From Sphyrna mokarran (Eukaryota), in contig JAGIQG010000040.1 in the NCBI GenBank assembly GCA_024679065.1, forward strand, positions 7,564,001 to 7,628,000: a stretch of DNA of 64,000 nt, read 5' to 3'. The translations under genes were made by a program, and so were the position numbers. This document shows positions 1 through 64,000 of this stretch, piece by piece (position 1 is the stretch's first letter; each line of letters opens with the position of its first letter). The notes under the pieces were generated by a model, which saw nothing but the letters and a program-made list of their open reading frames with translations, was not told the origin of the DNA and ran no database searches.

Positions 1-202
1 AAATGTGCAGTAACAAGTATACTCAATGCGTCAAAGATTTAATTATTCACCCCGAAGCAATAAACAAAGAGCCGTCTGCTGACTTCATTCCCACTTTAAA
101 TGGAACTCCACTGTTGGCCCTGAAATCACTAGTTTCGAATTCCGCTGCTGCTCCATACACGATTGCACACAAATTGCTGATCAACAATACTCCAACAGAC
201 CC

Positions 203-720
203 CAGTTCTGGTCGCCTCATTATAGGAAGGATGGAGAAGCTATTGAGAGAGTCCAGAGGAGATTTACAAGGATGCTGCCTGGATTGGGAGGCAGGCCTTA
301 TGAAGATAGGTTGAGGGAGCTGGGACTCTTCTCACTGGAGCGACGCAGGTTGAGAGGCGACCTGATAGAGGTTTCTAAAATGTTGAGAGGGATAGATAGG
401 GTGGACTCTCAGAGACTATTTCCCCGAGCTGAAATGGTCACTACGAGAGGACACAGATTTAAAGTGCAGGGAAGCAAATACAAAGGAGATGTCAGAGGTA
501 GGTTTTTCACTCAGAGGATTGTGAGTGAATGGAACCGACTGCCGTCGGAGGTTGTTGAGGAAAACTCACTGGGGTCTTTTAAGAGACTTCTGGATGAGTA
601 TATGGAAATGAGTAGGATAGGGGGTTATAGATAGGTCTGTAGATTGGTCGATGTGATCGGCGCAACTCGTGGGCCGAAGGGCCTGTTTTTATGCTGTATT
701 GTTCTATGTTCTATGTTCTA
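203..720 (+). mobile_element. CR1 LINE, 5'-truncated 3' fragment (family 1)
   Basis: ORF2 C-terminus (MLPGLGGRPYEDRLRELGLFSLERRRLRGDLIE), 3' UTR GGGCCGAAGGGCCT hairpin and (GTTCTAT)n tail at about 701-720. Confidence 0.9.
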
Positions 721-1647
721 ACGTATGTCTGCAAGATTTGATTCCATTTAGATAAAAAAAACAGCTGAATTGCAGTGAAATGAGCTCTGTGTGCAATGGG
801 CCGTAAACAAATCTCTAGGCGGTTTTGCATTTCATCCAAGTGACTTTGCACTGAAGTTCACAGAATAACTGTTCAAACAATTCCTGGAAACTCGAATACT
901 TTCCGTACAATGTTTATCGTGTTCGAAATTGAAAAATATATCAAAACAATATTACATAAGAGGTGGATAATAAAAGCTTCTCAATGTATAACAGTGTCCC
1001 TATATGTCAGCGACCTTTCACCCTACTCAAGAAGAGCAATTTAATCCCCAATCGGTCCTTCAGTAGCTCACAGTTACATGTCCATCGTTAATGTCGAAAA
1101 TCCAATGAGCAAAACATTTGAAGACAACATGTTTGCATTAATTTAACAGGCATTGTTTTAGCATTTTGAGTGGTGCTTTTCTAGCGACATGAAATTCGCC
1201 GTCAACATTTTATGTAATTAACGCTGTTTGCATGAAACTTGCCTTACCCGATCCTTGTATTAATTCCATGAATTACAATCACTCTATATCAATGACATCC
1301 GCAACACCTCAGTAATGACAACTTTGCCGATCTAGTTCCGTTCTAAAGGTATAAGCTTCACAATCTGTTCAAATGATTATCTTGAATTATCTATGTCAGT
1401 TATGTTGCATATTTGAATGCAGCGGTGTACAAAGATAAGTTACGTGTCCAAATTCATTTACATTTTCTCCCCTAAACAACACTAAACAAATATTCTAATT
1501 TAAAATATAGTAAATTGCTAGCTCATCTGAGTGACCATAACAAACTGATTCGAACATCGCTTTACGCAATTCATACCATGTCTTCGAAAAAAATAATCAT
1601 TAACAATCTTGTGCGGATAACACAATTTCATTTTTTCTGTTTGTGAA

Positions 1648-2092
1648 GTAGCTTGGTATGGCTTCTGCTCTGTTCAAGACCGCAAGAAACTGCAAAAAGT
1701 CGTGAATGTGGCCCAATCCATCACTTAAACCAACTTCCCATCCTTTGACTCTAACCACAATTCCCGCTGCCTCCGCAAAGCAACCAGCATAATTAACAAC
1801 CGCACACACAGGAAGCATACTCTCTTCCGCCTTCTTCCGTCGGGAAAAAGAGACAGAAATCTGAAGTCATGTTCCAACCGACTCAAGAACAGTTTCTTTC
1901 CTGTTGAATGGATCTACTTTATATTCAGATGATCTTTGACTGCATCCGATCTATGGCTGTTACACTACATTCTACACTCTCTCGTTTCCTTGTCTATCAA
2001 CTGTATGTTTTGTTTGTATAGCGCACAAGAAACAAAACTTGTCACTGTATATTAATACACGTGACAATAAAAAAAAGATCAATCAAATCAAA
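1648..2092 (+). mobile_element. Rex1/Babar-like LINE 3' fragment
   Basis: Homologous to 34625-35488 and 53686-54060; ends GTGACAATAAA...(ATCAA)n. Confidence 0.65.
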
Positions 2093-2119
2093 TAAAACGT
2101 AAAAAAAAAGCTCAATTAC

Positions 2120-2452
2120 CAGTAATCACCGTCAACTCAGTGCCACCTCCGAAGTATTCCTTGGTTATAAGCCATGATGTTGTATATGGTCTGCAGTAAA
2201 ACGTGCCACTGTCTTCAACTTGTAGATTATAGATACGCAGTGAAAATGCTTTTTCTTCTGCGTCGATTGATTCCTCATAGCGCCCGCCAATCGATATGTC
2301 TTCCTGCGATTCTGAGTCAGGTGCTTTCCAAGACCAGTGGGTGGTATAGAGTGGATTGGAATTACCAGAGAAGACACAGTTGATAGTCAGTGATTCGCCA
2401 ATCATCTTCGTTGCCCTCCTTGGCGTTTGTTGCACTCTTATGCAGAAAGTGT
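2120..2452 (-). CDS. Germline-joined V(D)J exon of an IgNAR/NAR-TCR-type (VNAR-like) variable domain
   Basis: Acceptor ttttttttgtccctcAG ends at 2453; encodes (N)TFC-IRVQQTPRRATKMIGESLTINC22...W36...GGRYEESIDAEEKAFSLRIYNLQVEDSGTFYC83-RPYTTSWLITKEY-FGGGTELTVIT; phase-1 donor G|GTAATT at 2119. C22/W36/C83 spacing matches VNAR (CDR2-deleted V domain). Confidence 0.9.
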
Positions 2453-2576
2453 CTGAGGGACAAAAAAAAATATTTCGAACCAATATTAAGAGCAACCTAA
2501 TTTCAATAATGCAGAACAAGGCTGAATATTTTCTTTATGAAACTAGCATTAAATCTCTATAATTAACCACACTTAC

Positions 2577-2619
2577 TTGATAACAGGGCTAAAAAGATTG
2601 AACTCCAGAAGGTATTCAT
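2577..2619 (-). CDS. Leader (signal peptide) exon of the VNAR-like gene
   Basis: ATG at 2619, MNTFWSSIFLALLS + 1 nt, donor GTAAGT at 2576; splices in frame across a 124-nt intron to give MNTFWSSIFLALLSNTFC, similar to IgNAR leaders (MNIFLLSVLLALLPxVFT). Confidence 0.88.
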
Positions 2620-2698
2620 TTTTACTTCAATGAGCAAAAGGTTGACGCAGTGAGAACCGGACCATAAAACTGCATGTTCTGTGGAACTAAGGACCCAC

Positions 2699-2752
2699 CT
2701 TATACATCTTGAAGACTGACCTAATTTGCGTAGGACGGACTGAGGGGCCAAT
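2699..2752 (-). promoter_or_regulatory. Putative core promoter of the VNAR-like gene
   Basis: TATAAG at 2704-2699 (80 nt upstream of ATG), octamer-like ACGCAAAT at 2731-2724 (1 mismatch to ATGCAAAT), CCAAT at 2748-2752. Confidence 0.45.
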
Positions 2753-3029
2753 CACTTTGTGGTATGCTAATGTTGCGCTTCATGTCAATATTGACTTGTA
2801 GGTATCCGCACCAAATTAATCTAATATTGATGGAAATAGCAAGCAAGCATCTTGCGAATCCTATTGGGTTTCTGTCCATTGGGCTGATTTGATTTGGATA
2901 TGTTTCTATTTTGTTACTTTCCCGATGTTTTAACCTTGCAACCGGGCTTGTGTACAAGATTGTCACAGCAGATAGATGAAAAAGCGTTAATTCAATAATT
3001 ATTGTGGAGCATTGTAATTGCAACTTCTA

Positions 3030-3290
3030 TTAGTAGGTGGAAGTCTCCCACGGGATTCTGTTTCGAGGAAATCTTTGGAATTCCCTGCCCAGTGAAGCAG
3101 TTGAGGCTACATCATCTTTTCTGAAGGCAAAGTAAGGCTTATTTTTGAACAGAAAGGCAGTAAAGTTCATGGTGACCGGGCGGGTAAGTGGAGCTGAGTC
3201 CATGAAAAGATCAGCCATGATCTTTTTGAATGGTGGAGCCGGCTCGAGGGGCCAAATGGCCTATTCCTGCTCCTGGGTCTGATGTTCTTA
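3030..3290 (+). mobile_element. Old CR1 LINE 3' end fragment
   Basis: TGGAATTCCCTGCCC (WNSLP-like) and GGGCCAAATGGCCTATTCCTGCTCCT tail. Confidence 0.55.
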
Positions 3291-3864
3291 CTTAAAACTC
3301 CGTTTCACTGCGGATAGCAATAATTGTAATCTGAGGCTAAAGCGAATACAGCCAACATTTGAGCAGCATAAAAATGGCAATGAGATATAATGAAATGTTC
3401 AGACCATTAATGGGAAATTGATAAAATGGAGCAACGAGTTTGACATTGTAAACGGAAGTCAATATTATATATGCGATTTGAATGAGTTTTGTAAAGTGAA
3501 GTAATTATTGTCCTAGAAATGGATGTGGGTAGGACGCCGAGAGTAAAAAAACTGAGTTAAAGATACAGGTTCACAAAACATGACATGTTGGTAAATCTAT
3601 AAAAAGGCATGCAAGAAATTGCATCAAACCTGACACAAAACATAAAAGTGAAAGATAATCTTAGCTCTACAGAAAATCTGCCTAAGATTCCACTTCTGTG
3701 AGCAGCATTCTACTTCATCCTTCATTGTCAAAAATGCATCTTCATAGTTTGCACAGCACAGTTTCACCATCTAACATGAGGAAATGTAATGTTCGAAATA
3801 AAATTTGAACAGTCAGCATCTGTTTTTATAAAAATTTGATTATATATAAGGAAATAAAAAGGAA

Positions 3865-4420
3865 TGGGAAGGCCATTCAGCCTTCGAGTTTGTTCATTCA
3901 TTTTGATCACGGTTGATCATCAAATTCAATATCTTATTTCCGCCTTCCCACAATATCCCTGGATACATTTAGCCCCATGAGCTATATTTAATTTCTTCTT
4001 GAAATCAAACATTTTCGCGTGACCTACTTTCTATGGTAACGATTTCCTCAGATTCACCAATCTCTAGGTGAAGAAATTTCTCCTCAACTTATTTCCAAAA
4101 GTTTCACCAGTATCCTCAAACTATGACCCGTAGTTTTGCACTCCCCCACCGCACCCCCCCACCCAAATCCTCCCCCCCCCACCAGTATTGGGAACGTTCT
4201 TTTAGAATCTACTCTGTCTAAATCAGTTAGAATTTTATAAGGTTCAATTAGATCCCATCTCACACTTCTAACCTCTAATGGATGTAATCCTAACCGACTT
4301 ATTAGCTCCTCATATGACAGGCTTGTTATCCCAGGAAGCAAGCTTGTAAAATATCACTGCACTCCCTCTATAGCAAGGACATCTTTTCTCAGAAAAGGAC
4401 ACTAAAACTGCACAAGGCCC
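3865..4420 (-). mobile_element. Old CR1 LINE 3' fragment
   Basis: Degenerate MLPGITSLSYEE...RWDLIEPYKILTDLDRVD. Confidence 0.65.
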
Positions 4421-5804
4421 ATACTGGAGGCGAGTTTAACATCAAGCAGAGTTGAGGAAGAATAGTTTAAAATGAACAGCTTCTAGTAACTGAGGGATCA
4501 GGAAAACAGGGTCCATTCACCTACTATCAAGTGTAATAAATTTATAACAGATGACAATAGAAATATTGTCACTAGGAGGGTTTTGGGGCCATGGAAATAT
4601 TTCCCAGATATAACTTTTTATATCCTGACCTTTCATTAGAGTTGTCCTATTGGAAATTCACAACATAAAACATTAACTATATGTCCAGTTTCACAGATAC
4701 GGTCGGAGCTGCTGAGATTTCCAGAATATTCTGGTGTTTTTTTATCTATTCGTTTCAAATTTCAAACAGCTATGTTATATTACATATGGGAAAAAAATAA
4801 GAATAGCATAGAACCACTAGAACAGATTCATATTAAACTATATATATTCCTCCGGTTTGAGAAAAATAACTTTCAATCTCTAAGTATATCACTTCGAAGA
4901 TTCTATACCCTTGTTGCACGTTTCCTTTTGATTCGCGACCTTTATTCTGGTAGAAGAACCTTTCTTTTCCTCTTCAAACTTTTTTCCAACTCAATATACA
5001 CCTCTCTCCGTTATCAGCAATTTAAAAAATATGACTAACTGGAACAATTCTTCTGCTAGCATGTTATGTCCTATTCAATCTATCAAGCATTGGAATTGAT
5101 CATTTCTATCGACTCTCTCTATATAGACTGTAGGTTTCCAAAGCAACACTTTGCCAATGAGTATTGCTAGCCACACAACTCTGCGAAGTACGATAACGCT
5201 GTTCATTACAGAAGCTGTCATGATAGAAACTCCCTGTGCGATTTCAAAGGGAAAATAGGTAGATGGCTATTCTAAAGACAAAAAGTTAAACAAGCATGGA
5301 CTATTGCTTCTACATATCCCTTAAAGCCAGTGGATTCACGGCTACGGAATCCGCTATTATTGTTATCAGCTGGGCAAAGGAATATTATATCGAGTCTTGT
5401 TCACATCAGTGAAGAAGAACACCAGAATTTTCACTGTTCGGGGAAACCAAATGTACGGCTGAGAAAATGTGCATCGTGGAATTTTGTCACTAGCAGTAAT
5501 TAAATTCATCCAGTTCATACAAAAATGGAAAAAGTCAGATCATGCTTTCTACCAAGATTTTAGCTGGGGTAATTGGTAAGTATCTGGAAGGTTTTTAACT
5601 CCTGGGGGCAGAGAAAACAGGAACTGGCAATCTGATCCTTCAAAACTGTCCCAGTATTGAATACGATCATGACTGATATATGCGAAGGCAATTTCTCCTG
5701 TCTCAGTACTAGATTGTGGACTTTTTTTAAAAAATGTAGTGAAAAAGATTGTGTGATTCGAATAGAAATGTTTGATTGAGGGCTGAAGTCAATTATGGAA
5801 TAGA

Positions 5805-6100
5805 ATCATAGAACCGATTCAGTACATAAGGAGGCCATTCGGCCTGTCAAGCCCAATCAGGTCCTATCACTGCAGGACCATATATTTAACCTCCAATCCC
5901 CTTAACATTAGTGGACAATATTGCTTGGCCAATCCACCTAACCTGCATATCTTTGGCATGTGAAAAGAAACCAGAATTCCTGGGGGAAACCCACACAGAC
6001 ACAGGAGAATGTGCAAACTCCAAAAGACTGTCACCAGAGACCAGAATTGAATCCAGGTCCCTGGCAGTGTGACGCAGCAATGCTAACCATTGTGCCACCG
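5805..6100 (-). mobile_element. tRNA-derived SINE (V-SINE/HE1-like), CR1-type tail
   Basis: A-box GGCACAATGG, B-box-like GATTCAATTC, core GGAGTTTGCACATTCTCC, tail TTCTATGATTCTAT. Confidence 0.8.
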
Positions 6101-7184
6101 TACCACGCAAAACCATCTCAGTCAATCACCTACACTTGAAGCGGGGACGTCTTGACCTGAAGTCAAATGTTCAGCCACTGAACTGTATTCTGGCATTAAA
6201 CTATAATTAAGGTTAACGAAACACAGCTGCAAACTGGCCGGAGAGGTATCTTGGATTGATGAAAGGTAGAATCTCTATGCATTTCAGAGCCAATCTCTGA
6301 AATGTTCATCCCGTAAGAAAATAGATGAAACGTGTTTAAATGCTATAAGAAATGATTGGCTTTCTAAAGAAGGGATGAATCAAAGGCACAGAATTATCTC
6401 CCTTTTGCTTCCATTTAAAAAAATGACATTAACCATGCAATTACTAACCCCACTGACAGTCACACTGAGACACCAGGCCAATTTATGCGCAGTATCACCA
6501 ATAGTCACACTGTTCTCTTCACATTTACACAAATTTTAATTTTTAATATTAACATCAAAACAAGGGAAACAAACTTTGCACTGCTAATTCTAAAAAATCA
6601 ATGTTAGCAACCCAGTAAGCTGAATCATAGAATCCTACAGTACAGAAGGAGGTCATTCGGCCCATAGAGTCTGCAACGACCACAATCCCATCTAGGCCAT
6701 ATCCCCATAACTCATGCATTTATCCTAGCTCATCCGCCTGACACTAAGGAGCAATTTAGCAGCAGTGCTAACCACTATGCCATCGTGCCGTCCGAAAGCA
6801 ATCTTGCTACAGATTTTTTCCAACTTCTCCAACATGTACGAGATCAATATGCATCCGATTTCCGTTGAGGTTCAAATTTCTTGGATACCTACTCCTACCG
6901 ATCAGTTTTCATGTTAGAACAAAGCAAAAGACCTAGTACAAACATATCCAGTATTCTTGCATCTCGCGGCAATGATGATCTTTTTGTCAAGCTACTCTGC
7001 ACCTTGGCATTCCGCTACAGGCCACCAACTTTCAATCGAACAACGACGTATGCATTAATTCAAATGGCGAGCCTTTACTAACATGTACAAATATACCTTC
7101 ATTGCTGGTTGTGACAGTAAATAATCCTGACAACCTCTGCTTTGAGAGGTGATGAGCTTTTTTTTTAAGATTAATGTGTCATTT

Positions 7185-7440
7185 ACAAATGTATCAATTC
7201 ATTAACACTAATGAAGTTGCTGCGAACATCATTTAGTTTCAGACTCCAGCACCTGGTCGCAAATACAGGAGGACAATTTAGCACGGCCAATGCACTGAGC
7301 TCACATATCTTTTGGACTAGGGAGAAAACTGGAGCAGCCGGTCCCAAGTAGACACTTGCAAACTCCACACAGACAGGGAGCCAATCCGGGAATCGAATGC
7401 AGGTCTTGGCGCTCTGAGGCAACAAAGGTAATCATTGTGC
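7185..7440 (-). mobile_element. tRNA-derived SINE, second tail type
   Basis: Core GTCTGTGTGGAGTTTGC; tail AACTTCATT...GTGTTAATG. Confidence 0.7.
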
Positions 7441-8021
7441 TGTGAAGAAAGGCGCTACATTAAAGTTAGTTATGTGTTTCTAATTGGCATTCATTTCTAA
7501 ATCCATGCACGCTGATAGATAATAAATGTATTTTTAAAATATAACACTATTCAAAACTCAGTTTGTAAATACCATGGACACAGGTTAAGATTGCATGATA
7601 TTTGATAATTATATACCACCTGGAGTTCAGCCAATCAACGTTGCCAGTGTTCACCGCAACACACGGCTGGGGTTCACCCCGCAGTCACTTTTAGCCTAAC
7701 GTTTCTCTATCAGAAGGGAACTGAAAAAGGATCTGAAAGTAAAGTGCCAGCAATGCTGGAAAACTAAAATAATAAAAGAAAATGCCGCAAGAGCTGCGCA
7801 GGTCCCTGAGCATCTGTGGGAAACAGGGTTTCACTTTAAGGCAAATTTGAACATTTATTTGACTATTACCTGCGTCACTGAGAAGATGTCATATGACAGA
7901 AGGGTTTTTTTTCTGTAAATGTATACTCTTGTGTGAATAGGTGGCGCCCGTGGCGGGGAAGAATACCCAGCGATTATCATCACTGTGATCTTGAAGCAAA
8001 TTGCTGATATTTATTTCTCAT

Positions 8022-8158
8022 CTGTATTACAGTGGCAGAAAGGACATTTGATGTGGACCTGTCTATTGAGGTAGTTTGGGCTGAAATTGTTGGTCGGTGC
8101 AACATTGAAGGCCGAACGGCCTGTTCTGCGCTGTAATGTTCTATGTTCTATGTTCTAT
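8022..8158 (+). mobile_element. Internally deleted mini-CR1 (endonuclease segment fused to 3' tail)
   Basis: 8022-8088 matches ORF2 EN region (cf. 29740-29806); 8090-8158 matches 3' UTR and (GTTCTAT)n. Confidence 0.75.
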
Positions 8159-9564
8159 CTGGTTTCAGTCCAACACACCAAAACGCAACCTCCACATTGC
8201 ATTAATGTCTGAAGCTATAGGCCATCTGGTTCACTGTTGATTTCACCTTTGATCATTGACCATGTCTTGCCTTAAAATGAAATCAAATGTTGTATGGACA
8301 ACACAGCAACATGAGTGACTGAGGCTGTCTGCACACAGAATTGTCTGAAAAATATTTTTGTGCTCCATATTTAAATGTTTGTCCATAATTTAAATCATAT
8401 TTGGCTGTGTTTCAAGATCTGTATTTCATACATCATTTGCATATGCATAGTAACCCGACAATGCAGAAGGAGACCATTCGGACGATCGAGTTTGCAACGA
8501 CAATAATCCCACCCAGATAGGATTGTAACCCCGCATATTTACCCTGCCAGCCATTGACACTATGTTCATTTTAACATGGCCAATCAACCTAATATAATTT
8601 ATTCCATTTTACTGATTTGTGATAACCCTGACTTAGCGCATCGCTGGGCCTAAAATCTCCGAATGCGGAGTGTCCACCAATTCTTTCGCCACACTCACTG
8701 GATTGTTTGCATCTGTACATTTGTCACATCAAACCTACCAAAAAGAATCCGATTGATGTCAACAATATGTTTCTGATTTATAACCAATCTTTTCTCCATG
8801 TCAACATAATATTCATTCAACCACGAACTTTCATTTCCTGCAGCAATATTTGATGTTGTGACTGAGCAAATGTCTTCTGTCTTCCGCGCATATGTTACAT
8901 TCATCAGTTCACTTTATCCAAAGCATATGTGACCCATGGAAATAATTCTGATAATTGCATTAAACATGATTTTCATTTGACAAAAAATGTTAATTCTGCA
9001 TAATTGACTTGTTTTTTTCCCCTTTATGCCAAGCTCTGCCATATTTGACGGTGGCTTTTTTTCTTGCCCTCTGACGGATGATAGGCTAGTTGGCCTGTCC
9101 CACTCTACGTTCAGTGCTGCTGCATTTTGTAGATTTTTTTTTTTGCTATTTTCCAAACTAATTGAACATTCCAGGAAATTTTGGAAATTTCACATCATTT
9201 CATCGGCCATCTCACCGGCCAATTATATCAAGCCATTCGATTGAAGTTTGTGAGGTTACGAATATCTTTCAGGCAGCTTGCTAACAATTTTCTCAATACC
9301 ATTACTTGGCTGATAGAAATTTTCTCCTGTTCCTCCCTGTCTTCCATTTCCTGATTGGCAGCTACTAGTGAGACCTGAGATGCTACTGGTGTCCTCTATC
9401 ATCAAGACAGCGAAATTGCCGGTTCTTTATTGTAGGCTCCCAAATAGTTAGTGAGAAATTGAAGAGCAAATATATGCGTATTTCGCAAAGGCAAGTAAAA
9501 TTAGCAAGAGGGTAATTACATTGGCGATTTCAAGTTTCCCAAAATTAGTTGGGATAGCCATCAT

Positions 9565-10515
9565 AGAGTCATAGAGGTTTTACAGCATGGAGTCAGGCCT
9601 TTCGGCCCAACTTGCCCATGTCACCCTTTTTAAACCCCTAAACTAATTCCAATTGCCCGTATTTGGCCCATATCCCTCTACACCCAACATACCTATGTAA
9701 CTGTCCAAACGCTTTTTAAAAGACAAAATTTTACCCGCCTCTACTAACACCGTAGGCAGCTTGTTCCAGACACTCACCACCTCTATGTGAAAAAAATTGC
9801 CTCTCTGGACATTTTTATATCTCTCCCCTCGCACCTTAAACTTACGCCCTCTAGTTTTTGACTCCCCTTTTAGGAAAAGATATTGACTATCTACCTTATC
9901 TATGTCTCTCATCATTTTATAGATCTCTATAAAATCACCCCTCAACCTTCTATGCTCCAGAGAAAGAAGTCCCAGTTTATCCTTATAACTCAATCCATCA
10001 AGTCCTGGTAACATCCTAGCAAATTTTTCTGCACTCTTTCTAGTTTAATAATATTTTTTCTGTAATAGTGTGATCAGAATTACACGTAATATTTCAAGTG
10101 TGGTCTTACCAATGGCTTATATAATTTTAACAAGACGTCCCAACTCCTGTATTTAATGTTCTGACCGATGAAACCAAGCATGCCGAATGCCTTCTTCACC
10201 ACTCTGTCCGCCGTTGACTCCATTTTCAAGGAGCAATGAACATGTACATCTAGATCTTTTTGTTCTGTAACTTTCCCCAGCGCACGGCCATTAACGGAGT
10301 AAACCCTGCCCTGGTTCAGTATACCAAAATGCATTCCCTCACATTTGTCTAAATTAAACTCCATCTGCCATTTGTCAGCCCACTGGCGCAATTGATCAAG
10401 ATCCAGCTGCAATTGGAGATAACCTTCCTCAATGTCCAACATGTCATCAATCTTGATATAATCTGCAAACTTACTAAGCATATCCCCTATATTCTCATCC
10501 AAATTATTAATATAA
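9565..10515 (-). mobile_element. Older CR1 LINE, RT and C-terminal fragment
   Basis: ORFs 10080-10502 (SKFADY...WQMEFNLDKC) and 9643-10014 (SLEHRRLRGDFIE). Confidence 0.85.
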
Positions 10516-11162
10516 ATACAATGTTCAGGGCATTGATAGAGTAGAATGTTTTAGAATCTATACAGGAAAACTTTTTAGGTCAATGTGTAGAGGTTGCAAC
10601 AAGGGATGGTTGCAGAGGTGGACCTAATTCTGAAAATGAAGTCAGACAGATAGTTGAAGTGTGGGAGCATTTTGGTGATAGAGACCATAACATGGTTCAA
10701 TTCAAATTTATTATTGACAAAGAAATAGACAAGTTACAAGAAAAGATTTCAGATTGATAGAGAATAGATTTTAACGAAACGAGGCAGGATCTGGCCAAGG
10801 TAGACTGGAATGAATTATTTGCGGGGAAACCCACGGGAGAGCAGTGATGGGCTTTCAAAAATGAAATGGAAGGGTACAAACCCAACATATTTCCTCTGGG
10901 TTATTGGAAAGTGTAACAAACCCAGAGAACCATGGATTACCAGAGATCTTCAGGATAAAATGAGAACAAAAAGTGAAGTCTTTAAGAAGTATAACGGGGT
11001 TACATCTGCTACGAAGGCATTAGTGGCAATCAGAAAGTGCGGGACAGAGCTTAAAGAAATCAATCAAGAGAGCAAAAGAGTGATATGAGAAATTGCTGTC
11101 TGGGAAAAGTGGGCAAAATCGTAGATATTCTACAAGTGCATCAACTGGAAGAGAATGAGCAA

Positions 11163-12216
11163 ATAGAACATAGAACATTACAGCGCAGAACAGGCCCTTC
11201 AGCCTTCGATGTTGTGCCGACCAATTAGGAAAAAGCAATGACCCTCCAACCTAAACCATTCACTTTTCGTCCATAAACTTATCCACTAACCTCTTAAACA
11301 CCACCAAACTTGGCGCATCTACAACTGCCGCAGGCAGGGCATTCCACTCCCTAACCACCCTCTGGGTAAAGAACCTACTTCTGATATCCGTCCTATAACT
11401 ATCACCCCTTAATTTAAAGCTGTGTCCCCTCGTGCTAGCTTTCTCCATCCTAGGAAAAAGGCTATCACTGTCCACCCTATCTAAACCTCTAATCATCTTA
11501 TATGTTTCAATAAGGTCTCCTCTTAGCCGCCTTCTTTCTAACGAAAACAACCTCAAATCCCTCAGCCTCTCTTCATAAGACCTGCTTTCCATACCAGGCA
11601 ACATCCTGGTAAACCTCCTCTGTACCCTCTCCAATGCCTCCACATCTTTCTTATAATGTGGGGACCAGAACTGCACACAATACTCCAAGTGCGGCCGCAC
11701 TAGAGTTTTGTACAGTTGCAACATGACGTTGCGGCTCCGAAATTCAATCCCCCTACCAATAAAAGCTAAGACTCCATATGCCTTCTTAACAACCTTATCG
11801 ACTTGATTGCCAACTTTCAGGGATCTATGCACATATACACCAAGATCCCTCTGTTCTTCAACACTATTAAGAGTCCTACCATTAGCCCTATACTCTACAC
11901 ATTTGTTATTCCTGCCAAAGTGAATTACCTCACACTTTTCCGCATTAAACTCCATTTGCCACCTCTCGGCCCAGCTCTGCAACTTGTCCAAGTCTCTCTG
12001 CAAACTATAACTATAACACTCCTCTTCACTATCTACCACTCCTCCGACTTTGGTGTCATCCACAAATTTACTAATCCATCCTTCAATACCCTCATCCAGA
12101 TCATTTATAAAAATTACAAACAGCAGGGGCCCCAAAACAGATCCCTGAGGTACACAACTTCTAACCGAACTCCACGATGAATAACTTCCATCAACCACCA
12201 CCCTCTGTCTTCTATC
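11163..12216 (-). mobile_element. Young CR1 LINE (family 2), 5'-truncated
   Basis: 313-aa ORF with VPQGSVLGP and FVDD (catalytic FADD altered); (ATAGAAC)n tail at 11163. Confidence 0.92.
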
Positions 12217-12554
12217 AGAGGGTGATGAAATAAGAATAGGACCTATTAAGAAACAAGGGTCTTCTCCACGAAAATGAGGGGATAGCTATAGAACTCGGGG
12301 AGAAAGACTATGAGGTTCTAAGGAGTAACATGGAAACATAGAAGATAGGAGAAGAGGGAGGCAATTTGGCCCTTTGAAGCAAATGGTAAATAGAGTGATT
12401 AAATATTGAAGATATTTTCGGCTTAAAATTGGACATATAACATATGTCCCAGATAAATTGTTGTGGGGGGCAAAGGAGGAAATTTCAGAGGATTTCACCC
12501 AAAATTGTATTTCCTCTGTGGCCACGGGGGTGCCAGAGGACAGAAGAACAACTA

Positions 12555-12890
12555 ATCATAGAAACCGTACAATGCAGAAGGAGGTCATTCAGCGCATTGA
12601 GTCTGCACCTGGCCCTATCCCTGTAACGCCACAGATTTACCCAGCTAATTCCTCTAACCTACACATCCCGGGATACTTTAGCAATCTGGTATGTCCAATC
12701 AACCTAACCCACAAATCTTTGGACTGGGGGAGGAACCAGAGCACTCAAAGGAAACCCATGCAGACATTGGGAGAATGCATAAGTGACACATAGTTAGGAC
12801 CCAATCGGGAATCGAATCCAGTTCCATGGCCCTGTGAAGCAGCAATGTTAGCCATTGCCATTGTGTTAGCCACTGTGCCACAATACTGCC
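12555..12890 (-). mobile_element. tRNA-derived SINE
   Basis: GGCACAGTGG A-box, GATTCGATTCC B-box, V-SINE-like core. Confidence 0.8.
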
Positions 12891-15052
12891 CCAGTCGAAT
12901 GTGATCCCACTATTTAAGATAATATGTAGAGACAAGCCAGGGAAAAAATGCCATTGAAACTCACTGTATTTGGGAAACGACCGGAGAATATTCCAAAGGA
13001 GAGAAACTCTCTCCATTAGGAGAGGCAAGGTTTGATCAGGAATAGTCAACAAGGCTTCGTCAGAGGCACGTTCTTCTTAACATGTAACCAAGTGTGTAAA
13101 TAAGAGTAGTGTAAATAAGATTTCAGCAAAGTCTTTGACAAAAATTCTCATGAAGGATGTTAAGAAGGTAAATGTGCATGGGATACAGGTTGATGTGATC
13201 AGGTAGATCATAATTGTCTTAGTGTTGTGTGACAGAGGGTGATGATAGATGGCTTCTTTAGTGACTGAAGACCAATGACCTCTAGCATACCACAAGGATC
13301 CGTGCTGGCACCTCTATTATTCATCATTTATATAAATAACATAGATGATTATGTGATTAGGGAGAGGGGATAAGGAGCAATAGGTTTGCCAATGACACGA
13401 AGATTAGTCGGGTTGTCATCACTGAAGTTGAGTCTCTTGGGTTACAAGAAAATATAGATGAGCTGGTCAAAATGGCGGATAAGTGACAGATGGAATTTAA
13501 CCTTGAAAACTGCAACATGAAACCTTGGAAGGAATAATTTATCGAGGAAGTATACTATGAAATGTCTGAATCTCGGAAGTTCTGAAGAAACGTTCTTATC
13601 CATCGATCTCTGAAGGCAGGGAAGTAGAAGAAGACATACAAGTACACATCTTTTACAAATGGAGTATAAGAAAACCAAAGCAGTATGGTGGAACTGTATA
13701 GAACTTGGCTGAGGGCACGTCTGGAATACTGTGTACAGTCCTAGTCAACACATTATAGAAATGGTGTCATCGCACTGGAAGGCATAGAGAAGATTCATCA
13801 GGATGTTATCTGGGATGAAACATTTGTGTTCTAAAATGAGATTGGATAGGCTTGGGTTGTTTTCTCTGGAGCAGAGAAGACTGAGTGGGCGAACTTGTGA
13901 GATGTTCAAGGTTATGGTTGGCATGGAGCGAGTAGAAAGGAAGCAGCTGTTTCCCCTTAGTTGAAGGATCAATTAGGAGGGAAAAGTTAAAAGTGAAGTT
14001 AGAAGGTTTAGGGGGAACTTGAGAAAACAAAATATCCACAGGGTGATGACAGTCTGGAATATATTGCCTGGGTTAATGGCGCAGGCAGGATGCCTCACAT
14101 CCTTTAAAAAGTTCCTGGATGAGTAGTTGGCACGCCATAACATTCAAGGCTATGGGCCAAGAGTTGACAAGTCGGATTTGGTGAGCGGGTAGAAACTTTC
14201 ATTGTCGATACAGACTGGATGGCTGAAGGTCTTATTTTAAACTATAGTTTTCTGTGATTCTGTGACTTTGTGATTAATTAATCTGGAAAGTGTTCATTCC
14301 CAGTGTCAATTCTCCAGATACACGCGACGTATGACGCAAGCTCACTTTGTTAACTCTTTTCTCGTTTAAATATCTGAGGAATCGCTTCTTCATTACAGTT
14401 CTAGCTGTCGTTTCTTTCATACTAAAATTTTCCCTTCTTATTCATAATTTTGTCGTCGTTTGTTGTTATTTATTTCCTTTAAATCTTCTGATGTGTCACC
14501 CACTTTTGTGAAATCGTACAATTTTTCGTGGTTACTGATATCTTTAACAATTTTCGCTAGCCTGCGATGATGACTACCCATTCAAATTTCCCTTTCTCAT
14601 TTCAATATTCTTTTCTACATATATTGAAATATTCCCTTAAATGTCTGCCACTGAACTTTTACTGACCTGTTAATGAACCCTATTTGCCAGTTCACCGTAG
14701 CTGGCTCTGTTTGAAAGTCCTCATATTTGACCTTCAAATTTTTAAAATCTTTGAACTTAATAAGCAGGCGCATGATAATGAGAAATCTTTCAAAAACGGA
14801 TAATCGATGGTCAAACCAAGTGTCACCAAGGAGATTAATGATGCAAGGCTTTCGATCTAATCAACCAGGCTTTCTAAAATCCTTAACTATACGACTTCCG
14901 ATCTAGATATAATGATATAGACAGAATACATATGAAACAATACAATTCTCAAGGACTAATGTGCAAACCTAGAGTACGTTGAAACTCAAATGTTCAATAG
15001 TTCTGAGCGAATTGTCAAAGGGAATTCTGGGAAAATCCGTTTTCTTCCTTTT

Positions 15053-15363
15053 ATAGAACATAGAACATTACACCATAGAACAGGCCCTTCGGCCTTTGAT
15101 GTTGCGCCGACCAATATAAAAAGCAATGCCCCTCCAAACTAAACCATTCCCTTCTCTTCCATATACTTATCAACTAACCTCTTAAACGCCACCAAACTTG
15201 GCGCATCTACAACTGCTGCAGGCAGGGCATTCCACTCCCGAACCACCCTTTGGGTAAAGAACCTACCTCTGATATCCGTCCTATAACTATCACCCCTTAA
15301 TTTAAAGCTGTGTCCCCTCATGCTAGCTTTCTCCATCCTAGGAAAAAGGCTATCACTGTCCAC
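15053..15363 (-). mobile_element. CR1 family 2 3' fragment
   Basis: DSDSLFPRMEKAS...; near-identical to 21301-21577 and 22378-22700; (ATAGAAC)n tail. Confidence 0.92.
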
Positions 15364-16074
15364 TGTCGATCTATTCAACCAGGCTAGGTTTTATGGACAT
15401 CTACACATAGGAATGTTAACTAAATGATTCACCAGAAGAATGGATACCTTCCTGACGTGACAATACTAATCAATTTGATAGACTGGCAAAGACTATGTTG
15501 ATCAGTGACAGTAAGATTTCACCATGTGCGAATTGTGTAGAATCCTACAGTGCAGGAGGAGGACAAACATGTTGGCATGATTCTCATGGAGACCAAAAAA
15601 ACAAAGGAAAATAATCTATAGAATGACCACAATAGACAAATGTACAAAATGGTACTTTTGGTAATGATTCATTTAGAAATTTATTGATATCACCACAAAT
15701 TAAACATGAATCTGCAGGAAACTTTGTGTTAATATTATCATAGACTGTGCATTAGATTTTAAACTTGAGATTTGACAAAGGTAGAATGCCCGGTTTTAGT
15801 ACACAATCCATTCAATTCAAGAACAAAGAAAATTACAAGACAGCTACAAGCCTTTAGGCCTTCCAAACATGTATATAACTGTACATTGCACTCTTTCAGT
15901 CACACAGTTTCTCCAAGTTCTGAAAACCAACTGGCAGAATTCCAGATAATTTTCTGCTAGGACAAAGCTCCCGATTTTCATTCGACCGCAGATCTGTAGC
16001 AAGGCAATCTCCACAGCATAGTCGTCACCCACATTTCACAGTTCTACAGACAGTTTTTTTTAACTCTGGTATAC

Positions 16075-16396
16075 ATGGTAGCGTAGTGGTTAGCATGGCT
16101 ATCTCATAATGCCAGGGACCTGGGTTCGATTCCCATCTTAGGTCTCTATCTGGATAGAGCTTACACATTCTCCCTCTGTTGGGATGGGTTACACCCGGAT
16201 GTTCTGGTTTGCTCCCACAGTCCAAAGATGTGCAGGTTAGGTGGAATGGCCATGCTAAATTTCCCCTTGCTTTTAGGTGGACTAGCTAAGGTAAATTCAT
16301 GGAGTTATGAGTATAGGCCCTGGGTGGGATTGTGGTCAGTGCAATTCTCGTGGGCCGAATGTTCTCTTCCTGTACTATAGGATTCTATGATTCTAT
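16075..16396 (+). mobile_element. tRNA-derived SINE, CR1-type tail
   Basis: B-box GGTTCGATTCC, core CCCACAGTCCAAAGATGTGCAGGTTAGG, tail GGATTCTATGATTCTAT. Confidence 0.85.
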
Positions 16397-16991
16397 ACAT
16401 CCAGCAAAACACCAATTTATTCAACATCTATAATGTCTCTGTTCAACGGCACTTTTCCGGTCAATTTACAATCTGAACTTTCTTTATCCCTGTTTCCTGA
16501 TATGGTCATCATGCTGCGTCAGTCTGCTTATTGTAGCACTGGGCATTACGACGTATTGATATATTTTATCAATAAAATCAGTTTATATTTTACTTTCTCG
16601 TTCCTTGTTATTTTAGTCTCTAACCCCTTAAAATACACTGAAGATTCATTCACAATGTAAATGAATGGAACCAAACAGAAAATGCTGGATTTTGCTCTAC
16701 GGCAGGGCCATCCAAGCTCGAAATGTTGGCTCGATTCTCTCTCCACAGATTGCTTTCACACCTGCTGATATTTTACTGCATTTTTTTTGTTTTTGTTTCA
16801 GAATCAGCAGCATTTTGCTTTTATCTTCGTGAATAAATGGAACCTGTGGTACATGGATAAATAATCCTAGAATAGGGATATCACTGAGAATGGGGAAAAA
16901 AGGGTGAAGGAATAGTTTGACAATCAGCTGAACTATTGTAACATTTGGAAAACGAAAATGTCAGCAGTGGAATTGACTGAGTTGTAAAATG

Positions 16992-17262
16992 GTAAGAAGT
17001 CTGGCAACACCAGGTTTAAGTCCAACCGATTTATCTGATAGTAAACTCACAAGCTTTCGAGATTCCCCTCTTCATCAGGTCAATGAGGTGTTCTGGTTAT
17101 ATGTGCTGTCTGAGACCAGACCACCTCATTCACCCGATGAAGAGGGGAACCTCGAAAGCTTTTGAGTTTACTATCAAATAAATCGATTGGACTTAAACCT
17201 GGTGATGTCAGACTTCCTACTGTATTTACCGCAGTCCAAACGCCGGCATCTCTACATCATGA
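16992..17262. mobile_element. Penelope-like element terminal-repeat palindrome with minimal hammerhead motifs
   Basis: 106-bp inverted arms 16992-17097 / 17115-17220 with a 17-nt loop; same terminal sequence as 52795-53685, which carries a Penelope C-terminal motif. Confidence 0.75.
17048..17081 (-). ncRNA. Minimal type I hammerhead ribozyme-like motif
   Basis: GAC-CTGATGA-A-GAG(gggaat)CTC-GAA-AGCT-T-GTG: both core boxes intact, 3-bp stem II, palindromic AGCT stem III; mirrored copy at 17131-17164 (+). Confidence 0.55.
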
Positions 17263-17704
17263 CATTGTAAATTGGTGTCAACAAAGTGATGATCAGTTAT
17301 TTATATATCACAAGTAAAACTGCAGCCATCTTATTTCTTACCGTTTGGGAGAATACATAATAATGCAGCAATTGAATGGTCAGAGAGGAAACAACATGAA
17401 TGATGTTTTCCTTGGATTGAAACTATGACGTAAATTGGACAAGTTCTTAGTTAGAAAGAAGAGTGTAGAAAGGAGATGTGATTTCTGCTTCTTGAAATAC
17501 TCAGTAGTCCAGAAGAGTTAAAACCTTTGCACATTCTCTGCTTGGTTTTGGTAAATTGGAAGAGGTTTTGGTCAGTTGCCTGAAAAGCTGGTTAGTAATG
17601 TACGTTTCATTCCCATATTCTCTCTAGTTCTTCATGAAGACCTGCATGTTCAACCTTGCTGCTTGACTGAGGTGTGGCGATGCTCAGGTTAAATCATTGC
17701 TACC

Positions 17705-18845
17705 TGCCGTCAAAAGTTCAGCAAAATCTTTGACCAGGTCCCATATGGAGACTTTTAAGGAAGTAAGACCACACGGGATACAAGGTAATTTCGTAATGTG
17801 GATTCAAAAGTGTCTCAGTTGTAGCAGACAGGGAATGATGACTGAAGTCTGTTATTTAATAACTGGAAGCCAGTGTCCAATGGTGTATCACAGTGATCTG
17901 CATTGGGTCCTCTTTTATTCGTTATTTATATAAATGAATTTGATGCCTATGTGGGGGGGTAGGATTAGTAAGTTTGCAGATGACCAAAAGGTGATTAAGT
18001 CTGAGGCCAAATGTCTTGAGTGAAAAGAAAATGTAGACGAAATGGACAACTAAGTGACAAATTAACCCTGAAATTTTGAGGTGATCCACTTTGGAAGGAG
18101 TAATTTGACAAGAAAGTACTCAATGAACTGTAGTACACTAGGAAGTTGAATGGAACAAAGGGACTTTGGCGTGCCTATCCACAGATCTCTGAAAGCAGCA
18201 AGACACGTTAGTAGCGTGATGAAAATGTCATATGGGACTCATGATTTATCAGTCGAGGCAGGGCAGCCATGTTGGAGTTGTGTAGAACTTTGTTGAGGCC
18301 ACAACGAGAGTACCGTGTGCAGTTCTGGTCACCACGTTAAAAGAAAGATGTGATTTCACTGAACAGAATGCCGAGCAGATTCACCAGGATGCTGCCTGGG
18401 ATGGAAAATCTAAGTTATGAGGAAAGATTGAGTAATCTTTAGTTGTTTTTTTTTTGAGCATAGAAGACTGAGGGGCGACCTTATCGAGGTGTACAAGATT
18501 ATGAGACACATGGACAAAGTGGATAATGAACAGATGTTCACTTTGGTTGAAGGGTCAGTCATGAGACAACATAGGTTTAAGGTGAGAGCAGGCAGTTTTG
18601 GTGGGGGGAGAGATTTGAGGAAAAAACGTTTTTACCCAGAGGTAACCACACCTCGGAGGTTGGTATTAGCGGATTGCCTCACATCCTTAAGTGATTGGAT
18701 GAACACTTGTTGCATCATAACATTCAGGGCTATGGGCCAAGTGCTGGCATTTGGAATTAGATGGGAGTTCTGGTGTTTCTAATGTGTCAGTATGGACTCG
18801 TTGGGCGAAGGACCTCTTCTGCACTATTTGATTCGATGATTCTAA
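17705..18845 (+). mobile_element. Old degenerate CR1 RT/3' region
   Basis: Remnants of FADD (tttgcagatgac), QFWSP, RRLRGDLIEVYKIM. Confidence 0.8.
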
Positions 18846-19164
18846 AGTGGAGAACAGTCAATCCCTACTTCACCTTAAAAAATAGATATGCATCGATAAA
18901 TCAGACTTTTTTATCTAAGTTGAGTGTACAGATCTCCAAAATCTCGAGGATTCTGAGAAAGTACGGGGCCTCAGTATTCATGGGGAAAATGCTGAGGATA
19001 TCTTTAAAATTTGAAATTGGGGCCCCACAACTTTTCTTATATATTGTTACAACCACAAAATGCATCATGATCTCAAATCGAGTGACTAGATATTGGGAGG
19101 CGAAGTATAAGGTGAGAAATAGATCTATGGTGATATATATTTCTTGTTGTCTTGTTCAATACCC

Positions 19165-20072
19165 TCACTTAAAAATATTAATAATTACACAAAGAGGGTA
19201 CTTCAGTCCATTCTTTAATTCCAACCTGAATTTACTCTGTGTTCCTGCATAAATAAATGGGTTAACACAAGAACTCAAAAGCTGGAGCATAAATCCGCTT
19301 TCCTCCACAATAAAGTTTGATTCTTTGTAATTTGAACCGGAGAAGTAAGTAAGCCTGGCAATTCGAACATATAGAAAGGTTATGAAGTACAACGAGTACA
19401 ATAGAATGAAACTGCCCGAGATTGTGAAGAGTAACACAATGGACCTCCTTCTGCTCTCCATCTCTGGGTCACTCTGATTCTCGCTATTACTTTGTGACCG
19501 GAGCCTTCTTCGGGCTTGACTGGCTGTTAATATATATCTGACGGTCAAAACATTGAACAGCAAGATCAGAATGACAGGGAGACAGGGGTTTAAAATGCGA
19601 TGAAGCCAATCATATGCAGCCCATGCAGCTGACTTATAAAATTCTGATTTCACACTGCAGAACCAGGGTGTATTGCCAACCATATATAAAGGTTCATATA
19701 TAAAATACAATAAGGAGACAAGTAAACAGTTCAATACACAAACTGTTCCGATCACCCACCTCGCCCTCTTTTCGGTGCAATATTTTATTTTCGCCTTCTG
19801 ACAACAGATGGCCACAAAACGATCCAACGTGAAAACGACCGTTAGCCAGACAGAAATATCTATGACTGTATATATTAAAGTAGAACGGAGGCTGCATACT
19901 GGCGTGATGGACAAGAAACTCAATGGAAAATAAATACCAGCAATCCGGTTGAGTATGACAGCAGTGGTAATGACCAACAGATCTGACACCGCCATGGACA
20001 CCAGGTAGTAAGTCACACATCTGGAGAGACCGCACTTTCCTCTAGACAGGATCACAATCACTGTGAAATTGG
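19165..20072 (-). CDS. GPR139/GPR142-like class A GPCR paralog A, exon 2 (full protein 325 aa with exon 1 at 27420-27489)
   Basis: Acceptor ctctctgtttacAG ends at 20073; (A)NFTVIVILSRGKCGLSRC, TM2 MAVSDLL, TM3 SVWLTVVFTLDRFVAIC, ECL2 WFC, TM7 SSCVNPFIY; frame open to TGA at 19165. Confidence 0.92.
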
Positions 20073-20149
20073 CTGTAAACAGAGAGAAATATTGAGAGAG
20101 AGTGGCTGAGAATGCATGTGTGGGTGAGAAATTGTCATCTGCGGTTCAC

Positions 20150-20460
20150 AGTGGCACGGTGGCACAGTGTTACCACTGCTGCCTCATAACACCAGGGAAG
20201 CGCATTCAATTCCGCCCTTGAGTGACTGACTGTGTGGAGTTTGCACGTTCTCCCTGTGTCTGCGTGGGCTTCCATCGATTTCCTCCCACAGTCCAAAGAT
20301 GTATGATTAGGTTGGTCATGATACATTGACCCTAATGCCTGGGGATTACTAGGGTAAGTACACATGGTTGTAAAAATAGGACATGGATAGGATTCTGGTC
20401 AGTACAGTCTCGATGGACCGAATGGCCTCCTTCAGTACTGTAGGGATTCTATGATTCTAT
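20150..20460 (+). mobile_element. tRNA-derived SINE, CR1-type tail (intron of paralog A)
   Basis: GGCACGGTGGCACAGTG head, V-SINE-like core, GGGATTCTATGATTCTAT tail. Confidence 0.85.
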
Positions 20461-21300
20461 TTTAAGGGAATAGATTGCTACTATTCGTTGCATAATGGAC
20501 TACTTAAAAAGGCTCGATGAAGCTTTTAGATTTGTCCTGTAATTTCCGAATGGACATATGCTTTTTTTAGTTAATTAGTACTGCTTTCTTCCCAATAATT
20601 ACCCGGACGTTAAGTAAGACAATCCCAATAACCTGGAGATTTAACATATTGAGAGCTTAGAGAATCAACTTCACAGAATTACAGAAGATGCCCTTCAATT
20701 CATCGAGTCACACAGATGCATGAAAGGCCTTGACCTGCCCACCTAATCTCACTTGCCTGCACTTGGCCAATACCCTTGAATGTTATAGCAGTCCAAGTAC
20801 TCATCTAGGACTTTTTAAAGGATGTAAGGTGCCCCTAACAGCCTCCCAGTTCATTCCCGACAATCACCACTCATTGCATGAAAACCGTTTTTCCTCAAAT
20901 TCCCCCCTAAAACTCTTAGTCCTCACTTTTAACTTGTGGCTTCTCGTAACTGACCGTTCAGCTAAAGGAACAGCAGTTCCCTAACCATTTTGTATTATAA
21001 TGCATAAATAAATACCAGAAATAATTCAAGAGTGTATATAACAGAACAATAAGGATAAACTTGCAAATGTATAAGAAGAAGAACTTGCGTTTAAATCTCT
21101 CTACATTCTACCAAGGACAACAAACCGAGTCATTTAATGAATTGTGTAAATACTTTTGGAAAACCTGACTGCTAACCTGTTAGATAATATTTTGAAACAA
21201 GATTATGCAAACGGACAAGCTTCATTTTAAGGATTTGCAACGGGGTGTTGTTGAGATTGCAATTCTCATTACAATGCCGTTCTTTGTCACTATATTAGGA

Positions 21301-21577
21301 CATAGAACATAGAACATTACAGCACAGAACAGGCCCTTCGGCCTTCGATGTTGCGCCGACCAATATAAAAAGCAATGCCCCTCCAAACTAAACCATTCCC
21401 TTCTCTTCCATATACTTATCAACTAACCTCTTAAACGCCACCAAACTTGGCGCATCTACAACTGCTGCAGGCAGGGCATTCCACTCCCGAACCACCCTTT
21501 GGGTAAAGAACCTACCTCTGATATCCGTCCTATAACTATCACCCCTTAATTTAAAGCTGTGTCCCCTCGTGCTAGCT
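21301..21577 (-). mobile_element. CR1 family 2 3' fragment
   Basis: Near-identical to 15053-15330; (ATAGAAC)n tail. Confidence 0.92.
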
Positions 21578-22377
21578 ATTGGATTTCCGTTTCGATCCTT
21601 GCCTACCAGTTTTAATAATGAAGTGCCAGTTCAAGAAAAGGTTCCTTCCCAGAAGCGGCTCTACCTCACTACTTCATCGTGGTGTCGAGATACATAACTG
21701 ACTCCACTGTTCAGTTACATTATGCTTGAAATCATTCTAGACATATACGATGGATGCATTTTTTTCCTTAATCCGAAGACGGGAAGGGTTTGAGAAATGA
21801 ACTAACGTTAGAATTGGAAAGAAAATTTCGGGCACAGTAAGAGTGACTGTGGAAATATTAGCAACAAATAATGTGGAAGGCAAAAGCCAAGCTGAAACAT
21901 TTAGAGTTAGAGTCTGTGGTTCTGTTAGTTCAAGCTAAATAGAGAATCATTTTCCTAAGTAACAATCAAATAAACTACTTCTATTTCTGTTAAATGCCTC
22001 ATAATGTCTTATAAAAAAATCATTAATTTGCATCAAGTGAGATTCATTCGAAAATATCGGTCTGTGAATCTTTCTTAAATGTTAGCCACTGTCAGCAGGA
22101 TAGTGATCCATGTCAAATAATTAAAAAAAAGAAAAATGCAGCACGAGTACAAGCCCTTCGGCCCTCCCATGCTGTGTCAATCGTGATGCCCTCACTAGAC
22201 AAAAGAAAAAGCCTTCAGCACGTAATCGGTCAGTATGCCTCTCTATTCATCCAGATGCCTCTTAAATGTTATAATTTGCCTGCTTCAACCATCTTACATT
22301 AAATGATGTAGGGAATGTAGCAAGGTTTGGGACCAAGGACAAGGTGGTAAGATGATTAATTATTTTTTTGAGCACAT

Positions 22378-25120
22378 TAGAACATAGAACATAGAACATT
22401 ACAGCACACAACAGGCCCTTCGGCCTTCGATGTTGCGCCAACCAATATAAAAAGCAATGACCCACCAAACTAAACCATTCCCTTCTCTTCCATATACTTA
22501 TCAACTAACCTCTTAAACGCCACCAAACTTGGCGCATCTACAACTGCTGCAGGCAGGGCATTCCACTCCCGAACCACCCTTTGGGTAAAGAACCTACCTC
22601 TGATATCCGTCCTATAACTATCACCCCTTAATTTAAAGCTGTGTCCCCTCGTGCTAGCTTTCTCCATCCTAGGAAAAAGGCTATCACTGTCCACCCTATC
22701 TAAACCTCTAATCATCTTATATGTTTCAATAAGATCCCCTCTTAGCCGCCTCCTTTCTAACGAAAACAACCTCAAATCCTTCAACCTCTCTTCATAGGAC
22801 CTGCCCTCCATACCAGGCAACATCCTGGTAAACCTCCTCTGTACCCTCTCCTATGCCTCCACATCTTTCTTATAATGTGGGGACCAGAACTGCACACAAT
22901 ACTCCAAGTGCGGCCGCACTAGAGTTTTGTACAGTTGCAACATGACGTTGCGGCTCCGAAATTCAATCCCCCTACCAATAAAAGCCAAGACTCCATATGC
23001 CTTCTTAACAACCTTCTCGACTTGACTGCCTACTTTCAGGGATCCATGCACATACACACCAAGATCCCTCTGTTCATCTAGACTACTAAGAATCCTACCA
23101 TTTGCCCTATACTCTACACATTTATTATTTCTGCCATAGTGCATTACCTCACACTTTTCCACATTAAACTCCATTTGCCACCTCTCGGTCCAGCTCTGCA
23201 ACTTGTCAAGTCCCTGTGCAAACTATAACACCCCTCTTCACTATCTACCACTCCACTGACTTTAGTGTCATCTGCAAATTTACTAATCCATCCTTCAATA
23301 CCCTCATCCAGATCATTTATAAAAATTACAAATAGCAGGGGCCCCAAAACAGACCCCTGAGGTACACCACTTGTCACCGAACTCCACGATGAATATCTCC
23401 CATCAACCAACACCCTCTGTCTTCTATCTGCTAGCCAATTCCTAACCCAATTAGCTAAATCACCCTCTATCCCATACATCTGCATTTTCTGCAGAAGTCT
23501 TCCATGGGCCACCTTATCAAACGCCTTACTAAAGTCCATATATACCACATCAACCGCCTTACCCCCATCCACCTCTTTAGTCACTTTTTCAAAAAACTCA
23601 ATGAGGTTAGTAAGGCACGGCCTACCCTTCACAAAACCATGCTGACTATCCCCAATCAATTCATTTCTCTCTAAATAACTATAAATCCTATCCCTAATAA
23701 TTCTCTCCAATACTTTGCCCACAACAGAAGTAAGACTCACTGGCCTATAATTCCCTGGAAGGTCTCTCTTCCCCTTCTTGAACCATGGGACCACATTCGC
23801 TATCCTCCAGTCCTCCGGAACCACACCCGTAACCAATGACGACCTGAAGATCAGAGCCAGAGGCTCTGCAATCGCCTCTCTTGCCTCCCAGAGAATCCTA
23901 GGGTAAATCCCGTCCGGCCCAGGGGACTTATCCAACTTCAAACCCTCGAGAATATCTAGCACACCCTCCCTATCTACCTCAATACTTTCCATTTTGCTAC
24001 CCTGTACCTCAGCGTTCTCCATAACTACATTTACATCACCTTGCGTGAATGCCGAAGAGAAATATTTATTCAGTGCCTCTCCAATCTCTTCAGGCTCCAC
24101 GCACAACTTCCCACTGCTGTCTATGACTGGCCCTAATGTTGTCCTAAGCAATCTTCTATTCTTAACATATCTAAAGAAAGCTTTAGGATTCTCCTTAATC
24201 CTATCAGCCAAAGTCTTCTCGTGTCCCCTCAATTCACTCTTTAGCTCCCTCCTGGCTAATCTATAGCTATCCATTGCACTAACCGAGCCTTCAAGCCTCA
24301 TCCTGACATAAGCCTCCTTTTTCCTTTTAACCAGCAAATCAACTTTTTTCGTACACCAAGGTTCTCTTACTCGACCATTTCCTCCTTGCCTGACAGGGAC
24401 ATACTTATCAAGGACTCGCAGCAGCTGCTCCTTGAATAAGCTCCACATTCCAGATGTTCCCAGTCCCTGTAGTTTCCTAGTCCAATCTATGCACCCTAAT
24501 TCTCTCCTGATGGCCTCATAATTACCCTTCCCCCAGCTATAACTACTGCCCCCAGCTTCATGCCTATCCCTATCCATCACTAAGGTGAACGTAACCGAAT
24601 TGTGGTCACTATCACCAAAATGTTCACCAACTTCCAAGCCTAACACCTGGTCTGGCTCATTGCCCAGCACCAAATCCAATGTAGCCTCACCTCTAGTTGG
24701 CCTATCTACATACTGAGTCAAAAAACCTTCCTGCACACTTTGTACGAAAACTGACCCCTCTAACGAGCTAGAGCTATAACTATTCCAATCAATATTAGTA
24801 AAGTTAAAGTCCCCCATAACAATTACCCTATTACTTTCACTCCTGACCAGAATTGACTTTGCAATCCTTTCCTCTACCTCTCTAGAACTTTTAGGAGGTC
24901 TATAAAAGACTCCCAACAGGGTGACCTCTCCTCTCCTGTTTCTAATCTCAGCCCATACTACCTCAACAGACAAGTCCTCATCAAACTTCTTTTCTGTCAC
25001 TGTGATACAGTCTTTGACTAATAATGCCACTCCTCCCCCCCCTTCTACCTCCTTCTCTACTCCGACTAAAGCATTTGAACCCCGGAACCTGCAACATCCA
25101 TTCTTGTCCCTGCTCTACCC
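22378..25120 (-). mobile_element. CR1 family 2, near-complete ORF2 (APE endonuclease + RT), disabled
   Basis: 628-aa ORF with [33 protein letters not shown]; frameshift near 23205 and TAG at 22851; tail at 22378. Confidence 0.95.
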
Positions 25121-25124
25121 AACA

Positions 25125-25680
25125 TTGACCTGTGCCAATCATGATGTCCGAACTAAACTAAAAAAAAGCCTTCTGCCCTTATTTGGTTCGATCCCTCTAA
25201 TCGATCCCTATGCATGCAGATACCTCTTAAATGTTGCTAATGTACCTGCTTCCACCAGCTCCTCTGGTAGAGCAGTCCAAGCACCCAACATTCTGCGTGA
25301 GAAACATCCTCTGCAATCTTCCTTAAACATTCCCCCTCTCGCATTGAACAGGTGCCCCCTTCTAATTGAAGTTTCTATCCTACTAAAAAGCCTCTGACAA
25401 TCCATCTCCTCTATGCCTCTCATAATTCTGTAGAACTCTATCAGGTCTCCCCTCAGCCTCCGTCTTTCCAACTAAGACAATCTTTTTTATTCAAGCTCCA
25501 CTCATAGCCAACACCCGCGAAACCAGGGAACATCCGAGTGAATATCTTTTGCTCTCTCTCCGAAGCTTCTGGCATTATAGTGACCAGAACTGAACGCGAT
25601 ACTCCAAATGTACCTGAAGCAAGTTTTCATGTATCTGCAACCTGATTCCCTAACTCTTGTATTCAATGGCCCAGATGATG
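25125..25680 (-). mobile_element. Older CR1 3' fragment (different family)
   Basis: ERRRLRGDLIEFYRIMRG...WTALPEE; similar tail piece at about 22140-22290. Confidence 0.75.
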
Positions 25681-26008
25681 AAGAGAGTTTATCCGATGAT
25701 TCTCACAAAATAACAGTAGTTAATAATAAAATAAAACTATGTATATACCGTGATAAAGGAGTATGAATGTTAAGCCAAAAGAACAGTGTCAAAAAAAACC
25801 AAACTACATTAACACAATAATAATTGTCTGATAATTAACTTACATGACAATGTCAAGAACACAACATTAGACTACGTTTAGACTTTAATAAAATGTGAGA
25901 CTTCAGGCAGAGTAGCTACATCACTAGCATAACAGATTATGTTACATCGTGTGATAATTAATGCGAAGCAACATTGACAATAAAACAAGTATTAATACTT
26001 GCACAATG

Positions 26009-26635
26009 ATGGTGAAGGCAGGCACTCTGGAGTTATTCAAGAGATACTTACATGGGCACATGAACAGAATGGGGATGGAGGGGTATAGAAAATTGATTTA
26101 AAATAGGGATCATGAGCCGTGGGAATTTCCTGGGAAGTGTGTAAATTGTCGATGATACTGATGTATTTGTTTTATCCTACAGGTACTTCGGCCCTCCTTG
26201 TCTAACAAGGGGCATACACGCGATGGGTCATGAGAGGGCTGCTCTTGGATTTTTCGAGAGTATCCTAGTGCTTCACGTCGTTAGTGTACGTTGGACCTGG
26301 ACCATTTGATGGGCAACACGACAACTCAGTGACTATTGCTGTGCTGTGCTGATACATGGATTTGGGCCTGTGTCTGTGGGAGTTTGCACATTCTCCGCAT
26401 GCTTGCGTGGGTTTTCTCTGGGGGCTCCGGTTTCCTCCCACATCCCAAAGATGTGCTCTTAGGCTGATTAGCAGAACAAATTCTCCCTAAATGGTCTCAA
26501 ATTTGGTTCTAATGCATAGATCTATAAACATAGACAGAGATGACAGGGATCATGAGTAGAAGTGGGAACATGGAGGTGGCGGTGCGGGCTTGTTGGGCCA
26601 AAGGGCCTGTTTCTCGTGCTGTTTTGTTCTTCTTT
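26009..26635 (+). mobile_element. CR1 family 3 3' end with long 3' UTR containing a SINE core
   Basis: Homologous to 59248-59892 and 41194-41820. Confidence 0.85.
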
Positions 26636-27419
26636 GATGAATGTGTAATTATCATAATGACGTTGGCAAGAGCACAAGAGATTTACGTTTACATAATGTT
26701 AACATTACGAAATCTCACCCAAAGTTGCAGTGTAAGTAGCAGCAGTCCGAAAGATATGTTGGTTAGGTGGATTTGCCATGCTAAATACTCCCTAAGTGTA
26801 CCCGAACAAGTGCCGAAGTACTGCAGCTAGGGGGATTTTCACAGCAACTTCATTGCTATGTCAATGTAAGCGTGCTAAAAATAAACTTTAACTTTGACTT
26901 GCAATTTAACTTTAAATAATGCAATAGAGCTACATTTACTTTGTGCAAACTGTGATAATTCATTGAATATTATGTTGCAAATAACGAGAAAGTACTTAGA
27001 GCAATGAAAAAGAGAAGGCTGAAGAACGTAAATATGCCGTTAAAGGAGTGAAATTGCAATGTTAAAAGGTAGAAATACTAACGAAAAGTTTCAGAAGTCA
27101 TATGTTTAACTGGAAAAAATAATACCCACACAGATCAAATCAAAACTCAAATCAAAAATAATATTATAATTAATTGTGTCATGAATAGAGAGAAATTGTC
27201 CAATAAAAGACGCGATAGAAATGTGTTTTAAAAAATAATGAATACCCTTAAAGTGGACCGCTTACATTCTAAGTGGCCATGAGTTAAACCAATTAAAGAG
27301 AATAGACCGTCCTGTTAGACGAGAGAATGATCTGACTGACGGAAAGCTATGATAGCAATACCATTGACTAACAGTTCTTGTCAACAACAGCAATGATGTT
27401 GCTCATCACAATATATTAC

Positions 27420-27489
27420 CTAAAACTCCGACAACTGCTAGAACTGGATAGTAAACGGCAAACAGCAGACCATTTGGTATTCCGTGCAT
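27420..27489 (-). CDS. GPR139-like paralog A, exon 1
   Basis: gaaATG; MHGIPNGLLFAVYYPVLAVVGVL + 1 nt, donor GTAATA; 70 nt, phase 1 compatible with the exon starting at 20072. Confidence 0.85.
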
Positions 27490-27540
27490 TTCTTTCAGAA
27501 GTTCTGAACGCGATTTGCACTGTGCTGAGTCGTTGCCACA

Positions 27541-27548
27541 TTTATATA
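27541..27548 (-). promoter_or_regulatory. TATA box of paralog A
   Basis: TATATAAA 52 nt upstream of ATG; same motif 51 nt upstream of the paralog B ATG. Confidence 0.55.
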
Positions 27549-27919
27549 TGATATTCATTCCCAGGAGATAGGCTGATGCATGATTCAAAACTAACATGAA
27601 CAGATTACAACATTTCCTACAGGGCTCCGTTTGTTGATGGAGATATTAATTTTTAAGGAGCGCTGATTTTGCATTAATTTGAATACACAACGTCTATGTT
27701 GTACGATTATGTTGTACACAGGACCAGGAGAATATAGTTTTGCTAATTGTGGGAGAATAGTTCAACACCGTTATATATAATGTGAATTGCTCACAAAAAA
27801 CTATTATTCTTTGTAGAGCCAGAACCATTTCAACAAGTTCACATCATTTGTCACAGGTTCACTTTGGCACTTCTAGGTTTCCTATGGACGTTTCCCATTT
27901 TCAACGATTTTAAGAGGTG

Positions 27920-29130
27920 CAGTACAATTTGACTGTACAAATTATTTACGGTTAAACTCAATGTGTACTGTAAAAAAAACTGTATGGTTAGAATAAATAT
28001 GCACTGAACCCATTCTGTTCATACCGTATGTTATGCACGGTAAGTATTGCTGTGTACTGTATCAATTCTGCATGATTATTTTCAACGCGCATTCTATCAA
28101 TTTTGTATAGTTATAATCAATGTGCATTGTATCAATTCTGTTTCATTTTTTCAATGTGCACTGTATCAATCCTGTACAGTTATTTTCAATGTGCAATATC
28201 AATTCTGTATAGTTATTCCCAATGAGCACTGGATCAAATCTGTACGATTATAATCAACGTGCACAGTATCAATTCCGAAAAGTTATTATCAATATGCACT
28301 ATTCTCTGCGGTGAGTATTAGTATGTATATTAATCATTCTGTACGGTAAGTATCAGTGTGCACTACATCAATTATACATCAGTGTGCACTTTACACTTTA
28401 TATACAGATGTTATCAACATGCACTCTGCTGATTCTCCATGCTTGGTATTAAGCGGCTCTGTACAATTTCTGTAAGGTTAATTAAAGCGTGCACTATATT
28501 TATTCTGTCAATCAGCACTGTCACAATTCTACGAGTTTTTTTAAGATATATGAGTTCTGTATCATTAGTATCATCCTATACATAGAACATAGAACATTAC
28601 AGCGAAGAACAGGCCCTTCAGCCCTCGATGTTGCGCCGACCAATTACGAAAAAGCAATGACCTTCCAACCTAAACCATTCCCTTTTCATCCATAAACCTA
28701 TCCACTGACCTCTTAAACGCCCCCAAACTTGGCGCATCTACAACTGCAGCAGGCAGGGCATTCCATACCCTTACCACCCTTTGGGTAAAGAACCTATCTC
28801 TGACATCCATCCTATAACTTCCACCCCTTAATTTAAAGCTATGTCCCCTCGTGCTAGCTTTCTCCAACCGAGGAAAAAGGCTATCACTGTCCACCCTTTC
28901 TAAACCTCGGATCATCTTATATGTTTCAATAAGGTCTCCTCTTAGCCGCCTTCTTTCTAATGAAAACAACCTCAAATCCCTCAGCCTCTCCTCATAAGAC
29001 CTTCCCTCCATATCCCTCCATATTCTGTAGTGTATCAATTCTGCGCAGAGAGTCATTCTGCACTGTATGGATTCCCTATGATTAATGTCAGTGCACACTG
29101 CACCAATTCTGTATGGGTAGTGACAATGCA
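27920..29130. repeat. Degenerate ~35-bp minisatellite, split by the CR1 insertion at 28581-29012
   Basis: Unit ~TCAATGTGCACTGTATCAATTCTGTACAGTTATTT (e.g. 28151-28185, next unit at 28186); resumes at 29023-29130. Confidence 0.75.
28581..29012 (-). mobile_element. CR1 family 2 3' fragment
   Basis: MEGRSYEERLRDLRLFSLERRRLRGDLIE...; (ATAGAAC)n tail. Confidence 0.92.
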
Positions 29131-29331
29131 TACTGCGCCAGTTCTTGTGCGTGTGCTTGTGTACGCGCGCGCATGCGCGTGTGTTCTGTGGGAGCCTTCT
29201 TAAGCATATATTAATGTCCATTCTCGTCTCCGTCAGGGTAGCTCAATATTCTTCTTCCTGGATATGATTCAGTTGCTCTCCGCCACTTTTTCACATGATG
29301 CCATATGATTTAGTGTAAATTATTATCTATT

Positions 29332-32300
29332 ATGGTCTACACCTGAACCAGAGGGGAACCAATATCTTGGGGGGGAAATTTGCAAAGGCTATGCAGGGGG
29401 TTTAAATTGATTCAGAGGGGGGGTGGGATCCTGAGTAGTTTGGATGTTAAGAGGGACGAGAATACGGGGGGTCATAGATGAGAACTGTAAAGCACCGCAG
29501 CGTAAGGGTGGAGGAGGGCATGGTTTGAAATGCGTATACTTTAATGCAAGAAGTATTCGCAATAAGGTGGAGGAACTTGCAGCTTGGATCAGTACCTGGA
29601 ACTTCGATGTTGTGGCCATTTCAGAGACATGGATAGAGCAGGGACAGGAATGGTTGTTGCAGGTTCCGGGGTTCAAATGCTTCAGTCGGAGTAGCGAAGG
29701 AGGTAGAAGGGGGGGAGGAGTGGCATTATTAGTCAAAGACTGTATCACAGTGACAGAAAGGAAGTTTGATGAGGGCTTGTCTGTTGAGGTAGTATGGGCT
29801 GAGATTAGAAACAGGAAAGGAGAGGTCACCCTGTTGCGAGTCTTTTATAGACCTCCTAAAAGTTCTAGAGAGGTAGAGGAAAGGATTGCAAAGTTGATCC
29901 TGGACAGGAGTGAAAGTAATAGGGTAATTGTTATGGGGGACTTTAACTTTACTAATATTGATTGGAATAGCTATAGCTCTAGCTCGTTAGAGGGGTCAGT
30001 TTTCGTACAAAGTGTGCAGGAAGGTTTTTTGACTCAGTATGTAGATAGGCCAACTAGAGGTGAGGCTACATTGGATTTGGTGCTGTGCAATGAGCCAGAC
30101 CAGGTGTTAGGCTTGGAAGTTAGTGAACATTTTGGTGATAGTGACCACAATTCGGTTACGTTCACCTTAGTGATGGATAGGGATAGGCACGAACCTGGGG
30201 GCAGTAATTATAGCTGGGGGAATGGTAATTATGAGGCCATTAGGAGGGAATTAGGGTGCATAGGTTGGACTAGGAAACTACAGGGACTGGGAACATCTGA
30301 AATGTGGAACTTATTCAAGGAGCAGCTACTGCGAGTCCTTGATAAGTATGTCCCTGTCAGGCAAGGAGGAAATGGTCAAGTAAGGGAACCATGGTGTACT
30401 AAAAAAGTTAATTTGCTGGTTAAAAGGAAAAAGGAGGCTTATGTCAGGATGAGGTTTGAAGGCTCAGTTAGTGCACTGGATAGCTATAGATTAGCCAGGA
30501 GGGAGCTAAAGAGTGAGTTGAGGAGAGCTAAAAGAGGACACGAGAAGACTTTGGCTGATAGGATCAAGGAGAATCCTAAGGCTTTCTTTAGATATATTAA
30601 GAATAGACGATTGGTTAGGGCAAGATTAGGGCCAGTCAGAGACAGCAGTGGGAAGTTGTGTGTGGAGCCTGAAGGGATTGGAGAGGCACTGAACAAGTAT
30701 TTCTCTTCGGTATTCACGCAGGGAGATGTAAATGTAGTTTTGGAGAACACTGGGATACAGGGTTGTAAACTGGAAAGTATTGAAGTAGATAAGGAGGATG
30801 TGATAGATATTCTTGAGGGTTTGAAGTTAGATAAGTCCCCTGGACCGGACGGGATTTACCCTAGGATTCTCTGGGAGGCGACAGAGGCGATTGCAGAGCC
30901 TCTGGCTCTGATCTTCAGGTCGTCGTTGGTTATGGGTTTAGTGCTGGAAGACTGGAGGATAGCGAATGTGGTCCCATTGTTCAAGAAGGGGAATAGAGAC
31001 TTTCCGGGGAATTATAGGCCAGTGAGTCTTACTTCTGTTGTGGGCAAAGTATTGGAGAGAATTATTAGGGATACGATTTATAGTTATTTAGAGAAAAATG
31101 AATTGATTGGGGATAGTCAGCATGGTTTTGTGAAGGGTAGGTCGTGCATTACAAACATAGAACATAGAACATAGAACATTACAGCACAGAACAGGCCCTT
31201 CTGAAACCTTATTGAGTTTTTTGAAAAGTGACCAAAGAGGTGGATGGGGGTAAGGCAGTTGATGTGGTATATATGGACTTTAGTAAGGCGTTCGATAAGG
31301 TGGCCCATGGAAGGCTTCTGCAGAAAATGCAGATGTATGGGATAGAGGGTGCTTTAGCTAATTGGGTTAGGAATTGGCTAGCAGATAGAAGACAGAGGGT
31401 GGTGGTTGATGGGAGATATTCATCGTGGAGTTCGGTGACAAGTGGTGTACCTCAGGGGTCTGTTTTGGGGCCCCTGCTGTTTGTAATTTTTATAAATGAT
31501 CTGGATGAGGGTATTGAAGGATGGATTCGTAAATTTGCAGATGACACTAAAGTCGGTGGAGTGGTAGATAGTGAAGAGGGGTGTTATAGTTTGCAGAGGG
31601 ACTTGGACAAGTTGCAGAGCTGGGCCGAGAGGTGGCAAATGGATTTTAATGTGGAAAAGTGTGAGGTAATTCACTTTGGCAGGAATAACAAATGTGTAGA
31701 GTATAGGGCTAATGGTAGGACTCTTAATAGTGTTGAAGAACAGAGGGATCTTGGTGTATATGTGCATAGATCCCTGAAAGTTGGCAATCAGGTCGATAAG
31801 GTTGTTAAGAAGGCATACGGAGTCTTAGCTTTTATTGGTAGGGGGATTGAATTTCGGAGCAGCAACGTCATGTTGCAACTGTACAAAACTCTAGTGCGGC
31901 CGCACTTGGAGTATTGTGTGCAGTTCTGGTCCCCGCATTATAAAAAAGATGTGGAGGCATTGGAGAGGGTACAGAGGAGGTTTACCAGGATGTTGCCTGG
32001 TATGGAAGGCAGGTCTTATGAAGAAAGGCTGAGGGATTTGAGGTTGTTTTTGTTAGAAAGAAGGCGGCTAAGAGGAGACCTTATTGAAACATATAAGATG
32101 ATTATAGGTTTAGATAGGGTGGACAGTGATAGCCTTTTTTCTAGGATGGAGAAAGCTAGCACGAGGGGACATAGCTTTAAATTAAGGGGTGGTCGGTATA
32201 GGACGGATATCAGAGGTAGGTTCTTTACCCAGAGGGTGGTTAGGGTATGGAATGCCCTGCCTGCGGCAGTTGTAGATGCGCCAAGTTTGGTGGCGTTTAA

Positions 32301-32417
32301 GAGGTTAGTAGATAAGTTTATGGACGAAAAGGGAATGCTTTTTCCTAATTGGGCGGCGCAACATCGAGGGCCGAAGGGCCTGTTCTGCGCTGTAATGTTC
32401 TATGTTCTATGTTCTAT
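29332..32417 (+). mobile_element. CR1 family 2: end of ORF1 plus whole ORF2, disabled
   Basis: GLHLNQRG (ORF1 end), ORF2 CVYFNARS, ISETW, GDFN, SDHN, QHGF, FADD; broken by a 45-nt antisense insert at 31157 and a 1-nt deletion near 31225; (GTTCTAT)n tail. Confidence 0.95.
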
Positions 32418-33252
32418 TAACATGTGGGAATGTGATAAATACAACAACGTTCAACGATGGACGGCAGAACGTTAAATAAAGAGTTGGAAAGATTCAATGA
32501 AGCAGAAAGCATGATTGATGCTCTTCATAAGAAAATGAGAGCTAATTATTATCTTTAATCAATTTCTACTAACCAAAAGCTTTCATTTACTGTTGTGTAA
32601 CATTTAGCATCCTTCTTGAAGCTGTGAACTAATGCAAAAATACAACGTTCAGAATTAAAAACTATTTACAAACCTGAGTATTGATGTAAGTCCTCACGTG
32701 ACGTCCTGGACATGTAGAAGTTTAACTAATCGACATTTCAAAATTCAATGGATATTTACAGCTGCTGAATCTTCATCAAGGAAGAGGAAGATATGGAAAC
32801 AACTGTTCAATTATACACATGTAGTACTTAAGTTTTTTTCATTTAGCTGTCCGTGCAATATGCATTTATTCTACAAGTTAATGAAACCTCAACACTAACG
32901 TTGATATACATATTAGATGTTATACAATTTCATACATCCTTAGGTAATGAATGGAGTTTCTAATCTCAAATCTTCCTTTCTACAATTCACAATATTTACA
33001 AACGAATATAGATTTGTGCAATCGATTTACGACTTTGAGTGGAATTCATAAGATATCAGGATATCAAAATGCAAGAGAAATGAAAACTAAGTCAGAACGG
33101 TTTATAAACTGAGTAATGCGCATAGCTAAATGCGCACATTGAGTAAGGATTTAAAAACGAGTGCGCCATGGAAGGAACAGATGTGTGGCATGGGCAACAC
33201 AAGGCATCCTGCAATATAATCTGCAAATCATTTTCGGAGCATTTTATTGACA

Positions 33253-34160
33253 TTATCTCGATATTGTAGCACAAAGCTTCAGTGGATATTTCAGGCCATT
33301 AATCAACTGGACTCTCATTTTTCCCTGGGTCACAGCATAAATAAACGGGATGACGCAGGAAGTCAATAGTTGGAGCACATATTCACTTTCTGGCAGAGCA
33401 AAGATGGAATTACTGAAATTGGAAGCGAGAAATAAATAACTTCTGAAATTCGAACATGTACAATGTTTATAAAAGAGATGATGTATGACAGCATCAAAGT
33501 ACCCGAGATAGCAGAGAGTAAAACAATAGACTTTTTCCGGTTCTCCATCTCTGCATCACAATGATCCTCCTGATTGTTTTGGTCCCAGATTCTCTTGCAG
33601 GCTCTATTGGCCTCTAGAATATGTCTGACAGTCATTGAGTTGAGCACCAATACCAGGATGAATAGAAGAGAAGGGTTTAAAGGTAAACATATCCAGCTAT
33701 AAGCTATCCATGCCAGTGACGTATAAATTATTCCCTTAATGTCACAGAACCAAGGTATATTACTAATTATGTTCTTAGGTTTAATTTGTAAATGTATGAA
33801 CATATTCTTTACACGGGCGAATACAGACACAATTAATGTAACACGTGCTGTCATCTTCTACTCGGTGCAGTAAGTTATTTTCAGTTTCTGGCAGGAAATA
33901 GTCACAGATCGATCAAAGATGAAAGCGACTGTTAATCAGGCAGAGCTTCAATGCCGCAATATTTAAGGCAGCTAGTCAACTACAGATTGGTGCAATCGAC
34001 AGAAAACTTGTAGGAAAATAGACCCCAGCGATTCGGTTCAACAGGACTGCCGTGACCATAAACAGTAGGTCTGACACCGCCATGGACAACAGATAATAAT
34101 TGACACGGCCAGAGAGACCGTATGTTCTTCGAGACAATATCATACTGATTTCCACATTAG
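33253..34160 (-). pseudogene. GPR139-like paralog B, exon 2 (pseudogene)
   Basis: ILSRRTYGLSGRVNYYLLSMAVSDLL...FDRSVTISCQKLKITYCTE*...PWFC...EMENRKKSIVLL...SCVIPFIYAVTQ...KYPL; at least three in-frame stops, frameshifts, acceptor AG reads AA at 34161-34162. Confidence 0.9.
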
Positions 34161-34309
34161 TTATTGTACGGGTGAGGTAAAGGGAGAAATTAGATACGTT
34201 AATTTTGCACCCCTTTAAAATAATCAGTCTTATTGATTTCTTGCGAAATTTAAATGTTTATAACGTAGTCATAATCTTTTATTTAAAAAGTTGGGACAAC
34301 TTATGGAAT

Positions 34310-34622
34310 TATAGAATTCTACAGGGCAGAAGGAGGCCATTCCGCTCATTAAGTCTGCACGGACCACAATCCCACCCAGCCTCTCTCGGCATAACTCCTT
34401 GCATTTACTGTAGCGAGTCCCTCTGACATTAAGGCGCAACTTAGGAAGGCCAATCCACCTAACCCACACATCTCTGGACTCTGGGAGGAAACTTCTATAC
34501 CAAGAGGAATCCCGTCACAGACATGGGGAGAACATGCAAACTCCGCATAGACAGTGACCGAAGCTGGTAAGTTACCCAAGCTGGGAAGCAAACCCAAATC
34601 CCTTGCACTGTGAAGCAGCAGC
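34310..34622 (-). mobile_element. tRNA-derived SINE
   Basis: V-SINE-like core and CR1-type tail. Confidence 0.75.
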
Positions 34623-34624
34623 GA

Positions 34625-36270
34625 ATTGATTTGATTTGATTTTTTATTGTCACATGCATTAACATACAATGAAAAGTATTATTTCTTGTGCACCATACAG
34701 AGAAACATACTGTTCATAGAGAAAGAAACAGGACACTGCAGAATGTAGTGATATAGTCATAGCTAGGTTGTAGAGAAAATTTAACTTAATGCAAGGGAAG
34801 TCCATTAAAAAGTCTGACAGTAGCAGGGAAGAAGCTGTCGGTACATGACCTCAGACTTTTCTATTTTTTTCCGAATGTAAGCGACAATGTTCGGGGAGCA
34901 TGGGGTCTTTAATTATGCTGGCTGCTTTGCCGGGGCAGCAAGAAGCGTTGACAGTCAATGGATGGGAAGCATAATGGACTGGGCTACATTCTTGACCTTT
35001 TATAGTTCCTTGCGGTGTTGGGCAGAGCAGGAGCCACACCAAGCATTGATACAACCAGAAAGAATGCTTTCCATGATGCATCTGTAAAAATTGGTAAGAA
35101 TCGTAGCTAACATGCCAAATTTCCTTAGTCTTCTGTGAAAGTAGAGGCATTGGTGGGCTTCCTTGACTGTAGTGTCGGCATGTTTGTGGTGATTCATGCA
35201 CCTAAAAACGTGAAGCTCTCGACGCTTTGTACTTCGTAGCCATTGATGTAAACAGGGGTAAGTTCCCTTGTATGCTTTCTAAAGTCGATGACAATCTCCT
35301 TCGTTTTGTTGACATTGAGGGAGAGATTATTGTTACTGCACCAGTTCACCAAATTCTCTATCTCATTGCTGTATTCTGTCTCATCATTGTTTGAAATCCG
35401 ACCCACTACGTGTGGTATTGTCAACAAACTTGAAAATCAAATGGGAATTTGGCCTTATAGATATATAAGAAATACAGTAGGAGGTCTGAGAACAATAGCC
35501 TGATAAAGCTCCTAAACATCGCGAGATTTCAAACACGCGCCCAACAGTTCTCAAGACTCACTCTATTACTAACTGGAGTTGTTAGGAATATTCAATGACA
35601 AGTGAGAGACTCAACTGATAAAGGTACAAGCCAAGTCATCTGCTTGAATGACGACTTGGCTTTAAATGCCAATGTCAGACTCCTATTGTCAGACTACAGC
35701 TTAGTATCCAATACTATTATTCCCACGAAACTCATCTCCAAACTCTGTAGAATTTCAGTTTCTGGCAGGAAATAGTCACAGATCGATCAAAGATGAAAGC
35801 GACTGTTAATCAGGCAGAGCTTCAATGCCGCAATATTTAAGGCAGCTAGTCAACTACAGATTGGTGCAATCGACAGAAAACTTGTAGGAAAATAGACCCC
35901 AGCGATTCGGTTCAACAGGACTGCCGTGACCATAAACAGTAGGTCTGACACCGCCATGGACAACAGATAATAATTGACACGTCCAGAGAGACCGTATGTT
36001 CTTCGAGACAATATCATGCTGATTTCCACATTAGTTATTGTACGGGTGAGGTAAAGGGAGAAAGCCTTGCAGGGCACCTGTGTTGACGATGATAGTGGAG
36101 AAGTGTTGCGTCTCCTTCCTGATTTTGGTCTGTGAGTTAGCAAGTTCAGGATCCAGTCGCAAAAGGAGCTGCGGAGGTCCAGATCACAGAGTTTGGAGAT
36201 GAGTTTCGTGGGAATAATAGTATTGAATACTAAGCTGTAGTCAATAAATAGGAGTCTGACATTGGCATTT
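34625..36270 (-). mobile_element. Rex1/Babar-like LINE RT fragment, split by the insertion at 35489-36063
   Basis: VRLLFIDYSLVFNTIIPTKLISKL (36064-36270), TGALQG, then WCSNNNLSLNVNKTKEIVIDFRK (35194-35427); (ATCAA)n tail at 34625. Confidence 0.8.
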
Positions 36271-36445
36271 AAAGCCAAGTCGTCATTCAAGCAGATGACT
36301 TGGCTTGTACCTTTATCAGTTGAGTCTCTCACTTGTCATTGAATATTCCTAACAACTCCAGTTAGTAATAGAGTGAGTCTTGAGAACTGTTGGGCGCGTG
36401 TTTGAAATCTCGCGATGTTTAGGAGCTTTATCAGGCTATTGTTCT
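35489..36445. repeat. 260-bp inverted repeat (35489-35748 / 36186-36445)
   Basis: Arms align without gaps (coordinate sum 71934), few substitutions. Confidence 0.92.
35753..36063 (-). pseudogene. 311-bp direct duplicate of the paralog B exon-2 5' end (copy of 33879-34189)
   Basis: Constant offset 1874, only isolated substitutions, same stop codons. Confidence 0.92.
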
Positions 36446-36740
36446 TTTCAAGCCATTTGCCCCTTGTGCCCATTAGAACTCCGAAGTACTGAGGCTCAAG
36501 GCCTCTTCTCGGTTTCCTTATTTTGTGGTCCAAGGTGATTGTATTTCTTCCATGCTTTCTCCAGACTTCGGCAATTATGTTCAAAATGGATAGTCACATC
36601 TACCACAGCGACAAGTTGACCTTTTTTCCCTTCTTGAAAATATGCCCGGTTTCCGGGGGGGAACATCTGTGGTAACAAATCGTGGTTCCATATATGACAT
36701 CCAATCATATTTTCGATGTAATTGCACAGTTGGTACTCCA
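36272..36740 (-). mobile_element. Decayed R2-like non-LTR element, restriction-like endonuclease domain and 3' end
   Basis: Across frameshifts: KYDWMSYMEPRFVTTDVPPRKPGIF...VAVVDVTIHFEHNCRSLEKAWKKYNHL...YFGVLMGTRGKWLEKNNSLIKLL, matching the R2 W..EP..KPD..VDVT..KY..G.RGKW...N..LL pattern. Confidence 0.7.
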
Positions 36741-36879
36741 CTCTGACTCACGAAGGCTGAGGAGAGATCTTATAGAGACTTACAAGATAATGAAGGGGCT
36801 AGATACGATAGAGGTAGACAGATTCTTTCCACTTAGAAAGGAAAACAGAGTAGAAATCGTCGATTTTTTCTCAGTAGTG

Positions 36880-37155
36880 CCACAAGTAGGATGACATTAA
36901 CACTGCAATGAACCTACTGTGAAAATCCATCTAGTCAGCACACTCCAGCATCTGTTCAGGTACATTCAGGGAGAATTTAGCATGGCCAATGCATCTAACC
37001 AGCAGCTTTTCAGAAGTGGGAGGAAACCGGAACACCCAGAGGAAACCCATGCAGACATGTGGAGAATACGGAGAGTGTACAGTGAGCAAGGTGGAACATG
37101 AATCTAGATAACTGGCACTGTGAAGCAACAAAGCTAACCACTATGTCACCATACT
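36880..37155 (-). mobile_element. tRNA-derived SINE, second tail type
   Basis: V-SINE-like core; TTCATTGCAGTGTTAATG tail. Confidence 0.75.
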
Positions 37156-38074
37156 GCACATTCATAGTGGAAGAAAAAAATTCCCGCACTTAACACTCAT
37201 AAGTTTAAAAACATCAGCAGTGGCGACTGTAGAAGAATAGAAATGGATTGCGTCATTGAGTGTTAGAGACTAAAAACAGAAACACTGCTTTTGAACTTAA
37301 GGTAATGAACGTCTATCAAATAAACTGAAGCTACATCACTGTTTGTATATTTGTCACGTTATCAGTGCCCCAAAATGTTCCTTAAATAAAAATGTTAGTT
37401 TCCTTTATTTTTCAATTATTCAATCGACTCAAACTATGAATTGTTCATTGAAATCATTCTGATGCAGTCAAAAGCAGAAATACAAAATATGTTTATATGT
37501 TAATCGTGATAACAAGGCCAATGACACGATGAAGATTAATTTAAACTGTGATATACATATGAGAATTCACCCGCAGGCAGGCTCTCAATGTCAAAATGGA
37601 GCACAATTTTCAACACACTCAAGTGATTGGAATTCAGCAAGGTAAAATTGACCATAACACATCTGAACTAAATTTGCACCCTTTAATAAGATTCCAGTGC
37701 AAACAACAACACAGCAGAAAAAAAAAACATTCACATCATGACATGTCAATTGTCGATGGTACTAATTATGTAACTGTCATGAGGATTAGTACCAGTCACT
37801 GAAAAATAGAATGCCGATAAGTTATGCAGGCAAAAGAAGAATCCATGCAGGTAAATGAGAAAAAAGGTAATGTGAAGTGGGGAAATTGCAGGCTGAAATT
37901 ATGCCAATTAAACAAAACAAGTTAATTAAATGTAACATTATTACGGGATTTATACCATAATATCTTAAATAGGAGTGAAATTACCAATAGTTAGAAAAGT
38001 GACTCTGGTAAAATGAAAAAATTAGTATAATAACCAATGACAAATGTCAGAATTAAGTCAATTCAAACATTTAC

Positions 38075-38144
38075 TTGGAATGCCGATAGGTGCAATGAAT
38101 GGATAGTAAATTGCAAACACTAGATCTTTTGGTCTTGTGTGCAT
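38075..38144 (-). pseudogene. GPR139-like paralog B, exon 1
   Basis: gaaATG; MHTRPKDLVFAIYYPFIAPIGIP + 1 nt, donor GTAAAT; 70 nt like paralogs A and C; not in the ORF track. Confidence 0.85.
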
Positions 38145-38194
38145 TTCTAATAGAAGCTGTGAGTTCACTTTGCTCATCACAGAAAATCATTCCA

Positions 38195-38202
38195 TTTATA
38201 TA
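38195..38202 (-). promoter_or_regulatory. TATA box of paralog B
   Basis: TATATAAA within a 14-mer (CATTTATATATGAT, + strand) shared with paralog A. Confidence 0.5.
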
Positions 38203-38540
38203 TGATGTCAGGCTCTAGGGAGGTAATTCTTTGGTTTGATCTGTTGCATTTATTAAAATTACTGTAGCAAACAGCTTAATGCAATTGCTGCTCAGCTGGC
38301 GTTCATACTTTGATTGTTTACAAGAAGATCTGATGTGACAATGAAGCGAAGTGTTCTGAGATGACAGACAGATCCGAGTCGCATTTTTTTATTAAGAGAC
38401 TCACTAGCCGCCTTTAATTCCGGAATCTGCACGTTCTCCCCGTGTCTTCGTGGGTTTCCTCCAAGCGCTCCCGTTTCTTCCACAGTCCAGAAGATGTACT
38501 GGATAGCTGCATTGGCCATGGTAGATTCACCTTCAGTGTA

Positions 38541-38870
38541 CATAGAACATAGAACAATACAGCACAAACTGGCCCTTCGGCCCACGAGTTGCACCAATCA
38601 CATCTACCAATCCACAGGCCTATCTATAACCCCCTATCCTATTCTTTTCCATATACTCATCCAGAAGTCTTTTAAAAGACCCCAGTGAGTTTGCCTCAAC
38701 AACCTCCGACAGCAGTCGGTTCCATTCACTCACCACCCTCTGAGTGAAAACCTACCCCTGACATCTCCTTTGTATTTGCTTCCCTGCACCTTAAATCTGT
38801 GTCCTCTCGTAGTGACCATTTCAGCTCGGGGAAACAGTCTCTGAGAGTCCGCCCTATCTATTCCTCTCAA
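38541..38870 (-). mobile_element. CR1 family 1 3' fragment inserted into a SINE
   Basis: Homologous to 203-720; host SINE reads GTGTAC ... CTGAAC across the insert. Confidence 0.88.
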
Positions 38871-39279
38871 CCTGAACAAGTGAAGAGTATGACGACGAAG
38901 GGATTATGCAGAAACTTCATTGCAGTGTTAATGCAATCCGATTTGTAACACTAATAAACTATCTTTACAAACAACGATTGCAATCGCATTTTTGGGACGA
39001 TTCCAAGTGCCAAGGTAATTCCCAGATTAAGTTACCGCATGCACACAATAACCTGCAAATAATTATCTATTAAATTCTGAGGATTGCCTCTGGGCAGCTT
39101 ACAAAACAGCTAGGAAGCTCAGATGTTTTGTCCTTTTACTCAATGTGGATAGATATTGCTTAACAAACATAATTTCAGTTAGAGCGCATCCATTTCATTG
39201 AAAAACATACAAAACAGGAGCAGGAGTAGGATATTCTGCCCATCGAGCTTGCTTCGTTATCTAACATAATCAGCGTCCT

Positions 39280-39571
39280 GACACAATGGTTAGTACTGCT
39301 GCCTCACAGCGCTAGGCACCTGGATTCAACTCCTGTTTGCGTCACTCTTTGTGCGGAGTCTCCATGTTCTTCCCGTGTCTGTGTCAGTTTCCCGTGGGTG
39401 CTCCGGTTTCCTCTCACTGTCTGAAAGGCGTGCTGGTTAGGTGCATTTGCATTGGTAAATTCTTCGTCCGTGTACCAAAACAGGCGCAGGAGAGTGGCAA
39501 GAGAGAGGAATATCACAGTAACTCATTGCAGTGTTAATGCAACCCTACTTGTGACACTAATAAATAAACTT
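39280..39571 (+). mobile_element. tRNA-derived SINE, second tail type
   Basis: Head TGGTTAGTACTGCTGCCTCACAGC, core, tail CTACTTGTGACACTAATAAATAAACTT. Confidence 0.85.
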
Positions 39572-41193
39572 TCCAAACATAGATTTCAACCGCATTTTGG
39601 GATGACTCCCAGTGTCATACAACCTACCAAATTAAATTGGCAGTTGCGAACAATCGCCCTGCAAACACTTACCTGCAAAATTCTCAACAGTGCACTGAGT
39701 GCCTTGCAAAACCATCAGGAAGCTGGGAGGTTTTGTCTCTTTTATTCAATATGTAGAGATATTGTTCAGCAAAGTTAATTATAGTGATGGCATATCCATT
39801 TCATAAAAAACATATAAAATAGGAGCCGGAGTTGGGCACTCGGCCCATTGAACTTGCTTCGTTATCCAACATATTCGTTGCTGATCCTTTACCTGGACAT
39901 CGTACTCCCATGTGCATCCCATACTCCGTGGCATCATATAAATCGTTCTATTTCCTTCTTAGATATATTCAGTTATTTGTCTTCCATGGCCTTCTGTGTT
40001 AGATAATTCTACAAGTTCACCAATCTTCCAGTCTGTGTGCACTTTGTTCAGGCACATAAACTTCATTATCTCGCATGAGCACTTGCTGGAGAGCAGTGTG
40101 CGATCATGTAATTCCAACAGCTGCAGAGAGTCACGCATGTTCACCCCCATATTCTTGATTCATCAGGGCAACATGCAGAATTCAGAAGGGCGCCAGTGTA
40201 AAGTAGATGGCATGGAAGCAAACCACAGTCCCCATGGTCACGGGTAAAAGAATCCCACATGACTGGGTGTGCTCGGTAGAATAGGAAACCGCTTCAGGCA
40301 GCAAAAGTGTTGTTCGTAGCCAGCTCTGTGCCTTAAAAAAGTCACAGCAATTGTTTTATTTCTTGACGTCGAGATGGATTGGGGTAGGCAGAGTAAGAAA
40401 TTTCACAACGCCTCACCTGACTCATTTGATGAATGAGCAGCACTCTAAAAGCACGTGATCCAAATAAACCTGCTGTTTTATGCCTTCATATAGGTAGACG
40501 TCAGAGAAGTATTCAGGAGCCGAAGATTTGCAACACAGTGCAATTGTCCACAGGAAGTTTGCACACCTGGGCAGCTGCCTTGCGAATACTTTCATGGGGA
40601 TTTCTCGGAAGAAATGTTCCCCGCAAATTTGGTGTGCCCCAGTGTAACGCTGGGAGCCCTTAAGTTATCGCCCAATTCAACAGTATTGAATTACCCTTGC
40701 GAATAAGGCCAACACTCCATCTTTTATCAAGCTGTTAGCTGGCCGATCATGCTTGCTTTGGGCGACTCATGAACAAGAATATATAGGTCCATCATCTTCA
40801 CTATCTCCTTTCCTTCCTTTGGTGTCGCATGCTTTGTCTGTTTTGTCTGCAGAAATGAATACTTTTCATTGTATGCTAACAAAAGCGACAATAATAAATC
40901 AAACCAAATCAAAAACCACTGAAGCTTTCACCAGCAGGCAGGCTTTCTCAGGAAGTACCAGGGCAACATCGACCAATTGTGGACGACCACACAACAGTTT
41001 GGATTCTCAGTGTTGATCAGGCCACTTGGTCTGCCTATCAGTCTCCCAGAGAAAGTTGCCTTCAGATATCATATGGGGAATGGATAATGACCCAGCCGCT
41101 ATATTTGAAGGCCTCCTCAGTGTAGACCAAGGAAAAGACTGGAATGTTTGCACAACGAGTGGCAAGCCCTTGGGAGGACTTCAGATGGGTTTT

Positions 41194-42010
41194 AAAGAAC
41201 AAAGAACAAAACAGCACGGGAAACAGTCCCTTCGGCCCAACGAGCCCGTGCCGCTATCCCGACGTTCCCACCTCTACCCGTGATCCCTGTCTATGTTTAT
41301 AGATCTATGGATTAAAAAACAAATTTGAGACAATTTAGGGAGAATTTGTTCTGCCAATTAGCCTAAGAGTATCTTTGGGATGTGGAAGGAAACCGTAGCA
41401 CCTGGAGAAAATCCACGCAAGCATGGGGAGAATGCGCAAACTCCCACAGATATAGGCCCAAATCCATGTATCTGCACAGCGCAGCGATAGTCACTGAGCT
41501 GTCGTGTTGCCCATCAAATGGTCCAGGTCAAGCGTATACTAACGACGTGAAGCACTAGGATACTCTCGAAAAAAAATCCAAGAGCAGCCCTCTCACGACA
41601 CATCGCGTGTATGCCCCTTGTTAGACAACAAGGTGGATCAAAGCACCTGTGGGATAAAAGCAAGTACATCAATATCATCATCTATTTACACGCTTCCCAG
41701 GGACTCCCAAGGCTCATGATCCCTATTTTAAGTCAGTTTTCTATACCCCTCCATTCCCATTCTGTTCATGTGCCCATCTAAGTATTTCCTAAATACCTCC
41801 ACAGTACCTGCCTCCACCACTTTACTTGGCGGCGCATTCCATACCCCCACCACTCTCTGTGTGAAAAAAAACTCCCTTTAGCAACCAAATTATACCTTAC
41901 CACCATCCCCCACCCCCCCCTCACTCTAAGCCCGTGACCCCTCGTGCTATTTGAGTCCATCCTAGGAAAAAGCTTAACCCTGTTTATTCTATCTATACCC
42001 CTCATAATTT
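41194..42010 (-). mobile_element. CR1 family 3 3' part with long 3' UTR
   Basis: MRGIDRINRVKLFPRMDSNSTRGHGLRVRG; UTR homologous to 59345-59892. Confidence 0.88.
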
Positions 42011-42344
42011 TGAATGCAGCTCAGGTGCATTTCCTAAAAAGATTCAGCGTTAGTGGTGAAAATTGAAAACTTGAAATTGTTGGCGCCAGTGAGTCGGTGC
42101 ACAGCACTCCTGCAACTCCACAATACTCAGAGACCGAGTTCCAAAGAGAATTAGTTTTCAAATTATTATCCAAAGTGCAAATTGAAGACAAAATAGTTTA
42201 TTCTGTAATTCCACATGACAGTTCGTTAAACAGTTTAACTTCCTGTTCTCTTCTGCGTTCTAATTTGGAAATTGTATTTACGCATCAGCCTCGAGTGTTC
42301 TTGAGATTCAATTATCAATGGAACCAGCTGCACAATGTCGCATT

Positions 42345-42657
42345 GGTTAACTTTGCTGTTTCACAGCGCCAGGGACCCGGGTTCAATTCTTACCTCGCGT
42401 GACTGTCTGTGTGGAGTCTGCACGTTTCCCCCGCGTCAGGATGAGTTTTCTCCGGGTGCTTAGTTTCCTCTCACAATCCAAAGATGTGCGGGTTGGGTAG
42501 GTTTTCCATAATAATTTGCTCTTTCTTGTCAGGAGAGTAGAATTGTACACCCATGGGTTTATGGGGGTTAGGACCTGGGTGGGATTGTTATCCATCAGGC
42601 TCCATGGGCCGAATGACCATCTTCTGCACTGTAGTAACTGCACTGCAGTAATTCTAT
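42345..42657 (+). mobile_element. tRNA-derived SINE
   Basis: CACAGCGCCAGGGACCCGGGTTCAATTC head, V-SINE-like core. Confidence 0.8.
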
Positions 42658-43184
42658 GAACAAATGAAATGATGAGTCAAGCAGGTAGGGTTACAATTAT
42701 GAGATAGTTTAGATTTTTACAATGCCAATCACCGCACACTCCCTTACGTTATACTCTATTTGTTCTTCCTTCTTTACTGAACCTATGTTTCTTGATTTTA
42801 TGTCTTTCTCCACTTCACATTTTATGCAAATACATGCAGTCAAATGAATTTGTAGAAGCATAGGTGGTTCGGCGCCTTGAGCCTACCCCACTATTGGTAA
42901 CACTATGGGTATTATTATATGGATTCTACTTTCATGCCAATTTCTTGTACATTTCAAAACCCTTCATCAAGCAACAATCTCTTTAACTCATTACTAACTT
43001 GTTCAATAGCCCTGTACGCATTCCCATTTGGGGAAAACTGTCAAATGGATGAATGGTCATCTGAGAGAGGACAAACCCATATTTAAGCATATTAAATGGG
43101 AGAACTATTATTTGGAAGAAGTATACACTCGTGCTAGCATCATTCACAAGGGAGCAAATTCTTTCAGCATCCTCTATGTTGAAA

Positions 43185-43467
43185 CTTATTTATTAATGTC
43201 ACAGGTAGGCGAACATGAGTACTGCAATGAAATTACTGTGAAAATCCCCGAGTCATCACATTCCGGCACCTCTTCGGGTACACTGCGGGAAAATTTAATA
43301 TGATCAATGCACCTAACCAGCAGATCTTTGGGACTGTGGAAGGAAACCGGAGCCCCCGGAGGAAATTCATGCAGACAAGGGGACAACGTGCAGACTCCGC
43401 ATAGATAGTGACCCAAGATGGAAATTGAAACCCGGTCACCGGCACTGTGAGGTAGCAATGCTAACCA
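43185..43467 (-). mobile_element. tRNA-derived SINE, second tail type
   Basis: Core plus ...TTCATTGCAG...TGTGACATTAATAAATAAG tail. Confidence 0.8.
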
Positions 43468-43729
43468 AGTTAGCTCAAAACGTTATATCACCAAACATAA
43501 TCATGTCTGATTATTGTAAACCCCAATAACAATATATCCAATCTGTCAAAATATTCTACATCTCTATCACAGTAATTAATCGAATGGACCTAGCCCTCAC
43601 TACTTTCAATGCAATCATTCATATTCTTGTATTAGAAGGCGGGAAGAATTCACACTACTTCAGGGTGGTTTCTCCAACAGTGGCAAAATATTCAACTTTA
43701 CATTGAATTCACTTTTCAAAAAACAACAA

Positions 43730-44015
43730 CGTTAGCACTGCTGTCTTACGGCGTCAGGGACCCAGGTTCGATTCCTGGCTTGGGCCGCTGTCTGAGTGGA
43801 GCTTGCACATTATCCTTGTCCGCGTGGGTTTCTTCCAGGCGCTTCGGTTTCCTCCCGTTGTCCAAAGATACTGCAGGTTAGGTGGATTGCCAACGTTAAA
43901 TTGTCCTTTGGTGTCAGGGGAACTAGCTATAAAAAATGCCTGTGTTTATGAGGATAGCACCTGTTGGTGCTGTCTCTGTGGGCCGAATGGCCTCCTCTGC
44001 ACTGTAGTATTCTAT
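43730..44015 (+). mobile_element. tRNA-derived SINE, CR1-type tail
   Basis: B-box GGTTCGATTCC; GGGCCGAATGGCCT tail. Confidence 0.8.
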
Positions 44016-45039
44016 GTTCCATTTGCCTTCATCATTCGTTCTGTACATGTAGGCTAATGCCCAGTAATTCATGGACTCGAATATTAACATTTGCGCTGCT
44101 GTGTTCTTCAATATCTCAAATGTCTCAAAACTCTTGCGATTTCAGTAACATGTATTTCCATTCTTCCTGCCAAAGTGGACAAGTTCATTTTCTCGGCACA
44201 TTATATTCGATCTACCTGCCTGAGGCTTATCAACGGGTTCAGTAAATATACATTTGTTCGTCATATTCAAATATTTGATATAGTTTGTAAATAATTGAGA
44301 GCCCAGCACTGATCTTTGTGGTACTCCAGTCATTCCATTTTACCACTTGAAAATAATCCATTAATCTTTCGGTTACCTATCAGGTCAAAACTTCTCCAGG
44401 CATACTAACATGTTAGTCTCCATTAAAGTATGGGCTCTTTTGCAACTTTTGATATTGCACCTTGATAATTGCTTTGTGGAAATACAGGTACATTGCATCT
44501 ACAGGTTACAGCTTAGTTATAAATTGCAAGTAAGTGATCCTAATTAAGTTGTCATAGTAAGAGATGGAATTATGCATTTCAGATATCCATGAAAGACTAG
44601 TAGTTGTTTCACTTAACCACCATGCTAATATAAACCGGTTTCTGCTCTCTGCCTTCTAGCGAAAAGGAATTGGGGCTTCCAAACCAGCTTAAGTGATTTC
44701 AGTCTTGCTATGACTTCAGCCTAACACAAGCAAGTGGAACGGTGATTTCTCACTGATTCCTTCAATATATAGATTATTGCATATTCCATTAACTCAGAAG
44801 TATGCTCTTTAAGTTATTGTTATTTACATCCTGTCCAGTCATTTGTAATAAATAGCTGAAGGGGCTGCAGTTATTGTCACGTCTTCTAATACTTGTACTG
44901 TCACAGAAAATGAAATTTTCTAATTCATCAATAAGCAATGATTAATTGAGCAAATTATTTTCATTCTCATTTGGAATCTTGTCATCTCAGTTTCAATATG
45001 GCTAAATGTGAGATGCACATTTTCATTAGCAGAGTAAGT

Positions 45040-45337
45040 TTAAAAGTTTATTTATTAATGTTACAGGTAGGCTTACAACAGCATCGCAATGAAGTCATTG
45101 TGAAAATACCCTTGTCGCAACACTCTGGCACCTTGCTACATTGAGGGAGAACTTAGCATGGCCAATACAACTAATTAGCACACCGTTTGGATCGTAGGAG
45201 AAAACCAGAAGCACCCAGAGGAAACCCATGCAGACATGGGGAGAATGTACAAACTCCATACAGACAATAACCCAACTGGGTATTGAACCCAGATTTATAG
45301 CGATGTCAGGCAGCAGTGCTAGCCACTGGGCCACCAT
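45040..45337 (-). mobile_element. tRNA-derived SINE, second tail type
   Basis: GGTGGCCCAGTGG head, core, AATAAATAAACTTT tail. Confidence 0.8.
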
Positions 45338-46809
45338 GCTGTGATATTGCAGTAAAATTGTGTGGATAATAATTATCTAAAATGGGAAAATTAATGTTTA
45401 GGGATTGAGACAAACAAGACATTAATAGTGACTGTGCATATTGATAAGCCCATGACAGAGCAAGCAAATACATTTACACCCTGAGCAATACAACTGAGAA
45501 GCAGACACCTTGTGTTAGAATTGTAGCAGCTTTGGCAAAATGACACTCGAAGCATTGAGAACACGTTTGCTGCCCATATTATGTGCAAAACAATATATTA
45601 ATGGCGGTACTGGAGGGGATGCAAAGAGATTCATCAGTAGTCTGTTAGAGCAGAAAGACAGAACTCAAAGAGTTGTGAACCTGTGGAATTCTCTACCACA
45701 GAAAGATGTGGAGCCAATTCATTAGATATGTTGAAGAGGAAGCTGGACGTTGTCCTGGCAGCTAAATGGGTGAAGAGTTGTGAAGATAAAGCAGCAATGG
45801 GATATTGAAATTGTATGATTAGTCATGATCATATTGAATAGTGATGCAAGCTGGAAGGACCGAATGATCCATTCCTGCACTTTTCCTCCATGCTTCTATG
45901 TAACTAAAATGAAGTATTTACCAGCAAGGCATGAAAAATCTATGGCTATTTACTCCAGTAAATGCAATGTGAATCTGTCACTGATATAAGTTTTAAAGGT
46001 TAGTTAATTTATTATAAGCCGAATGAAGAGTAAAATGTTCCCACTATCAGAACCATGGGCATTTCTATAAGATCATCAATGACGTATTGATAGAAATTCA
46101 TGAGCTTTTTTTTCACACAAAGCATGTGAATTTCATTCAGACCTGGAGTTTTCTTTTAACAGGAAATCATAAAAAGTTTGAAGGGAAAGTTCAGTAAGAT
46201 TTTAGAAACATTCAAAGTACCTGCTACAAAAGCAACGGCTATAATACCAATTCTGGGTTTTATAAGAAAAGATTAGAATTAGAAAATCAAAGATGTGAAG
46301 TTAAATCTTTATAACGATTGGTCTAGCCACAACTGGAGTATTTTGCAACACTTTTCAGGAAGAATACAAAGGCTTCAGAAAGGGAGTAGAGGAAAGTTAC
46401 AAAATTGTTTGAAGGAAGGAGGGACGTCCGCTATAGCTATTGAGTGGATAACTCTTCCTAAGGAGGGGAAATGTTATATGGAGATATTGAACACCATGTG
46501 TCTGCAGTTAAACAGCAGCTGTTCCTATTCGCATCACAACACAGAACTCATTGAATTGAGGTGAACAAAAATGTAATCTAAAGCAGTAAGGTAAAAACAG
46601 CGGGTAAGATCTGCAAAGCACTGGCTGGAAGTGTGGTGAAGGTAAGTTCAGTCGTGGCTTTCACTAGGATGTCCGGTAAGTACTTGAAGATTTTTTTAAA
46701 AAATGCACGTTTGCAGCGTAATGTCAGGCTGATTTTCCCTTGGAAATGGTCGTCGCTGTCAAGGCAAGCTCAATGGCCTCTTATACCCTAACTATTGATA
46801 ATTATAAAT

Positions 46810-47100
46810 ATTAAAGTTTATTAATTGCCATAAGTAGGCTTACATTCACACTGCAATGAAGTTACTGTGAAATTCCCCCAGTCACCACACTCCAAAGCCT
46901 GATTGGGTACACTGAGGAAGAACTTAGCATTGCCAATGCATGCAACCCACACATGTTTGTAATGTGGAGGAAACCAACGCAGACACGGAAAGAAACTGCA
47001 AATTCCACTTGCTGAAAGTGTGGTGACATTGACACTGACAGTGACTCAAACTAGGAATCGTATCCGGGCCCCTCGCACTATGAGGCAGTAGTGCTAATCC
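46810..47100 (-). mobile_element. tRNA-derived SINE, second tail type
   Basis: Core remnant and AACTTCATTGCAGTGTGAATGTAAGCCTACTT tail. Confidence 0.7.
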
Positions 47101-47746
47101 TGTGCTATCGCGGTGCTGTTCTGTAACCTAAATAAGTAAATAAAAAAAATGTTTCTTTCAAGAGGTGATTGGATATAGCATTAGGAGTGAATGGGAAAAA
47201 AGGTTATGGGGAAAAAGTGGGATCAGGCTATTGACTTCAATGGTCAGCCATGATTGTAATGAACGGCAGAGCCAGCTCAAAGGGCCAAATGGCCTCCTTC
47301 TGCTCCTTTCTTCTATGTTTCTATATAAATTGATAACAGCGTTAGAGAAAAGTGAGTGACTTTGCTGTGGATCAACTTTGAAATCGATCCATTGAACTTC
47401 TAGGCAGAAAGGTATTGTACTTATTATGCTACAAAATCCATCTGTCCATCTATGGTTCTTTAACTATGCTTAGAGTCCAAAGCTCCATTTCACCATTACA
47501 AGTTAATTGAATTAATATATGTAGACATAATTAACTGGGTTTTATTTTTCTCTAGATGTTTTCATGACATTTTAAATACGGTCTATTTTAGGAAACACCC
47601 TCAAGAAAGTGAACTGTTTGTTCAATTCCCTGTAACTAACATGCACATGGGTGCTATCTAATTATATTGCCACTGATAAATAACAGATCGTTTCTGGCAT
47701 AGCACACACATTGGAAACATCTCGAGAACACAGGCTCACAGAGGAA

Positions 47747-47816
47747 ATGCACTCGCCAGCAAATGGTCCTTTATATGCCATTTACTACCCAGTCCTCGCA
47801 GCAATTGGAGTTCCAG
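47747..47816 (+). CDS. GPR139-like paralog C, exon 1
   Basis: gaaATG; MHSPANGPLYAIYYPVLAAIGVP + 1 nt, donor GTGAGA; 70 nt, phase 1. Confidence 0.88.
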
Positions 47817-47825
47817 GTGAGATAT

Positions 47826-48451
47826 ATAGAACACATAGAACACCACAGCACAGAACAGGCCCTTCGGCCTTCGATGTTGTGCCGACCAAAATAAAAAGCA
47901 ATGCCCCTCCAAACTAAACCATTCCCTTCTCTTCCATATACTTATCAATTATCCTCTTAAACGCCACCAAACTTGGCGCATCTACAACAGCTGCAGGCAG
48001 GGCAATCCACTCCCTAATCACTCTTTGAGTAAAGAACCTACCTCTGATATCCGTCCTATAACTCATACCCCTTAATTTAAAGCTGTGTCCCCTCGTGCTA
48101 GCTTTCTCCATCCTAGGAAAAAGGCTATCACTGTCCACCCTATCTAAACCTCTAATCATCTTATATGCTTCAATAAGATCCCCTCTTAGCCGCCTCCTTT
48201 CTAACGAAAACAACCTCAAATCCTTCAACCTATCTTCATAGGACCTGCCCTCCATACCAGGCAACATCCTGGTAAACCTCCTCTGTACCCTCTCCAATGC
48301 CTCCACATCTTTCTTATAATGTGATGACCAGAACTGCACACAATACTCCAAGTGCGGCCGCACTAGAGTTTTGTACAGTTGCAACATGATGCTGCGGCTC
48401 CTAAATTCAATCCCCCTACCAATAAAAGCTAAGACTCCATATGCCTTCTTA
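47826..48451 (-). mobile_element. CR1 family 2 3' fragment in the paralog C intron
   Basis: KKAYGVLAFIGRGIEFRS...EEKGMV; tail at 47826. Confidence 0.92.
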
Positions 48452-48630
48452 TGCCTCCATATGCCTCCATATGAAGGCAACTTTACGGGTTATTGGTGAG
48501 CTTTGCGCAGGATTAGTCCCAATCTATATCCATACATGTAGGGATATGTGTTGGATTTAAAAGTCACCATCAATATGAGAACACGTAGCCTCAAAACCAA
48601 AAATGCCCATGAATTTCTACCCATACGTCA

Positions 48631-49473
48631 AAAGTTGCAGCGGGACATTGACAGGATACAAGACTGGGCGGAGAAGTGGCAGATGGACTTCAACGCGGAT
48701 AAATGTGTAGGGGTCCATTTTGGCAGGAATAATGGGATGAAGGAGTACAATATAAGGGGTAGGAGTCTTAGCTGTGTTGTAGAGCAGAAGGATCTCGGGG
48801 TCCGGGTCCATAGGACTCTTAAATTAGCCTCGCAGGTGGAGGAAGTGGTCAAGAAGGGGTACGGTGTACTGGCCTTCATTAATCGAGGAATAGAGTTCAG
48901 GAGTCAGGAGGTAATGATGCAGCTCTATAAGACTCTTGTCAGACCCCACTTGGAGTATTGTGCGCAGTTCTGGTCGCCTCACTATAGCAAGGATGTAGAG
49001 GCTATTGAGAGAGTGCAGAGGAGATTTACAAGGGTGCTGCCTGGATTGGGAGGCAGGCATTATGAAGATAGGTTGAGAGAGCTGGGACTCTACTCCCTGG
49101 AGAGACGTAGGTTGAGAGGCGACCTGATAGAGGTTTATAAAATGTTGAGAGGAATAGATAGGGTGGACTCTCAGAGACTATTTCCCCGAGCTGAAATGGT
49201 TACTACAAGAGGACACAGATTTAAGGTGCAGGAAAGCAAATACAGAGGAGATGTTAGGGGTAAGTTTTTCACTCAGAGGGTGGTGAGTGAATGGAATGGC
49301 TGCAGTCAGAGGTTGTTGAGGCAAACTCGCTGGGGTCTTTTAAAAGAATTCTGGATGAGTATATGGAAACGAATAGAATAGGGGGTTATAGATTGGTCTG
49401 TGGATTGGTAGATGTGATCGGTGCAACTTGTGGGCTGAAGGACCTGTTTGTGCTGTATTGTTCTATGTTCTAT
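48631..49473 (+). mobile_element. CR1 family 1 3' fragment
   Basis: LQRDIDRIQDWAEKWQMDFN...RRRLRGDLIE; GTTCTAT tail. Confidence 0.92.
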
Positions 49474-49740
49474 ACGAATACTTCAATTGTTCTTGAACCC
49501 TGATGCAAAACAAAGAATCCAACTCAAACAGGTATTGCATGATATTACTACAACCTTGTCTAAGTATTGGCATAGAATGGGATTGTTGTCGGTAAAATAA
49601 TACCTCAGACTGTTAGTGCGTCAAAATCCAGTAATTTTTATTTCAAAACTCTGCAGTGTATTCCAGAATTTTGGGAGAAGTAGGATTACAGACTTCTCAT
49701 AGAACACAAACACAAGTAGGTGTTTATACTTATGAAGACG

Positions 49741-50053
49741 GGATAGGGTGGATAGTGAGAGCCTTTTTCCTCGGATGGTGATGACCAGCACGAGGGGACA
49801 TAACTTTAAATTAAGAGGTGGTAGTTATAGGACGGATGTCAGAGGCAGGTTCTTTACACAGAGGGTGGTGAGGGCGTGGAATGCCTTGCCTGCAGCAGTT
49901 GTGGACTCGCCTACTTTGGGGGCATTCAAATGTTCGGTGGATAGGCATATAGATGATATTGGAATAGTTTAGGTTAGAGGGTCCACTGGCCGGCGCAACA
50001 TCGAGGGCCGAAGGGCCTGTACTGCGCTGTAATGTTCTATGTTCTATGTTCTA
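49741..50053 (+). mobile_element. CR1 3' fragment (family 2-related)
   Basis: DSESLFPRMVMTSTRGHNFKLRG; (GTTCTAT)n tail. Confidence 0.88.
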
Positions 50054-51234
50054 ACTCCAGCAGGAATCATAATTCAAAGTTCCAATTCCTGCCAGACCTC
50101 CACTTCTTCCTTTCTGGGTCGTGATGCAGCCCTAGAGCTAATCAGGAATTACAGTCCTGCAGTCAGGACAAAGGAAATTCCTTCGGCAACAGTACCGACA
50201 TCCCTGTCTTTGAAGTTTATTGTGCAATCACGGATGTCCCAGCAAGACTCTTCCCGTTAAAATTCTGTATCGCGATCTGCCATCAGCAGCTGTTAAAAAC
50301 CGGTATCGTAACCCTCCATCTGTGCAATGATGTCCTACTAATATAAACAGGTCAGATTTGCAAAGTCTACAAAATAACAGCTACATTAAACTACCTGTCT
50401 TTATACAAATGAGACTTAAAGCATGTAAGACTTAACCAAATAGCTTATATTAATGCCAGGAGCAGTATAAGCTAAAGTAGATCAGTCATGATGAAGGTTT
50501 ATGTTTGTGACATATTCTAGGTACAAAACACATTAACCCTTTCCCTTCAGGTACAAAATGCATTCACCTTTTCCCTACTTCAGGAATAAATCTATTCTGA
50601 CACTGAGTTGACGATATCTTTAGCCTTCAGAACATTTACAGTGACATAACATGAATGTAAAAACCACCTAATCAAAATAATTTCACCCGATGTAAGGTCT
50701 GACATATTTAACACAGCACAGAATGAACATAGTTTGAAAATACTATTTTAATCTAGTCTAAATGCTTAGAATCAGTGGACGGGGTGGGAAAACAAAATTG
50801 TTCTGAGAAGAATTTGAAACTATAGGGTGACGTGATGGCACAGTGGTTAGCACTGCTGCCTCACAGTGCCAGGGAACTGGGTTCTATTCCAGGCTTGAGT
50901 CGCAGTCTATGTGATGTTTGCAATGAAAGGTGCAATGGCAGAATGGCACGGTATTAATTGAGTTCTCAACAATTGCAATTTATATCTCAAAATTTCACAA
51001 ATTTCTTTAACACAAATGCATTCATCTTACGTAATCATTTGATAAAGATAATCGTGTCATAATTGTTACCTCCAGACTACCATGTTCAATTGCCTTCAAT
51101 TTTCCTTCTTGATGCCAATTTCAGAGCGCTGAAAATTCAGGTCCTGTTAGCACGTTACAGTTTCTCTAGTTACTCATTTTCCTTACTCAGTAAAACGTGT
51201 ATCGAATGGATGCATATTTACATAAGGAATAGAG

Positions 51235-51495
51235 CGGCACAGTGGTTAACACTGCTGCTTCACAGCGCCAGGGACTTGGGTTCGATTTCTAGTTTTGTTC
51301 ATTCTCTGTGTGGAGTTTGTTCATTCCCCCCGTGTCTGCATTGGTTACCTCCAGTTGCTCCAGTTCACCCCCGCTGATGTACTGGTTAGATGCATTGACT
51401 AGAATAAGCGGTGGAGTGTGACGAGAAGGAGAATTTCACGGTAACTTCATTGCAGTGCTAATACAAGCCTTATTTGTGACTAATAAATATACTTT
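51235..51495 (+). mobile_element. tRNA-derived SINE, second tail type
   Basis: GGCACAGTGGTTAACACTGCTGC head, GGTTCGATTT, tail TGTGACTAATAAAT. Confidence 0.8.
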
Positions 51496-51581
51496 TGAAA
51501 GACTGGAAATATTGTACCGAAACCAACTGAAATAAAACTATTGATGGCATTATAATTTGTAACTTCTTCTTCGTTTTGCAG

Positions 51582-52501
51582 TTAACATCATCGCAATTGT
51601 GACTCTGACCCGCGGAGGTTGTGGTCTCTCCAGATGTGTCACTCGGTACCTATTGTTCATGGCAGTGACGGATCTGCTGGTTATCATCACTGCCGTGATA
51701 TTGAATAGAATAGGCGGTATTTATTTCAAGAACAGCTTCCTGTCCATGACATTAGCGTGCACGATCAGCACTGTACTTATTTATTCCTCCCGAGATTCTT
51801 CCGTCTGGTTAACGGTCACTTTCACCTTTGATCGATTTGTGGCCATTTGTTGCCAGAAACTGAAAACAAAATATTGCACTGAGCAAACAGCAGCTGTGGT
51901 TATATCAACAGTCTGTATGCTCAGCTGTTTGAAAAATATCCCCTTCGGCCTCACTTATGAGCCTTTGTACATAGTCAATAATGTGGCCTGGTACTGCAAC
52001 CAGAAACCTATATTTTTTGCTTCACCTCTATGGACAGCGTTTGACTGGTTTGATAGACTTTTAACCCCATGCGTCCCGGTATTCCTCATCATATTGCTCA
52101 ATGTCCTCACTGTCAGACACATTTTAGTAGTGAGTAGAGCCCGTAAAAAGCTCCGAGGCCACAACAATGCAGAGAATCAGCAAGATCCAGAGATGGAAAA
52201 TCGAAAGAAATGCATCGTTTTACTGTTCTCGATTTCTGGTAGTTTTGTCCTTTTGTGGTTAACCTACGTCATCAATTTCTTGTCTGTTCGAATAACAAAA
52301 ACAAACTATTTCATGGGTTTCAACTTCAGTAGCCAAAAGATTATTCTGCAGGAAAGTGGAAACATGCTTCAACTACTGAGCTGTTGCACCAACACGTTTA
52401 TTTATACCGTGACTCAGAAGAAATTCAGACAGCAGTTATGGGACACTGTGAAATATCCACTGAAATTAATTCCCAAGTTCAACAGTGAAACAACCAACTG
52501 A
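51582..52501 (+). CDS. GPR139/GPR142-like class A GPCR paralog C, exon 2 (full protein 329 aa)
   Basis: Acceptor cttcttcgttttgcAG ends at 51581; (V)NIIAIVTLTRGGCGLSRC, MAVTDLL, SVWLTVTFTFDRFVAIC, WYC, SCCTNTFIY; frame open to TGA at 52501. Confidence 0.92.
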
Positions 52502-52629
52502 AATGCACAATCTCAAATAATTGCCAACCTTGTGCTCTTGCCTGTCCACTCTCCATAGCTGCCTGTTGTCACTATACTGCCCCGATTGAAGTGGTAAACT
52601 GGCCTTCATTTCCCACTGATTGGTCATTC

Positions 52630-54060
52630 GATTTGATTGAATTTATTATTGTTTCATGTATTAGTGTACACTGAAAAGTATTGTTTCTTGTGCACTATAC
52701 AAAGTATACCATGCATGAAGGAAAAAAATAGAGCGTCGATTTTGCCAGAGAAAGATGAGCGTACTGTGCGGTATGTCCATTCAAGAGTCACAATGAGAAT
52801 CTCACAATATGAAATAAATTTCAACAGGTTTATTGCACGAGCTTTTGGACCACTGGCCCTTCATCAGGTGAGCGGGAGTTTGGCTCACAAACAGAGCATA
52901 TATAGACAAAAACTCAATTACAAAATAATGTTTGGAATGCGAGTCTTTACGAGTTATCAAGTCTTTATAGATGCAGACAATGCGAGTGTAGAGAGGGCCA
53001 AGAACAGGTTAAAGAGGTGTAAATTGTCTCAAGCCAGGACAGTTAGTGAGATTTTGCACGCCCCAGGCACTTCGTGGGGTTACAAATCTTTGAAATGAAC
53101 AGAAGATCCTTATTGAGACAATCCTCATGCATGTGGAACTTGGCTATCAGTTTTTGCTCAGCGACTCTGCATTGCCATATGTCTTGAAGTCTTCAAGGCA
53201 CGACAATGTGGAAGACTTCAAGTTTTCAAGACACATGACAATGCAGAATCGCCAAGCAGAAACTGATAGCCAAGTTCCCCACAAATGACAAGGGCCTAAA
53301 CTTGGATCTTGGGTTCATGTCACACTATCCTGTAGCCCCAAGTTTTGCCTGGGCTTGCAAAATCTCACTGAGTGTCCTGGCTTGAGACAATTTAGACCTC
53401 TTTAATCTATGTTTGGTCTTCTCTCCACTGGCATTGTCTGTACCTGTAAAGACTTGATAACCTTTTAAGACTCGCATTCCAACCATAATCTTGCAATTGA
53501 GGTTTTGTCTATATACGCCCTGTTTGTGAATCCAACTATTCCCCCCCCCCGCCTTTCACTCATCTGATGAAGGGGCTGTGCTCCAAAAGACTGTGCTACA
53601 AAATAAATATCTGTTGGTCTTTAACCTGGTGTTGTGAGACTTCTTACCGTGCCTATCCCAGTCTAGCGTCAGCATCTCCATATCGTTCAATGGCCTGATG
53701 GCAGCGGGGTGATGCTGTTTTTGAGTTGGTTGGTGCGTGTCCTCATACTGTTGTATATTTTTCTCAAATGGAAGAGATTCGAACATAGTATCTCTGTGGT
53801 GCGTGGTGTCCTTGATTATGCTGGCTGCTTTTCTGAGGCAGCGGGAACTGCAGACAGTGTCAATGGATGGGAGACTTGTTTGAATGGTGGACTGTGTTTC
53901 ATTCATGATACTTCATAATTTCTTGCGGTCTTGGATAGAGCAGTAGCTATACAAACCTGTGATACAACCGGAAAGAATACTTTCTATGGTGCATCTGCGG
54001 AAGCTAGATTTGTAGTAGACATGCCAAATTTTCTCAGTCTCCTGAAAAAGTGGGGCATTT
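52630..54060 (-). mobile_element. Rex1/Babar-like LINE 3' fragment, host of the Penelope-like insert
   Basis: Tail at 52630-52790 and body at 53686-54060 homologous to 34625-35160. Confidence 0.65.
52795..53685. mobile_element. Penelope-like element fragment in inverted (palindromic) arrangement
   Basis: + strand KQKLIAKFPTNDKGLNLDLGFMSHY (about 53254-53328) and mirrored EQKLIAKFHMHEDCLNKDL on the - strand, typical of the C-terminus of GIY-YIG Penelope ORFs; hammerhead-like motifs at 52836-52870 (-) and 53561-53595 (+). Confidence 0.75.
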
Positions 54061-54271
54061 GTTGCTGTTGCTGACTCATTTAGTTAAATAAGTAAGATAA
54101 AACGATTTTTTGGGATAGCTTGGTTATTGTCATGGAAGCTATGATACTGCATCGTAGGATGGTTATGAGTTCTGACCTCACAAGGGGCTGATATTCCGTG
54201 CTGTGGGAGAGCAATATCATCAGGGGCTCCTTCTGAGATTTGAGGTCAGTGCTGACTCTCGGTTGAAAGTT

Positions 54272-54466
54272 ATGATGTTGTGATGCTGGCTTTGGACTGG
54301 GGTAAGCACAGTAAGAAGTCTTACATTTAAAAAGTCCAGCAGATTTATTTGGTAGCACAAGCTTTCAGAGCACTACCCTATTCACTTGATGAAGTGGGGA
54401 GCGCTCCAAAAGTTCGTGCTACAAAATAAATCTGTTTGACTTTAACCTGGTTTTGTGAGACTTCTT
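54272..54466. mobile_element. Penelope-like terminal-repeat remnant, inverted arrangement
   Basis: GTAAGAAGTCT...GCTTTC / TTGATGAAG...CTCCAAAAGTTCGTG...GAGACTTCTT; a similar remnant lies at 40390-40480. Confidence 0.6.
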
Positions 54467-56546
54467 GGAAGCTGTTAGTGAGGTTTTCCGAGAAGGAAAT
54501 AATTAGACTCAGGGAACCAATGTTACAGTGCAAAAGGTAAAACAAAATTAAAAACCAACGATCAATGGAAGAATTTATCTGGATAGATAGTTCTGAAATT
54601 ATCAACAGAAACAGGAAACTTATACATTTTCTTTATCAGATTTCCCGCCTTTGTTTTTTGTAGAGTTAATCTCATTTGTTACACAGTATCATTGAAAACT
54701 TTTGTCAACTACTTTCTAACTACATTGTACCTACCAAGATGATGGCATTTCATTCGTCCATAAAACCCGAATGTTAACTCCCTTCTTAGCTAAAGCTACT
54801 TCTCTGCTGCCTGGTTACAGCAGACGCGGCGTTAGGATCGAAGTGGAGGTCCTACGTGCTCACTGCCAAGCTGAACAAACATGTGTTCTTACGTCCAGGG
54901 GCCTATCTATTTTGTGCCTGTGCTGTGACTGGATCTATTCATTATGCTTCAAAATATGTTCTCTCAAAGGGATCTTTCAAATATCATTTTGCCGGCTAAT
55001 GTGGTCCTACTTCTTTATCTCTAAATTTACATCTTTTCCGTTGCACCTACAGACAACTTGCATTGGCCAAAGCTAATAATCATAGGAAAATGCTTGAAAT
55101 ACATTTAGAATACCGGCTTGCATGTTTTAATATAATCGTTACTTGTCTAATTGCCTTACTGTATTCACATATGTGTAAGCTATCCTCTTGTCTTAGAATC
55201 ATTTAACTCTTTATTGCTAGCTCTATCAGTGTCTTCATGTATTTTATCTAAAAACCAAGATAAAAGTAAAATGATTGCTTTCATGTGCGAATGACGAAGG
55301 AAAAGCAGACGAATTGGCCATCGTCATGATCAATGTTTGCACCAAGCAAATATAATTGTATAAATCTCACTCAGTATACTCGAGCAGGCACTGGAATGCG
55401 GTGATTAGGGAATTTTCATAGTAACTTCATTGCAGCATTAATATAAGCCTACCCGTAACATTAATAAATATTTCACAAAAATATCTGCTTGTTTCTTTAT
55501 TTGTTGTTTGTGGATATTTAATACGCACTTTTGCTGCTGTGTTTTTCTACATAATAACAATGATGCATTTCAACAACGTTCATAACTTACTTTGCACACA
55601 TGTCTAAGCACTCAGTCAATAAACATTATTGTTCAAAGTTTGGAATACACTCCATTATTCACTGTTTTGTAATCCCAATTCATTGTGTATTCCTACGAAC
55701 AGAGGGTTGTAATTTATCCCTCCACCACTATCAAAGATCAACGTTCTGCAAAAAAAGCAAGTAAAGTTCAGACTGATTAATACTGGGGCTAACAAAATTT
55801 TCTTTCGATAGTCAAACAAGGCTTTGTTGGAATAGGGCATGTAATGGTGCATTTTCGTTTATTCTCAGACTTTAAATCTTAAATTTTCTGCAACTAATAA
55901 GCTATCAGCGTCAAGCTGTAATATGGAATCATAAAATCCTTGCAATGTACAAGGAGGCCATATGGCTCATTGAACTGACCACAATACCACTCAAGCCAAA
56001 TTCTCATAACCCCACATTTTTGCCTTGCTCATCCCTCTGACACTAAAGGGCAATTTATTATAGCCAATCTCCCTAACTGATTCATTAGTGGTGGAGCGGT
56101 TAGCTGCCTTATAGCTACATATAGATCGCAGAGACTTACATTTTTTCCAATGTCATAAGTTGCTGTCTCCTCCAGTTGATATAATATTTGGTGAAGCATC
56201 AAGTTGGGATCTGTAAAGTATGCTTATGTCACTTCAAACTGAAAGAACTGAATTATGTAGGTGAAGTGTTTGTGACAGCATCTGATATCAAAAAAAAAGA
56301 CTTAACACAGTGCGGCTTGAAGAATGAAGGGCAGAATATAGTCCAATGGATGTTAGGCATGCATCTCTCCACTGTTGTGGAGTCACTCGCATCAAAAAGG
56401 GAAGATGTTTGACATTGGTGGCAGATCATGTAAATGTCAGGCCATTAACGCGATCTTCCACAGAGTAATGCTCAATCCATTTACAATTGTTTTACTAATG
56501 CCATTGCCAACATCATATGATGAGAAGTGCCTATGATGAGATAGCT

Positions 56547-56867
56547 CGGTGGCACGGTGGTTAACCACAGCAACCTCACAGCTCCAGGGACCTGGGTTTG
56601 ATTCCGACTTCCAGTCACTATCTCTGTGAAGTTTGCACATTCTCTCTGTGTTTGTCTACATTTCCTCTTGGTGCTCCGGTTCCTTCCCACAGTTCAAAGA
56701 TCTGCAGGTTAGATGAATTCACCATGTTAAATTGTCCCTTAGTGTCAGGAAGTCTGTCAGGGCAAATATCTGATGTTACAGACATAAGGCCTGGATGGGA
56801 CTGTTCTCAGTGTAGGCCCGATGGGCCACGTAGTCTCCTTCTGCACTGCAGGGATTCGATGATTCTA
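56547..56867 (+). mobile_element. tRNA-derived SINE, CR1-type tail
   Basis: GGTGGCACGGTGG head, core, GGGATTCGATGATTCTA tail. Confidence 0.8.
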
Positions 56868-57309
56868 ATATTCCTGGCGGCACTTGGATAGTTTTCCTTC
56901 TGTTTTATGTGCTCACGTACTTTTAATCAATAAATTAGCCAGAAAGATAAAGTAAAATAATGCAACGAAATAGCACATCTTTGTATATATGTTATGGAAT
57001 GTGTTTAGTCGCGTTTGTTTGGAAACATCAAAACTCCACCTGTTAAATTTGTGTTCAACATAAGACTTAAATTGTTCTACAGTGAAAGTTAAATGGGATT
57101 AAAGCATACATAAAACATGTTTCCGCGGAATGATTTCACAGGGTCGATGAGATCCTGGGGAACAATCCACCTATTTATGCATCCACTCTGAAGAGAATGG
57201 GGAGCTCTACCTGTAACATTGTGCAAGCAGAAAAAAAACACCCTTCCCTTCTGTCTAAAGGAAATTATCAGCCAAATATTCGGATTTCTGATTGTTACAT
57301 TATTGGGCA

Positions 57310-57612
57310 TTGCAGTCAGCACTGCTGCCTTACAGCACCAGGCACCTGGCTTCAATTCCGTCTTTAATCATTGTCTGTGTGGAGCTTGCACATTCTGTCT
57401 GTATAGGTTTCCTCCAGGTGCTCTGGCCTCCTCCTATAGTACAAGTATTGTGTCGGTTAGGTGGATTAGCCATGCTGAATTGATCCTACTGTCAGAGGGA
57501 TTAGCAAGGTAAATATGTGGGGTTACGCGAATAGGGTCTGGGTGAATGTGGTCAGACAGATGAGATGGGCCAAAAGACCTCTTTCTGCCCTGTGGGATTC
57601 TATGATTCTATA
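57310..57612 (+). mobile_element. tRNA-derived SINE, CR1-type tail
   Basis: Core GTCTGTGTGGAGCTTGCACATTCT; tail GGGATTCTATGATTCTAT. Confidence 0.8.
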
Positions 57613-58071
57613 ATTGTATGAAATAGGAGCATTCATTGATAGATGTGGATTAAGGGAGGACAGGCAGATGTCATGATTTTTCTTGCACTCATGATTTTGC
57701 AAAATAGTGCATTTAGTGAGGTTCCAGAATTATATCAATCTAAGACAGGGCAATTATTATTCAAATGTTTTAATTAATCTTTTGCTTGAATAATGAACTC
57801 AAGAACGTATTGATATTTCTTATAATATTATTTGATTCAGTAGAGCTCTAGAAATAAAGGACTAACGATGACCAGGAAACCATTGTTGTTTGTTGTAAAA
57901 AACCATCTGTTTCGTTAATTTCCTTTAGAGAAGGAAATCTGTTGTCCTTTCCTGTTCTGACCTACATGTGACTCCAGGCACACAGCAATATGATTGACCC
58001 TTAAATGCCTTCAGGGATGGGTAATACATGCTCATTCATTCCCTTGAATGAGCAAAAGCAAAACTAAATTT

Positions 58072-59892
58072 GCTGTTGGAGGGGATTCTTAGAGTTAGGA
58101 TGTATAGGCACTTAGAGCGTTGCGATCTGATTAGGGATACGCAGCATGGATTTGTTAAGGGGAGGTCGTGCCTTACAAATCTGGTAGAATTTTTTGAGGA
58201 GGTGACGAAAACGGTCGACGAAGGGCGAGCCGTTGATGTCGTCTATTATGGATTTCAGTAAGGCGTTTGACAAAATCCTGCATGGGAGGTTAGTTGAGAA
58301 GGTCAAGGCTCATGAGATACAAGGACAGGTAGCTAGATGGATAAGTAACTGGCTTAATAATAAGTGACAGAGAGTCATAGTGGAAGAGTGTTTTTCTAGC
58401 TGGAGGTCGGTCACTAGTGGTGTGCTGCAGGGCTCGGTACTGGGACCTCTTCTATTTGTAATATATATATAAATGACTTGGAAGAGGGAGTAAGTGGAGC
58501 GATTAGCAAGTTTGCGGATGATACAAAGATGGCTGGCCTTGCGGATAGTGAGGGGCATTTTCAGGTGATGCAGCAGGACATAGATAGTCTGGTAGCTTGA
58601 GCAGATAGATGGCAGATGGAATTCAATCCTGATAAATGGGAGGTGATGCATTTCGGGAGAAAGAATGTAGAGGGGAGGTATATGATAAAGGGTAGACCTA
58701 TTAAGAGTATAGAAATGCAGAGGGACCTGGGGGTGCAGGTGAACAAGTCTCTGAAGGTGGCAGAGCACGTGGAGAAGGTTGTGAAGAAAGCATATAGTAT
58801 GCTAGCCTTTATAGGAAGGGATATAGAGTACAAGAGCTGGCCTTTAATGTTGCAGTTGTATAAAACGTTGGTTAGACCTCATTTGGAATACTGCGTCCAG
58901 TTCTGGTCACCTTACTACCGGAAGGACGTGGAGACTCTGGAGAGAGTGCAGAGGAGGTTTACCAGGATGCTGCCTGGTATGGAAGGTCTGAGTTACGAGG
59001 AGAGGTTAAGCAAATTGGGACTGTTTTCCTGAGAAAGACGTAGACTTAGAGGAGATCTGATAGAGGTGTACAAGATTATGAGGGGTATAGATAGAGTAAA
59101 CAGGGTTTAGCTTTTTCCTAGGATGGACTCGAATAGCACAAGGGGTCACGGGCTTAGGGTGAGGGGGGTAAGGTATAATTTGGATGCTAGAGGGAGTTTT
59201 TTCACACAGATGGTGGTGGGGGTATGGAATGCGCTGCCAAGTAAAGTGGTGGAGGCAGGCACTCTGGAGTTATTTAAGAAATACTTAGATGGGCACATGA
59301 ACAGAATGGGAATGGAGGGGTATAGAAAACTGATTTTAAAATAGGGATCATGAGCCTTGGGAGTCCCTGGGAAGTGTGTAAATAGATGATGATATTGATG
59401 TACTTGTTTTTATCCTACAGGTGCTTTGGTCCACCTTGTTGTCTAACAAGGGGCATACACGCGATGGGTCGTGAGAGGCTGCTCTTGGATTTTTTTCGAG
59501 AGTATCCTGGTGCTTCACTTCGTTAGTATACGCTTGACTTGGACCATTTGATGGCCAACACGACAGGAGTGTGACTATCTCTGTGCTGTGCAGATACGTA
59601 GATTTGGGCCTGTGTCTGTGGGAGTTTGCGCATTCTCCCCATGCTTGCGTGGGTTTTCTCCGGGTGCTCTGGTTTCCTCCCACATCCCAAAGATGATTTG
59701 CTGATCATCAGCTTCGGCTGATTAGCAGAACAAATTCTCCGTAAATTGTCTCAACTTTGGTTCTAATGCCTAGATTTATAAACATAGACAGGGATGGCAG
59801 GGATCATGGGTAGAATTGAGAACATCGAGATGGCGGCGCGGGCTCGTTGGGCCGACAGGCCTGTTTCCGTGCTGTTCTATTCTTTGTTCTTT
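58072..59892 (+). mobile_element. CR1 family 3, RT plus long 3' UTR, disabled
   Basis: [30 protein letters not shown] with stops and frameshifts; about 550-nt UTR ending GTTCTATTCTTTGTTCTTT. Confidence 0.9.
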
Positions 59893-60589
59893 GAAGTTAT
59901 TTTCCTCACCAGTGAATCTACAGCACAGAGTCATATGAATAGAATCAGTTGTCAACAATTTAGAAACAGGATGAATAGAAATTTACTTCATTCCAATTGC
60001 TCTGTATGTTATAAATTGAATACTCAATGCTATCCAAATCCCCAGATAACATTAGAAGTGCAGCCTTTCAATATAATTAAGGCATGAGTTGATAGATCTT
60101 TGGGCGCAAAGAAAATTAAGCAAAATTGGAATAATGTGGTATGTGGAAAGATGGCAGCAGGTTAGCGACCATAGCGACCATAGCGACATTGTGGCCATGT
60201 AAAAAGTCTTCCCCCTATTCTTATCTCTTAGCCCCAGACACTATTATACCAGGCATGATGTCCGGCAAGTAATAGAAAGTCTAGATAATGTAATTGCACT
60301 GCTCCAATGGGTTTACGGCAGTTTGGCTGTCATTTTTCATATTCCGCATCGTTGTCATCAAATCTCACCATGGCTTTGTTCCCACTGTGCTTGTAACCTC
60401 TGGCAACTCCGTATTCTTCCAAAATATCGACCTTCATTACAGCCATGTGCATTGAACTCATTCCTACCGTCAGCTGAGATTTAATTTGCCTGGATCTGGG
60501 TCGGCTTGGATCAGTGTCTGTGTGCAGTCTGCACTTTGCCCCTAGTCTGCATGATTTTCGTTTCGTCTCGCAGTCCCCCAGTGTACCCT

Positions 60590-62970
60590 TGGAGCAGCAC
60601 GGAGAGGCAGCGATTTGGGAAAGTGTGAAGTTCGAGTGTTAAGTACTTTTTTAACTTTTCTCTTTGTTTAAAATAGCGAGCTTGGGTAGTTTTTGCCGTT
60701 TTTATTTAAACGAACTGGAAACCGGAAATCGTCATTAGGAGGCTGCCGGTAGTTGTAGTTTTCTCTGTCTCTATAAATTGGTCCAGAGAGGAAACCCGAT
60801 ACTCTACACAGGTAGAGTATCCCACCCTCCCCCCTCCTCTAACCTAATAATAAAAGCGTGTGGGAAGTTTGTTTTCTCTCTCTCCTTAAAGTAAATTAAA
60901 GTATCAGGGATGGCAGTGCAGGCAGTCTGTTGCAACTCCTGTAGTATGTACGAGGTGAGGGACACCAGTAGTGTTCCTGCTGATTATACCTGCAGGAAGT
61001 GTGCACATCTGCAGCTCCTTGAGGATCGTGTTAAGGAGCTGGAGCTGGAATTAGAGAAACTCAGGATAATCCGAGAGGTTGAGGAGGATATTGGCAGGAG
61101 TGACAAGGAGATAGTCACTCCTAAAAGTGATTCTTGGGTAACTATTCGGAGGAGGGGTAAGAAGCAATCGGGTAGACAATCCACTGGGGCTGTTCCCCTC
61201 CAAAACAAATTTTCTGTCTTGGAGGCTACAGTTGAGGAAGAATCAACTGGTGATGACCAAAGGGAGTAGGTCTCTGGGGGTGAGCCTGCTGAGAATGCTC
61301 AGGTGGGTAGGGGGAATAGGAGATTGGGCCTAGTGATTGGGGACTCCATAGTTAGAGGGACAGATAGGAGAGTAAATAGTAATAAAAGTGAATCAGGGCT
61401 GGTGTGTTGCCTCCCAGGGGCTGGGGTCCAAGATGTCGCAGATCGGGTTTTTAAGATTCTTAAGGGAGAGGGGAGTCAACCCCAGCTCATAGTTCATGTG
61501 GGGACACATGATCTAGGAGGGACGAGGGAGGGGGATATTAAGCAGAAATTTATGGAGTTGGGGTGGAAGCTTAAGGCAAAAACTGGCAGAGTGGTTATCT
61601 CTGGACTCTTGCCTGTGCCAAGGGATAGTTTAGGGAATAATAGAGAGAGGGAATGTTTGAACTCGTGTCTGCGGGGATGGTGCAGGAGGGAGGGGTTCAG
61701 GTTCCTGAACAATTGGGACTCATTCTGGGATAGGTGGGACCTCTACAAGAGAGATGGTCTACACCTGAACCAGAGGGGAACTAATATCTTGGGGGGGAAA
61801 TTTGCTAAGGCTATGTAGGAGGCTTTAAACTGATTCGGGGAGGGGGGTGGGATGCTAAGTAGTTGGGGTGCTAAGAGGGATGAGAGTAAGGGGGTCATAG
61901 AGGAAAGCTGTAAAACACAGCAGCGTACGGGTGGGGTAGGGCATGGTTTGAAATGCGTATACTTTAATGCAAGGAGTATTCGCAATAAGGGGGAGGAATT
62001 TGCAGCTTGGACCAGTACCTGGAACTTCGATGTTGTGGCCATTTCAGAGACTTGGGTAGAGCAGAGACAAGAATGGATGTTGCAGGTTCTGGGGTTCAAA
62101 TGCTTCAGTCGGAGTAGAGAAGGAGGTAGAAGTGGGGGAGGAGTGGCATTATTAGTCAAAGACTGTATCACAGTGACAGAAAGGAAGTTTGATGAGGACT
62201 TGTCTGTTGAGGTAGTATGGCTGAGATTAGAAACAGGAGAGGAGAGGTCACCCTGTTGGGAGTCTTTTATAGACCTCCTAAAAGTTCCAGAGAGGTTGAG
62301 GAAAGGATTGCCAAGTCAATTCTGGTCAGGAGTGAAAGTAATAGGGTAATTGTTATGGGGGACTTTAACTTTACTAATATTGATTGGAATAGCTATAGCT
62401 CTAGCTCGTTAGAGGGGTCAGTTTTCGTAAAAAAGTGTGCCAGGAAGGTTTCTTGACTCAGTATGTAGATAGGCCAACTAGAGGTGAGGCTACATTGGAT
62501 TTGGTGCTGGGCAATGAGCCAGACCAGGTGTTAGGCTTGGAAGTTAGTGAACATTTTGGTGATAATGACCATAATTCAGTTACGTTCACCTTAGTGATGG
62601 ATAGGGGTAGGCATGAAGCTGGGGGCAGTAGTTATAGCTGGGGGAAGGGTAATTATGAGGCCATCAGGAGAGAATTAGGGTGCATAGATTGGACTAGGAA
62701 CTACAGGGACTGGGAACATCTGGAATGTGGAGCTTATTCAAGGAGCAGCTGCTGCGAGTCCTTGATAAGTATGTCCCTGTCAGGCAAGGAGGAAATGGTC
62801 GAGTAAGAGAACCTTGGTGTACAAAAAAAAGTTGATTTGCTGGTTAAAAGGAAAAAGGAGGCTTATGTCAGGATGAGGCTTGAAGGCTCGGTTAGTGCAA
62901 TGGATAGCTATAGATTAGTCAGGAGGGAGCTAAAGAGTGAGTTGAGGAGAGCTAAGAGAGGACACGAGAA
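60590..62970 (+). mobile_element. CR1 family 2 5' portion: 5' UTR, ORF1 and ORF2 endonuclease
   Basis: ORF1 60910-61833 with in-frame TAGs at 61267 and 61816: CxxC..CxxC, coiled coil LEDRVKELELELEKLR, SGNH esterase motifs GDS, HVGTHD, DGLHLN; ORF2 from about 61852, frameshifted; 5' boundary approximate. Confidence 0.9.
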
Positions 62971-64000
62971 CATAGAACATAGAACATAGAACAATACAGC
63001 ACAGAACAGGCCCTTCGGCCTTCGATGTTGTGCCGACCAAAATAAAAAGCAATGCCCCTCCTAACTACACCATTCCCTTCTCATCCATATACTTATCCAC
63101 TAACCTCTTAAACGCCACCAAACTTGGCGCATCTACAACAGCTGCAGGCAGGGCATTCCACTCCTAATCACTCTTTGAGTAAAGAACCTACCTCTGATAT
63201 CCGTCCTATAACTCATACCCCTTAATTTAAAGTTGTGTCCCCTCGTGCTAGCTTTCTCCATCCTATGAAAAAGGCTATCACTGTCCACCCTATCCAAACC
63301 TCTAATTATCTTATATGCTTCAATAAGATCCCCCCTTAGCCGCCTCCTTTCTAACGAAAACAACCTCAAATCCTTCAACCTCTCTTCAACCTCCTCTGCC
63401 CTCCATACCAGGCAACATCCTAGTAAACCTCCTCTGTACCCTCTCCAATGCCTCCACATCTTTCTTATAATGTGGTGACCAGAACTGCACACAATACTCC
63501 AAGTGCGGCCGCACTAGAGTTTTGTACAGCTGCAACATGATGCTGCGGCTCTTAAATTCAATCCCCCTACCAATAAAAGCGAAGACTCCATAAGCCTTCT
63601 TAACAACTTTATCCACTTGACTGCCTACTTTCAGGGATCTATTGACACATACACCAAGATCCTTCTGTTCCTCAACACTATTAAGAGCCCTACCATTAGC
63701 CCTATACTCTACACATTTATTGTTCCTGCCAAAGTGCATTACCTCACACTTTTCCACATTAAACTCCATTTGCCACCTCTCGGCCCAGCTCTGCAACTTG
63801 TCCAGTCACTCTGTAAACTAAAACACCCCTCTTCACTATCTACCACACCACCAACTTTAGTATCATCTGCAAATTTACTGATCCATCCCTCAATACCCTC
63901 ATCCAGATCATTTATAAAAATTACAAACAGCAGGGGCCCCAAAACAGACCCCTGAGGCACACCACTCGTCACCGAACTCCACGATGAATATCTCCCATCA
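62967..64000 (-). mobile_element. CR1 family 2 3' part, nested antisense in the preceding copy, running off the window
   Basis: (ATAGAAC)n tail at 62967; [14 protein letters not shown] at 63739-63972. Confidence 0.92.

Follow-up and report, generated by a model that had tools for sequence, protein, structure and literature searches.

The receptor genes in the 64,000-nucleotide stretch of Sphyrna mokarran DNA analysed here (the window) belong to a class A GPCR family that, judged from its sequences, is expanded in sharks, rays and chimaeras, is apparently undescribed, and has about an even chance of being a chemosensory repertoire for polar, peptide- or amino-acid-like ligands. The class A assignment follows from 7tm_1, seven helices, N1.50, D2.50, DRx, P5.50 and Y7.53. 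Among 4,800 candidates, 2,212 clusters at 90% identity matched the family at E ≤ 1e-10, and 108 clusters at 50% identity matched with E ≤ 1e-30. A taxon name was available for 118 of the best 120 matches, and all 118 were elasmobranch; among the 21 deeper members looked up, 19 were named chondrichthyans, including two from Callorhinchus, and two carried no taxon. Heterodontus alone has at least 48 member clusters and accounts for 45 of the best 120 matches, 28 of which, counted by eye, lie on one 59.5-Mb sequence. Family members are clustered on several chromosomes, with pseudogenes among them. The preliminary description had proposed a birth-and-death cluster, and a very large, clustered family with gene birth and death is borne out by these cluster counts together with a pseudogene and a relic in the window; the opposite case that it had named, a few copies with one-to-one bony orthologs, is contradicted by the copy number.

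Exon mapping upheld the earlier reading of three paralogs, two intact and one a pseudogene. Gene A, on the minus strand, encodes an intact class A GPCR of 325 a.a. from exon 1 (27420-27489; 70 nt with ATG and GT donor, encoding a short N-terminus and the first part of TM1) and exon 2 (19165-20072; AG acceptor, frame open to the stop, Pfam 7tm_1 E 1e-21). Gene C, on the plus strand, is likewise intact (329 a.a.; exon 1, 47747-47816, 70 nt; exon 2, 51582-52501, 7tm_1 E 2e-16) and is 79% identical to the Heterodontus protein P0001. The pseudogene, B, lies on the minus strand; its exon 1 (38075-38144, 70 nt) retains the GT donor, and its exon 2 (about 33253-34164) has no AG at the expected acceptor and carries three in-frame stops and two frameshifts. 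The common 70-nt exon 1 starting with gaaATGCAC holds in A, B and C, each with a GT donor, from which the proposed phase-1 intron within TM1 follows; gaaATGCAC also matches at 42033 (minus) and 52500 (plus) in the window, neither of which is a first exon. As described before, no N-glycosylation sequon precedes TM1 in A or C, and the same was true of all 94 relatives starting with MH among the best 120 matches. A and C match the four proposed family signature motifs exactly, B only in degenerate form, and the head-to-head arrangement of B and C was confirmed, with the start codons 9.6 kb apart. A TATA-like box lies ~57 nt upstream of gene A exon 1, and a 14-nt TATA-containing stretch, reached in 2 of 200 shuffles, is common to the upstream regions of A and B; beyond it, no shared promoter motif was found. 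An upstream match between B and C was discarded as a promoter motif, since it reads as a repeat end.

Three further features in the window had been missed. A likely fourth copy, heavily decayed, covers the TM3-TM4 region at about 8221-8450 on the plus strand (tblastn E 0.016, a weak match), with weak profile matches and recognisable motifs spread over three frames; it lies directly after a LINE 3′ end. Within the intron of B, the 5′ part of B exon 2 has recently been duplicated: the 311 nt at 35753-36063 (minus strand) match 33879-34189 at 99.4% identity. Outside the receptor family, a germline-joined VNAR-like V gene occupies 2120-2619 on the minus strand (leader exon 2577-2619, V-J exon 2120-2452); the relic is ~6 kb away and gene A ~17 kb. 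A search for longer proteins related to the V gene, itself weak, found none. The proximity of the V gene to the receptors would agree, though only weakly, with an immune setting. CR1-like LINEs are abundant in the window, and in such repeat-rich DNA a largely neutral build-up of redundant copies would leave behind features like the pseudogene, the relic and the recent duplicate seen here. Nevertheless, we regard this explanation as highly improbable: dN/dS between A and C is ~0.15 (with dS near saturation), and subfamilies and pockets are kept across shark superorders, an ortholog conservation that largely refutes neutral accumulation.

In trees that did not include true GPR139, A, C and their relatives formed a chondrichthyan clade (support 96/96), and the nearest bony clade was a single-copy amphibian/sturgeon gene (support 98/95); an AU test did not reject the grouping of all bony genes together (p 0.15). 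Twenty amphibian genera each contributed a single cluster of the amphibian gene. A and C fall into different subfamilies, each closer to genes from other shark superorders. Their identity, 59% over exon 2 (E 1e-113), is far beyond chance; this value and their different, old subfamilies indicate that they are not a young tandem pair, so that the earlier wording of a tandem cluster is not supported in this sense. The separate subfamilies kept across superorders rule out a recent tandem origin. In the scenario that we propose, a single ancestral gene, of which amphibians and sturgeon still have one copy, would have multiplied before the chimaera-shark split and further within lineages thereafter, with the G-protein-facing half remaining fixed while the pocket residues diversified.

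We evaluated the predicted binding pocket at 14 positions, mapped by helix anchors rather than by superposition. Among 77 shark representatives, pocket sites evolved faster than other TM sites (rates 1.41 vs 0.63, p 1e-4), whereas the order was reversed in amphibians (0.16 vs 0.37); with a broader set of 43 positions, the shark pocket did not evolve faster than the other TM sites of the outer half (p 0.37). The scaffold is under purifying selection. The 48 Heterodontus proteins have 41 distinct pockets, and 23 amphibian/sturgeon proteins have five near-identical ones. At matched overall identity, pocket identity was 0.89 in 108 cross-superorder best pairs (overall 0.79) and 0.79 in 290 same-species paralog pairs (overall 0.78), the pairs being non-independent and the sample centred on gene C. 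The pocket of C recurs unchanged in proteins of three other genera whose overall identity to C is 73-78%. This pattern, kept in orthologs and changed in paralogs, fits a stable repertoire diversified by ligand better than an arms race with pathogens, and odorant receptors show it as well. Since the pockets vary as in smell receptors, the family is a reasonable candidate for a set of chemical sensors, and the rates and matched pairs agree with the original impression of a chemoreceptor repertoire. Any receptor family with several ligands, sensory or otherwise, would nonetheless be expected to show pocket divergence among its paralogs.

One alternative is that the receptors are immune or mucosal sensors that sit on leukocytes or barrier epithelia and, much like receptors for formyl peptides or chemoattractants, are directed at microbial or host peptides. 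The predicted ECL2 hairpin is peptide-receptor-like, weak matches to GPR15 and chemokine receptors occur, the germline-joined VNAR-like V gene shares the window, and one EBF-like site with one mismatch lies upstream of A. EBF-like sites are near chance, and EBF serves B cells as well as olfactory neurons. In mammals, clusters of odorant receptors, too, lie beside antigen-receptor loci, so linkage is no proof of function. When orthologs of different superorders are compared, identity is higher in the pocket (0.89) than elsewhere in the TM region (0.84), unlike in an arms race. The family is also unmentioned in the shark antigen-receptor-complex paper PMC12227049 (searched text and supplements) and the shark MHC paper PMC10751288 (text). 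We consider an immune role rather unlikely, at about one chance in four.

Still less probable, in our estimate, is that the family diversified against a set of endogenous peptides, its members serving as internal or somatosensory receptors (MRGPR-like in sensory ganglia, or else endocrine or reproductive). A model of P0001, the closest relative of C, has pLDDT 86, seven TM helices and an ECL2 hairpin. The fold search gave tied top Z values that singled out no receptor family; the top structural matches were mostly peptide receptors, tied with GPR139. The amphibian relative is frozen and single-copy, as expected for an endogenous ligand, and invertebrate neuropeptide receptors are relatives of the lineage (PMC12208981). 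Dozens of genes per genome and frequent pseudogenes, on the other hand, are unusual for hormone receptors. We know of no matching expansion of endogenous ligands.

Under the chemosensory reading, the subfamilies would differ in ligand, each responding to a polar, peptide- or amino-acid-like compound of its own, in the nose, taste buds, skin or chemosensory cells of the gut; A and C are accordingly predicted to have different ligands. The charged pocket residues (R3.36, D3.37, D5.39, D5.42, R5.43 and E7.36 in most sampled members), the TM3-ECL2 disulfide and the predicted ECL2 β-hairpin would favor water-soluble, charged ligands. In sharks, OR, TAAR and V1R genes are very few and the V2Rs number about 34; the scarcity of odorant receptors contrasts with the large olfactory organs (PMC10116579). 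In catshark, nearly all olfactory neurons are Go/TRPC2 microvillous with robust V2R expression (PMC10116579), so the nose is already supplied with a receptor family, which counts against the chemosensory reading. With somewhat less than even confidence, we propose from the sequences a fifth vertebrate chemoreceptor family, in which an orphan of the GPR139/neuropeptide lineage would have been recruited in cartilaginous fishes to a sensory repertoire larger than their V2Rs. If true, this family would explain how large shark chemosensory organs go with few known receptors.

The expansion is undescribed in the freely accessible literature searched. A term search of the texts of PMC12294341, PMC11979771, PMC10620051, PMC10751288, PMC12227049 and PMC8455134 found no mention of it. 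The searched supplement files of PMC12227049, PMC10115646 and PMC10529500 held nothing relevant, and those of PMC8455134 only one orthogroup line, "GPR142". Cartilaginous fishes have been described as GPCR-poor (PMC8455134); at least 48 members in one shark, masked by the automatic label "probable GPR139", contradict this picture whatever the tissue. If sensory, the family would mean that a chemoreceptor repertoire had arisen independently; if immune, it would be an unrecognised innate receptor array. Work on the ancestral ligand could tractably start from the single-copy Xenopus/axolotl relative.

L-Trp and L-Phe activate the class A receptors GPR139 and GPR142. GPR139 was the best PDB sequence match (E 1.9e-8 for gene C, 1.3e-12 for P0001), had the highest identity (24-26%) among the structural matches listed, and, with GPR142, has TM1 and TM3 motifs in common with the shark family. 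GPR139 matches scored only 37-51 bits at ~25% identity, whereas amphibian, coelacanth and teleost relatives scored 102-132 bits (query A). The shark family is multi-copy, unlike GPR139/GPR142, and has a TM3-ECL2 cysteine pair; its ECL2 and ICL3 are longer than in human GPR139 in alignments. The ligand-site residues of GPR139 include F3x33, H5x43, W6x48 and N7x38 (PMC5430874) and R6x51 (PMC8807744). By helix-anchor mapping, positions 3x33/5x43/6x48/7x38/6x51 are Y/H/Y/F/Y in A and Y/D/W/N/Y in C. Among 187 family members, W6.48 is kept in 170 and N at 7x38 in 91, whereas H at 5x43 occurs in 32, P6.50 in 11 and R/K at 6.51 in six. Since this Trp/Phe-site residue set is not kept, aromatic amino-acid ligands are not transferable from GPR139. 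The low identity, the copy number and the lost residue set rule out GPR139 orthology of A and C; "GPR139-like", as they had been called, is only the database label of a distant relative.

GPR210A/B are unstudied orphans beside GPR139/142, with members in coelacanth, gar and teleosts (Rinne et al. 2019, PMC6504862, in which "shark" and "cartilaginous" do not occur). A coelacanth/teleost clade (P0230, P0240, P0268, P0259), ~26% identical, was the next branch out in our trees, and the shark clade lies outside this sampled clade; by its taxa, it may correspond to GPR210. Unlike the shark family, these genes are few-copy and keep R6.51. The amphibian/sturgeon gene (e.g., XP_031757816.1, XP_069092602.1) has the same short N-terminus as the shark family, and a salamander protein has the DPEM-like ICL3 motif; it differs in its frozen pocket and in keeping P6.50 and K6.51. 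The shark family is not a member of the OR, TAAR, lamprey TARL, V1R or V2R repertoires or of the rodent FPR and MRGPR expansions, its closest relatives being in the GPR139/GPR210 lineage. A canonical odorant receptor was rejected, as neither A nor C matched 7tm_4 at E ≤ 0.01; 7tm_1 alone was above the Pfam cut-off, and OR52 chains matched P0001 only weakly (E 2e-4). The family nevertheless resembles these repertoires and expansions in its evolutionary pattern, with a short N-terminus, a nearly single coding exon, multi-chromosome clusters, pseudogenes and a pocket that orthologs preserve and paralogs vary.

Six-frame translation and splice-site reading bore out the gene anatomy of the preliminary description, which had proposed two intact receptor genes and one pseudogene with a common short first exon. 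Genes A (minus strand; exon 1, 27420-27489; exon 2, 19165-20072) and C (plus strand; exon 1, 47747-47816; exon 2, 51582-52501) are intact two-exon genes of 325 and 329 a.a., respectively; in each, exon 1 is 70 nt long and a phase-1 intron interrupts TM1. Pseudogene B (minus strand; exon 1, 38075-38144; exon 2, about 33253-34164) has the same first exon, and its second is broken by a missing acceptor AG, three stops and two frameshifts. An identical 14-nt stretch with a TATA-like box lies at an equal distance from the start codons of A and B (minus strand; approximately 27540-27555 and 38190-38206). A and C are 59% identical, with a dN/dS of ~0.15 at a dS close to saturation, and the idea that such genes are neutral copies is highly improbable. 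Weak sequence evidence near 8.2-8.5 kb points to a likely fourth relic of the family. In addition, part of B exon 2 was recently duplicated over 311 nt (35753-36063). This copy sits between two inverted repeats that are 98% identical (35489-35748 and 36186-36445), reflecting either a recent duplication linked to an insertion or an artefact of assembly.

C exon 2 matched 2,212 clusters (90% identity; E<=1e-10) among 4,800 candidates. All 118 named clusters among the best 120 were from sharks or rays, in 13 genera, usually labeled 'probable G-protein coupled receptor 139'; these matches point to an elasmobranch source for the window, probably a shark. Heterodontus contributed 45 of these 120, spread over 7 sequences, with 28 (counted by eye) on one 59.5 Mb sequence; 3 more came from a separate search, and the total is a lower bound. 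A exon 2 matched 108 clusters at 50% identity (E<=1e-30), indicating a family that is not only wide but also deep. Among 21 deeper members, 19 were named chondrichthyans and 2 lacked a taxon; two of the 19 were from Callorhinchus, so the expansion likely predates the chimaera split. The family is real and represents an orphan class A lineage that has expanded in a chemoreceptor-like manner. Its proteins are already annotated under a misleading name, and no description of the expansion was found in searches of openly accessible literature or in the shark and chemoreceptor papers and readable supplements searched. A whale-shark genome paper describes GPCRs as relatively scarce in cartilaginous fishes (PMC8455134).

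The AlphaFold model of P0001, a Heterodontus protein and the closest relative of C (79%), has a mean pLDDT of 86, with seven TM helices, an ECL2 beta-hairpin and a minimal N-terminus. Its structural matches were class A receptors, mostly peptide receptors with GPR139 tied, and therefore the fold alone does not give the function. That the family comprises internal or somatosensory peptide receptors is distinctly unlikely. The predicted pocket carries charged residues in most sampled members, suggesting polar ligands.

The 14 pocket sites are GPR139 ligand contacts, taken from the available portions of PMC8807744 and PMC5430874 and mapped via helix anchors. Among 187 chondrichthyan proteins, W6.48 was present in 170, N7x38 in 91, H5x43 in 32, P6.50 in 11 and R/K6.51 in only 6, whereas R/K6.51 occurred in all 28 proteins examined from the bony side or near the outgroup (23 from amphibians and sturgeon, 5 from the next clade), indicating that the GPR139 amino-acid site, as a set, was not inherited. 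Across 77 representative shark proteins, these 14 positions evolved faster than the rest of the TM sites (median 1.41 vs 0.63, p 1e-4) and faster than the remaining outer-half sites (p 0.01); in amphibians, the same sites were slower (0.16 vs 0.37). With a broader set of 43 class A pocket positions, the shark sites were no faster than other outer-half sites (p 0.37), which counts against the fast-pocket result, but the rank shift relative to amphibians was upheld (p 2e-4). With overall identity matched, pocket identity exceeded that of non-pocket TM sites in 108 cross-superorder reciprocal best pairs (0.89 vs 0.84) and fell below it in 290 same-species paralog pairs (0.79 vs 0.83); the p-values exaggerate the certainty, since pairs are non-independent and the sample is centered on C. 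The direction of the pair comparison still fits a long-kept, subfamily-specific ligand specificity. The conserved, single-copy and apparently unnamed amphibian/sturgeon GPCR (P0223, P0284-P0303) has a nearly invariant pocket, suggesting an endogenous ligand.

The most likely reading, at about even odds, is that the family of A and C represents candidate chemosensory receptors, in which each subfamily would respond to its own group of related, water-soluble ligands and would signal via the conserved intracellular face. Catshark olfactory neurons are nearly all microvillous with robust V2R expression (PMC10116579), and therefore other sensory sites merit equal attention.

Immune or mucosal peptide sensing is unlikely. 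The conservation of the pocket between orthologs speaks against an arms race, and a neighboring VNAR-like V gene is no more than a weak hint of an immune role. This germline-joined gene (minus strand, 2120-2619) has a split leader; its V-J exon reads open past the FGxG J motif as far as a GT donor, and its best PDB matches were shark VNARs (E 1.5e-26). No exact RSS heptamer was found in the first 6 kb of the window, and constant exons would be expected beyond its left edge. The gene may be of a non-rearranging IgNAR/NAR-TCR type. Elsewhere, CR1-like LINE remnants abound in the intergenic DNA; long copies (23147-25394, 29392-32472 and 60895-64000) are mutually 90-97% identical, and several of them retain long open frames, which suggests that they were active recently. 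Long imperfect palindromes at 16992-17220 (85% self-complementary) and 52829-53602 (76%) are probably MITE-like DNA elements.

The phylogenetic position was determined with 232 of 309 proteins (those covering >=240 profile columns) and subsequently with subsets of 47 (quick search) and 30, all without true GPR139. The chondrichthyan genes formed a single clade (support 96/96), in which A and C fell in different subfamilies, C among genes from Heterodontus, Pristiophorus and Heptranchias, indicating that the cluster in the window is old. Their sister was the amphibian/sturgeon gene (98/95), although a tree uniting all bony genes was also acceptable under the AU test (p 0.15). A single-copy bony relative is present, with one gene per genus in 20 amphibian genera and no amniote or teleost copies among the matches listed in a word-limited search. 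Human GPR139 was the best PDB match, a remote one (E 1.9e-8; 26% identity in the structural alignment). The next branch out in the trees was a coelacanth/teleost clade, which resembles, in its taxa alone, GPR210A/B, the orphans that Rinne et al. 2019 (PMC6504862) list next to GPR139/142; sharks are not mentioned in the passages of that study examined.
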